Counted from the first letter of the stretch, positions 1 to 64,000 are shown. The stretch is 64,000 nucleotides of DNA from Macrostomum lignano (GCA_002269645.1 NIVC01001521.1:1-64000), one strand, 5' to 3'. Notes: generated by a model from the letters alone, not told the origin. Numbers and translations are program-made.

Positions 1-340
1 AAAATCCCCAGCTTAAATAGAATCCCGAAGTCGGTCACGCGACTCTCTCTAAGATCATTGCAATGACTCCCTCTCTGATTGGCCTCTGATCTTCTGACGT
101 CACTGGCCTTTTCTAAAAGTACAATTGTCACCTGGGGCACGCGGTGAAAGAGACGAAATATGAGGATTTACGAGCCGTATATTAGATTGGCGCATTCAAA
201 TTGCTAGTAACACAAATCGGGGAGTCTAATAGACAGTGTCAGTGGACAACAAATTAAAGCAAAAGCGAGAAAACTAGGGGCAATCATTGATAACAATAGA
301 GGGACAACAAAAGAAAAATCTGTTGCGCAACAAAGATAAA
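1..340 (-). repeat. Dispersed repeat, diverged inverted copy of ~16040-16330
   Basis: Reverse complement of 1-340 aligns by eye with 16040-16330 (e.g. GTGACGTC(A/T)GAAGA(T/C)CAGAGGCCAATCAGAGAG; GACTCCC.GATTTG...ACTAGC.AT.TGAATGCG.CAAT; AAGCTGGGGATTT). It runs off the window start. Confidence 0.7.
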
Positions 341-997
341 GATCGGATCAGACCAGATCCGCCAGCGTCTAAAACCCCCAGCCCGAGCACAGGAGCCACG
401 TGGAACAAAAGGATGGGCCGAGCTTCTGCGCTCTGATTAAGCTTACAGAAGTACTTTTAACTCCACTTCGTATTAAAGCGTAATCAAAACGTATTAAAGC
501 GCATGCAGATATTGGGTTTACAGCTTGTCAAGAGCTGTCAATAGCAATGATAAAGCTTTGTCCTTTATTAAAAATCTAAGGCATTGATAATGATATGTAA
601 ATAAATAGTTATTCAAATGAAAATCTTCCACTACAAAAATGTTACTGCTTCAAAACACAACGCGACTGAAATACGAGACTTCTCATGACCAAAAACACCA
701 TCAGCCCTAGTGATTTATACCAATAGCTCTCTCAAGAGACATGCTTAATCTTCTAAATAAAGGAGGGTGAAATTAGACAGAGCTTAAAAAAGAAAGTTAG
801 AAACAAAGATCTGTTATGCTATCTCCCTATCCGTAATTAAAAGCGTTAAAAATACATTTTCGATAGTGGGTAAAATAGCCGCATAAAGAAGCACAGATAA
901 CAGTTCAGACAATCGTAAAGAACTTAAAAGCTCAAATAAAATATTGTTGCAACAAATTATTAATTTTTCAACTTCTCACAACAACCAAGCCAAAGCT

Positions 998-2010
998 TCA
1001 GGGCTGCTGAAGCAGCTGTCGCACCGCCTGCTCAGTCACAGCCGAGTTGGCCACAGCGACGGCGCGAATGACGCCATTCAATATGAACTGGCCTGGAGAC
1101 CGCCAGCCGATCTTGATGCAGGCGCCAGTATCGTTATAATTAAATTTGGAACCGTTGCCAGAGACCAGCGGCTCGGTCAAGAACGCGGATCCAAGCAGAA
1201 ATCGGCGTTCACCCGACGGCTTATCGGTTGTCAAGCCAGTGATGAAGAAGCGCTCAGGGTCAGCGGGCAGCACAGAGCCGCTTAGGAGCCAGTTTTGGCT
1301 GCCAGTATAGAAAAACAGACATTGCATATAGCTTGTAATGAAGCTGAGTTCCCAAAAGAGGCTTAAGAATGAGCTTCCTAGTGATTCGCAATTGTCCAGC
1401 TCAATGTAGCACTGAACCTTAGGAGTCCTCTTCAGGTGCAGCACCCAGGTGTAGGACGCCGTGAAGTCCAGACCTGTGGGGTCGTCCACCCACAGCCGAG
1501 ACGAGACTCCGTCCATGCGAGCGCCCTCACTCGTCCAGGTCACATTGAGCGACTTCATGGGTTCCTCTGTCCCTCGGAGCCGCACACCAGGTTCTCCAGC
1601 GCCGGTCCCCTGTCTCCGACCCACACAGCGCTGAAGTGCTCGTTCGCAGCGATCGCGTCGTACTCCGAGTCCACCACGGTCTCGCAGGTGCTCTCAGCGG
1701 CTACTCCCTCAGTCTGTGTAGACGAGCTGGTCATGTTGAGCAGGCGGCACACCTCACCGAAGCGGAACAACGCGCACGAGGCGTCTCGCTTGCTCCGCTG
1801 CACCACGCCGACGCTGCCGAGACGGAACGACCGACTCGACACGAAGCAGTCGAGCAGGGAGGCGGAGGGTCGCGGCTGCCGCCACACCGAGAGCGACAAG
1901 TTCACGCAGTCATTGTTGGCTACTTTGTGCTGTGCAATTTTGTCTCCGTTCAAACAGTCAGAGACCGAGAGCAGGGCGCACAGAACAGCGAGATGTAGGA
2001 GGCTGGACAT
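998..2010 (-). pseudogene. Secreted LamG/pentraxin-fold family, copy A (single -1 frameshift at ~1560)
   Basis: ORF 1555-2010 (signal peptide MSSLLHLAVLCALLSVSDC) and ORF 998-1624 join into a 337-aa homolog of 12216-13217 if one C is restored: AACCCATGA here versus AACCCC(A/G)TG in copies D and E. Could be a true pseudogene or a homopolymer sequencing error. Confidence 0.9.
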
Positions 2011-2314
2011 TTTGTGACGTACATGTATTGTAAGCTTCTGTCAGTCAGTAGAAGAGGAGTCTGCCAGTATGGAGAGCCTCGGCATCAGATCGCATCAAAG
2101 TTTTTAACTTTCTGCTGATCAGTGGAGGTGTTCTGATTGGTTTTGGTTTCCCATTGGCTCTTGCAGCATGTCGCTAACTTTGACGGCTTGTTTACCTTGA
2201 CGCTACAATTTCTTTTGAGTTGCCCTAACTTTGAAGCAACGATCACTTGAGTTCATAAAATCAGCAAGAGGGATATGTTAAACACAATGCAGACCTTTTT
2301 CTTGTTCATTTGAG

Positions 2315-2525
2315 GACAGCCCCACAGGTCTGGAACTTACGGCGTCTTGCACCTGGGTCCTGCACCTGAAGAGAACTCCCAGAGCTCAGCGCTTCATTGG
2401 GCTGGACCATTGCGGATCATTAGGAGGCGTCCAGCTTATTCTGAAGCCACTTTTGTGAATTAAGTTTATTAACAGGAGAGACGCGGTGTCTGTTTCCAGT
2501 ATAACTTTATATTGAATTCCAGAAT
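2315..2525 (+). pseudogene. Relic fragment of the LamG family, copy B
   Basis: Translates DSPTGLELTASCTWVLHLKRTPRAQRFIGLDHCGSLGG, then after a frameshift SHFCELSLLTGETRCLF. These match DDPTGLDFTASYTWVLHLKRTP...C..LG and HFWELS in the intact copies. Confidence 0.8.
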
Positions 2526-4216
2526 CAACTATCCGGGGACATTGCCTTATTAGCTTTAGAGTCACTGATGGAAAAAGCCTACGCGTAAAGTGGCCCAAGC
2601 TCGAAAAGAACTATTTTCAGTTTGTCTTGAATCCATATACTAAACATGGTTTGTCGGTAGGTAGGTAGGTAGGTAGGTAGCTAGGTATCCATGCTGGGTG
2701 GCTTCAGTTTGCTCTGCAAAACTCGACAAATTCTGCATGGCTGTAAGTTTTGCTGTAAATTGCTGTAGCGTCCTAGAGCTTCTGCTGTCACTGCAGCGGA
2801 TTCCTCCTCATCTTAAAACAAGTTTACCGAGCGCATTGTCGCGAGGTCAACAGCCCATCGCTCACGGTTCATCTAAAGGTAAGCAAACAGCGTTGCTGTT
2901 TATCAGATTGACGTGCTGAAAACCGAGCCCTCTCAAAGTATTTTGCTTCTGAAGTGTTGGGTTCGGTTCGAAAACATTGAGGATAAAGGGGAGGCCTGTC
3001 AATCCAGGCAGCAGGAATCTTGAGAGAAGAATCTCGTTGTCAACACTTGACAGGGCACCTGTGCTAGAATAGCTTCTCTCTTGACTTGGTGAAGATGTTC
3101 AGGCTCATGTAGTTTTCATCGTTTACACGCAGCAGATTGATAGACACGTTTCAGAGCGCATTGTTGAAAATTGTCAAGGCTAAAGATTTTGTACGCCTGC
3201 CCTGAAGGGCTGGCTTGTATCAGTCCCGAAGTCAAGCCGTACGCAGCTTTCAGATGCGTCGCGCAACAGCGGCGGCTGAGCTGTCGGTTGCAACAGCCTC
3301 CATTAGGGCAGGTGCAACCAGTTAATATTATTTTATTAGAGGCAAAGCAAAGTCAAACTCTGCGATCATATTGGTATCAAAAGGAGAGTTGAGAAAATCA
3401 TACCGCATGCCTGTTTGAATTGTGGTACAGGCTAACAGCAATCGATGATATACATCGCTCCAAGGATAGACTGACCTGAGTTGGGTGTCGTATCTCTGAT
3501 ATGGTTGCTGACAAAGGCTACGTAAAGAGTAGGAGATCGCTACTCACAAATACTAGCGATATAAATAATAGGTTTAGCGACAATAATAAAAAATGTTTTT
3601 ATGTTAATAGACTCAACTATCAATGCTCAGCTGACTGACAAAACAAAATTATCGTACCAATTTTATTTCGGGGGGGGGGGCGTGATTCCAAGTGCAGTCA
3701 AATTAACTTTGGCTTAATTGCCTCTGCTCGTGATATTAATGGCTTTGAGGGCCAACTCCAAAGCACAGTGAAGTGCACATGTCTGACGATAAATAAAGTT
3801 AGAGCCGCTGTACACTCCTGTGTGAGTGTGTGCCTCTGCTCGTAGTAATGCCTCTCGCCGGCTGTGCGACGATGCGCACACAGCCTCCTGTCTCTACTAA
3901 TAAAAAACAATACTACCGTTTTCCTTACACTCTACTTCCAGTAAACACAATGGAATATTGCAAAATGAAATTATCAATAAAAATTCGCTCTTGAAGTGCT
4001 CATCAAATTGAAAAAAATACAATCACGTAATCAAAATTGAAGTTTTTAAAGAATTAGGAAACAAAAGCAGACAATGTTCTCAAAGTCTCTCATTGAGCTA
4101 CAAAACAAATTCAACAGTCACCGAAACTATCTTTTTCTTTTCCTTAAAGCAAGCAGCATTTTTATAGAAATTTCGACATTACACGGTTTACTGAGGAAAC
4201 TGGGTTGAAGTCAGTA

Positions 4217-4727
4217 TACAAACTTTCTCCGTGTGCGGACAAAATATCTTCGTGTGCGGACAAAATATCTCCATGTGTGGACAAAATATCTCCGTGTGCG
4301 GACAAAACTTCTCCGTGTGCGGACAAAATATCTCCGTGTGCGGACAAAATATCCCCGTGTGCGGACAAAATATCTCCGTGTGCGGACAAAATATCTCCGT
4401 GTGCGGACAAAATATCTCCGTGTGTGGACAAAATATCTCCGTGTGCGGACAAAACTTCTCCGTGTGCGGACAAAATATCTCCGTGTGCGAACAAAATATC
4501 TCCGTGTGCGGACAAAATATCTCCGTGTGCGGACAAAATATCTCCGTGTGCGAACAAAATATCTCCGTGTGCGGACAAAACTTCTCCGTGTGCGGACAAA
4601 ATATCTCCGTGTGCGGACAAAATATCTCCGTGTGCGGACAAAATATCTCCGTGTGTGGACAAAATATCTCCGTGTGCGGACAAAACTTCTCCGTGTGCGG
4701 ACAAAATATCTCCGTGTGCGGACAAAC
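4217..4727. repeat. 21-bp minisatellite (GGACAAAATATCTCCGTGTGC), ~24 copies
   Basis: Direct tandem repetition; it explains the six stacked ORFs at 4162-4818. Confidence 0.97.
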
Positions 4728-5033
4728 TTGTGACGCAAGTGTTTATATTTGAGTCCCTGACATTAATCTCGCATAGAAGATTGACAGCATGCTGGTGAAC
4801 TATCGAATTAACGGACAAAGACTGTTACCAATTAGTTTTATGATAAAAAATTATAGCCTGACGAAATTGTGGAAATAATCGCAAGATTTGCTACAAGTCT
4901 AAGAGCGAATCAGAGTCGAGCCAATTTCACCTTTAAAAACGATTCCCAAAACGAAAACCGCACCCGTTCCTCACCGTACTACCCAATAGTCCTTAGTTAC
5001 TGAATAGTTACTGAAATAATCCTTCAAACCGCC

Positions 5034-8000
5034 ATGCTAAACATGAAGGCAGCCCTGGCGGCGGTTCTGGCAGCTCTGACCGTCTTCTGCACCAGCTGCG
5101 AATGCCAAAAGCCCGTCGAACTTTTCACCCGGAATTTTTTCCGGAATTTTGTGATCCGGGCCCGATTTTTAATTGATTTCCGGGTGAACGCCCGGATCAG
5201 CTTTTTTGGCCCGGAACAGCCCCTTTTTCCGGAAAAAGATCCGGTAAAATTTCGGGAAAAGGAAAGCTGTTCCGGTTGGATTTTCCGGAATTTTTCACCC
5301 GGAACACTATGGAATTCTGGGTGTACACCCGAATTTCAGCAGTGTTCCAGGTGAAAATGTTCCGGGTGAGATTTCGGGACTTCAGTCGGAATTCTCCAGT
5401 GATCCGGACCAAATGATCCAGAAAATTCACCCGGATCAGCTCCCTTGACCCGAATTTCAGCCAAATTCCGGGCGAAGCTGATCCGGGAAAATTTCGGGAC
5501 TTGAGTCGGAATCAATCCGGCATCCATTATACAAGTACCATGGGGATTTTGAGAGGAAGCCTCCGATGGAAAACCGCTGAATACAGACCCCAGCAAATGG
5601 CTATCCCATCAGGCAATCCCTGACATCCATTCGGTCAACGGCGCTAATTCCTCTTGGAAAGCGAGGGGTAATAAAGCCTCGAAATTGCAATGTGAATTGA
5701 TCTGCTTTTCGGCGGCTCTGTAGCGTCCGTAATGTGCGGCTGTGCCCATCCTCCGTACGGGTAACAATTGAAAAATTGTTGCGCCCTGATTGTGTGCGAG
5801 AGGTTTGACTTCCACTGGCATGTAGTCTATCACAGCTGCTTAGTGTGTCAACGGTCTGAATGATTCTATCGTCATATTTGACGCTTAGAAGCATAAAATC
5901 AGACAACCATATTGTTTGGCACAGCTGGGTGTCTAGACGGAGACTGTGGCATGGTTCCATATAGCTCTAACTGGCCCAGTATGCAAAGCAGCTTTCCTAT
6001 TAGGATAGACGCTAATCCGATTTTTGTCGGTACATGCTTCCAGCGGTTTGTCTAAGGCGTTTGCAGTTGCACCAGCCGTGAGCAGATCACGTCTAGGTAG
6101 TCTATACGGACTACTATGGTCGGTAACCATATCGTGTGGCTCAAGGCAGCTGATAAGCTGACCTGCGATGGATAATCAATCCTCGCTTCTGTTGTGGCTC
6201 AAGGCAGCTGATAAGCTGACCTGCGATGGATAATCAATCCTCGCTTCTGTTGTGGCTCAAGGCAGCTGCTAAGCTGACCTGCGAGGGGTAATAAAGCCTC
6301 GCTTTGATGAGACAACTTATCTGCTTTACGGCGGCACTGTAGCGTCCGTAATGTGAGGCTGAGCCCATCCTCCGTACAATTGAAGGTGACAATTGAAAAA
6401 TTGTTGCGTGCAAGAGGTTTGACTTCCACTGGCATGTAGTCTATCACAGCTGCTTAGTGTGTCAACGGGCTGAATGATTCTATCGATCGTCATATTTGAC
6501 GCTTTTAGAAGCATAAAATCAGCCAACCATATTGTTTGGCACAGCTGGGTGTCTAGACGGAGACTGTGGCATAGTTCCAAATAGCTCTAACTGGCCCAGT
6601 ATGCAAAGCAGCTTTCCTATTAAGACAGACGCTAATCCGATTTTTGTCGGTGCATGCTCCATTGGTTTGTCTAAGGCGTTTGCAGCTGCACCAGCCGTGA
6701 GCAGATCACGTTGTCACGGCTGCTAACAAGAGTACCGGATCCCGGTATTCCGCCACTCTCTGGAAGGGGCCTTTGGATAGAAAGGCCCAAGCGATTGAAG
6801 CGACTGCTTTGGCGCGTGTGCCGTCGCAGCAACCGCAGCCGTCACGATGCCCGTCATGCACCACAATGATGGATCAGATTCGGGCCCAAGGCGAAGCCGA
6901 GGACGAACTGTGTAAGTTTTTTATGCATATACTAGAAGACGTTAGCAGCCTCGTATATATATAAGTGTTGTCGATTCTTAAGTTTGAATCTGCTTCGCCA
7001 CTCTCCTCATTTTTATGTACTTAATAGGCCATCAATTGAGCGGAGTTCGTGAAAAGCTGTCGGAGGCTCAAGCCGAAAATCGTCAGATGAAAGCTGAAGT
7101 TCTTCGATTGGAAGCTATCTCCGCTACGAGCTCGTCGGAATCCGACACGACCGTGGCGAGAAGCCAGGCAGTGCTCTTTCAATCTCGGCCAGCCGCAGAG
7201 CGGCAAAAGAAGGCGGACCAGGTGAAGGCGCGACGAATCGCCAGTGCTGCCGAAAATGAGGGGCCGACTTCTGGAAACATATATTTCCAGACGGCGAGCT
7301 ACTCGAGGAGTGAAATGCGGGCGATGTCCAAGATCGAGTGCATAACACCACCACCGCATTTATTTGCAATTAATTTCTAGCTTTTTGTTAAGGCCAAATT
7401 TGCTGGATTCGATTTCATTAGAAACGCTCTTCGAGACATTGGCTGTCTACATTTATGAGCCCTGATAGGTCCTGGAAAATGAGACAAAAGTCGTTCCTTA
7501 ATTTTTGCGGAAATCTTTACAATTCTTAAGCAAGTGAATAGACAAGTCAGCTGACTTGAGTTAACTAGCTAATTAGCTGTATAGTGAGTGACCCACCTGA
7601 CAGATGCAATCAGAGGTAGGCGATGGGGATCCCTGAAGAGCAGCCAATGTCGCGATAAGGTATATAAAACCGTATACGGCTTCAAAAAAGTTAATGGTAG
7701 CATCGAAGTCCAGCTGCCCATCCGAGTGACATTCAGAAGGTCAGCATTTTTTGTTTCTGAAAGTACGTAGAAGTGCATAGAAATATACGATTTGCAGTTG
7801 TGCACAACTGAATTCAGTATTTCTGTTCGTGGACGGCTAAATCGAATTCGATTCTATTCGTAGTCGTGGAAAATGTATGGAACAATGACCCGTTCTTTAT
7901 TTAATTTTCTGCTACTGTGATAAGCCCAAGATTTGGCTGAAAAACCGGTTCAATCATCCAGAATTCACCTGGATTCGTGTGCTAATCCGGTTCACTCTCC

Positions 8001-8818
8001 CGGAATTCGCCCGGATTTGTGTGCTGATCCGGTTCACTCGCCCGGATTTGTGTGCTGATCCGGTTCACTCTCCCGGAATTGTGTGCTAATCCGGTTCACT
8101 CTCCCGGAATTCGCCCGGATTTGTGTGCTGATCCGGTTCACTCTCCCGGATTTGTGTGCTAATCCGGTTCACTCTCCCGGAATTCGCCCGGATTTGTGTG
8201 CTGATCCGGTTCACTCTCCCGGATTTGTGTGCTAATCCGGTTCACTCGCCCGGAATTAGCCCGGATTCGGCTGCAGATCCGGTTCACTCGCCCGGAATTC
8301 GCCCGGAACTGTCACCGGAATTTTTCTTTTTGATCCGGAAAATTCGCCCGGATTCTGTAAACTTTCGTTACAGATCCGGAATTTCCACCCGGATCGGATT
8401 GCATTACTGGAATATGAAAAAATTCCGGGTGAACGCAAAAAATTCCGGGCGAAATTCCGGGTGAAAAGTTCGACGGGAGTTCTCCAGCATTACTAAATAT
8501 AAAGAAGTCAATCAGGGGTGTCTGAACTTGTCGCTGTCGGTGTGGCAACTGCCGCGACCCTCCGCCTTCCTGCTCAACTGCTTCGTGTCGAGTCGGTCGT
8601 TCCGTCTCGGCAGCGTCGGCGTTGTGCAACGGAATAAGCGAGACGCCTCGTGCGCGCTGTTCCGCTTCGGTGAGGTGTGCCACCTGCTCAACTTGACCTC
8701 GATGACACCGACTGCCGGAGTGGCCGCTGAGAGCACCTGCGAGACCGTGGTGGACTCGGAGTACGACGCGATCGCTGCGAACGAGCACTTCAGCGCTGTG
8801 TGGGTCGGAGACAGGGGA
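5034..8818 (+). pseudogene. LamG family copy C: 5' part 5034-5111 and 3' part 8480-8818, split by a DNA transposon and truncated by a LINE fragment
   Basis: Removing 5112-8477 plus one AG gives MLNMKAALAAVLAALTVFCTSCECQK-FSSITKYKEVNQGCLNLSLSVWQLPRPS..., colinear without gaps with copy D (QKSPQITKLKMSKRKCLNLSLAVWQ). Homology stops at ...WVGDRG (8818). Confidence 0.88.
5112..8477. mobile_element. 3.37-kb TIR DNA transposon, CACTA/EnSpm (CMC)-like, degenerate or non-autonomous
   Basis: Termini CCCGTCGAACTTTTCACCCGGAATTT / AAATTCCGGGTGAAAAGTTCGACGGG; 2-bp TSD (AG); dense CCGGAA/TTCCGG subterminal repeats at 5112-5530 and 7960-8477. The superfamily call is an inference from the termini, TSD length and subterminal repeats. 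Confidence 0.8.
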
Positions 8819-10150
8819 GCATCGTTTGTCGTCCCGATGCGCTTCTTGTAGTAGACCGACGCCGGGCAGTGGCCAGCAGTGGCGCGGACCTGCGAGACTA
8901 GGACTTTCTGGTTTCTGGTGCCATCATGGAAGGTGATGCGCCCCGAGTAAACTGCTTCCAGGTGGCCCTCAAGGACGGGCTGGTACCCGACGGACCTGCG
9001 CAGTAGGTTCTTGGACGCAGCAAGCGCAAGGGGGATGTGCTGTTGAGGCAGGCGCGCGGCCCGCTTGGCCTCCAGGTCGACCAGCTCATTTCCGCTAACG
9101 CCCACGTGCCCAGGGATCCACTGGATGGTAATGGCTGTGACCCGAATAGCACGTCGGATGAGATTCTTGAGTGTTCTAGGAGGCTGTTCGTAGTGGTGCA
9201 GTCGGCTTGGATGGCTCGGATGGCGGCCTGGCTGTCAGTCAGGATTGTGGCTTTCGGCGGTTCTTCCGTTAATATGTCGCCCAGGGCCAGTCAAAGGGTC
9301 CGGAGCTCAGCTACAAAGGAGCTGCACCATCTGCAGGCCGCAGCACGCCCCGAACGAATGATCAGGTCATGGCGGCTGCAGTACAGTATCCAGGCCGCCC
9401 CGCCAAGCTGAGTACCGCTGGTGGCTGATCCATCGTTGTAGTAGCAGGTGTCCGGAAGGCACTTCCTGCGGATCTCCTCGATGAGGTCACGCCTGGCCTG
9501 GATGTCTTCGGACTTGCTGCAGTGGCGGAGGAGCTCGGGAAGAGGCGGAGTCGCTTCAAGCCATTAAGCGCCTCCCCTGGGGCGCACGAATCCAGGAGTT
9601 CGGCAGCCTCTCGAACGGGAGGAGGTTGGCCAGAATTTTGCTGGCTTGCTCACGGAGTCCCCGGTTAGCTTTGAGGCGGACATCGGTTTCGCGCTCGCAA
9701 ATCTGGCGCCAGGGGTCGCTAACCGTCTTCTTTTGGACTTTTCAACGGCGGTGAGGGCTCTCTGTTTGGCCTCGGCGCTAATAGGATCGCAATTTGCCTC
9801 CTTATAGACAGCCGCACAGGAGTTTAACTTTGGCAGGCCGGTAACAAGTCTTAGGGCTTCTCGCTGTGCTCGCTCCAGCTCCTCCAAACGGCGTTTTGGG
9901 CAGCCAAGGCATCCAAGCCGTGGCTGCATGCCAAGCGACGGACTCGACGACTGCCTTGTAGACAGTACGGAGGGTGCTGCAGTCCCAGCCCCACTCTCTG
10001 GGGGCCAGGGCGCGGAGGATGCTGCATCGGCGGTGCATCTTCGAAACAACTTCGGCCGCCTGACGCTTGAAGGTAAGGCCATCGTCTATCCAGACGCCAA
10101 TGTAGCGGACTTCTCTCTTGGTGGGGAGACGAGTGCCTTCCCACTGGTGT
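8819..10150 (-). mobile_element. Non-LTR retrotransposon fragment (end of RT, then RNase H; I/Ingi/Nimb-type architecture), frameshifted
   Basis: Minus-strand translations: EVRYIGVWIDDGLTFKRQAAEVVSKMHRRCSILRALAPREWG...LRTVYKAVV (RT thumb region); YYNDGS...AEL...ILTDSQAA...WIPGHVGVSGNELVDLEAKRAA (RNase H); then RATAGHC...KRIG. Truncated at both ends. Confidence 0.88.
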
Positions 10151-11018
10151 TGTTGCTCGTGTTGTTGTTATTGACAAGTTGGCGTTAAGCGTGGACTAGT
10201 TAGATGGAAAATCCCGGCTTCGGATCAGTACCACGGCGCCATTAAGGGCCTGAATTTGGGGCTTTATAGGGCACAAAATGTCGCGAGTGACTAAGCGGTT
10301 TCTTGCTTGCAGTCAGCTTTTTGCTAAAACTTTTGGCGTATCCGCGTACCCATGCATTACCCAGACCTACATGGTTTTTGAAAACGTTGCTGTTATGGCC
10401 ACGGTTTGCCGGAGTCCCAGTTCTGATTAAGCGATCTGCAACGGAGATCTGCAACGAGGTTATTTTTTTATAAATACAAGGTTATATAATAAAAATTATC
10501 CCGGCTAGTGCTAAACCTATGCAGGTGTTTATTAATCATTTTCAACGCACTCTAGCTTCCCATTAGAGCTGAGTTTTCTCTGAAAATGCTTTAGGTAAAA
10601 TTTATTTTCGAAAAAACGTCGAAGTCTTTACGTTTGAAGCTGCTGGGCTCAAATTTGGTTTCACAGCGGATGTTTGATGAGGGTTAGAAGCCAAGGAGGC
10701 TTCACAGCATCTTGCTTGTGAGCCCAACTCATGCATGCCTCTGCTCCTGCATTCCTGCAAGCGAGTGGCTTCCGTGAGAGTTTCGCAAGCTGTTGCATCT
10801 CTGTAGGTTTTTCCAGAGAACTGTCTTGGCAAGAATACAATTGACGCTTGAATAAATAAATTATTGCTGTGCTCCGTTGTGACTGATAACGCGTGTCTGA
10901 TGCCGGGAAACAGTCGGTGGTCGCTGGCGCGTCACCAACTCTCGGGCAATTTCTTTAATCTTCTTCTTAAAATTCGTGGCTGTTGGCTGCTCTGCTCTCC
11001 ACTCTATGGTGAGTTTCT

Positions 11019-12000
11019 GCAACACACACTCCAGCTCTCATGTTCCTTGCAACACACACTGCAGCTCTCCTGTCCCTTGCAACACACACTGCAGCTCTCC
11101 TGTCCCTTGCAACACACACTGCAGCTCTCCTGTCCCTTGCAACACACACTGCAGCTCTCCTGTCCCTTGCAACACACACTGCAGCTCTCCTGTCCCTTGC
11201 AACACACACTGCAGCTCTCCTGTCCTTTGCAACACATACTGCAGCTCTCCTGTCCCTTGCAACACATACTGCAGCTCTCCTGTCCTTTGCAACACATACT
11301 GCAGCTCTCCTGTCCTTTGCAACACATACTGCAGCTCTCCTGTCCTTTGCAACACACACTGCAGCTCTCTTGTCCCTTGCAACACACACTGCAGCTCTCC
11401 TGTCCCTTGCAACACACACTGCAGCTCTCCTGTCCTTTGCAACACATACTGCAGCTCTCCTGTCCTTTGCAACACACACTGCAGCTCTCCTGTCCCTTGC
11501 AACACACACTGCAGCTCTCCTGTCCCTTGCAACACACACTGCAGCTCTCCTGTCCTTTGCAACACACACTGCAGCTCTCCTGTCCCTTGCAACACACACT
11601 GCAGCTCTCTTGTCCCTTGCAACACACACTGCAGCTCTCCTGTCCCTTGCAACACACACTGCAGCTCTCTTGTCCCTTGCAACACACACTGCAGCTCTCT
11701 TGTCCCTTGCAACACACACTGCAGCTCTCCTGTCCTTTGCAACACACTGCAGCTCTCCTGTCCCTTGCAACACACACTCCAGCTCTCCTGTCCCTTGCAA
11801 CACACACTCCAGCTCTCTTGTCCCTTGCAACACATACTCCAGCTCTCCTGTCCCTTGCAACACACACTCCAGCTCTCCTGTCCCTTGCAACACATACTCC
11901 AGCTCTCCTGTCCCTTGCAACACACACTCCAGCTCTCCTGTCCCTTGCAACACACACTCCAGCTCCTCTGCCCATTGCAACACACACTCCAGCTCCCCTG
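11019..12000. repeat. 30-bp minisatellite (GCAACACACACTGCAGCTCTCCTGTCCCTT), ~33 copies
   Basis: Direct tandem repetition. One 28-bp unit near 11745, after which units carry CTCCAG instead of CTGCAG. Confidence 0.97.
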
Positions 12001-12090
12001 CCCCTCACGTCTCATCTCATTTATAGGGACAACAGAAGTGCTGTGTGCTTCAGCTGTCCATGGTCTACAAATAGCTGCAAACTGTCTCAG

Positions 12091-12139
12091 CCAATCGGAA
12101 CATTTTCAGCAAAAAAATCCTGAGTTCCGTCCCTATAAA
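12091..12139 (+). promoter_or_regulatory. Candidate CCAAT (12091) and TATAAA (12134) core promoter of family copy D
   Basis: Both motifs lie in the usual order, about 80-125 nt upstream of the ATG at 12216. Motif match only. Confidence 0.4.
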
Positions 12140-12215
12140 TAAATGAATTTTGAAATTGAGTTTCATGAGACGCGAAATCAAACATTCGTATAGAAGCTTT
12201 AAAAAGACACTCGAA

Positions 12216-13217
12216 ATGAATACTGTCTTCTTCTTAATAGTTTTGAGTGCCCTGCTACTCGACTGCAATGCTCAAAAGAGCCCCCAAATCACGAAGCTGA
12301 AAATGTCAAAGCGTAAGTGCCTGAACTTGTCGTTGGCGGTGTGGCAGAAGCCTCAGCCCTCGGCCTCAATGATCAACTGTTTCTCGTCCAGTCGCTCTCT
12401 CCGTCTCGGCAGCGTCGGCGTGGTGCAGCGGAACAAGCGAGACGCCTCGTGCGCGTTGTTCCGCTTCGGTGAGGTGTGCCGCCTGCTCAACTTGACCTCC
12501 ACGACATCGACTGCCGGAGTGGCCGCAGAGAGCATCTGCGACACCGTGGTGGACTCGGAGTACGATGCGATCGCTGCGAACGAGCACTTCAGCGCTGTGT
12601 GGGTCGGAGACAGGGGACCGGCGCTGGAGAATCTGGTGTGCGGCTCCGAGGGACAGAAGAACCCCATGAAGTCCAGCGGCGTCTCGTGGACGAACGAAGG
12701 CGCTCGCATGGACGGAGTCTCGTCTCGGCTGTGGGTGGACGACCCCACAGGTCTGGACTTCACGGCGTCCTACACCTGGGTGCTGCACCTGAAGAGAACG
12801 CCAGGTAAAGCAATCTTTCTGGAGCTGAGCAGCTGCATCGGATCCAGCAGCATGCTCGACCACCTCGCTGAGTACTCAGTGATGACCGGAGTGAGTCGCG
12901 CCATCTTCCTGAACCCGGGCTACTTCGCCAGATTCCAGACCGGCTCGGTGCTGCCTTCGGACCCGAACGAGTTCTTCATCGCTGGCGTCTCATTCAGGAG
13001 GCAGCAGAACCTGACTCGCTTCTTCTATGGAGCAAAGTTTCTACCGACTTCCGGCGTCTTCGCTCGGACGAACAGCTTCAACCAAGCCGGAGCCTGCGTC
13101 CACGTGGGCTGGCGGTACAACGGCAACTACATGCTGCAAGGTTTGGTCAGAGCCGTGGCCGTTTCTAATACGAATCTGCCGGAAGAAACCATCAATAAAA
13201 TTTTCTTTGGAGTGTGA
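12216..13217 (+). CDS. Secreted LamG/pentraxin-fold protein, copy D (333 aa, intact, intronless)
   Basis: Hydrophobic signal MNTVFFLIVLSALLLDCNA. Cys-containing N-terminal module, tentatively PAN/apple-like. LamG-like hallmarks ARMDGVSSRLWV..PTGLDFTASYTWVLHLK and VGWR...LQGLVRAVAVSN..L.EE.I. The ORF track start at 12150 is upstream of the likely ATG. Confidence 0.88.
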   Translation: MNTVFFLIVLSALLLDCNAQKSPQITKLKMSKRKCLNLSLAVWQKPQPSASMINCFSSSRSLRLGSVGVVQRNKRDASCALFRFGEVCRLLNLTSTTSTAGVAAESICDTVVDSEYDAIAANEHFSAVWVGDRGPALENLVCGSEGQKNPMKSSGVSWTNEGARMDGVSSRLWVDDPTGLDFTASYTWVLHLKRTPGKAIFLELSSCIGSSSMLDHLAEYSVMTGVSRAIFLNPGYFARFQTGSVLPSDPNEFFIAGVSFRRQQNLTRFFYGAKFLPTSGVFARTNSFNQAGACVHVGWRYNGNYMLQGLVRAVAVSNTNLPEETINKIFFGV

Positions 13218-13464
13218 AACTCAGTACGAGCGGACAGCTTCATAATCAAGCCCAGAAATAGTTGTCAACAACAATTCTTGAAAAAGAACTACGATTTAAG
13301 CAACCAACTGACTATACAAAAATTATGATTCGTCGTAATTGACGTTTTGTAGTGATGCTTCATTAATGATCTCTTTAAAAGATTGAGCATTAAGCAAGAG
13401 CTACTGCTCTGGTGAGCAAACAGCAGCAATGCGTGCACCTCTGGCGCTATTAATTAATTGGAAC

Positions 13465-14771
13465 TAGGGGTGTTCGGGGTTCGGGGTCGGGTCGGGTTTC
13501 GGGTCGGGTTTTGGTACCGGGTTCGGGTTCGGGGTAGGTGTTCCGGGTCGGGTTCGGGGTTTGGGGTAGGGGTACCGGGTTCGGGGTGATCGGGTCGGGT
13601 TTGGCCACCGGGTTTTCGGGGTTTTGAACAATTATCATTCTCAAGAGTATTTTCAAGCACTTTTTACTCCTTATGCAAAATCCACAATGCGAAAGATATG
13701 CATTGAGTTTCAGGTACAACTTAAATTATATTTTACATACAATTTGAAACGGAAATAGCAGATAGAACCATGGATCCATTTACACTTTCTGGTAAATAAC
13801 GATTGTCGTTTTTTCGACCCATTCAGTCTTGCAGTTGATGATTTAAAAAATTACGTTCAGTAATAATTTTACATGTGCTACGTGTAACATGGTCTGAACT
13901 TCTGGATTGGATGAGGAAGCTTAAAATTTATAAATACACTAATATTCTCCACGCATCAGTCGCCAATAATCAATTATCACAATGATTACCTACTCATATC
14001 AGCATACAATTTTATGTAAAGACGTCACTTTAGTTTTTACATAGCAATTCTGTTATACCACTACTGACTTACTGTTAACTGTAGTCAAAAGTAAAAATAA
14101 ATATATATTTGTGATTAACTCTCCTGTTTCATTGTATCATTGTTTTATCTGTGCTATCTCTTTATCGCTCTAGTTCTATCTCTACTGATATCTAAACTAC
14201 AGGGTATAATCTAATTTTATTGTACTCTATTTTTGCAGCCTAAATAAACTCATAGATGTAATATGAAAGCTATGTACTATGAAAGCAATTTCGTTGTAAG
14301 TATAGGTACGAAATGGTCCTGATTTTAGTTGTGAACTTTCATGTATCTTACTATTAGATCTTGGGTCTTGGTATTCCTTCCATCTCAATCCCAATCCCAT
14401 TGCAAGAAGTGTTTCATATTTCTTTTCCTAGTTGTAGAGTACGAGCGTAGCTAAGGGAAATAAAACCACAAGGCTAAGTGGTTGAAGCTGTCAAGGCACA
14501 TCTCAATATATAAAACTGAATAAAACTGAATTTAAAACTGAAATTCAAAACTGAAAACTGAAAAATTGAAAACTGAAAACTGAATTTATTAAAATGATTG
14601 ACCAAAATAAGCGTGAAAATTTTCGGGGTTACGTTCGGGGTCGGGTCGGGTTTTGGTACCGGGTTCGGGGTTCGGGGTTGGAAGAAATGTTCGGGACGGG
14701 GTTCGGGGTAGGGGTACCAGGTTCGGGGTAAACCCCGAACCCCGAAAAAATGGCCGACCCGAACACCCCTA
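13465..14771. mobile_element. Non-autonomous hAT-like element (1.3 kb)
   Basis: TIRs TAGGGGTGTTCGGG / CCCGAACACCCCTA; 8-bp TSD ATTGGAAC / ATCGGAAC (1 mismatch); GGGTTCGG-type subterminal repeats; AT-rich non-coding interior. Confidence 0.88.
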
Positions 14772-15416
14772 ATCGGAACCTCTAGCCCCCATATTCGTTG
14801 TGATTCGTTTTGATGCACTTAAATTTGTTGAAATAAAATAACACGAGCATAGTTTGTTTTATTGTCGTATCGCTTGTGTTAAAACCGGTTTTCAGTGCTT
14901 GGGTGATGACTATGACAATGTGTGCTCTTGTGTGCTCATATTCATTGTCGATTGACCACGCGTGCAAGATTTTATTCCTGCACGAAGTTTTATTCGTGCA
15001 AGTTAGAGAGGCGGGGGATCCTTTTACGCTCGTAAAACTGGCATTGCGTTGCGGATATTAGAGAACTGATTTGTGAGATAAGAACTGAGGACCGATAGAT
15101 AAAGTAGACAGTAGACAGTATACTATCGTGGAATTTGATGAACTTCTTCAGGCCGTCTCGCTTACTGTACATTTCACAGCCATTAATTATCGATCGTGAG
15201 TCACGTGAGTCCTAGACCCACCTCCCCCCAAGCCCTCGCTGCGTCTGCCATAAAATATTTTCTACCCTTAGCCGCGCCTGTCTGACACCCCCTAAAAAGG
15301 CTGCAGTGTGGCTGCACCGGATGCTGCCGGTCGCGTACAGTCTGGCCGCCACACATAGTCAATTATTTTGACAAGCGCAGCATTTTGATAAAACTTCTTA
15401 ATGTTAGTATGTAGGG

Positions 15417-15797
15417 GCTCCGCCCCCACACCCCCGCAAGGGGGCTTCGCCCCCTTAACCCCTCTCTGGAGACTCTGCCCCCACACCCCCGCAAGGGGGC
15501 TTCGCCCCCTTAACCCCTCTCTGGAGACTCTGCCCCCACACCCCCACAAGGGGGCTTCGCCCCCTTGACCCCTCTCTGGAGACTCTGCCCCCACACCCCC
15601 ACAAGGGGGCTTCGCCCCCTTGACCCCTCTCTGGAGACTCTGCCCCACACCCCCGCAAGGGGGCTTCGCCCCCTTGACCCCTCTCTGGAGACTCTGCCCC
15701 CACACCCCCGCAAGGGGGCTTCGCCCCTTGACCCCTCTCTGGAGACTCTGCCCCCACACCCCCACAAGGGGGCTTCGCCCCCTTGACCCCTCTCTGT
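15417..15797. repeat. 55-bp GC-rich hairpin-forming minisatellite, ~7 copies
   Basis: Unit CCACACCCCCGCAAGGGGGCTTCGCCCCCTTAACCCCTCTCTGGAGACTCTGCCC. Confidence 0.95.
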
Positions 15798-16039
15798 GCA
15801 CTCGCTCAAATTTATGATGCAACTTAATAGTCAATCGACAATGGGATTCCAACACGCCTCCGTCTCTCCATCTCGTGCAGGAATCATTCATTCCTATACT
15901 TTCTGTAATGCACAGGCTTAATCTTAACCTCTGGTGGCTTTCAGTTTTTCCAGTACAAAGTTTTATTCGAGATTTTAAATGATTTCGATTTTATGAAGCT
16001 TTCTCTTTTTTGTGCGGCTTTTTACCTAATATGGATAAT

Positions 16040-16330
16040 AATTTTTTTCGCTGTTAATTAGTTTCGCAACCGAATTTTCTTGTTTCCCTCTATCTTTCTC
16101 GCCTTTTGCTTCTGTTGTTCGCTGAACCTGTCTACTCGACTCCCAGATTTGCAACACTAGCTATCTGAATGCGTCAATACAATCTGAATCCACGTTTTTC
16201 CTCACCTTCCCCGTGTGCCCCACGTAACAATTCTATTTTTAGAAACATGCTAGTGACGTCTGAAGACCAGAGGCCAATCAGAGAGAGAGTCACGGGAGCG
16301 ACCTTGGGCTCCAAAAAAGCTGGGGATTTC
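16040..16330 (+). repeat. Dispersed repeat, partner of 1-340
   Basis: See the 1-340 feature. Confidence 0.7.
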
Positions 16331-16714
16331 GCAAATCAACCGGCTACGCCACTGACCATCCTGAAATAAGGAGGGCACCTGCATCAGCTTCTTCAAGCCT
16401 GCAGCATCAGCAGCCAGCTCTTTCTCTCACTCTCTGTTACGCCTCTTGCGAGTCTAATATCTTGGCTGTACATGTTTGCTTTCTTCACATTGGGCCTGAA
16501 CGCGCTTAGATTTTTGATAGAGATAAGAGTTTGCTCTGATTGTCCTTATTCATTAATTTACTCTATAGAAAATTAATTTAAGAGCACATGCAGAGATCTG
16601 TTTATTTTCCTCAATCAATAACGCCATCAACTGTGTCACTTTTTTACTCGTAATTTATAAACGACTTGCTAAACCTTATTTTTGGCAATGAAGCATGGGT
16701 TAAGAGTTGAGGCT

Positions 16715-16950
16715 GTGAACCAGTGAACATTGTGAACCAGTGACGAACAGTGTGAACCAGTGACCAGTGTGAACCAGTGACCAGTGCGAACTAGTGACCA
16801 TCAGTGTGAACCAGTGACCAGTGCGAACCAGTGACCAGTGTGAAACAGTGACCAGTGTGAACCAGTGATGAACAGTGTGAACCAGTGACCAGTGTGAACC
16901 AGTGACGAACAGTGTGAAGCAGTGACCAGTGTGAATCAGTGTGAACCAGA
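16715..16950. repeat. ~17-bp tandem repeat (TGTGAACCAGTGACCAG)
   Basis: Imperfect direct tandem repetition. Confidence 0.9.
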
Positions 16951-17133
16951 GACCGACGGCGTTTAGTAACTATAGCTTTATTTATTGTTGCCTTTTTGTT
17001 TATTTACTCCTTGCTGGTTTGTACTCGGGTTGAACAAAATCTTGTCGTTTGGCCATGAACGAACCAGCTGCCAATAAAAGTCGCTTTCTAAGAGCAACAC
17101 TCACTTGGAGTCAGGCTTAAAATCCTTAAGTGT

Positions 17134-17187
17134 CTATTAGTCATGGACAACTAGAGTAGCTGCTACTCTAGTTGTCCATGCTAATAG
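17134..17187. repeat. Near-perfect palindrome (19-bp perfect arms with a 1-nt spacer, extending to 26 bp with one bulge)
   Basis: CTATTAG-T-CATGGACAACTAGAGTAGC-T-GCTACTCTAGTTGTCCATG-CTAATAG. Confidence 0.95.
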
Positions 17188-17239
17188 TGCATGCAACGAG
17201 CCTATAGTAAAAGCGCAGTCAAAGCATGGAGCCTGAAAA

Positions 17240-17530
17240 GACAATTAATGCTCGACCGCACGTTGCGCGACTCTTTCGAGATTTCCTGCACGATCGCTCT
17301 GTCACCGTGATTTGGCAGAGCCCTACAGTCCCGATCTGAACCTGCGGAACCAAACTCTATTTGGTTTCTCCGGAGAGAACGCACTCCGGATCATGAACTT
17401 CAACAGCTGTCAAGAGGTTGAAGACGCCTCGTTGCAGGTGTTGCGGAGCATCTGCGAAAGTGCCCTCTCCGAGACCAGGTGGATCTGCTCTTGGACCAAT
17501 GCGAGCGCGTGATTTTCACCATTTGCTTGT
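17240..17530 (+). mobile_element. Mariner transposase relic (C-terminal catalytic region)
   Basis: NARPHVARLFRDFLHDRSVTVIWQSP /frameshift/ YSPDLNL...LF...NFNSCQEVEDASLQVLRSI matches the mariner DNARPH...YSPDL...F.S.EEV pattern. Confidence 0.8.
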
Positions 17531-18130
17531 CTAGACGTACTGACGAAAAGACTTTCATTCCACCTGGAGTATTTATTAACAAAAATGTTCTGCATTGAAT
17601 TTTATGAATAAAAAAATCCATGTCTCGAATAAGGTGCTACAATTATTATTGGAAAATTCGATGAACATTCATGAGGCAGTTCCGCCCATCCGTTGACTCT
17701 TAGCGCACATACAAGTTAAGCCTTGGAAGCTTGGCCCCCCGATCGTGGCTGTGAATCGTACGATGAATTTATTAACTTAGAAAAACAATTAAAGACAGTA
17801 CACCAGTCACTCATTTAGCTACTAGAAATGAGTACAAAAAGTTTAAACAAATAACTCGAACAATGGGGGACACAGCAACTTTCATGTTTCCAATAGGCTG
17901 TAACTGTTTACTTTGTGTGTTTATCTTATGATAAAATTTACAATTAAAGTCTCTGGAATAATAACAAGTAATTAATAATTATACTATGAAGCCTGAATAT
18001 GAATATTTTGTCTTAATAAAAAAGATGACACAGAAAAAAATGCGATTTCGATTAGAAAAATATATGTTGCAATAAATGATCAGCTACTGAAAGTAGACAC
18101 GAAAGAACGGTCATTGCTAATGTCAAAGAA

Positions 18131-18796
18131 TCAGTCTCTCAGAGCAGCTACCGGCGGTTCAACAAAATCTGGCATCGTGTCAACTTCATCATCTCCAGAC
18201 TGACAGGAGGCGCCGGCTGTCGAAGGCGCGGCATGCTCTGTGCACCAGTCTGACAGAATGCAGAACGCCTCCCTAGCGGCAGTCAGAAGATCTCTCTCGG
18301 TAGATCCTGTCTCACTATCAGACACCACACTGTTCAGCCGTCTCAGCAGGGCAGCGTAGAGATTTTTCACCTGGTCCAACTTCTCCGAGTCGCGCAAAAT
18401 TCGAGCCAGCTGCAGCAGGCCTCGAACAGCGTCCAGAGCTTCGCGAGACACCACGCGAATCAGGGAGCGAACCACGGACCAATCTAGATCGGCATTGTCC
18501 GCTAGCAGCTCCTCCAACGGGTGCCTAGCAACGGCTAGTATCCTTAGCAACGCTAATTCGTGACGGTAGCGTCGCTGATTGGGCCCGAGAATTTCTCCGG
18601 TGGCAGCGGCTCGCTTCCTGTGCTCGTCGGCCCGGTCCATCTGGAACTTGGCCAGCTTGCCGATGGCTTCCAGGCACATGTGAGGATTGCGCAACTGCTT
18701 GTCTGCTCGGATGCTGAGCAGCAGACTGATGCAGCTCGTGTAGCCTGACATCCACTTCGACCGGCAGTCGGACAGGCTCTTTGCTGTTGACCAGCC
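18131..18796 (-). CDS. EDRF1: EDRF1-like gene, exon 7 (terminal, 666 nt)
   Basis: Acceptor ccgcag|GGC at 18797 is in frame with ORF 18131-18751; phase 0 matches exon 6. Confidence 0.78.
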   Translation of the reverse strand, partial: GWSTAKSLSDCRSKWMSGYTSCISLLLSIRADKQLRNPHMCLEAIGKLAKFQMDRADEHRKRAAATGEILGPNQRRYRHELALLRILAVARHPLEELLADNADLDWSVVRSLIRVVSREALDAVRGLLQLARILRDSEKLDQVKNLYAALLRRLNSVVSDSETGSTERDLLTAAREAFCILSDWCTEHAAPSTAGASCQSGDDEVDTMPDFVEPPVAALRD

Positions 18797-18838
18797 CTGC
18801 GGGTCAACCGGTTACCAGGGAAACATTCACTATGGAGC

Positions 18839-19680
18839 GATTCTAAGGGGATTAGCGAGATTATAAAGGGATTAGCGCGATTCTAAGGGGATTAGCACGA
18901 TTCTGAGGGGATTAGCGTGATTCTGAGGGGATTAGCGAGATTTTAAAGGGATTAGCGCGATTCTAAGGGGATTAGCTTGATTCTGAGGGGATTAGCCCGA
19001 TTCTAAGGGGATTAGCTTGATTCTGAGGGGATTGGCGTAATTCTGAAGGGATTAGCGAGATTCTGAAGGGATTAGCGCGATTATAAAGGGGATTAGCACG
19101 ATTCTGATAGGATTGGTGCGATTATAAAGGGGATTAGCACGATTCTGATAGGATTGGTGCGATTCTAAGGGGATTAGCGCGATTCTAGGGGGATTAGCAC
19201 GATTCTAAGGGGATTAGCGCGATTCTGAGGGGATTAGCGAGATTTTAAAGGGATTAGCGCGATTCTAAGGGGATTAGCTTGATTCTTAGGGGATTAGCCC
19301 GATTCTAAGAGGATTAGCAAGATTCTGAGGGGATTGGCGTGATTCTGAAGGGATTAGCGAGATTCTGAAGGGATTAGCGCGATTCTGAGGGGATTGGTGT
19401 GATTCTAAGGGGATTAGCGCGATTCTGAGGGGATTGGTGCGATTCTAAGGGGATTAGCGCGATTCTGAAGGGATTAGCACGATTCTAAGGAGATTAGCGT
19501 GATTCTAGGGGTATTAGCGCGATTCTGATGGGATTGGTGCGATTCTAAAGGGATTAGCGCGATTCTGAGGGGATTGGTGCGATTCTAAGGGGATTAGCGT
19601 GATTCTAGGGGGATTAGCGCGATTCTAAGGTGATTGGGGCAATTTAAAAAAGAATTAGGGTGATTCCAAAGGGATTAATT
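18839..19680. repeat. 20-bp minisatellite (GATTCTAAGGGGATTAGCGC), ~40 copies, EDRF1 intron 6
   Basis: Direct tandem repetition. Confidence 0.95.
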
Positions 19681-20392
19681 TTTTTTACTCGTAATAAGAT
19701 TCCTGAATATTATTTTAGGGAAATTAAAGTAATTCTCAGGGACTATAAAGACATCTTAAAGATCTTAGATCTCTGGAAGTTAATGTAAAATTACAGACAC
19801 CCTCAGGGAATCGGCAAGACAATTAATGTAATGATTGTCACCTTAATTGGACCTTTTATTAGTTCGATGGCTTTCCGGACACAATCTAAAAATACTAACA
19901 CTGCCTCAAAGGCACTCACTACAAAGACAAAACAAGACAGATCCAGGCCGCACAAAGGCTAACTAACGTGACTGTTTTGCACGCAATAAAAGAATATAAA
20001 AACCACGCAGAATTATGGGCAAAAAAGCGCTACCTCAGCAAAGGAAACACTGGGCGGGCCTAACACACAAACACACACAATAGTCTCGCCTAGGAAATCA
20101 ATTTTTCTTATGGCGTTTGAAAACAGCCGAACCTCCACCCTCCCCTCTCGGTTCCACTAGAGGGAATTTTCCAATCAATACTGACTAAATATTTAATCAT
20201 GTCAGAGCTCTGCCCCCACCCCTAGCCGCCTCACAGAGGTAAGTGAAATGATTAGGCTACAGAATTCCCTGTTGTAGGAATGATTGCGTGGAGACTTACG
20301 AAAACTGATGGCTAATAAAAAAGGCAATTAAATTTCCACGAAGTGTGCCGTGCGCACTCCGGAACCAAGATAAATAAACTGCTCTATTTGAT

Positions 20393-20970
20393 TAGATAGG
20401 GAGGGATAGGTAAGATTGGAGGGTGGGATGGGGTGGTTGAGGTTGAAGGATGAGATGGAATGAGATGGAGCGAAATCAGAGTGAGATGGGGTGTGATGGA
20501 GTGTGATGGGTTGAGATGGAGTGAAATTGGGTGAGATAGGGATGAGATGGGGGTGAGATGGAGTAAGTGGGGGTGAGATTTGGATGAGATGGGGGTGAGA
20601 TGGAGTGAAATCGGAGTGAGATAGAGGAGTGAGATTAAGTGATATGGGGATGAGATAGGAGTGAGATGGAGTGAGATTAAAGTGAGATCGAAGTGAGATG
20701 GGGGTGATCGAGATAAAGTGAGATAGGGATGAGATGGAGTGAGATAAGAGTGAGATAGGGGTGAGATGGGTGAGATTGGTATGAGATGGGTGAGATGGGT
20801 GAGATTGGTATGAGATGGGGGTGAGATGGAGTGATATTGGAAAGAGATGGGGGTGAGGTGGGGTGAGATGGGATTGAGGTTGAGTGAGATAGGGGTGAGA
20901 TGGAGTTGAGGTGGAGTGAGTTCAGAGTGAGATGGGAGGTAGAGATTCAGATAAGATGGGGTGAGATGGG
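20393..20970. repeat. Purine-rich GAGATGG-type low-complexity tract, EDRF1 intron 6
   Basis: Visible imperfect GAGAT(G/A)G repeats, ending about 10 nt from the exon 6 donor. Confidence 0.9.
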
Positions 20971-20983
20971 AGCACTCTCCTAC

Positions 20984-21130
20984 CTCCAAGTAGGCCCTCA
21001 GCAGCATGTCGGCAACGTTTTTGTGCGCCTGAGCGGCCTGGTAGCGGAAGCTGTCCCGCCTGTCGCCGGGGGTCTCCGTGTCGCACATGGTCAGGGCCTG
21101 GCGGCTCAGCCGGATCACCTCTTTACAGCG
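20984..21130 (-). CDS. EDRF1: EDRF1-like gene, exon 6 (147 nt)
   Basis: ccgcag|CGC...GAG|gtagga. RCKEVIRLSRQALTMCDTETPGDRRDSFRYQAAQAHKNVADML resembles the EDRF1 segment KEV...SLKYCD......Y.AA.IH..LA.M. Confidence 0.8.
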
Positions 21131-21356
21131 CTGCGGGTGGAGTAGAAACGGATTGGAAATCAGCGAGTTTGTACTGGCACTGGTGGGACGCATGATTAAT
21201 CGCGCAGGACATTTAAATTGGCATTTGAATGCAACTTGAGCTCGGGTGATTTATGACGTGGATGTATTGCTGTTTGTTGGCTGTTTGCGCATTTATTGTA
21301 CATGTATAAAAGCACGCTACTTTTACCCGATATCAGTTATCGGAAAAGTTTGAGAA

Positions 21357-21421
21357 TGGACAGACAGACAGACAGAGACAGACAGACACAGACAGACACA
21401 GACAGACAGAGACAGACAGAC

Positions 21422-21454
<33 letters not shown>

Positions 21455-21501
21455 ATGACAGACAGAGACAGACAGACAGACACAGACAGACAGATAGACA
21501 G

Positions 21502-21544
<43 letters not shown>

Positions 21545-21742
21545 GTCAGATGGACAGACACTAAGACAGACGGGCAGACAGAAAGACAGACGGATAGACA
21601 GGCAGATAGACAAACAGACAGACACTAAGACAGACGGACAGACAGGCAGATAGACAGACAGACAGACACTAAGACAGACGGACAGACAGAAAGACAGACA
21701 GACAGACAGGACAGAAAAACAGACAGAACGACAGACAGACAG
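21357..21742. repeat. (AGAC)n microsatellite
   Basis: Direct observation. Confidence 0.97.
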
Positions 21743-22099
21743 TACTCGTACAGAATGAGTTAGTACTGTTAGTGCACCGATCCCAGAAGTAATGACTGCT
21801 TGCTGACCGCAAGAATTGGCAGCATTCAATAGTGAATGTGATCGAGACACTGCTCTCAGCAGTATCAAATTATACAGGGTCTAAGAGATAAACCAAATCG
21901 TTCTATTTAAAGCGTTACAAACCGATTTTTTAGGAGTATCAAATCCAAAGGACCGAGTGCTACACGCGCTTGGGCATATCAAAGAGAGAAATCAATCCCA
22001 ATACAAAAGAGGATCATCGCTACACACAGGCTGTATCGATCGCCTGGTCAGATGATCGAATGTTATTGAGCACGCGTTCTGAGAACGCTGGTCAACTAG

Positions 22100-22195
22100 A
22101 TAGATAGACAGACAGACAGATAGACAGACAGACAGACAGACAGACAGGCAGACAGACAGACAGACAGACAGAGACAGACAGACAGACAGACAGAC

Positions 22196-22233
<38 letters not shown>

Positions 22234-22239
22234 CGACAT

Positions 22240-22271
<32 letters not shown>

Positions 22272-22285
22272 GCAGGCAGGCATGC

Positions 22286-22328
<43 letters not shown>

Positions 22329-22690
22329 GACAGACACAGACAGACAGACAGACCGACAGACCGACAGGCAGGCAGACAGACAGATAGACAGAGACACACA
22401 GACAGACAGGCAGACAGACAGATAGACAGAGACAGACAGACAGACAGGCAGACAGACAGATAGAGAGAGACAGACAGACAGACAGGCAGACAGACAGATA
22501 GAGAGAGACAGACAGACAGACAGGCAGACAGACAGATAGAGAGAGACAGACAGACAGACAGGCAGACAGACAGATAGAGAGAGACAGACAGACAGACAGG
22601 CAGACAGACAGACAGGCAGACAGACAGATAGACAGAGACAGACAGACAGACAGGCAGACAGACAGATAGACAGAGACAGACAGACAGACA
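22100..22690. repeat. (AGAC)n microsatellite with variant units
   Basis: Direct observation. Confidence 0.97.
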
Positions 22691-23584
22691 CTAAGAATGC
22701 TATTTTTCTGCTTTATGAGTAATTTTATAAATTTTTTGTCACCTAAAAGAATTGAATCCGGAAAAATTAATACTTTACTATTCTGTTGACGCCGATCTCC
22801 TACTAACAGAATATACAATATTCATGTATTAAAATTTAATAAAGCGTAATAAATTTGTGCCAATTTTCAAAGCATTCATGGCCTCGGCTGACCTTAGACA
22901 GGAAGCGGGGGAAGGAGGATGGCGAGAAGCGGACGTAGGTTGGGACAGTTTTCAAACTAAGAGGAATTTCCTTGGGTTGAGGAAAGGGTCACAGAAGCTT
23001 CGATGGTCAAAGTGAGCGAGTATGCCATTGCCAGCATTCGTTGAACTCCCTCCCATAGCATACAGCCTCAATTTCGAATTCTATCTTCTGATGCTAAAAA
23101 TAGCCTCTTAGAAGAAATTTCAGAGCAAGAATGAAGGAAGACGGAGCAGAGAGAGAGAGAGAGAGGGGGTTCCTATTTAGGCCTATAATTTATCTTTTTT
23201 GCATCAGAAGTCCACTTGGAACAAGATAGATTTAGTAGAGTGCCGCCTGCAGCTAGCATATTTAGTAGTTACACTATTATTAACCATATAAACCTTTCGC
23301 CTTGGGGACCGGAGGATAAGATGCAGGAAAAATTACAGCCTGTCAGATGAAGCATTGAATCGTAAACCGTTTGGTTAATAGCGCACAGCTAACTAGATAA
23401 TATGATCGCCAGTGCATTAATCCATAAATTCTGATCAAACGATTCCTATGGCCTATCTGCTTAGCCCAGTAGATCACGGAGTCGTAGTAATTCGATATAT
23501 GACTATGGAGCTGGGGACTTAGGAAAGAGATTAGTGTGAGCCTGGGATATTGCTCAGTGGCAAATTGAAAGAGAAATCGGTACG

Positions 23585-24340
23585 AAAGTGGCGATAATCT
23601 CTATACTATAGTGGCGCCAATCTTTACATTATAGTGGCGCTAATCTTTATACAATAGTGGCGCCAATCTCTATAATATAGTGGCGCTAATCTTAATATTA
23701 TAGTGGCGCCAATCTTTAGGCTATAGTGGCGCTAATATTTAGACTATAGTGGTCTTAATCTTTTTACTATAGTGGCGCCAATCTCGCTACTAGTGGCGCT
23801 AATCTCGATAGTATAGTAATGATAATCTCTATACTATAATGGCGCCAATCTCTATACTATAGTGGCGCTAACCTCTATACTACAATGGCGCTAATCTTTA
23901 CACTATAGTGGCGCTAATCTTTATACTATAGTGGCGCCAATCTCGCTACTATAGTGGCGCCAATCTCGCTACTATAGTGGCGCCAATATCGCTACTAAAG
24001 TGGCGCTAATCTCTATACTATAGTGGCGCCAATCTTTACACTATTTTGGCGCTAATCTTTATATTATAGTGGCGCCAATCTAGCTAATAGTGGCACAAAT
24101 CTTAAGGCTATAGTGGCGCTAATCTCGCTACTTTAGTGGCGCCAATCTCGCTACTAAAGTGGCGCCAATCTCTATACTATAGTGGCGCCAATCTTTACAC
24201 TATAGTGGCGCTAATCTGGATACTAGTGATGAGAATCTCTATACTAAAGTGGCACCAATCTTCATAGTATATATAGCGAGGCTAATCTGGATGCAATATA
24301 ATGGCGCTAATCTCAATACTACAATGGGGCCAATCTTCAA
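23585..24340. repeat. 21-23-bp minisatellite (CTATAGTGGCGC(C/T)AATCTTTACA), EDRF1 intron 5
   Basis: Imperfect direct tandem repetition. Confidence 0.93.
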
Positions 24341-25732
24341 ACTGGACCAATTCGATACTGGTGCGAGGCCAACCCTGAAACTGAAAATCGAAGCTATGCT
24401 AGCCTGGAAATGAAAAGAATCAAGAGTAAATTAATAACTAGGCACTAGTTGCTTCAATCGGATCAATAAATTCCCATGCCCAACAGCCACATTTGGATTC
24501 TACTAAGTGGCTGAATAGGAAAAAGCCAAGTCGCTTTTATACCAGGCTTACATTATAGAAATAAAAATATTTACATACACAATCTCGCCACTTAAGAAGG
24601 CCGAGTGTGGCCATATTAGATTATTCTAGGTCCTTAGCCTTCCCTACATGTATACTAAAGCTGGGCCTCTAAAAATCCCAGGGTCGGACCCAAAGTGTAC
24701 AGAGGGGCGTATATATGGAGGATGGGCAGTAAGGGGGGGGGAGAGGCAGGGCTGCACCCTAATCAGGTTTGCATACTTATCCGCTACTCTATTTTTGATC
24801 CTTCCCACTCACCCTCTATCGGAGCGAGAAAATCTTTCCCTATCCCCTAGGGGGCCAAGTTTTCAGCTTATTTCTTTGACTAACAAAAAATATATTCTAC
24901 TTTTTTCTGGCTATTTATATATCTGATCGGCCAGGCCTAGAGGAGGGATCAAAGAGAACTTAATACGCTATAAATTCTATTGACGCGCATAGAGGGACAA
25001 AATGGGCACTGGAGAGGCGGGGAAAGAGTGGTCAGGGTCTGAAAAAGCCTGGAGATTTAGGGAAAAAATTCTAAAACTGGCTGTCTGCAGGCTTGGCCGA
25101 AGATTGTGAAGGAAATAGAAGCCAGGAATTCAGGGAATACAAGAGGAAAAACGAAGGTAGGTAGTCACAAAAACCACATACGGTAGAGCGAGTTGAGCGG
25201 TGGAGGATGAATTTGCTAGCGACAAGAGAGGCGCCTTAAGTCCAGGCCCGCAGTTCCTTTCATTCACATACACAGGCAGGCACAAAGAGAGACGGAGGAG
25301 ATGGATTGAGGGAGGAAAGGAGGAAGCCGGGAATTCCTGAGTCTCCCTCCGCACCGACAGTCGGATTGGGCTGCTGTGCCCGGGCGGCTTCGAGGGCGGA
25401 GAAGGAGAGGCTCAGCGAATAGGTGGCGGAAACGGGACTGCAAGTTCTATCCTCCCCCCCCCCCCCTAACCGACCTTCCCCCTCCAGTACCGCCGCGGGA
25501 TTAAGTTTGCGCAGCAATATACAAAATACAATATACATGCATAGCATAGATCCCAGTTGAGCTTCCTGGACAAGATAAAAAAGGTAGCTTGACATACTGG
25601 CTATATATTGGTTGCTACTGTCAAAAGTCTTTTTAAGATGGTCGGCTGAGACTGCAACCGGCTTATTTGAGAGATTTAAAGAAGTTGACAACACAGAATC
25701 AAGTTGAGAAGCCTCGATCTCCAATTGTACTC

Positions 25733-28700
25733 ATGTGGCAAAGAAACAAAGTCATGCAGCGACTTCTTCTGGTATTGATAGTCATAGGCTTGAGCACAGT
25801 TGATCACTTGCCGATGCAACCGACCATGGCATATTCCATAACGGAGGTGGCTTCCATCTATTCGGCGAGTGGATCAGACGATCGAATTAAGGAGAGCACC
25901 AAGGATGGCACAATGTACGGCGACGTGTACAACTGGGCAGACATGATACAGAATTACATTCAACAGGTGGCGGCCGACGGCATTCAACGGGACCAGACTC
26001 AGATGCTATTCGACCAAGCCGAATATCTTTATGAGAAAAAGAACGGCACTAATGTGACGATGCAGGTTAAGCAGGAGCTGAGCGCTTATTTTCGCAAGAA
26101 GAAAGCAACGGCGCACAGAATTGCCGAGGCAGCGGCTGAGGCCTACAACAGACACTACCGACAAGTTAGAAGCGGCCAAAGGAAAATTGCAGCAAGCCTG
26201 AGCGACCTCAGTGTTGATATCTATCGAGACTCGGACATTCCGCATCGACTGGCAAATTCAGGCATGACTCTGGTGCCATTCTTTCGGCAGCACATCACGT
26301 ACAATTTCTCCACTATTAAAATACCAGACGATGTGCCGCGTGACCTAAATGAGACTATCTTTACGGTCGAGTGGACCTACGAGCTGGAGAGAATTTTCAA
26401 TGAGACTTATCAGAATGATAGCAGCATTCGGTGGCTGTACTTTGGATCAAGCACCGGAGTTACCAGATTGTATCCAGGCCGGGAATGGAGTTCTAATTTT
26501 GTAGGCTTTTATACAGACTACGATCCTCGAATACGGCCGTGGTACATTGCTGCTACAAGCGGACCAAAGGATGTGGTGATAATAATAGACTGCAGTGCCA
26601 GCATGGAAGGTGAGAAATTCGGTATAGCCAGATCAGTTGCCAAGGCGGTGATCCGAACTCTCACCAAACAGGATTACATGAATGTTGTCTGCGCAAGAGC
26701 TAGCCATTGGGACGAGGTTGGCAAGTGGCACTACTTCAAATCCGAGGTACTCAGCTGCCAGGAGACAAAAATGGTTCCCGCTACTATTGAATTCAGAAAA
26801 GACCTCATGGAGAAGATTGACGGGTTAAAACCGGGCGGTACTAGCGAACTCGAGCACGGCTTCCAGATGGGCTTTGAATTGTTGAACTCGCAGCCGAGAA
26901 CAGGCTGTCTGTCAATCTTAGTGTTCATCACCGATGGCAAGGATACGGACGGAGAGACAGTGCGCTGCGGTCCGGGCTATTACACGCGGTCTGGCTACGT
27001 GCCAGGCCCAGTGTGCAAGTACAATTGGACGAAGGTCTGGTCAGTAGTAAACGCCACAAACGCTGACAGCTGGCCGCCTGCTAGAATTTTCAGCTATTTA
27101 ATTAAAGACGACGGGCAGATGTTTCCCGGGGCGCTAGCCTGCAATCACAGCGGCAGCCTCAGAAAGCTGGAGGACGGCGAGAATCTCATTTCGCGCATGG
27201 ACAACTATTTCGACTTCTTGGCCAGGGTGGCGCAAAACTCAAAGGGCCTGTGGACGTCGCCATACATTGACGCGTTTGGCTTGGGCACTATGGTCACCCA
27301 CGCGGTCCCAGTAATTAGCACGATCGATACTGGCAAGCCCAGAACTATCGGAGTTGTTGGCGTGGACGCCACTCTAGAGGAAATTGAAACTTATGTGACA
27401 CGGCGGCAGTGGGGCTCAGTGACGTCCTTTCTAATCGATAAGGAAGGCCAGACGATATACCATCCGTTATTGAAGGGTAGTGCCAGTTTAAAGGATGACC
27501 CGATATTTATACACATCCAGCGAATGGAGCAAAATAAAAAGAGTATACCGAAAGAATTCAACAAGGTCACACAGAAAATGATAAATGGAGAGACCGGAAT
27601 GATTGCTATTGAGAATGGTAGGCGAGGAATCTCAAAGGGCGATTACAGAGCCGGTGTCAAATACGAAACCATGCCTCTGGAATATTACTTCACTAATATA
27701 GAGGACTCCGAATATTCCGTTGCATTCGTCCTCTCTAAAACCGACAAAGTCTACCGTAAGTTAATTGAGCCAAAAATAGAATTCGAAGAACTTGTGCCGC
27801 GAAATCGCAGCTATTTCAATTTGCTAATTGAATATAACAGCAGCACAGTGCTGAAACACTACCCGGATGTCTTCAAATATTTGAACGTAAAGTACAATAT
27901 GTCGAAGAAGTTTCAAAAGCTTCGAATCACCGAGCTACATTCCAGTATATTTTTTGCGCCAAAGTGCTACTGCGAGCCACTTCGCTACTTATTCGATGAT
28001 GATCTAGCCAGAAAAACGTTGGACGCACACGAGTACATGAACACGGGAAAGCCGGACACTGGGTGCCACAGTCCGGATAGCAAAACCACCGACCAAGCCA
28101 TATTCGAAGCCGGCTCAAGAGCCTACGTGCTGGTCACGCAGCCAATTGAAGAGCGGTGGCGAGAGCGCAAGTTTAGCTGGATTGACGAGGTAATCTGGAC
28201 CTACGTTGGCATGCGCAGCGGCGTGTTCCGCACTTATCCCGGGCACCGCTCGGTAAGACCATATGACCCAACGAAACGGCCCTGGTACAGTCGGACAAAG
28301 AGTTCGCCAACAAAGACTTCAATATCGACGCCCTATTATGATTCGGCAGGCAGCGGCAAGATTATCACTATTTCGCAGGCTGTATTTGAAGGCATGGACA
28401 ATAAAACAGATGGATGCAACGTTACAGGTAAAACAAAGAAGCCCGGAGGCTGTCCCTGCGAGGAAGGCGACGAGTGCACCAGCGGCTACTGCTACATCAG
28501 CGCGGCAAAAGCCACCACTAAAGAGATTCAACAGGGCAAACGTTGCGCTACAGAGCGAATAGAAGCGATTACTAGCCTGGACTTGGGCTACAATAACTTT
28601 CACCGCAAAGTCTACAATTTGATGCAAGCCTCGGACGGTGTTAAGTCTTGCAATGCCGAGCACAAATGCCCAGATGGCTCGCCGAACTGTAAAACGGTAT

Positions 28701-29479
28701 GCTACGTGTTTGACAATCGGGCCAACGTCATTATGGCCGCAGATTTTATTGAAGCCACCGATCTAGACGAAGGTCGTTACAAAGGCGTAACGCTGGGACA
28801 AAAGGAAGGCGAGGTGATGATGAATCTGGTCTTCCGTCAGAAACTATTCCAGCGAGATGAATCGGTTGATTTTCAAGGCACGTGCAGTTTCACAGCCGGC
28901 GCGCCCAGGGTGACAATGAACGGCATCCCTACTACTCCGGAAGAGAGCGACAATCTATACAAAACCAGAGGCCCAATTCCTGGCTTCTCAAACTCGTACG
29001 GCTGCATTCAGGATGTGATCTCATTCGAGGTAAACGAAACAGCTCTGGGCAGAAGTCGGATGCTGGTTGGAAACGTATCCGGGCCCTGCATGCAAGGCTT
29101 CTATTATGTCACTTCGCTGAAGGACACCAATCTATTTTTACTAGTGATAGAGAACTGGAGAGATCGCAGCAAGACTCCGTTTAATTTTAACTGCCTACTA
29201 ACCCGCAAACTGGTGGCCTCGGGCGCTTCAAGAATTATTAATGGAACTTGCGCCCACGATCAGAGCGGCGAAGTTAGCGACACTGGCGGTGCAAGCGGCG
29301 GCAGCGGTGGCGCTTCCAGCTCCAGCGACAATGGCCTGGACGCTGACAGAAACTGTCCAGCATTGAACAATGTGACTATTCCTTGCGATTTTAACAGGGC
29401 CAACGTATTACAGATGGAACAGGTAATAAAGCTGTTATTAGGCTGGATAATCCTTGTGACTGTGCATCTGACTCTGTGA
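25733..29479 (+). CDS. alpha2delta/CACHD-family VWA + Cache domain protein (intronless, ~1248 aa)
   Basis: Signal-like LLLVLIVIGL; RWLYFGSSTG..RLYPG; YDPRIRPWYIAATSGPKDVVIIIDCSASM (VWA with DxSxS MIDAS); second YDPTKRPWY; short hydrophobic C-terminus consistent with GPI anchoring as in alpha2delta. Start is 25733 or 25754; the ORF track start at 25667 is not an ATG. Confidence 0.92.
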   Translation: MWQRNKVMQRLLLVLIVIGLSTVDHLPMQPTMAYSITEVASIYSASGSDDRIKESTKDGTMYGDVYNWADMIQNYIQQVAADGIQRDQTQMLFDQAEYLYEKKNGTNVTMQVKQELSAYFRKKKATAHRIAEAAAEAYNRHYRQVRSGQRKIAASLSDLSVDIYRDSDIPHRLANSGMTLVPFFRQHITYNFSTIKIPDDVPRDLNETIFTVEWTYELERIFNETYQNDSSIRWLYFGSSTGVTRLYPGREWSSNFVGFYTDYDPRIRPWYIAATSGPKDVVIIIDCSASMEGEKFGIARSVAKAVIRTLTKQDYMNVVCARASHWDEVGKWHYFKSEVLSCQETKMVPATIEFRKDLMEKIDGLKPGGTSELEHGFQMGFELLNSQPRTGCLSILVFITDGKDTDGETVRCGPGYYTRSGYVPGPVCKYNWTKVWSVVNATNADSWPPARIFSYLIKDDGQMFPGALACNHSGSLRKLEDGENLISRMDNYFDFLARVAQNSKGLWTSPYIDAFGLGTMVTHAVPVISTIDTGKPRTIGVVGVDATLEEIETYVTRRQWGSVTSFLIDKEGQTIYHPLLKGSASLKDDPIFIHIQRMEQNKKSIPKEFNKVTQKMINGETGMIAIENGRRGISKGDYRAGVKYETMPLEYYFTNIEDSEYSVAFVLSKTDKVYRKLIEPKIEFEELVPRNRSYFNLLIEYNSSTVLKHYPDVFKYLNVKYNMSKKFQKLRITELHSSIFFAPKCYCEPLRYLFDDDLARKTLDAHEYMNTGKPDTGCHSPDSKTTDQAIFEAGSRAYVLVTQPIEERWRERKFSWIDEVIWTYVGMRSGVFRTYPGHRSVRPYDPTKRPWYSRTKSSPTKTSISTPYYDSAGSGKIITISQAVFEGMDNKTDGCNVTGKTKKPGGCPCEEGDECTSGYCYISAAKATTKEIQQGKRCATERIEAITSLDLGYNNFHRKVYNLMQASDGVKSCNAEHKCPDGSPNCKTVCYVFDNRANVIMAADFIEATDLDEGRYKGVTLGQKEGEVMMNLVFRQKLFQRDESVDFQGTCSFTAGAPRVTMNGIPTTPEESDNLYKTRGPIPGFSNSYGCIQDVISFEVNETALGRSRMLVGNVSGPCMQGFYYVTSLKDTNLFLLVIENWRDRSKTPFNFNCLLTRKLVASGASRIINGTCAHDQSGEVSDTGGASGGSGGASSSSDNGLDADRNCPALNNVTIPCDFNRANVLQMEQVIKLLLGWIILVTVHLTL

Positions 29480-30134
29480 CACTTTAGAGTTGTATTTTCT
29501 TTTCCCGTTCTAATTTATGATGCTCTTTCAGTAAGTAGTAGGATAAACAAGATAAGTATGAAGTAATATACGACTATTTCGATTTATTTCTGCAGCCATA
29601 AACCAAATGCTTTATTAACAACTATTGTAGCACTACACCTCATGTGACCCTATAAACACAGTACGCATGCTCATACAGTGTATGTGCGCTAAAAGTCCTA
29701 TGAATGAATGCAAACCCAAGTACTTAGAGTTCAATCAAACTTGGCGTCTCATATGCCGCGGTCAGGACAAACTCATCAATCATCGATTCTAGCCGTGTAC
29801 AGGAATTCACTGCCTCATTAATGCGCTTAAATGCACCTTTTAATAAATTAGAACCCTAAAAAGACTCCGCCGCCTCATTGATTTAAATGAAATACATTAG
29901 CTGTTGTTTTTTCGTCAGTAAAACTCTTTTCCTGGAACTTGAGAAAGAAAAATTTGATCTTAAAATAACGATTTTTAGCCTTCGTGTTTATATAAGATTT
30001 TCCTGTTCGTAGCACTCAGCAAAGCAATTTTCAAGCTTCAATTAAGAAAGTTTAAGGATTTTCTATTAACACAAGATTTGATAGTAGATTTCAGCAGAAT
30101 ATTTTCTTGTTTTATTCGATAATTTTTAAGGAGC

Positions 30135-31270
30135 TACAGAGGGGGCGCCATCTACAGAGGGGGCGCCATCTACAGAGGGGACGCCAGCTACAGTACAGAG
30201 GAAGCGCCAGCTACAGTACAGAGAGGGCGCCAGCTACCGAGGGGGCGCCATCTACAGACGGACGCCAGCTACAGTACAGAGGAAGCACCAGCTACAGTAC
30301 AGAGGAAGCGCCAGCTACAGTACAGAGGAGGCGCCATCTACAGAGGGGGCGCCAGCTACAGAGGGGGCGTCAGCTACAGAGGAGGCGCCATCTACAGAGG
30401 GGGCGCCAGCTACAGAGGGGGCGCCAGCTACAGGGGGGCATCAGCTACAGAGGGGCGCCAGATAACGAAAGGGGCGTCAGCTACAGAGAAAGGCGCCAGC
30501 TACAGAGAAAGGCGCCAGCTACAGAGGGGGCGCCAGCTACAGGGGGCATCAGCTACAGAGGGGCGCCAGATAACGAAAGGGGCGTCAGCTACAGAGAAAG
30601 GCGCCAGCTACAAAGGGGTCGCCAGATACAGAGGGGGCGCCAGATACAGAAGGGGGGGCAGTAACAGAATGGGGCGTCAGCTACAGTGGGGTCGCCAGAT
30701 ACAGAAGGGGCGCAAGCTACAGAGGGGGCGCCAGCTTCAGAGGGGACGCGATCTACAGAGGGGGCGCCATCTACAGAGAGGGCGCAAACTACAGAGGGGG
30801 CGCCAGCTTCAGAGAGGCTGCTATCTACAGAGGGGGTGCCAGCTACAGAGGGGGCGCAAACTACAGAGGGGGCGCAAACTACAGAGGAGGCGCCAGCTAC
30901 AGAGGAGGCGCCAGCTACAGAGGGGCGCCAGCTACAGAGGGGCGCCAGCTACAGAGGGGCGCCAGCTACAGAGGGGCGCCAGCTACAGAGGGGGCGCAAA
31001 CTACAGAGGGGGCGCCAGCTACAGAGGGGGCACCAGCTACAGAGGGGCGCCAGCTACAGAGGGGCGCCAGCTACAGAGGGGCGCCAGCTACAGAGGGGGC
31101 GCAAACTACAGAGGGGGCGCCAGCTACAGAGGAGGCGCCAGCTACAGAGGAGCGTCAGCTACAGAGAGGGCGCCATCTACAGAGGGGCTGCTATCTACAG
31201 AGAGGGCGCCATCTACAGAGGGGCTGCTATCTACAGAGGAGCGCCAGCTACAGAGAGGGTGCCATCTAGA
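30135..31270. repeat. 17-18-bp GC-rich minisatellite (CTACAGAGGGGGCGCCAG), EDRF1 intron 5
   Basis: Direct tandem repetition; explains ORFs 30107-31393. Confidence 0.95.
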
Positions 31271-31444
31271 AGAGCTAATCCAAGGCACCCTCATTCTTTG
31301 AGCCAGAATGACAGAAAAATAGGACTAATTTTTGCTAATAAGTTTGCACGGGGGGCATTAAAGCACAGTCCAATATTTGCTACTATGAAGTAGTACAAAC
31401 TGAAATTTATTGTTAAGAAAGGCGCACAAGAAACGCATGCATAC

Positions 31445-31825
31445 CTCAGCTTCGCTGAATCCTTCAACCGTAGCGGTGGTCAGGGCTTCAATTTTATCAA
31501 CCAGAGCCATCAGCCTCTGCCATGCTAAATTGTCCCACAGCGCAGATGCACTGCCGCTGGGGTCAGACTGGCTGCTATCATCCAATTGATTCCTTGGCCC
31601 AAGCCGGTCCAGAGCAGCCTGGTAGGTCTGCATAGCGGCATCGTGAAGCTGGATTTCAGCCCAGCTGACTGTTGGCGGCGCCTGCTGTTGCTGCTGTTTT
31701 TGCCGACTGTGCAGCCGCCTTGGTCGGCTGTGCCGGCACTCGTTTAGAGCTCGGAGGAGCAGCGCTTTAGTTGCTAACAGGTAGACAGCGTCCTTTGTTG
31801 CGCGGCTGCTTGGCTGTTGTTGCAC
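31445..31825 (-). CDS. EDRF1: EDRF1-like gene, exon 5 (381 nt)
   Basis: catcag|GTG...GAG|gtatgc, phase 0/0, open frame. Confidence 0.75.
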
Positions 31826-31882
31826 CTGATGGTTTTTAAATTCATTAAACTCCAGGATGGGTCCGCCCTATTAGTAATAATA

Positions 31883-33405
31883 GATCTACTCTAAATCTAA
31901 TCTAGTAGTAGATCTACTCTAAATCTAATCTAGTAGTAGATCTACTCTAAATCTAATCTAGTAGTAGATCTACTCTAAATCTAATCTAGTAGTAAATCTA
32001 CTCTAAATCTAATCTAGTAGTAGATCTACTCTAAATCTAATCTAGTAGTAGATCTACTCTAAATCTAATCTAGTAGTAGATCTACTCTAAATCTAATCTA
32101 GTAGTAGATCTACTCTAAATCTAATCTAGTAGTAGATCTACTCTAAATCTAATCTAGTAATAGATCTACTCTAAATCTAATCTAGTAGTAGATCTACTCT
32201 AAATCTAATCTAGTAATAGATCTACTCTAAATCTAATCTAGTAGTAGATCTACTCTAAATCTAATCTAGTAATAGATCTACTCTAAATCTAATCTAGTAG
32301 TAGATCTACTCTAAATCTAATCTAGTAGCAGATCTACTCTAAATCTAATCTAGTAGTAGATCTACTCTAAATCTAATCTAGTAGTAGATCTACTCTAAAT
32401 CTAATCTGGTAGTAAATCTACTCTAAATCTAATCTAGTAGCAGATCTACTCTAAATCTAATCTAGTAGTAGATCTACTCTAAATCTAATCTAGTAGTAGA
32501 TCTACTCTAAATCTAATCTGGTAGTAAATCTACTCTAAATCTAATCTAGTAGCAGATCTACTCTAAATCTAATCTAGTAGTAGATCTACTCTAAATCTAA
32601 TCTAGTAGTAGATCTACTCTAAATCTAATCTAGTAATAGATCTACTCTAAATCTAATCTAGTAGTAGATCTACTCTAAATCTAATCTAGTAGCAGATCTA
32701 CTCTAAATCTAATCTAGTAGTAGATCTACTCTAAATCTAATCTAGTAGTAGATCTACTCTAAATCTAATCTGGTAGTAAATCTACTCTAAATCTAATCTA
32801 GTAGTAGATCTACTCTAAATCTAATCTAGTAGCAGATCTACTCTAAATCTAATCTAGTAGTAGATCTACTCTAAATCTAATCTGGTAGTAAATCTACTCT
32901 AAATCTAATCTAGTAGTAGATCTACTCTAAATCTAATCTAGTAATAGATCTACTCTAAATCTAATCTGGTAGTAAATCTACTCTAAATCTAATCTAGTAG
33001 CAGATCTACTCTAAATCTAATCTAGTAGTAGATCTACTCTAAATCTAATATAGTAATAGATCTACTCTAAATCTAATCTAGTAGTAGATCTACTCTAAAT
33101 CTAATCTAGTAGTAAATCTACTCTAAATCTAATCTAACAATAGATCTACTTTAAATCTAATCTAGTAGTATATCTACTCTAAATCAAATGAAGTGGATCT
33201 AATCTAAATCTAATAAATTAGATCTCCTCTAAATCTAGTCTTGAAGATCTACTCTAAATCTAATGTAAAAGTAGATCTTCCCAAAATCCAATCAATAAGA
33301 TCTACTCTACATCTAATCTAGCAGTAGATCTACTACTCTAAATCTAATTTTGTAGATCTACTCTAAGTCTAATCTAGCAGTAGATCTTCTACTATTCTAA
33401 ATCTA
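31883..33405. repeat. 28-bp AT-rich satellite (AGATCTACTCTAAATCTAATCTAGTAGT), roughly 50 copies, filling EDRF1 intron 4
   Basis: Highly homogeneous tandem array with a degenerate right tail; each junction contains the palindrome GTAGATCTAC. Confidence 0.97.
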
Positions 33406-33427
33406 ATCAAACAGATACAACGCTTAC

Positions 33428-33946
33428 CTGTTTCACAGCGTCCAACGCAGATTCTAATCGTTTCTCCATCTTCTTCCACACTTCATCATCACCAGTCGCA
33501 TTGTCAGCCTCAGCCTGCGCCATGCCATGCTTCACCTCAACCAGAATTCTCAGGCACCACTCGTTAACAGCCGAGGCCAGGCGGTCCCTCAGCTGCAGAA
33601 GCCGTTTCTGCAGCTTGCACCGATCGCAGAGCAGGCGGTACAGACTGACCAGCTGGCTGAGGCAGTCAGCACTGGCGGCTCCTTGAATAGCCAACCAGCT
33701 GGTCAGGGTTGAGTGCGCACGAATCGCTATAGAATTTGATGCAGAATCTGTCAGGTACACCAACAGCCGTTCGTTTAGTAATTTATCAGCTTCGTTGAGA
33801 ACCTCCGATAGACTGCCAGCTGCAGAGCTCGATGCCACGGCTGCGGTGGAGTGCTGATGCTGCTGATGCGGCTCGGAATTATGGCTGCTGGAGCTGTCCT
33901 GAGACCGGTATACCTGCATCATGGCGTCCGCTGAGCGTTCCGCGAT
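33428..33946 (-). CDS. EDRF1: EDRF1-like gene, exon 4 (519 nt)
   Basis: aatcag|ATC...CAG|gtaagc, phase 0/0, open frame. Confidence 0.75.
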
Positions 33947-34072
33947 CTGATTGGTTAAAAATTATCATAATTTATGATTATTATTTGCGATTTATTAAGG
34001 CTCTCCGTTAAATCTGGGTGAAATCAATAAAGCGTAGAAGCCTCAATATATCGAAAGTACAAGGAACTCCGA

Positions 34073-34480
34073 CCAACTAATCAGTGATAAAGCTACCAGA
34101 ACCCTCACCAACCAATCAGTGATGAAGCTACCAGAACCCTCACCAACCAATCAGTGATGAAGCTACCAGAACCCTCACCAATCAATCAGTGATGAAGCTA
34201 CCAGAACCCTCACCAACCAATCAGTGATGAAGCTACCAGAACCCTCACCAACCAATCAGTGATGAAGCTACCAGAACCCTCACCAACCAATCAGTGATGA
34301 AGCTACCAGAACCCTCACCAATCAATCAGTGATGAAGCTACCAGAACCCTCACCAACCAATCAGTGATAAAGCTACCAGAACCCTCGCCAACCAATCAGT
34401 GATAAAGCTACCAGAATCCTCACCAACTAATCAGTGATGAAGCTACCAGAACCCTCACCAACCAATCAGTGATGAAGCTA
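34073..34480. repeat. 35-bp minisatellite (ACCAACCAATCAGTGATGAAGCTACCAGAACCCTC), ~11 copies, EDRF1 intron 3
   Basis: Direct tandem repetition. Confidence 0.97.
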
Positions 34481-34501
34481 TGAATACCTGTAGTCACTCA
34501 C

Positions 34502-34904
34502 CTGCAGTTCCAAACTAGCCAATTCCTGTCTCGCCGAAGCCTGTACAGATTGCTGCTGCACCAAAGCAATACCCACAGAAGCGGCAGCCACTCGTAAGCA
34601 AGTCAGCAGCAATTGATTCCGGTTTAAAATCCCACTCAAAGCTTCCTCACATTCCTTCTGATCTTCTGTCTTATCGCTGGAGTCCCTATCGGAGACTTCG
34701 CCAGTAAGATGATCAGCTACCTGCAGACAGGACTTGGCAACAACGCACAGGGCGGTCGCCAACTCTCCCAGTGAACCGCCGGCAGTCACCGACAGTGCCG
34801 AGGAAACCGCGGCTGTCGTTGTGGACGGCGGAGGCAGAGGAATCGCCACGCCAGACTTGGCCATCGGGATGGCGTCCAGGTCTGACATGACCTGGCTGGA
34901 TTGG
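34502..34904 (-). CDS. EDRF1: EDRF1-like gene, exon 3 (403 nt)
   Basis: atgcag|C...CAG|gtgagt, phase 2/0, consistent with exon 2. An alternative in-frame acceptor lies 9 nt downstream. Confidence 0.72.
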
Positions 34905-34989
34905 CTGCATGGTTGGAATGTGAAATTTGGATTTTATAAATGAAAACTGAGAGCTTTCATTTGTCTGCTGCCCTGCACCCGTGTCATAA

Positions 34990-35047
34990 TGTCTGTCTGT
35001 CTGTTTGTCTGTCTCTCTGTCTGTCTGTCTGCCTGCCTGTATGTCTG

Positions 35048-35118
<71 letters not shown>

Positions 35119-35183
35119 TAGTGTCTGTCTGTCTATCTGTCTCTGTGCTTGTCTGTCTATCTATCTCTCTGCCTGTCTGTCTG

Positions 35184-35238
<55 letters not shown>

Positions 35239-35255
35239 CTCTGCCTGTCTGTCTG

Positions 35256-35294
<39 letters not shown>

Positions 35295-35451
35295 CTCTGC
35301 CTGTCTGTCTGCTTGTCTGTCTGTCTGTCTGTCTGTGTCTGTCTGTCTGTCTGTCTGTCTGTGTGTGTCTGTCTGTCTGCCTGTCTGTGTGTGTGTGTCT
35401 GTCTGTCTGTCTGTCTGTGTGTGTCTGTCTGTCTGCCTGTCTCACTGTCTA

Positions 35452-35490
<39 letters not shown>
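34990..35490. repeat. (TCTG)n microsatellite, EDRF1 intron 2
   Basis: Direct observation. Confidence 0.97.
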
Positions 35491-35492
<2 letters not shown>

Positions 35493-35603
35493 TGATCGCT
35501 ACGTGACAGCCTACAAAATAACCTTGCCTAAGTGTTTGTTCCAGCGCCTGTCTGCCACAGCATATCAATGCCTGTCACATTGGCATTCAGACTGTCAACT
35601 CAC

Positions 35604-36436
35604 CCATCGGCCGTCCCGCAAGCAGCCGCCCCAGCCGGAGCCAGAAGCAGCAGCCGCGCGGCGGCCACCGCGTGACTCAGCGAAGCCCGCGTCCTGGCCA
35701 ACGGCGTCGAGTAAACTGAGTCGGAGCTGCCGCTGCCGCCAGATTCAGCATCTTCATCATCCTCGTCAGCTTCATCATTGTCCGGTTCTACAGCGGACGA
35801 AGCTTCTGTTTCTTCATTGTGAGTCGGAGGCTGATCAGATTGCAGACTCTGCATCAGCTGACGCAAGTCCATGGTAACTGAGGAGTCTGTGACGGCTAGC
35901 AGAGCCTGTCGATGAGGTCGCCGATGAGGCTGACGTCGCATACGTTGCTGCTTCTGCTGCAGCTGCTGATTCTGCCGCTGCTGCCGACGCTGGTGCTGAA
36001 GCTCCAGACGTTCTTGTTGTCCATCAAACAGAAGCAACTCCGACAAAAGCAGATTACAAGAGGCCAGCACAGCGCGATGCTGATTAGACTGATTGAGCAG
36101 CTGCAGTGAGCAGGCTAACAGGCGGCGCAGTCGGCTCCGCTCTCGCAAACTCAGCTGACTGCGCGAGTCCGCGTCTTCAAAGCAGCTGCGAGCAACTCGA
36201 TAGCACAGCATGCCGACCGGCGTGGCGAACGGGTTGTCCTCAGGATCCTGGCCTGATCCAGCGGCTGTACCTGTTTGGCAGCCACCGCGATCACTGCTGT
36301 CCTGACTGGAAGGTCTGCTGTCACCGGCGGGTGAGGAGGCCCGACCAGTATCAGCGGCGGAGCCACCAGTGTACTGAGCTGGATTCTCGCATAGGCTGGT
36401 GAGATCGTATAGCTTCACAATGTCGCTGTTTGGCGC
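35604..36436 (-). CDS. EDRF1: EDRF1-like gene, exon 2 (833 nt)
   Basis: ccacag|GCG gives APNSDIVKLYDLTSLCE, continuing GHTYWLFK from exon 1 as in EDRF1; also contains DNPF.TPV.ML.YRVA. Donor GG|gtgagt. Confidence 0.85.
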
Positions 36437-36444
36437 CTGTGGAT

Positions 36445-36700
36445 AGGGGATTAGGGATTAGGATATTAGGGGATTGGAGATTATAAGATAAAGGATTAGA
36501 ATCTTATGGATTAGAAGATGAGGTGATTAGGGATAGGTATTATGGATTAGGAGATTAGGTTATTAGGGATAGGGGATTATGGATCAGGAGATTAGGTTAT
36601 TAGGGATAGGGTATTATGGATTAGGGAATTAGGGATAAAGTATTATGGATTAGGGGGATTATGGATTATGGATTAGGGAAGTAGAGGATTATGGATAGGA
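36445..36700. repeat. GGATTAG(G)-type short tandem repeat, EDRF1 intron 1
   Basis: Imperfect GGATTA/TTAGGG-rich array next to the exon 2 acceptor. Confidence 0.88.
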
Positions 36701-37396
36701 GATTTTGGGATTAAGTTAGCCACTGGTTGAGTTTCTGAAATTAAATCACGACCGTTTTTGGGAAATTTTGGGACCAAAAAATCCCGAATAAATATTGCAC
36801 TTTTTGGCGCGAGGGGCTGTGAGCATCCTGGCGCAACGCCTTCGGTGACATCGTCCCACAACAACTAACACTGACGACAATTCTACCCATGCACATGGAA
36901 TCGAACTATAAGAGTCGTGTGGTCGTTACTCTGACCTCTCCTACAAAATAGATCTAGCAAATGGTAGAACCTTTTTATCAAAACCAGATTACAAAAGCTG
37001 TATTAAACGGTACCAAGGCCAAGAAGCAACTCAGTCACTTGCGTCTCACAGGCATTGCAGGTAACACAGCTAAATTAGGGAAGAAGTGACTTTAGACGAC
37101 TATAAAACGATGTCACTTTATGAATTGGAATCGCACTATCGCATAACGCATTTATAATAACTCTATCTAGTCTACTTAAGTCAGTAGAAAGTTTAGCGCG
37201 TACACAACGACTTTTAGACAACACTCTTTCGTGACTCTTTTACGATTCTGCAACTCAAGTGATGCACTTATGACTCAGCAGTCGCCTCACGCTAGTGAGT
37301 TGTTTGCAATGACTCTTCAGCAATTCTCTAACGGGTGTAGTTCTGTATCCCGTCCGGAGACCCAGAAAGTTTGTCTTTAACTTGAAAAAGCCTCAC

Positions 37397-38464
37397 CTTA
37401 AACAGCCAATAGGTATGCCCTTCCTTAGTGGCATTGGCTTTAAGAAACCAAACCAGCGACCTGGCAATCTCGCGAACCGAGTCCGGATCGAAGCCGGCAA
37501 CCCTAGGAAAATTGTCCGTGCTGAATATGTCAAAGCCTTTGAATAAGCCGTTGGAGTGATAGCACATGGCCAGCTCTGGCACTCCATTGATCATGTTATC
37601 CAACCAGTAGTCAATGCCGGTCAGCACATTGATTGGCTTAGATGAGTCTCTCAGTCTGACACTGATGCAGGGATGCTTCGGCCCGCCAAATATTGGCAAA
37701 TTTGTGCCTAATAGCATTCGAACATTTTCGAAATTCCACACCATACATTTCAATGGATCTTCAAGGCCGGCGTCAGCTGATGATGCAGCTGATGAAGCTG
37801 GCACTTGCTGCTGTTGCTGCTGCTGCTGCTGCTGCAATGTACGACTCTGCCCGCTAGCTTCATCGGAAACTGACGCTGTATGATAAAGAAACTTAGTCAT
37901 CAACCTTTTGTTGCTGACATCGTCTCGCTTGTAACCAGTAGGCCTTACAGCCATGTTGTTGCTGGCGGCAAAGTGCCTCAGCCAGTGCCAGTTCTCAAAG
38001 TCCTGACGAAGCATGAAGGCGAACAGGTCGAACTCGTCAAGCAGAAGGGAATCGCCAACTCGATGCACCATCAAGGATACGTGATTGCCAGGCGAGTAAG
38101 GCATTTTAAGCAGCGATTTAACATTCCTAGATGCAGATATGACGTCAACATTGCCAACCAGCTTGGGAAATTTCGATGCCAATCGAATACTGTACTGCGG
38201 ATCGAGTTTCTCTGTGGATTCTCTGCTAGCTTGAAACACAAGCTTTTCAAGGCTGGAGCGTTGGCGAAAATAATTGGCTGGCTGCGAGTTTAAATCGAAG
38301 TTTGTATCAAATAGTGCAAAATCTCGGGATGATGATGTGGCTGCTGGAGCAGCTGAGGAGGTACCAGATGCCTCCACTGTTGGCAGGGGAAGCATTTTGG
38401 ATGACTCATCGCTTTCCCTGTTTTTGGCAGCAGGCTTGTCAGAAGTTGATTCTAAACTGGACAT
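37397..38464 (-). CDS. EDRF1: EDRF1-like gene (erythroid differentiation-related factor 1), exon 1 (1068 nt)
   Basis: VDVISASRNVKSLLKMPYS..HVSLMVHRVGDSLLLDEFD; MLLGTNLPIFGG; SKPINVLTGIDYWLDN..VPELAMCYH; NATKEGHTYWLFK|gtgagg. The seven exons total 4017 nt = 1338 aa + stop. Confidence 0.9.
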
Positions 38465-38910
38465 GTTTTCATGAAATTGAATTGGTTGAATTAAAATTGA
38501 ATTAATTGGTTGACCAAGATAAAAATGTGAATAATTTAAAAAACTTGCTTTAACTTTTTAAATTTAAAAACAGTGTTCAAATAAAATTGGATTTTTAAAC
38601 ATGAAAATAGTGCTTCCAACCCCTCCAGGAAGTCTAGAGCACACATACCTAAAGTTCTATGCATAGGTAACATAAGAATGCTAAACCAGCATTATAATAC
38701 TATTATTAAACCTATGTAAACGATTTTCTTGCTTTGTGTACAAATGAGTAATTTTGTGTTATCAATATAATATGAGACTCAGGGGTAAATAATTGTTGCA
38801 GCCATTTTTGACTAATTTTGGTTTCATAAGAATTAAGAAAGGTTAGTTTTCTATATAAACTTAGTGTCTAAAATATATAAGTGTCTAATGTCTATAGTGT
38901 CTATGTCTAT

Positions 38911-39294
38911 AGAGAGGAACAAGTAGAGAGGAGAGATGAGAGAGTAGAGGAGACAGTTAAGAGAAGAGAGAAAAGAAGAGCTGAAGAGGGAAGAGATGTG
39001 ATAAGTGGATAATAGATATGAAAGAGAAGAGAGATGAGGGAAGATACGACAAAAGATGGGAGAGAGGAGAGAGAAAACGAAAGAGTAGAGAGGAGAGAGG
39101 AGAGGAGAGAGAAAACGAAAAAGTAGAGAGGAGAGAGGAGAGGAGAGAGAAAAGAAGAGACACGAGATGAGATAAGAGAGATGAAAGAGAAGAGAGATGA
39201 AAGAGAAGAGAGATGAGGGAAGATACGAGAGAAGGAGAGATGAGAGAGGAGAGACAAGGGACGAGAGAGAAGAGAGGAAACAGAAGAGACAATA
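38911..39294. repeat. Polypurine (GA-rich) low-complexity tract
   Basis: Direct observation. Confidence 0.9.
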
Positions 39295-39920
39295 GAAATT
39301 TTAAAGGATCCAAGGGATGTAGGGAGAGGCAGGTAGAGGCCAGAGTTTGCCCATACATGTTTTAGAGTCAGACAGACATTGCCTGACATTCTGCGCAGTA
39401 CCCCAGCGGCCCAGCCAACAATATCAGTGTTTGCCTCAAATCCTAATTTTATGCAAATGTGCTCCATTTTATGTATACCTCTATCCTACTAACTATTAAC
39501 AAGTTTTTGTTTGTGTATGGCCTTAGATTTCAGAATACATGCAAAAGTAGTTCCGGGGATTGGAATTCCCTGGGTTGAAAATCCACAGGTTTCAACAGCT
39601 TGTTGCAAGAATATAATAAAACAAAAGTAAAATACTCAATTTATCCTAAGAAAATAAAGTACAAAATAGCCTTTGCACTATATGTTTATATGTCTTTAAT
39701 AACATAGCATATAAAATTTATAAAATAATAACTATATAAAATATATATTTCAATAAACAAATAAAATCTATATTAGTAAACACACTGTTCTATTCAAAGG
39801 ATATTTTTGCTTATCTATAATTATAAACAATTTATCTTCAAGCTATTAGTTTGTATTTCTATTAGTTAGGGATTATTTGATATTTTTGTATTTGCAATAG
39901 TTAGTACCTTTGGGATTGGA

Positions 39921-40313
39921 GGCTCTCCCTCTCTTCTCTATCCTGTCTCATTATCTTTCCCATATTTGCTCTCTTATCTTTCTTTTCTTTTCTTCTCTTC
40001 TTTTTACTACTCTTCTCCTCTTTTCTATCACTCTATCCTGGCTTTTCACCTCTTTACTCTATCATGTTTCATCTATTCTCTCCTATTTCTCTTATCTATT
40101 CTCTCCTTTTTCTCAACTCTATTCTTTCCTTTAGCTTCTCTTGTCTCTCTTTCTTTCTCTTTTTTCTTTCCTTTTCTTTTTTACACTTTTTTTACTTCTC
40201 TCCACCTTCTTCTCTCTTTCTCTCTCTCTCTCTCTCATAATCCTTATCCCTTGATTGTCTATCCTTTTTTCTTCTATCTTTTTTATCCCTTCTCTCACCT
40301 TTTTCTACTCTTT
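39921..40313. repeat. Polypyrimidine (CT-rich) low-complexity tract
   Basis: Direct observation. Confidence 0.9.
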
Positions 40314-40593
40314 TAGTTGCCTATTCCTTTTTATTTCTATTCTTATCTGCTTCTCAGCCTTTTTATCTGGCCTTTGAGGTAAAAAAAGGCTATTTATCCC
40401 TACTTGGAAAGCCAGTTTATGGGACATAATACTTTCATCGTTGTTTTTATGCTTTGATAATATCATTTTTCTAGCCAATATGTAGCCCAAAAAAGAATTT
40501 CTATATCTTCAACCTAATTGCAGTCTATATCAGTCTAACAACTAAGGAAATATACATATTTTTAGGAGACCATATTAAATTTTACATTACAGT

Positions 40594-41270
40594 CCATACT
40601 CAGGAAGGTGGCCTGCACGCGGGAATTTTCCCGCGTGCACAAGCCACGCTAAAATTTTGGCGTGCAAAGTTGGCGTGCAAATAGGGGTCTCAAGCCACAC
40701 CTAAATTTTCAGCGTACAAGTTTTTTACTTGGTGTGTAACCTTGGCGTGCAATTACAAACTGACAGTATATCAACAAGTCAGATATAGATGTATACACTA
40801 TATATATACAATATATAAAGTTAAACGTGAACAATTGAATTTGAATATTGATTAAACCAACTAGTTGAGGCTACAGCCAGGCCTACACTCTACAGCCAAC
40901 ATTAAAATTAAAATATCCAATAACTTTTAAACGCTCTTATTTTGTGACTCATGTAGACTTTTAGTTTATTTGTTTCTTAAAATTTGAAGAAAAAGTTTTT
41001 GATACTCACTATGTTCTTTGTAGCAAATTTCCTTTTTTTATATAAACTTTGTTTAATGTAAGTAGAAAATTTATTTAAAAATAGTATCTAATACGGTTAA
41101 TATTCAAATCACATATATATGAGGTGTACATGATTTTTGGTATTCAAGATTTTTGGCATGCAACAGAAACGTCATGTTAAGGGTTTTAAAAAATTGGCGT
41201 ACATTGGCATGCACCAAGGATTTTTCTATAAATTGATTCCCATGTGCACTTGCCACCTTCCTGACTATGG
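40594..41270. mobile_element. 677-bp MITE with perfect 8-bp TSD (hAT, P or MULE class unresolved)
   Basis: TIRs CCATACTCAGGAAGGTGGC..TGCAC / GTGCAC..GCCACCTTCCTGACTATGG; TSD ATTACAGT on both sides. Confidence 0.9.
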
Positions 41271-43112
41271 ATTACAGTTACCTTTAGATGAAACTTAATA
41301 TTAAAATTTTGTTATGATTAAATTAGGTTTGTATTGCATTTTCAAAAATATTTTGCTTTTACAAACCATGCTAGATTGCCTTGGATTGCAAATTGCTACT
41401 TACTATTAAATTGATAGAGTTTGCCTATATAGAGGGAAATGGTTCAAATTTTTTACCAAACTATTATAGCTAACATAGCCATCTTAGCCAATAAAATAAT
41501 ATAACAATTTTCAACATAACATAGTTGAAGATTGTCTATCTCAAATTTAAGAGGATTAGTAAAAGTAGAAATAGAATGGCACTATGTAGGATTTAGTGAA
41601 AAAAACTGCTTTTTTTACTGTTTGAGTAACCAGACTTAGATTTTAGAAAATTTAAGGTAGGCCTAGCCTAAGACTATCTTTGTAGTGAGTTTAGGGTAAG
41701 AACAAAATTTGGTGTAATTTAGTTGAGGAGTTTGGTTTGGGAGTCTATAGCAATCAAAATTGTACATTGACAAATATACTATATAGACAGTTTTGATTCT
41801 TAAAGATATAAATAGTAACTGAAGCTGAAGCCTGAAGGTATGCATAAATTTGCAGAATACTAATTATTTTTTTGCTGAAAAGTGGAAAAATAAAATAAAA
41901 CTTTTTCTCTTGTAGTTTTGGAATACTTTCATTTGTGTGCAAAAGTTCTATTCTAGGCCTATCCCTATCTCTAGCCTATTTATTGTTTTAAAAAACAGGA
42001 ACTGAGACAGAAGAGAGTAAAAATTAGACAAAATATACTACTTTTGAAATAAACACGTATAATAAAATATTGACTAAAAACCAATATATTGACTATAGAA
42101 AATTATTCGGCTTAAAAATTGTCAAAAAAGAGATCAATTAAATCACAATGCAATGCAATAAAAACAAAAGCACTGTGAATTGTGATATATAGTGATTAGC
42201 GACACGGAACACATTTAGATAAATGAGTTATTGTATTATTAAAAACCTGGCTGCGTATGGACTCTGAATGCCTTTACTTAGTCTTAGATGTGAGTCCAAC
42301 AACATGGGTTATTACATGTGACGTAAGTGCGGTCCGCGCACGAACTGTATAATTTAAATTTCTTTCGAATTTATAAGGAACTTTCTGGAAAGTTCGTTTC
42401 TTGAAAAAAATTATTCTAATATAACAAATACATAATTACCTTTTAGCTAATTTAGTAAATTCATTTAAAAAAAAATTACTTTAGCAATTAAACATAGTTT
42501 TCTCTAATATAACTACAGATAAAAAAACAAACTATGATGCGCTATAGAAACGATGGGAACGGAAAAGTATTTGAGCGATATATTTGGGTATGGTTCGATA
42601 TTTTTATGAGTTCAGAGAAAGCAAGGCATACACGAGTGAGCGTAAAATGGGGTGAGGCGATCAATAAAGAGTGAAAGTGGTGCGATCAATAATTGAGGAA
42701 TGTGCATAAAAGCAATATAAATATGGGGTTTAGCATCGGTTTAGCCTAAATAAGCGTACACCTACCGTATTGCAAAACGCAAAAGTACAAGAAATACCGC
42801 AAAAAGTTGCAGCTCTAAACCACATAAGGAGCTACTTTAGCTTACGGTAATACTATTAACGGTTCTAGGATATTTGGTCAACTTGCGCAGCAACCCGACA
42901 TTATATTCACCCATTATTCATTATTAAAGCCAAAATTATTCACCCGTCATGTTAGACTGTTAGCTGTTCATCTGCACTGAATGATTAATTAATCTACTTG
43001 TACAATTGTATTTTAGTTATGATCTCTCAGAACTAGTGCAGTGCACCCGCGCCGCGGCCTCGTGGCATGTATCATTCGCATTACATTTTAATACATGTAT
43101 TTAAAAAATGCC

Positions 43113-43238
43113 TGAAGTATCGCACCCCTGCAACGGTACGTGAAACCAATTCCTGCAGCTGTCGCAGTCCCAGTCTGTCATCACCATATCATTGACGCCC
43201 TTTTCGGCAAACAGCTGGCATTTTGGATCTCGCTGACA
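43113..43238 (-). pseudogene. PHD-finger-like relic, possibly transposon-derived
   Basis: CQRDPKC...DWDCDSCRNWFHVPLQGC resembles the W..CD.C..WFH..C.G PHD pattern. No surrounding gene was identified. Confidence 0.35.
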
Positions 43239-43798
43239 TCCGATCTGAAAATAAAATCTAGCTGTATATACCTTTCTTTTTAATCCTAGCTTGCTGTATT
43301 TTTTCGCTGGTAACTTTCTTGGCTGGCAAATATTTTTTGGCTGGCAAATTTCCGGCTGCAGGCAACTTTCGGCTGGCAAAGCTTGTTGACCCGGCCGCTG
43401 CTTATAAGAACCCCGAGGAGCTCCTCGCTGCATGGAGAGAGCCTACGATGTATACAATTAGTCTGATGCCATATGATCTCTGGCCATCGTTCGACATACA
43501 TTTAAAGATAGTTTAAAGATTATCAGCAGGTCACACGCCCGAAAGCAATTAAAAATTCTGCACAGTACCCACCAAAAATGTGATGCTGTACTAGCTATAA
43601 TAAAAATAAATTAGCCGTTGTAGGATTAATTAAGTTTATTGTTTTCAAGCACTGAACATAAATAACGTTATACATGTACTTCTACAACATGGGTCCATGG
43701 ATTTTCTCTGTACATGTACTTCAGAAATTAAAAGCAATGTTTTGCTTTAACCAAATCTGAATTCTTCTACCACGTCATGACAGGGTAATGAGGGTTAT

Positions 43799-45004
43799 TC
43801 AGCCGCTCCCGAAAAGAATATTGCGGCACATTTCTCCGTACATGGAGTTCCGGCTTCTTATGCTAGACATGTTCTCATCGTCGAATGTACCAAACAGGTG
43901 TACAGCGTAGTTTTTCTTCCTCCAGTCCCACCGGTGCTGCTGTCCGATCCCGTAGATCCAGGCCACCTCGTCCGGAGTCCAGTTCGGACGGTTCAAACTG
44001 TCTTCCTCCACGTGGCACAGATCTGGAAACGCGCGCTGCATCGAGTGCGGCAAACGTACCGAGTGCTCATTCCACGCGTCATCATTGAACACCTGATATG
44101 CGGTGTGCCACATGGCCAGAAATGTCCAGTTTGGAGCGGACAAGAAGATGCCGTTGCACAGTCCATCGCTCGTCTCTCTGCCGATAGTGAAGGCAAACTT
44201 CCGCAACGGGTCCAGCGGCTTCAGCACGAGAACGTCGATGTCTAGATACACGCCGCCAAATACCAGCACAGCCTCCAGCCTCATCACATCCGACTGGTGC
44301 TCTCTGCCACGAACTGGCACCGAGTACACCGATGTGGGAACCGGTCTCTGAGCCATGATAATTTTCTCATCCCACTCCGCCTCGGTGAGGTTCTTCCTCA
44401 CTCGGTCCCACCACTGTCCGGTAGGCAGCCTGCCTGGAGCGTACCACAGCATCATGCGGTGCGGCTTCATCACGTGAAGGCAGCTGAGAATGCTGACCAT
44501 GTGGTGAAACTGCAGCTGGGTGTCGCCGAAGGGTAGCACAAAGTGGGCAACGTTTGGCACCAGGAAGCCAGGCTGAACGGTGGACTTGGCGACAGCCTGG
44601 ACCTCCGCTATGGTGAAGCGCCTGCCGCGGGGGCTGTGCAGCACCCACGCACTGGTATTGAACACCGGCAGGTAGCTCAGCATCATCTGGTCCAGCTGGT
44701 TTCTGTGCGGGCCGCTGTGCTGCCTGATGACCTCATCCCTAAGCTTTGGGAAATTCTGCCTGAGAGCCTGCAAGTCCAGCTGCAGGTGTGTAGTGTAGGC
44801 CTGTGCAACTTGGTGTCTCGGGGTCAGAGCCGGCACGCTGAGCAGATGCAGGTAGAACAGACCGGCAAGCAGGCAGCATGCGAGCGGCAGCAGCAGCAGC
44901 AGCCGCCTTCTTGAGAAATAAAGCATCTTACCGAGTGCTGACTGACAAAAAGATTGAAAGTCGTTCGACACGCCATTCTGGGATGCGGGAGCTTCGTGAG
45001 TCAT
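43799..45004 (-). CDS. Glycosyltransferase family 32 (DXD; alpha-1,4-glycosyltransferase-like), type II membrane, intronless
   Basis: Basic residues plus a TM segment (RRRLLLLLPLACCLLAGLFYL); VPNVAHFV; HQSDVMRLEAVLVFGGVYLDIDV; LCNGIFLS; YAVHL. ATG at 45004 or 44926. Confidence 0.9.
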   Translation of the reverse strand: MTHEAPASQNGVSNDFQSFCQSALGKMLYFSRRRLLLLLPLACCLLAGLFYLHLLSVPALTPRHQVAQAYTTHLQLDLQALRQNFPKLRDEVIRQHSGPHRNQLDQMMLSYLPVFNTSAWVLHSPRGRRFTIAEVQAVAKSTVQPGFLVPNVAHFVLPFGDTQLQFHHMVSILSCLHVMKPHRMMLWYAPGRLPTGQWWDRVRKNLTEAEWDEKIIMAQRPVPTSVYSVPVRGREHQSDVMRLEAVLVFGGVYLDIDVLVLKPLDPLRKFAFTIGRETSDGLCNGIFLSAPNWTFLAMWHTAYQVFNDDAWNEHSVRLPHSMQRAFPDLCHVEEDSLNRPNWTPDEVAWIYGIGQQHRWDWRKKNYAVHLFGTFDDENMSSIRSRNSMYGEMCRNILFGSG

Positions 45005-45201
45005 GATTGGCAATATCAAAGCTTTCTTAAGCTATTACTCATTTAGTTAGATATATAGATAAATACTGCTATAGTTAGTCATAATTATAGATATTGCTAT
45101 TAAAGCTTAAGGCAAAAAATCCAACATTTCGACCATAGACAAAAGTCTGAAACTAAAATTAGACAAAAAATCTCAGTGCACACCTTTATAACCACTTCAA
45201 C

Positions 45202-45477
45202 CACAGAATATACACAGAATGCCAAATCGAGCGATTTCCATGAAGCCGAATTAAAATTCGTGTGCACTACTGACTGAACTTAGCTCAGACTGAACTTAAT
45301 TTTCATTTGAAAGCAAAGAATAAAAATCGCTCTTGGAATAGTCTATGGCAAAAACTCAAGCCCTACTTATCAACGCTTCACAACAACGCTTCACAAGAGT
45401 AGGCTGATGTGATTTCAATTCTTGCACCGATTTTTTAAACAAAAATTCTCGAATCGGCATTCTGTGTATATTCTGTG
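45202..45477. mobile_element. 276-bp MITE with 8-bp TSD
   Basis: 22-bp perfect TIR CACAGAATATACACAGAATGCC / GGCATTCTGTGTATATTCTGTG; TSD ACTTCAAC / ATTTCAAC. Confidence 0.85.
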
Positions 45478-46593
45478 ATTTCAACTTCGGTTTTGAGTGC
45501 GCTCAATTTTGACTGACTGACTCACTACTGACTGACTGACTAACTGATTAACTGACTGACACCCACCAAGAGACAGGGGCGCCCACACCAAGACACTAAC
45601 TATTGGCGCCTCTTTAGGGTTGCAGCCTGTCCAATTAAAAATACCTGTGTGCGTGTCGACTAGCTCTCTTGCCTGAGCAGAAATTGTGCTTAGCTACAAG
45701 TCTCTCTGCAAGCCGTCTTACCTACTCATTGTAGCTATTGTTCGTTCCTTTGTTGGATTTGTTGGCTCAACTGCCAAAGTCTCTCATTAGGATCGTTAAT
45801 TAGAGCAACGGCAATACGCGTGGGTTCCCAGGATGCATTGTGGGGGATTGCTATAGTTACGAAGACGGAATGCTCTCAGAAAACTCTCCCAATTCTCCCA
45901 GAAAGTCAGAATTTTCCCATGAACGCTAATTTATTCAATACAACTCAGTGCAGCCTTCCCAGGCCTTCCAATTTCATCAGCACGTCGACCGCATGTGTCT
46001 GCATCTGCCATGACTTCTCAAATTTCTGGACCTCCAACAGGTGACTCAAGTTGACAATTGCGAATGTTGAAAACAGTGTCTCCAATTGAAAGTCCATCCG
46101 AATTTCGCGCTTTCATTTATTGCAAGAAGAATAAAGAGACCAATAAAACAAATTTTACAGTTTGTGTGCTGTAAATGTGTTTTGTAAAGTATATAAGATT
46201 GAATTTTTAATTGTTCATGCCATTAACATTCTCGATAGGACCCCTGTCGTGCGTGAGAGACTATTATCAATTTATTGCTTATTCTTATTTAAGCTAATTT
46301 AAGCATGCAGAACCGAAACAATTTAAAGAAATAAGAAGGGAATTCCTTATATCACTTTAAGTACTCTTAGAATATATTTAGATCAAAAGACCATTTTTAG
46401 TATATAGGACATTAAGTTCTTTTCAACCAGATATTTGGTCATTAATACATGCACGTTCACAAAAAAGAATCTGCATTACATATTTTTATCAAGAGCATTG
46501 ACCGAGCCTTTGCCAGAATTCCAGACAAATTTCCAAATTTTCACTTGCCAAAGGTCACATTCGTCTGAATCAAAGTATTTTTAAATCGACTGC

Positions 46594-47604
46594 CTAATTA
46601 AAAAGCTTTCGAACGGCCTCATCGTCCAGAGCCGTGTTGGCCACGGCCACAGCCCTGACGACCCCATCGAGTAGGCCGTAGTTTGGGTAGCGCCAGCCGA
46701 TCTTAATGCAGGCACCAGTGGTATTGTAGCTGGACAAAGTATAGGTGACAAATTCCGAATCGATGGAGTGCGCGGAGCCTGGGAAAAATCTGCACTGGCT
46801 CGCCGTTCGGTCAAAGACAACGCCTAAAGTTAAAAATTGCTGCGGGTCGATGGGCAGCACAGAGCCGGTTTGGAATCGGCGTGGCTGGCCCGGCATCAGA
46901 TTCAGGGACCGCGTGATGTTCGAGAGCATGCTGAGCTCCCAGAAATGATCACGGTACTCGAAGCTGCCGCCCAAATTGCTGCAGCTGCTCAACTCCAAAT
47001 AGCATTGCTTCTTGGGAGTCCTCTTCAGGTGCAGCACCCAGGTGTAGGACGCCGTGAAGTCCAGACCTGTGGGGTCGTCCACCCACAGCCGAGACGAGAC
47101 TCCGTCCATGCGAGCGCCTTCGTTCGTCCACGAGACACCGCTGGACTTCACGGGGTTCCTCTGTCCCTCGGAGCCGCACACCAGGTTCTCCAGCGCCGGT
47201 CCCCTGTCTCCGACCCACACAGCGCTGAAGTGCTCGTTCGCAGCGATCGCGTCGTACTCCGAGTCCACCAGGGTTTCGCAGCTGCTCTCAGTGGCCACTC
47301 CCGAAGTCGATGTCGTGGAGGTCATGTTGAGCAGGCGGCACACCTCACCGAAGCGGAACAGCGCGCACGAGGCGTCTCGCTTGTTCCGCTGCACCACGCC
47401 GACGCTGCCGAGACGGAACGACCGACTCGACACGAAGCAGTCGAGCAGGGAGGCGGAGGGCGAAGGCTTCTGCCAAGCAGACAAAGAAAAGTTGAGGCAG
47501 CGTTCCTTGATTAGTTTGAACGTCGTCACTTTTGTTTTCTCTTGAGCATCGCAGCCGTGAATTGTGGCGCACATTAGCGCAACGAAAAAAAATTCCTGCT
47601 TCAT
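46594..47604 (-). CDS. Secreted LamG/pentraxin-fold protein, copy E (336 aa, intact, intronless)
   Basis: Signal MKQEFFFVALMCATIHGCDA from ATG 47604; colinear with copies A and D. Confidence 0.88.
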   Translation of the reverse strand: MKQEFFFVALMCATIHGCDAQEKTKVTTFKLIKERCLNFSLSAWQKPSPSASLLDCFVSSRSFRLGSVGVVQRNKRDASCALFRFGEVCRLLNMTSTTSTSGVATESSCETLVDSEYDAIAANEHFSAVWVGDRGPALENLVCGSEGQRNPVKSSGVSWTNEGARMDGVSSRLWVDDPTGLDFTASYTWVLHLKRTPKKQCYLELSSCSNLGGSFEYRDHFWELSMLSNITRSLNLMPGQPRRFQTGSVLPIDPQQFLTLGVVFDRTASQCRFFPGSAHSIDSEFVTYTLSSYNTTGACIKIGWRYPNYGLLDGVVRAVAVANTALDDEAVRKLFN

Positions 47605-47990
47605 GCTTTCAAAATACCTGTTTTCAAAAATCGCAATCACCGAAGCTGGAGCGCTTCTGTGTTTTGTTAGCTGCTCTCGCTGTTGTGCGTGAGTTTTGTA
47701 AGCGGAGCTTTTTGAGGGCTGCTCTGATTCGTCTAGAGATTTTGCCACTCAAAAAGGTAACACGTCTTTTCTCTATGTTGTCTTTCTACAGCATAGATTG
47801 TCTGTCGCTATACTTTTAGTAAAGCATGCAGTTAACAACTATCGTATCTGTTGCCTTAATGAGTTGATACTGTCCAAACGCTAGTACGTACTACCCTCAT
47901 CGGGTGCAGGGGGTGCTGCTGCAGACCTGAGATGCTGTTTTTATAGCACCTGATACCTGTTTTTGTTAGTTTTCTTTATTCATCCTATAA

Positions 47991-48200
47991 GTGGTTGGTA
48001 GCCTAGTGGTTAGAGCGTCGGACTTACGACTGAAAGGTCGGGGGCTCGATTCTCGACTCACTGAGAACAATTTGTGTCCTTGAGCAAGACACTTATTTCA
48101 TGCATTGCTTCAGTTTACCCAGCTGTAAAATGGGTGCCAGCATTAGCTGGGGTAATTGAGGGTGTGTGGCGACCCTCTCCCACTCCTTGGACTGAAGGTT
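47991..48200 (+). mobile_element. tRNA-derived SINE with CORE-like central domain
   Basis: Box A TAGCCTAGTGG, degenerate box B GGGCTCGATTCTC, then GTGTCCTTGAGCAAGACACTT...CTTCAGTTTACCCAGCTGTAAAATGGG, which resembles the MIR/CORE consensus GTGACCTTGGGCAAGT.ACTT...CTCAGTTTC.TCATCTGTAAAATGGG. Confidence 0.85.
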
Positions 48201-48399
48201 TTTCTAATAAATGACAAACAATGAAAATAAAAATGCCTTGCAAAAAAACAATAAAAAGGCATAGTCAAAGAAATTTATTTTTTCAAATTGCAGTGCAGTT
48301 TAAATAAATAGAAATGTCGCCCATATGCTCAGATTTGAGTTTAAAAAATGAAGAATTGTACGTCTTTTTTTCTGACTAAAAACTCCGTCTCAAAGAGAT

Positions 48400-48828
48400 T
48401 CAAAATTCAGGGAACGAATTGCTCCTTGTCGAACTCAGCCTCTGATCGATGACGCGTTGCAGCCCAGTTTCGGCTCTCAGCCTCCGCTTCTTCAGCAGCT
48501 CGGTCGCCGCCGGCTTCACCATCTCGGCCGCGTGCAGCTGAATTCTATCGGGCACCAGGGGTCGCACAGCCTCAAATATATCTCGCACCAGGTGGTTCCT
48601 CTCGGCTGCTGAGTCTGACTCAACATCCAGCATCTGCATGCGCAACTTGGTCTGCTCGTGAATCCGCGCCTTCAGCTCGGAGCAGTTGTTCAGCTCGCTG
48701 ACTATGTACCTACTCACCTCTCGTTTCAGACCGCTAGCTCGTAGGTGGGCGTCGAGCAGGCAGACCAGATCGAGAGTCTGGTCTGCCTCATCTTTTGGGC
48801 TTTTTTTTTGCTGCTGCTGCTGCTTCAT
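48400..48828 (-). CDS. Divergent ENY2/Sus1-like protein (142 aa, tentative)
   Basis: Clean ATG-to-stop ORF with coding-like composition. L..SG.K.E...I...L..C and HLVRDIFEAVRPLVPDRIQ echo ENY2 L.ETGERE...L..KL.ECGW and [20 protein letters not shown]. Basic C-terminal extension (LKKRRLR). Confidence 0.5.
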   Translation of the reverse strand: MKQQQQQKKSPKDEADQTLDLVCLLDAHLRASGLKREVSRYIVSELNNCSELKARIHEQTKLRMQMLDVESDSAAERNHLVRDIFEAVRPLVPDRIQLHAAEMVKPAATELLKKRRLRAETGLQRVIDQRLSSTRSNSFPEF

Positions 48829-50692
48829 TGTGGTTTGTGCGACTGTTGAGTTATTATAACTTGATGAAGCTGAGAATGAATATCTTTTAACGAGTTCGTC
48901 AGTCAGTTTTTAGTAGATTTAGACACCATTTTAGACGGATTATGACACAGACTAAAGCTTTCAAAAGTATAGGATACTAAAAGCTATTAATAGTTATACT
49001 GTAGGTATTTTATTGTTAACAGAATCTTGCCGATATTATTATAAATTTTGTCGTGCTATACATGTATGTGTCGTGGCCAAGGACGACTTAAGTAAGAGGG
49101 GAAACATCGTTTTTTAGAAAATTTAAAAAGGCAGCTAGGTTTTCCCGAAAAAATACACTACGGAGATAGGAAGTTTTCATTTTTCAGCACAAAAATTGTT
49201 ATTGCTTTCGATAGGAGGAAGATCCAGTGTTTCATTTTTTGATATGGTGTGCCTTTCTTAGTGCTCTATCGATATTCATAAAGCTCTCCGTTCAAAAAAT
49301 TAGGAGTCTATGTGGATTTTTTATTCTACGTACATTTGCACGTGTCTTGTGCCTAAAAAACATTGAAATGGCACGGCTCGGCTCTTTGGTTTTGTGTCTA
49401 TTTTATCATTCTTAGCTGACTGTGTAGCAAATATTTGTAAGAGAGATGATAAAATAGATTCATAAAACCAGGAATTAGAGCTGTGTCCTGTTTCGGAAAA
49501 ACTTGCCTTCTAAAATTTAGGCAGAAACGAGGTTTCCCGTCCATTCTACTTAAGTCGTCCTTGGTTGTTGCATGCAAAAGGGAACGGTCCATTGGAGTTC
49601 TATTGGCCAAGCGTTTGAAATATGCAAACACTGCACAAATCGAATACAATATGAAACGATGAGCCAGAATAGAAAGAACGGTTTGAGGTTTTCACAGAGA
49701 CAACAAGACGCTTTCATTTTCTATCAGTTTACAGTAGAAAGACCCTGGGGGTGTATTTCAAATACACACATTTTTCCTGTGCCTGGATCTCCAAGAATGT
49801 TCAACCAATTGCCATGAAAATCCAGAACACGGGCTAAAATTTTCCGCTCTATTCGATAGAGCAACTTTAAGAATCACGAAAAATCGGCATCGTCCAGATA
49901 TTCAACGATTCTTCTCGGGTGTCCGGAGAAAAAAACCACCAACATTGGCAAATTTTTTCTGCTGATAAAATCTATCATAAAACCACGTCGGCTCAACAAA
50001 CTATGCATATCAGTCGTAGAGGCCTTTTTTCTCAGCATCCCAGGCACCAGGGTCCCCTTCATCACCGTCTGGAGCATCGGCGGCGACCGTCAGGACCTTC
50101 AAAAAAGCACCCGATCGGCATCTCAGAGACGGCCCATGCGTTTCCAAAACTGAAATGAAAGAATCCTCTTCTGCATGCAGCATTCAGTCAGTAGACATAA
50201 TCGGTGAATGAAATGGACGATGGCGACCCTCCAGGTTGACCTGTAGACATACAAGCGACCTTCGGGACCTTCAACGGAGTGCCACCACGCGGGCCTGACG
50301 AGCTGGCACCCCAACATCGTGATTTTCCTGTCAAGGTACCAAACCAGGCATGTCTGCATATTATACAATGCTTTTGCACCATGTTAAATTGGAGAGTTGC
50401 AGATTGACCTCGTGACTGAAAAATACAAAATTTTTGATTTGTAAAAAATGATATTACAGCAAATTAAGTGCAGAAGGATCTGAACACCGACACATGGACA
50501 CAAAATCGGAGTCAATTTCCATTGTTTTCCAGTGTCCATTGTTCCACATAGCAATTATTCGAACTCCCTAAAGATTTTTTTATTTAACGTTCTCTGTTGT
50601 ATTTCTACTCTAAGTAGAGAGTATAGTTAATAGCAAAGCAATTCTGTTTAATTTCAAGATAGTATAATAGTGTATTAGTAGCTTGTACGAGC

Positions 50693-51703
50693 GGGGGCCC
50701 ATCACAAGCTCGAAAAATCACATCGTCGAAAAGCATCCACCGTCACAAGCTCGAAAAGTCATAAGCTCGAAAAATCATATCGTCGAAAAGTTTAGCAACC
50801 ACCATTACAAGCTCGAAAACTCACAAGCTCGAAAACTCACATCGTCGAAAACTGATTTAGCAACCACCATCACAAGCTCGAAAACTCACAAGCTCGAAAA
50901 CTCACAAGCTCGAAAACTCACATCGTCGAAAACTGATTTAGCAGCCACCATCACAAGCTCCAAAAGTCATAAGCTCGAAAAATCACCTCGTCGAAAAGGT
51001 TAGCAACCACCATCACAAGCTTGAATAGGGTTAGGGTTTAGAGCTTGTGCCTTAGGGTTAGGGCTTAGGGTTAAGTTTAGGGTTGGGGTTGAACTTGTGC
51101 CTTAGGGTTAGGGTTTATGGTTAGGGTCGGGGTTAGAACTAGTGCCTTTAAGTTAGGGTTTAGGGTTAGGTTAGGGTTGGGGTTAGGGTTATGGTTCAGG
51201 GTTAGGCTAGGGTACTGGTGCCTTAGGGTTAGGGTTAGTGCCTTGGGGTTAGGGTTAGGGTTAGAGCTTGTGCCTTTTCGAGCTTGTGATGATGTTTGAT
51301 AAACTTTTCGACGATATGATTTTTCGAGCTTATGACTTTTCGAGCTTGTGATGGTGGCTGCTAAATCAGTTTTCAACGATGTGATTTTTCGAGCTTGTGA
51401 CTTTTCGAGCTTGTGATGGTGGTTGCTAAACTCTTGGACGATATGATTTTTCGAGCTTATGACTTTTCGAGCTTGTGATGTCGGCTGCTAAATCAGTTTT
51501 CGACGATGTGATTTTTCGAGCTTGTGAGTTTTCGAGCTTGTGATGGTGGTTGCTAAACTTTTCGACGATGTGAGTTTTCGAGCTTGTGATGGTGGTTGCT
51601 AAATCAGTTTTCGACGATGTGACTTTTCGAGCTTATGACTTTTCGAGCTTGTGATGGAGCCCTGTTTCGACGATGTGATTTTTCGAGCTTGTGATGGCGA
51701 CCC
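50693..51703. mobile_element. Foldback/MULE-like MITE (~1.0 kb) with long modular TIRs and a telomere-repeat core
   Basis: Arms built from CATCACAAGCTCGAAAA(A)TCACATCGTCGAAA modules and their reverse complement; TSD GTACGAGC(G), 8-9 bp, on both sides. Confidence 0.88.
51026..51265 (+). repeat. Degenerate (TTAGGG)n interstitial telomere-like tract inside the MITE
   Basis: GGGTTAGGGTT runs interrupted by GTGCC spacers. Confidence 0.9.
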
Positions 51704-52443
51704 GTACGAGCGTATATCATCACTTATCGATGGTACAGTTTTTTTATACATGCAAATCTACGAGCGCATTTTGTGGGTTAAAAATATTGGCCACATTTTT
51801 TACGACACGAGCTGCTTTTCAGAGATTCGTTGCAAAAATTATACAATCGAACGCAAGCCGCCCATGAAGTGACTCGGGATTGACGCCAGAATATATCGAG
51901 ACTAATAAGAGACCCGACACACTGGCCAGTGGAAACCATGGAAGAGAGAAGCAGACAGGCAGGGCGAGATAAAAAATGTCAAGAGCCTCTGGGATTGGTT
52001 AGTTTGTGTTTCCACTGCGCACTTGGGCCACTCCGCGGTCTCCGCAGAGCGCACATTTTGGGCAGCAATGCAATGGAGGTGAATAGCTTTTGCGACAGAA
52101 CAGATATAGACGGGGAGAGCAGAAAGGAGAGTGGCAATAGACTCGTCTTGCTTTAGTACCAGGGCAGAAGAATCGTATTTATTTGGCTAGCAAACCAGTC
52201 AGCTGCCCACGCGCTGCTCCATTCATTGTTTTGTTTCGCAATATAAAGGTCTGCTCGGAGTTGAAGGGCAACTGCTCAGAGTGGCTATTAGCATAAAGCC
52301 ATTAAAGGAATTCTAATAAAAAAGGCACCTCGCGTTTAACGTCAATAATAAGCTCACGTACTGGCATGAAACTCTAAGGTTTGATAAAAGCGCTGGTCTT
52401 CTCAACTTGAGTCAAAGGAAGAACTATTGTTACACCATTGGCA

Positions 52444-54780
52444 ATGGAAGAAGGCTGGGAGCTCTGCATCCTTGTCGAGGATCTGCAACTAAACCGGCGG
52501 ATTCGAGTCCGCGGCGACACTCACCTCGGCGGCGTCATGCTGAAGCTGATCGAGAGTATCGAGGTTCGCATGGACTGGTCTGACCACGCGATCTGGTGGC
52601 CAGACGAAAACCGCTGGCTGCTGAAGACGCGTCGAACTTTGGATCAAATCGGCGTGCAGTCGGATTCCAGACTGGAGTTCCTCCGGATGCACAATGTGAC
52701 CAAGGTGCAGCTGCCCGACCTCCAGGAGCTCGAGATGACAATAAACTATTCTCAATCAGTGTTCGGCGTCGTAGTCGGTCTGTGCCGCGAGCTCGGCATC
52801 CGGCACCCAGAAGAACTGTCGCTGCGGCGTCCGCTGCATCTGTTGATAGCAAACTCTGCCGGATCCAACGGCACCCTCGGCAGTCGATTCGGCAGCTTCC
52901 GACGATATAACCGGAAGTCGGCGGACAAACCGGAACTGTCGAACGGCGGCAGCGGGAGTGGCAACTTTAATCCGCTTATGCCGCGCCAGTTCAGCGAAAC
53001 AAGTCGGACCAGCTCGTCTCCGCGGACACCCAGCTCCCTGGGCCCGCCCGAAGCCTCGCCAACATCGTTCAACTCTCTACGGTTCCAGAGAGACGAGCTG
53101 GCAAGCTTGGCCAACAGTCCTTGGATACCGCTGCAAACTGCTCTGCTTGAAAAAGGCGTCATTCGGTCAAAATCTCTGGCCAATCTTTCCGCTGCCAGCG
53201 AGGCCTGGTTCGACTCGTCTCGCTCCCTGATGGAACAGGGCGTCCGGCCGAACTCCAACGAGCTCAACTCGCTGCAGTTGCGCTACAAGTTTCACGTCTT
53301 CTACGATTTAAATGTGAAGTACGACTCGGTGAGAATCAACCAGATCTACGAGCAGACTAAATGGTCGCTGCTATCTGAGGAACTGGAGAGCACCGAAGAA
53401 GAAGCCCTGCTTCTAGCTGCCCTTCAGCTTCAAATTTACTTGCAAGCAGATCTGCCAGCATCGCCGCATGCCGAGTCGCCCGTTTCGAAAAGCGGTAGCG
53501 TCTTGCTGGACGAAGCTGACAGCAAAGCGAAACAGGCTTCGCCAAGTGTCGATGCTAGTGGCTCCAATGACGATGAAATCGACGCCGCCCTCGCTGAACT
53601 TGAAGCCTCGCTGATGTCCGACAACTTTCTCACCCTGGCTTCGCCCGCTAGACTGAGCTCAGTGCCTGAAGAACAGCCGGAGAAGTCTAAACCGGTGAAG
53701 CAGCAGCAGAGTCTGGACAAAATGCCCGAACTAGCTGGCTACCTGAAGTTCTTAAAGCCCCGGAAGAGCACTCTACGCGGCTACCGTCGGAAGTACTTTG
53801 TTCTGGGCGAGACAACGCTGGAAATGTACTCTGATCAGGCCAGGAATCGTCTAGAAGAAGTCTTTAATCTACAAAGCGCCGAGGTGAACGCTAACGTGAG
53901 CACAACTACTCAGAAGTTCGGCATTCACTTGTTTGTTAGCGACGCCGGCAGTCAAGAACTGGATGCCCCGATGCAGGAGCTCCTACTACGCTGCGAAGGT
54001 AAAGATCAGTACGCCGAGTGGATCGCGGGCATAACCCTGGTGGCTAGCGGCAAAACTCTAGCTAGCAGGTCGGCCTTCGAGGCTGAGTTATCCGCCACGC
54101 TGGCCCAGATGGAGCTGCAAACTCCGAAGCCGCAGCAGCGAAGTCGAGAAAGAAACGGCCAGCCTTCAATCGATTTCGATCCGGAGAACTTCTTGGCCCA
54201 GCGTCATCTGAAAGCCCGAAAGCAGAGCTGGCTGCGCGAGCAGATTCTGATCCGGTTGGACAACGTGCGCGACAGAGGTTTGCTAGACGCAAAACTGGAC
54301 TACATCCGCATCTGCCAACGCTTGCCGATGTACGGAGTGGCCCACTTTCTGGTCCAATGCACGGTAGGACCGCAGCCAGAGAGGCCGGCAGTGGTGAGCT
54401 TCAGTGACTTCAAACGAGAGAAAACTGCTGGCAAAGTCGAGTTGATTGGCGTGGCGTCAAATCGGCTGATGCGTCTGGATTCGTCGACAGGTCAGGTGAT
54501 TGGCGCTTGGCGACTGGAAGAGATTTGCTCGTGGACCATCAACTGGGAGCTGCTCAGCGTGCAGGTGAGGCTGGCCCGGCCGCCCCACGAGTTGCTGCTG
54601 GTGCCGCAGCCGCATGACGTCGCCAGGTCGGCTTCGAGGCTGGGCCTGTGCAAAACTCTGGTCGAGTTCCTGGGGGGCGCCGCTTTCCTCCGACTTCGCC
54701 AGTCGGACAAAAGCCAGCGCCTGGACGAGCAGCGGTTTCACCAGCTCACCGGAACGCGGGACGAAGCGGCCAGTCGTTGA
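52444..54780 (+). CDS. FERMT: Kindlin/fermitin (UNC-112) family FERM-PH protein, intronless, divergent
   Basis: WEL.ILV.DL...RVRGDTHLGGVMLKL.E; DWSDHAIWWP..N.WLLKTRRTLDQ.GVQ.D..L.F; WFDSSRSLMEQG; YDLN.KYD.VRINQIYEQ.KWSLL.EE; PELAGYLKF.KP; NWE; LVEFLGG..FL. First ATG at 52444. Confidence 0.95.
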   Translation: MEEGWELCILVEDLQLNRRIRVRGDTHLGGVMLKLIESIEVRMDWSDHAIWWPDENRWLLKTRRTLDQIGVQSDSRLEFLRMHNVTKVQLPDLQELEMTINYSQSVFGVVVGLCRELGIRHPEELSLRRPLHLLIANSAGSNGTLGSRFGSFRRYNRKSADKPELSNGGSGSGNFNPLMPRQFSETSRTSSSPRTPSSLGPPEASPTSFNSLRFQRDELASLANSPWIPLQTALLEKGVIRSKSLANLSAASEAWFDSSRSLMEQGVRPNSNELNSLQLRYKFHVFYDLNVKYDSVRINQIYEQTKWSLLSEELESTEEEALLLAALQLQIYLQADLPASPHAESPVSKSGSVLLDEADSKAKQASPSVDASGSNDDEIDAALAELEASLMSDNFLTLASPARLSSVPEEQPEKSKPVKQQQSLDKMPELAGYLKFLKPRKSTLRGYRRKYFVLGETTLEMYSDQARNRLEEVFNLQSAEVNANVSTTTQKFGIHLFVSDAGSQELDAPMQELLLRCEGKDQYAEWIAGITLVASGKTLASRSAFEAELSATLAQMELQTPKPQQRSRERNGQPSIDFDPENFLAQRHLKARKQSWLREQILIRLDNVRDRGLLDAKLDYIRICQRLPMYGVAHFLVQCTVGPQPERPAVVSFSDFKREKTAGKVELIGVASNRLMRLDSSTGQVIGAWRLEEICSWTINWELLSVQVRLARPPHELLLVPQPHDVARSASRLGLCKTLVEFLGGAAFLRLRQSDKSQRLDEQRFHQLTGTRDEAASR

Positions 54781-55147
54781 TGACCTCGAATGACCCCGAA
54801 GTAGTCGGGAGAACTTTTACACCAAATTGCATATAGTCGCTTGTACAGCCATTTTTATTGATTGATCCTTGTCGCTTTGATTTCCAGTGCTAGCTGGGCA
54901 ATTGCAACATTAGATTTATAACTAAAGCTGGACTCAAATCACTGCAGACTCACTAAAATTGCCGACTTCCTTGCATTTTATCAACCAGTCAAGCTTCATC
55001 CCTTATTCAAGTAGCGAACCGTAGACATGGTTAAAATACACTTGTCCTGCTTTTTCGGCACCAGGTGTTGACAAACACATCTTGGTGAAAAATTTGTCTG
55101 CAACCAATATAGCATTATAGTATTACTATTTTTATCTGATCCACTGA

Positions 55148-55480
<333 letters not shown>

Positions 55481-56488
55481 AAATATTGATGTACTACGTA
55501 AGTAAAACATTTGTTTAAATCAACCACAACCGGCTTGAAGGAATATCTGCAGAATTACATGTACAGTCAGCATTTTGAGCAGTTTACAGCTGTACCTTAT
55601 CTATATGGGCCGGCTGTAAAGCTGCAAGTAAACTCAACTCAGCATTGAGACTCTTATCTGGCTCCACAATTGACGAGAGTTTCCTGTTTTAAAACTAACC
55701 CAGCTCAGAAAAGTAATGCGACACAAATAAATTGTTGAGGGCAGGACTAAGCTCACATGCACTGGCTTGGCCCTGCTCAACAGGAGTCTGTCTGTCTTGC
55801 ATTTGTTTCTCTGAATTCCGTCCACGGATTGAGTTTTTAAGTTAAAGATTTTGCTACTAATAGGAAGGTCTCAGGAACTGGAGGGGGTAGCAGCTCACCG
55901 TACCAGTGAACGCATCTATGAAAAAATAATCATAAAATATTGCGTTTTAATGCTTTTCTGTGATAGAATAAATATAGATACGCAACGTGTAGAAAGTCAC
56001 TTCAGCTCAAGTGTGTTTATTAACTCCACTGCACTTACCTTGGAATTAATAAATGCCACCTAAACCAGACCCAGGAATATTGTTTACCATCTATATGGGT
56101 GGCATATCCAATTTTAAGGCAAAATTGCCTGGGGGAGCTAACGTTAAACTTTGGAAACTCCGTAGCAGAGGTGAGTGTAAAACTGCGATCAGGTACCTGC
56201 CCAATTTCACAGTCACTGCGCACCTGGCTGAACTATATATACTCATCATGCCTCTTGGGCTCCGATAAATTGACCCCTAAATTCCTGCTTCGTCGGATTT
56301 GAAACCGGCGCCACCAAAGGTGAAAAATGGCGTTTTTTATTTGAGGGTAGACCCTTTTTGCACCTCTTCGGTCACTGTTTACTGCGCACAAAAGCCAAAT
56401 TGAATGTGGCACCGCCTGGATCTGCCTTGATATACATATTATAGACAGAAATTTGGTGTCATACTCTTACTAGATGAATGCCGATACA

Positions 56489-57361
<873 letters not shown>

Positions 57362-58151
57362 GTTATCCAGCAAACAACTTTTCAAAGAACAAGACACAAC
57401 AAAATTTAGGCTTTAGTTTTTGGCCATATTGAATAAGCTAAGCTTAATTAGCAACAAATTTGCTCAAATTTTAGGGGCAGAACTCTGTACAGAAAAAGGC
57501 ATGCGAGATTGACACCTTGCGAGGGCAGAGATCGTTAGGGTCAAGAGCTGCTCTACTTAGCCTGCTCGAGGCCGTGTTAGCGATGGTATACAGTGGGCTA
57601 CGAATAGAAGTTTCAAAGTTCAATTTTGAAAAGCAAAGGCCATGCAGCTACCTATAGGCAAGCGGCCTATAGCTGAGACCTTCACTACAGGGTTGAATGG
57701 TTTGAAAATTTTTCTACAATAAAGAATGAGTTTTCAAATGCAATGCTCAAATTCTAGCCTTTTATGGAAAGTTTTTAGTTTCTAATTCAAAGCTGCTTTG
57801 CAAAACCATATTACGAGGTAGCATACTATAATAGAGACATTTTCTGCTCGAAATAAAAATTGATCGGTTTTACTTGTAGTGACCAAAACTTTGTTTTAAT
57901 TCGAATAATATTATCGAACTCGTGCGTCGAGTAACAGTTTTCTTTGTTATAAAAGAGCAAAACGATAAAAACTGCGATAGTTACTCTTTTCTTATATTTA
58001 ATCCAGTGGTCGTTTGATCTGATGAAAGCTTTTGAGATGATATATTAATAATAGCAGTCATTAAAATGCTTGCTAGGTACCTGGTAACTCTAATCTATGC
58101 ACACAATTTTACCGCAAAGTTCACAAAATCGTACGTCTGTCTAAATGACAG

Positions 58152-58475
58152 AGACAGATTCGTGGACGTGGCATCGGCCAGCAGCTTAAGCTCATGTCGA
58201 CACCGGTGCTCCAAACCTCCAATAGAGACTGTAGGCTGCGTCAGGTACTTCTTGAACGCCTCATTGAATGTTGCTGCCAAAGGACTAAGACTGCATGCTA
58301 CTCGCACCTCCTCCGGTTTTCAGTGAACACGAGCGAACTGTGCTACTTTGCACCACCGCAGGACTGGATAACACCATCGGGTGTTGTGCTGAAAAGAATC
58401 AGCTGCCACGACATCAGGTTTGAGCACGCAGAGACGCGAAGCCAGGCGCTGGCGAAGAAGCTCCAGCACCGGCTA
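58152..58475 (+). pseudogene. Inverted, internally deleted copy of DEG/ENaC exon 2
   Basis: FVDVASASS...RCSKPPIETV..VRYF.NASLNV..K /frameshift/ CYSHLLRFSVNTSELCYFAPPQDWITPS..VLKRI.CHD..F.HA matches the 5' part of exon 2 (about 60920-61334) on the opposite strand. Confidence 0.88.
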
Positions 58476-59025
58476 CCGTCTAATTTGATGGCTTCGAATG
58501 ACAATTCAACATATTCAAATAATCTAAACAAAACTCAACTAAAAGAGCTAAATCGATATGCTGCTTTCTTTTTAAACTTGGTTAGTCTTGACATGACAGT
58601 AAAGGACTTATTTTGTCTATGGCACGAAGCGGCCAGCAGACTGGAACGGGAGAGATGATGACAATAAGCCAAATGGGAGCTAAAAAAACTCCCTGTAGGC
58701 TCTTTACCTATCTGTGAAATAATCGTCTATGGCTAAAACCTACTTACTAGTGCTAGAGAGTCCACAGTGAGGACAGCTAGCTCTTTTTTTCAATTTAAAA
58801 CATGAATTTGAAACCGGATTCCCGAATAAAATAAGAGCAAACCTGCCAACTGGAAATGCACTATTGCATTATCAAATTTCTGTATGCCTTGAAGAGAAAG
58901 AAAAGTGCAATGATCACTCGGGCTACTTCAGGGTACTTTATAAGATCGAAGTTTCACACAATCAAAAATTCTGCATGGTCCCTGCTATAATAAGTTTTCT
59001 GCGATGTGAAATTCGGTCTTATGTA

Positions 59026-59782
59026 CGAGCGTAGTTTCGGTCTCGGGAAAAGCGACCCGACTATTGAACCAGAAATCTTTATACACTCAGCAACAATGAA
59101 AAGTTTCCACCCTCGCGCCAGCCGTGTATATTTAGAGTTTTATAACTGGTTTTTGTCGCCAGACTTGTGCCATAGACGATTGATGATTTCGTCAACACGC
59201 ACTTGGGCCATAGACAAAAACTTGGGTCATAGACGCCAGACAGGTCGAAGGAAACAGTCACATGGAGCAGACAGCAGCAGCTCCATCCACGTTCCAAAAT
59301 CCGCGTTCGCAACCGAACGCAATGGCTCGCCAAATGACCGACCTGGAACGAGCGCGCGCCATTGGCATGCTGGACGCTGGGATGTCCATCGATCCGAGCT
59401 GTTGCTCGCCAAATTGGGTGGTCGCACACAGCTATCCGCAAACTGCAGGTTCTGGGGATGCCCCGGAGGGTGAGCGCTCTGCTGCACGCACGTGGCTGCT
59501 ATACGCGTTACTGACCCTGTTCTGGGCAAGTTGTCACCCATGCTTGCGTACTTCGTTTCTTTGCTGTTCCTTTGCTTCGTTCGAATCCGGATTATATACT
59601 TGTCTATGGCTCAAACCACGAATATCTCCACCCACCAAAACGTTGACCCTTCGCGCGCGCTAGGCTGGAAACTGAGTGTAGCTATACTCGAGTATGTCCG
59701 TCAGTTGTCTGCTCCGTCATCAACCAATTTTTCTTATTTCCTGTCTTTTTTCGCATCAACTTCAGGCACGTAAGTGCGCTCG
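59026..59782 (+). mobile_element. Internally deleted Tc1/mariner-like element
   Basis: TA-flanked imperfect TIRs CGAGCGTAGTTTCG / CGTAAGTGCGCTCG; residual N-terminus MARQMTDLERARAIGMLDAGMS at 59322, typical of Tc1 HTH starts. Confidence 0.65.
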
Positions 59783-60158
59783 TAATTGGGGAATTACTAT
59801 CTCGCAATGCATTGTGCTACTAAAACCAATTAATTTAGTTGCCAGTGAAAAGCATTCTTCTAATTTTTGTTAACAATGAATGCTGACTTTGTTTTGATTG
59901 AGTTTTATTACAGCTTCAACTCAAAGGCACGGCCAGCAAAATTATAAATACTCAAACAGCTAATACTGAAAATAAAACAAATCATCAAGTAGACATCGAA
60001 GCTTCAATATTCTTTTTTTACTTTCGCAAATAAGATTTAAAAAAAACAATACAGCGACTGGGTTCCCCATTGAAAATCACGAAACAAATGGCAATGCTCA
60101 TTGGCAGTTTCTTGACCATTTTACAGTTGTTTTATTGTACTTCCATAATCATTCTCGG

Positions 60159-60293
60159 TCAGTCTCGAGACCCCTCGGACTCGGAGCCGGTCGTTCCTCC
60201 GCGGCAGCGCTTAGCCAGAATGTAGAAAAACTCGAGCAGCTCGAACGTGCTGACAACGCTGATTCCCAGCCAGAGCCCCAGAGTTCCTCCGAC
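60159..60293 (-). CDS. DEG/ENaC channel, exon 3 (TM2)
   Basis: ccgcag|VGGTLGLWLGISVVSTFELLEF with the GxS selectivity motif (GIS). Confidence 0.9.
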   Translation of the reverse strand, partial: VGGTLGLWLGISVVSTFELLEFFYILAKRCRGGTTGSESEGSRD

Positions 60294-60492
60294 CTGCGGG
60301 ATTTCAAACCGATCGAATAATGAATCAAACGTGCAAAACTTTGAGAACATTCTTCAATCCAACCGAAAATGCTGCTGAAAAAAGTTCCTGATCAAATTCT
60401 AAAACAGGATTCAAAAATAACTTTTTCAACTCGAATGTTGACAGGTGGCAACACTCTCCGCATTTCTAAGGCCAATGTGTGAAATGCCTCAC

Positions 60493-61334
60493 CTCGGACA
60501 GAGTTTCAGTCCAGTGGTAGCCGGCCTTCTCTTCGTAAACGTCAGCTGCCGGGCTCTGCAAGCTGATGCTGACTGATGCCAGGCTGCGAGCCAAACTTTT
60601 TTGATAGATGCAGTAGGATGCATTCTCCAAATGCTGCAGCATCAGTGAAGAATTGCATTCGTAATATTTTATAGAGGAATTTCTGCAGAAGAAGCTTAAG
60701 CAGTTATCGTCTTGCGTAAGAAATACATTAAATTGATAAAATTGTCGAGATTGATTCATATTCCTGAATATGTGATGCTCTTTGCCATCCTCGGGCAGGA
60801 ACTCGACTCCATGTCTGACTTGCGGCACCATCAGGTTCTCCCAGATCTCTTGAACGGCGCTGAACGGGGGCCACCCGCGGCTCTGCTGCCAAGGCCGTTG
60901 CTGAGTGAACTGGCACCACATCCGGTGCTGGAATTCCTTCGTTAGCTCCTCGCTTTTCCTCTTTGCGTGCTGAAACCAGTGATCATGGCAGTCAATTCTC
61001 TTCAGCACAGCATCCGATGGGGTGATCCACTCCTGCGGTGGAGCGAAGTAGCAAAGGTCGCTCGTATTTACCGAGAACGGGAGCAGGTGCGAGTAGCAGC
61101 CGCAGTTGCTGTGCAGGATGCTCTGCTGTGCCTCGACTACGAAATCGGAGACGGACTTTGAGTAGGCCTTGGTGACCACGTTCAGCGAGGCGTTGGAGAA
61201 GTGCCTGACATAGTTGATGGTTTCGATTGGAGGCTCGGAGCATCTGCGGCTCGGCGTCGACTTGAGTCGGTTGTGGATCGGCCTGAGTTTGATGGAGGTG
61301 CTGCTGGCTGAGGCCACGTCCACGAACTCGGTCT
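60493..61334 (-). CDS. DEG/ENaC channel, exon 2
   Basis: ctgcag|AG (phase 1) to TLSE|gtgagg (phase 0); Cys-rich extracellular loop (NCGC...LC), pre-TM2 Y...LSE. An alternative in-frame acceptor lies a little upstream. Confidence 0.85.
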
Positions 61335-61441
61335 CTGCAGTTTTGCATGGGGTTTTCATGTGTCCGTGATCTTGTAACTATTATTTCATAAATGCTCAAA
61401 TGAATATAACTCAGATAAGACCTCAATGAAATGATACGTAC

Positions 61442-62267
61442 GGCTCATGGGGTAGCTGCTCGCCGCGTGAATAAAAACTCGCAGTCCAGTCGACTGAGGA
61501 TCACTGCCTCCCAGCAAGGTGTTCGTCGCAGCCTGACCCAAAATTAGTCGCTTGTTGCAGACTCCCACAGAATCGGAATGTAAGAATTCACTATAATGGA
61601 CAGAAGCCCCAGTGTAGCCATCGGTGAAGAGCACCATGTTCAGCTCGGCTCCTCTGCCCCCAGAACCGCTGGACGACTGCCCCGGGTCCGGGTGGAACGT
61701 GTAGCAGCTCCAGAACCGGCTGGTCTGGACAAGCGAGAAGTTCTTGTGACTGCAGGGCTCGCTGTTGTAGCGGCAGCTCAGCAGCATGGTCTCATCGAGG
61801 TGGGAGATGTCTCTGGTGTCGCCCGACACCCACATCACGTCCAGGAGCTTCTTACACACCTTCTCAAGTCGGTTTTCGTAACTTTCAGCCGATTCATGAG
61901 GGCGCTTCTTGGTGTCCTCCTGGAACCAGTTGTCGAAGTTGCCCCAAGATTCATTCAGGTAGTCGTGATAAAGCTTTGACCTTTTTAAGCTAGCAGAAGC
62001 GGGCTTGAAGTTGCAAATTGTGACGTCGGGAAACTGGGCTCGTTCGCTCCTCAGCTTCAGCTGCGACTCAACGGAGTGCTCGGTGAACTTCTGCACCAAC
62101 TTGGCCAGGTGGACGGTGCAGCCGATCAGGGCAGCTACGAACAGAAGCAGCCAGAAGAGCCGTCGAGCTGTGCCTCTGGACAGGAAGATGTGCAGCAAGC
62201 CGTGGGTTCTCGTGATGCCAGCCACCTCCTGGGCGGCACCGGTCACCGTGCTGAGTCGGGCTCGCAT
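61442..62267 (-). CDS. DEG/ENaC (ASIC-like) channel, exon 1
   Basis: TRTHGL (HG gating motif), RRLFWLLLF TM1, FPDVTICN, ETMLLSCRYNSEPC, CYTF, GLRVFIH; donor C|gtacgt. The three exons give 600 aa. Confidence 0.9.
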
Positions 62268-63252
62268 TTTCGACTTTGTGAAAGTTATGAGTTCGTTTCG
62301 TATCTTACAGAAAGAATGGGTACGAGTGATTCGATGTTTCAAAGCTTAGATCTGACTGAGAAAGTGCAGCTTTTTTAAATAATGAAAGAAAAACTTCTGT
62401 ATCTCACGCATGATGCTTTGTACCATACGAGTAAATTAAGGCGACAATTTCGACCATAGAACGATTGCTACTTCCAAGTTTAGCATCATTGCACGCAGGT
62501 TGCAAGTTGTCTATGGTAACTAGATTGCAAGTTGTCTATGGCAACTTGCAATCAGGCAATTCTCGCTTGTCCAGACCTGCTTTTCATCCGTGGCTTTTTT
62601 CGGGCCCTCTGACCCAGTTCTGGCTTTAATTTCTTTTCCAGGTCGCTCTGGCTGGCTAAAATGATAGGGGGCGGGGCAGGGGCGCGTCTTGTCAGCTTTT
62701 GCTGGCGTCTGTTTGCACTAGCTAATTCTCTCCCTCACCGATCGCTCATTTTTCTAGTGGGCTCTGGTCATGTCGGAGCTCTCTAATTCTCCTTAATTCC
62801 GTTTTTAACTCTTATTAGGGAGTCTGCTAACTGAAAAGTACGAGGCTGTGTTGCAATACAGAAAGTACAAATATTTGGAGGATGCATGGAAATCCAACAC
62901 ATCTAGTAAGGATACACACAAGAGCTACTAGTAAACATCCATCCCTTTTGGATTAAGAATAGTTACCTTTCAAGGTGTATTCTCGATCCATTTAAATGTT
63001 GTTCGAGCTGTAATCGTACGTAAAAGTTTCTCTGCAGGTCTTGAGCTAGCGTGACGCCTGATCCAATATCCCAAATATTCTTAACTTACACAAAAATGTA
63101 AATACACGCAAAAATCATTTAGGTAACGCACGTACGCTTAGCTAAATTTCAAATTATCTTTTTAAACGTAGAAAATATAACTGTTTTATTAAATAATATT
63201 ACCGTAACATGATATCTGAGGCTTTTTTGCTGCACTTATATATATGGTATTA

Positions 63253-64000
63253 CTGGGTGATTGGTAAAAATCTGGACATTTTTATTTGTTTTAGTAAGAC
63301 AACAATTAAAAAATTAAACGCATGTCTTTTAACTTTGATTTAGTTCAAAATACAATGTACAATGTATAAGGGATTGTCTGGCTCATTGCCAAACGGCTCC
63401 GACACGATTAGCCCGAGCTCGGCGAATCCGGGACTTGACATTGGTCATCATCTCCTGTACACAGTGCAGATCCACCTGGCGGAGGCAGTACTAGCGAATG
63501 CGATTTTCCAGCTGTTCCAGACTGTCTGCCGTCCAACTGTGATGGTTTAAAACCTTTTGCTTCAACACCCCCAGAAGTTCTCAATTGGTCGCAGCTGTGG
63601 TACATTGGGAGGATTGAGCTCCGTGCTGACAAAATTGACACCTTCCTCTTCAAATGTGTCAATGACGTCACGAGCATAGTGACAGCTCGCCAGGTCAGGC
63701 CAGAACAGGTAGTTGACGTCAGCATGCTGCTCCTTAATAAATGGCAATAGACGCTTGTGAATGCACTCTCTTATGTAGATCTCTTTCTTCATTGAGCTGC
63801 CGTGGCAGAAGAAGACCTTGGACATGCCCTTCTTGCTGATGGCCAGCCAGACCAAGACTTTGGCCTCAAATTTCTTGCTGGGTGAACACCTGACCTCATC
63901 AGGTGCATCACCTCGAGCTGCTGCATATGATAGAACCTGTTACCAGGGATGACATTGGATGACAGAGAGCTAAGTACGATTCATCGTCCATGACAATGTC
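63253..64000 (-). mobile_element. ITm DD37E (TRT-type) Tc1/mariner element, frameshifted, running off the window end
   Basis: IVMDDESY, KVLVWLAIS, FWPDLASCHY...NPPNVPQLRPIENFWG with exactly 37 residues between the second D and the E; terminus TA|CTGGGTGATTGG at 63251-63265. Confidence 0.9.

Follow-up and report, generated by a model that had tools for sequence, protein, structure and literature searches.

Short-tract gene conversion as the probable homogeniser of the core of old, dispersed lectin-fold-like paralogs in Macrostomum lignano

The window analysed here, a 64-kb stretch of Macrostomum lignano DNA, carries members of a family of apparently secreted proteins that are best explained as old, dispersed paralogs whose core is homogenised by short-tract gene conversion (estimated probability of about 0.8). 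The three full-length copies (A, D and E) would be old, intronless genes of which the N-termini, the C-terminal about 140 codons and the flanks have diverged to saturation, while an internal segment of ~430-500 bp would have been kept near-identical through repeated short-tract interlocus (ectopic) conversion. The donors of such tracts may include frameshifted or fragmentary copies. Both the observation and the partial-gene conversion are well supported as real, and they represent a known evolutionary process rather than a new immune-style system.

Besides these three copies, tblastn revealed two fragments (B and C) in the window, and all are spread among unrelated genes over 47 kb. Copies D (12216-13217, + strand) and E (46594-47604, - strand) are each a single continuous, unbroken open reading frame (ORF) of 333 and 336 amino acids, respectively. 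The same holds for copy A (998-2010, - strand) except for a 1-bp deletion in a C homopolymer, which reads CCC at 1559-1561 and CCCC in D and E. The positions of A, D and E given in the first-pass annotation, which had counted three full-length copies, are upheld with the reservation that the frame of A is split into ORFs 1555-2010 and 998-1624; A is either a pseudogene or affected by a homopolymer sequencing error. Copy E has a signal-peptide-like hydrophobic N-terminus, four N-glycosylation sequons and a predicted C-terminal jelly-roll of the concanavalin-A (ConA)-like/LamG-like type. Its homogenised core extends from CFVSSRS to HLKRTP (47014-47439, - strand; amino acids 56-197) and corresponds to 1421-1848 (- strand) in A and 12378-12803 (+ strand) in D, with nucleotide likeness of E to the other copies reaching over about 46980-47500. 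Fragment B (2314-2495, + strand) is a degenerate inverted partial copy that adjoins A and comprises the final ~65 nt of the core plus the start of an A-type tail (76% identity to 1313-1487). Fragment C (8474-8827, + strand) holds only the 5' half of the core, has 89-92% identity with each of A, D and E across 8518-8818 and stops after VWVGDRG. The sequence following this break looks retroelement-like by eye and is negative in Pfam. The window contains no cassette arrays of the kind that would point to a somatically or combinatorially diversified immune-type receptor (FREP, Dscam, VLR or 185/333 type), the extra pieces B and C being degenerate fragments.

Nucleotide identity in the core amounts to 90.1% between A and E (over 504 nt), 88.7% between A and D (488 nt) and 91.4% between D and E (522 nt). 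Outside the core, blastn detects no similarity between the copies, neither in coding nor in non-coding flanks. For the A/D/E pairs, dS (Nei-Gojobori) reaches 1.4-2.3 for the tail and 0.9-1.3 for the N-terminal region but 0.11-0.21 for the core; core and tail dS are thus far from comparable, in line with the exchange that the first-pass annotation had proposed. Saturated dS in the flanks, together with the loss of nucleotide similarity outside the core, indicates that the copies are old. GC3 is higher in the core (0.82-0.85) than in the tail (0.64-0.73), which is compatible with GC-biased conversion. In the N-terminal region, A, D and E share 27-43% identity and their putative signal peptides are diverged; this diverged part measures about 55 amino acids and not the ~35 initially reported. 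Core residues 126-197 form the most conserved stretch of the entire family (35-45% identity versus 15-21% elsewhere), so purifying selection contributes to amino acid conservation there. Residues 56-125 are 89% identical among A, D and E and only ~19% identical to distant relatives, the same value as for the tail, and protein constraint alone is therefore insufficient to explain the 89%.

A contrasting scenario would have A, D and E as young duplicates, the tails and N-termini of which were driven apart by targeted hypermutation or intense diversifying selection in an immune-type constant/variable system, possibly with somatic mosaics. It would suit the sharp constant/variable edge at the same residue in two subfamilies, as well as proteins that appear to be secreted and lectin-like. 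However, recent copies should still align in their non-coding flanks, where no similarity is detectable. The synonymous sites of the tails are moreover saturated, at a dN/dS of merely about 0.3-0.45. These pairwise values show no sign of positive selection in the tails, and the C-terminal half, earlier described as hypervariable, looks as it would in old paralogs.

For comparisons between nucleotide sequences, the material consisted of A, D and E, the fragments B and C, and a single homeolog. Inside the core, positions 1422-1525 equal 47015-47118 and positions 1559-1676 equal 47153-47270, both blocks being maximal at 100% identity, and a 98-nt run is identical across A, D and E (longest invariant run; permutation p about 1e-4). 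Between such blocks the site patterns change partners: a 12-site run in which A equals E against D is followed by runs in which D equals E against A. This clustering involves 18 switches (permutation p about 8e-5). Clashing patterns within one core require exchange between copies, a demand that the young-duplicate scenario leaves unanswered.

Further resolution came from the homeologous sequence NIVC01000143.1 of GCA_002269645.1, to which the window is 97-98% identical, consistent with the SNP divergence of 1.9-2.4% reported for the M. lignano subgenomes (PMC10733133). It contains a syntenic counterpart of E without annotation, E' (L003, 6369-7379), which is 97% identical to E. The two differ at 21 positions: four out of 165 nt in the N-terminal region, 13 out of 426 in the core and four out of 420 in the tail. 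Eleven of these 21 differences fall within a single 25-nt patch (47119-47143 in E, - strand), where E' has the sequence of A and E that of D. This patch encodes SSGVSWTNE in E and D, and SLNVTWTSE in A, E' and the proteins P0001 and P0002. The latter state carries an extra N-V-T glycosylation sequon, and the two-state patch is common to distant subfamilies. Within one assembly, a patch swap between E and E' could in principle also arise from short-read polishing across near-identical paralogs. A core that is closer between paralogs and farther apart between homeologs is the pattern expected from conversion, while nucleotide constraint predicts the reverse. Judged from the sequences, the 25-nt patch is the site of a recent conversion that separates E from E', and the same comparison dates this conversion to after the recent genome duplication. 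Most of what the first-pass annotation had seen in the core was recovered: the exact blocks between A and E, the ~98 bp shared exactly by D, and the patch with its SLNVTWTSE and SSGVSWTNE versions. Its central proposal of gene conversion or segment exchange is borne out by the dS contrast, the mosaic sites, the 25-nt cluster between E and E' and the raised GC3. Only the term nucleotide-identical is too strong for the core as a whole, which contains exact blocks but is about 90% identical overall.

The homeolog bears on other explanations as well. With four differences in 420 nt against 13 in 426 for the core, the tail is the least diverged part between homeologs, the opposite of what a fast-mutating tail should display, and we regard young duplicates with driven tails as very unlikely. 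Alternatively, a second function could constrain the nucleotide sequence of the core, which might overlap an antisense gene, form a structured RNA or be targeted by small RNAs. Long antisense ORFs do run across the core in all copies (e.g., 47054-47545 on the + strand, 12353-12763 on the - strand and 1436-2017 on the + strand). Nonetheless, open antisense frames are expected at a GC3 of 0.83, these ORFs have no Pfam matches and an Rfam scan of the window gave none either. As the core is also the most diverged part between E and E', with differences that are paralog-derived blocks rather than scattered substitutions, a second function is the least credible of the explanations considered. An assembly artefact, in which consensus polishing or collapse among paralogs created the identical blocks and the swapped patch, has some initial appeal: M. 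lignano has three subgenomes with 93% of read pairs multi-mapping (PMC10733133), and the homopolymer indel in copy A is typical of long-read error. Yet the core also occurs in E' of GCA_002269645.1 and in P0001 and P0002 from an older assembly, an analogous mosaic exists in unrelated environmental assemblies, and the copies are embedded in unique, diverged flanks. Such an artefact is hence highly improbable.

Homogenisation of old paralogs by conversion would also account for the shape of the mosaic. Conversion needs sequence likeness, and segments that have already diverged would be closed to the spread of tracts. Such sequence dependence leads to an all-or-none mosaic of identical blocks and few swapped dimorphic patches, with a sharp 3' edge after HLKRTP. 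Conversion or crossing-over within the common core could furthermore reassort N-terminal 'heads' and C-terminal 'tails' between genes.

To locate the core/tail boundary in the protein, we rely on predicted structure. An AlphaFold2 model built from a three-sequence alignment was unusable (pLDDT 31.6), but the repeat with 17 sequences reached medium confidence (pLDDT 67.8, pTM 0.67). Foldseek searches of the PDB with the latter model returned 179 matches at E <= 0.001 (best E about 6e-7), with lectin-like domains of trans-sialidases, binding-domain chains of botulinum neurotoxin/NTNH, AbnA domain 4 (TM 0.63 relative to target) and calreticulin among the top ones. In sequence searches of the PDB, neither E by itself nor the profile of the family gave a match. 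Pfam assigns no family to D or E at E <= 1, nor to E at E <= 10. Seven of the 17 members scanned, all distant relatives, do match Laminin_G_3 (PF13385) below threshold, the best being P0013 with 25.9 bits (E 1.2e-5) against a gathering score of 27.6 bits. These matches span profile positions 1-151 of 151. In addition, a C-terminal motif, G-x-V/I-R-x-V-x-I/V-x-N-x-x-L/M-x-x-x-E-I, seems to resemble the C-terminal strand of Laminin_G_3. A predicted beta-sandwich jelly-roll of the ConA-like/LamG-like type is accordingly supported by the model and the profile. Pentraxin (PF00354), in contrast, has no Pfam match and is absent among the 50 Foldseek matches listed of the 179, so only the LamG half of the LamG/pentraxin fold that had been suggested is retained. 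The predicted layout consists of an N-terminal alpha/beta region of ~110 amino acids containing cysteines, followed by the ConA-like/LamG-like beta-sandwich, with the Laminin_G_3 match beginning near residue 166 and continuing to the C-terminus. Most of the homogenised part belongs to this separate N-terminal cysteine-containing region, and the rest to the first jelly-roll strands. Some 30 residues of the LamG-like domain precede the core/tail boundary, and the tail makes up about 85% of that domain. The picture of a homogenised scaffold opposite a diversifying binding sheet is not sustained by this layout, in which the boundary falls within the LamG-like domain and not between scaffold and sheet. 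No carbohydrate- or calcium-binding-site motif is assignable in the model, in which loops 227-240 and 281-295 have a pLDDT below 50. We infer that the proteins are secreted to bind glycans or other proteins, and that the diverged tail, including these low-confidence loops, may confer paralog-specific ligand specificity.

The boundary itself suggests a precursor model, in which R-x-[KR]-R (HLKR in the window copies) would be a proprotein-convertase site that releases a variable tail from a constant pro-region, in the manner of toxin or neuropeptide precursors, where a hypervariable mature part follows a conserved pro-region. The motif matches R-x-[KR]-R in 14 out of 24 members scanned (16 out of 24 when R-x-x-R is included), and its position is the exact point where similarity ends in both subfamilies. 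It is, however, situated in a predicted beta-strand where model confidence is highest (187-195; pLDDT 88 for the block 191-200), and this strand is part of the jelly-roll covered by the Laminin_G_3 profile. At the boundary strand, a basic residue followed by proline is presumably usual in the Laminin_G_3 consensus, which also counts against cleavage. Moreover, the signal is the most conserved part in conotoxin-type precursors, whereas the signal regions of A, D and E are diverged. We consider this model quite unlikely, and prefer to see the boundary as the edge of conversion between old paralogs.

Members of the family have turned up only in M. lignano and on short environmental-sample contigs. 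An exhaustive profile search gave 23 matches, about 20 of which belong to the family (counted as representatives of clusters at 50% identity), and the literature searched holds no description of it, as had been supposed. The proteins are about 335 amino acids long and encoded without introns, with eight conserved cysteines, N-glycosylation sequons and a signal-peptide-like hydrophobic N-terminus. One match is a spurious repeat-protein hit (P0021), five entries (P0017, P0003, P0015, P0018 and P0022) represent chimeric gene models that attach the family domain to unrelated sequence, and UniRef names such as peptidase S1, ricin B and fibrinogen C are, among others, artefacts of such models. No family copies occur at two paralogous glycosyltransferase loci (L004 and L005). 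The Mlig-sperm1 family (10.1101/167346) is rejected as unrelated, since it is present in planarians too and its conserved domain reportedly combines a single beta sheet with several alpha helices. In the M. lignano protein P0002, an A-type head (83% identity) is combined with a D-type tail (69%). The assembly behind P0002 is older and fragmented, and the gene model is itself chimeric, so that its pairing of head and tail may be a mis-join. A second subfamily, on short environmental contigs, alternates nucleotide blocks of 100% identity with blocks of about 50%, and its likeness is lost after LRLKR, at the position equivalent to the HLKRTP boundary of A, D and E. Scanning metagenome DNA with the core of this subfamily yielded one additional contig only (L009). 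Alternative splicing of shared exons is disfavoured for this subfamily, given that the M. lignano genes are continuous ORFs. It is further disfavoured by protein P0037, which is near-identical to the environmental P0016 and shares its 90%-identity cluster; P0037 was deposited in a bacterial metagenome-assembled genome, and this suggests that the environmental contigs are genomic DNA.

Partial-gene conversion is known from paired Siglec receptors, RHD/RHCE, red/green opsins, gamma-globins, MHC and KIR. In such concerted evolution, as here, a stretch within old paralogs becomes uniform down to its synonymous sites between flanks that have diverged. Tracts are short and patchy, pseudogenes may take part, and the edges are sharp where homology stops. 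Interlocus conversion in the CEACAM family is another example (PMC7042247). The M. lignano family differs in that it is uncharacterised, intronless and dispersed among unrelated genes, with a boundary that lies within a single fold rather than at an exon or domain border and that is repeated in a distant second subfamily. With the Laminin_G_3/ConA-like superfamily it shares the predicted beta-sandwich jelly-roll and, as best fold matches, lectin-like domains, but its members remain below the Pfam threshold, the window copies having no match at all, and have the extra N-terminal cysteine-containing region of ~110 amino acids. Variable repertoires such as the trans-sialidases and MASPs of Trypanosoma cruzi, rif/stevor of Plasmodium, the FREPs of snails and 185/333 of sea urchins likewise comprise multicopy genes whose secreted or surface products alternate between constant and diverged blocks, with recombination or conversion shuffling them. 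At about 20 members, the present family gives no sign of a large repertoire, and although the lectin-like domain of trans-sialidase is the best structural match, the likeness goes no further than the fold (about 10% identity). The VERL repeats of abalone exemplify concerted evolution in a reproductive protein. There, too, parts of a binding protein are homogenised while others are free to diverge, and the gene is a lineage-specific one in a species that experiences strong sexual selection; VERL repeats, however, are tandem within one gene, whereas the M. lignano copies are dispersed genes.

A more far-reaching possibility is a selected modular repertoire in which head, sequon-switching patch and tail are reassorted via the core, with the breakpoint at a conserved R-x-K-R across subfamilies and species. 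This is unlikely. If true, it would mean combinatorial secreted lectin-like diversity in a hermaphroditic flatworm, serving defence or the recognition of mates, sperm or self versus non-self. As it stands, old paralogs with a converted core provide a clear instance of sequence-dependent gene conversion that is still under way, in an animal whose three subgenomes formed recently, with the added particularity of a boundary that returns at the same residue within a single fold and of a patch whose two states cross distant subfamilies. Conversion would here be shaping a lineage-specific secreted-protein family, and would explain failures of annotation and read mapping, such as the unannotated E' in GCA_002269645.1. 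With C-terminal parts specific to each paralog, the about 20 uncharacterised proteins of predicted lectin fold are candidates for a function in reproduction, adhesion or defence.

The window holds five pieces of the family, found by tblastn with D and E as queries. D (12216-13217, +; 333 aa) and E (46594-47604, -; 336 aa) are intact ORFs. The third full-length copy, A (998-2010, -), lacks 1 bp of a C-run (window 1559-1561; CCC versus CCCC in D and E) and is thereby broken into two ORFs; it is either a pseudogene or the result of a homopolymer sequencing error. The remaining pieces are fragments B (2314-2495, +) and C (8474-8827, +). C is cut off at 8818-8827, adjoining a GC-rich stretch (8828-10200; 58%) whose ORFs resemble a non-LTR retroelement by eye (RNase H/RT-like motifs) and have no Pfam match. 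A tandem array of 33 copies of a 30-bp unit (11018-12005; 95% matches) stands some 200 bp upstream of the D start codon and yields long spurious ORFs in several frames. Scattered across the window are five long, mutually alignable arrays of the tetranucleotides (GACA)n/(AGAC)n and (GATA)n, the largest with 218 copies (21359-21742, 22098-22690, 34990-35492, 55146-55478 and 56489-57362). A 28-bp satellite (31881-33387; 54 copies) has a partly self-complementary unit, and the array can be aligned with its reverse complement (about 70% identity).

The family copies are flanked by animal genes, each a long single ORF, for an alpha2delta calcium-channel subunit, kindlin, EDRF1 and a DXD glycosyltransferase, the last 99% identical to Macrostomum lignano BOX15_Mlig026197g1. 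The alpha2delta-like protein (25667-29479, +; 1270 aa with VWA_N, VWA and Cache domains) and kindlin (52438-54780, +; 780 aa) each occupy one uninterrupted ORF. Part of EDRF1 (37328-38464, -) and a fragment of an amiloride-sensitive (DEG/ENaC-type) channel (61386-62342, -) are likewise encoded in long ORFs, and genes of this region have few introns. Window positions 34072-53639 are collinear with contig NIVC01000143.1 of assembly GCA_002269645.1 (here L003) at 97-98% identity, in agreement with the SNP divergence of 1.9-2.4% among the three M. lignano subgenomes (PMC10733133). The homeologous copy of E, termed E', is an intact ORF there (L003 6369-7379) at which the record's gene list calls no gene; annotation of the family in M. 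lignano is probably incomplete.

The first-pass annotation described a near-identical core (CF.SSRS to HLKRTP) within otherwise diverged copies, and this holds. Both exact A/E blocks are confirmed and maximal in length, and a run of 98 nt is invariant across A, D and E. Alignment by blastn is confined to the core, with 90.1% identity for A-E (504 nt), 88.7% for A-D (488 nt), 91.4% for D-E (522 nt) and 89-92% for fragment C against the other copies; no similarity between copies is detected in the flanks. Nei-Gojobori dS is 0.11-0.21 in the core (143 codons) versus 0.9-2.3 outside, i.e., 0.9-1.3 in the N-terminal part (55 codons) and, far above the core, 1.4-2.3 in the tail. The core also has the higher GC3, 0.82-0.85 versus 0.64-0.73 in the tail. 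Compared with distant relatives, residues 126-197 show 35-45% identity, residues 56-125 about 19% and the tail 15-21%. Protein constraint accounts for part of the conservation in the second half of the core, but not for that in the first.

Since synonymous sites in flanks and tails are saturated, A, D and E are old. This saturation, the unalignable flanks and the stability of the tail between homeologs contradict a reading of the copies as young duplicates whose tails hypermutate or evolve under positive selection. With a tail dN/dS of about 0.3-0.45 alongside saturated dS, the earlier description of the tail as hypervariable is unsupported. The gene conversion proposed in the first-pass annotation, on the other hand, is borne out by the saturated flanks and tails, the GC3 contrast, a mosaic core and the homeologs. 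Within the core, 12 consecutive variable sites group A and E against D, while later runs group D and E against A; pattern switches as few as observed have a permutation p of about 8e-5. Across 1011 nt, E and E' show 21 differences (N-terminal part 4/165, core 13/426, tail 4/420), and 11 of the 21 fall within one 25-nt patch (window 47119-47143) where E' has the exact sequence of A (1526-1558; SLNVTWTSE) and E that of D (about 12674-12698; SSGVSWTNE). The core therefore diverges least of all regions between paralogs and most between homeologs, as conversion predicts, whereas nucleotide constraint or a fast-mutating tail predicts the opposite. Among the lines of evidence for conversion, this comparison is the decisive one.

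A second, nucleotide-level function of the core is contradicted by the same homeolog result, and Rfam and Pfam searches were empty. Two antisense frames are open across the core in every copy (46837-47545, +; 12353-12863, -; 1436-2017, +; 8312-9105, -), as expected from a sense-strand GC3 of about 0.83, and those crossing the core have no Pfam match. An assembly artefact behind the core as a whole is unlikely, as three M. lignano assemblies contain the core and environmental data show an analogous mosaic; for the single E/E' patch, a residual chance of a polishing artefact persists. Exchange through the core may also reassort heads and tails, as suggested by the M. lignano protein P0002, an old, chimeric gene model in which an A-type head (83% identity) is joined to a D-type tail (69%).

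The window copies have no Pfam match, and the earlier pentraxin assignment is unsupported. Sub-threshold Laminin_G_3 matches occur in 7 of 17 members scanned, all distant relatives, and span the whole profile from an FDG-x-SS motif to the C-terminus. An AlphaFold2 model (17-sequence alignment; pLDDT 67.8, pTM 0.67) retrieves concanavalin-A-like lectin domains with Foldseek (E ~6e-7), including trans-sialidase lectin-like domains, botulinum neurotoxin/NTNH binding-domain chains, AbnA domain 4 and calreticulin. The predicted layout comprises a signal-peptide-like hydrophobic N-terminus, an alpha/beta region of about 110 aa that contains cysteines and a LamG-like jelly-roll, modelled from about residue 126-166 to the C-terminal end. 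The core/tail boundary (HLKRTP, residues 192-197) falls inside this jelly-roll, where a confidently predicted strand ends, which removes support for the proposed division into a conserved scaffold and a diversifying binding sheet. The immune or gamete-recognition role put forward in the first-pass annotation is a hypothetical one.

We found no paper describing the family in the literature searched. A word-indexed search of 5.8 billion proteins returned one relative, P0001 of M. lignano, and 1.84 billion cluster representatives, searched exhaustively with a profile, gave 23 matches, several being chimeric gene models that fuse the family domain to unrelated sequence. P0021 was rejected as a spurious repeat-protein match. 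Sources were looked up for 20 matches, and each proved to be M. lignano or a JGI contig of about 1 kb. P0037 (NCBI MEE4248860.1), near-identical to the JGI member P0016 and in the same 90%-identity cluster, is filed with the metagenome-assembled genome of a Kangiellaceae bacterium, an indication that the JGI contigs are genomic DNA. Its contig is almost certainly eukaryotic and mis-binned with the bacterium, the source probably being a flatworm. The family is thus seen only in M. lignano and environmental contigs.

Six contigs from environmental samples (L002, L006-L010) carry a second subfamily, with representatives about 22-28% identical to E overall. It has the architecture of the window copies in sharper contrast: fully identical blocks (100% at the nucleotide level; one covers the signal peptide as well as the 5' UTR) alternate with others of about 50%, and no similarity exists directly beyond LRLKR, homologous to HLKR of the window copies (E 47014-47031, D 12786-12803). 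At the 3' ends of L009 and L010, the last 17-44 nt of coding sequence are re-iterated in tandem just past the stop codon, probably through an assembly-graph loop. Right at the core/tail boundary sits a conserved basic motif that fits the furin-type convertase consensus; of 24 members scanned, 14 have it as R-x-[KR]-R, and in the window copies it is HLKR. Proteolytic cleavage of a precursor at this site is possible; it is disfavoured by the position of the motif in a high-confidence predicted strand inside the fold. The patch position likewise has two forms in these contigs, NVT[WF]TSE and GVEWTKE, independent of neighbouring blocks. Overall, one state, NVT[WF]TSE, has an N-glycosylation sequon and the other, GV[SE]WT[NK]E, has none; they involve three co-varying residues, and both occur in M. 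lignano and the distant environmental subfamilies. They represent either an ancient dimorphism moved by conversion or parallel coupled substitutions. The known process of partial-gene concerted evolution is here at work in an uncharacterised lectin-fold family of putative secreted proteins, and its two distant subfamilies share both the intra-domain boundary and the two-state patch.
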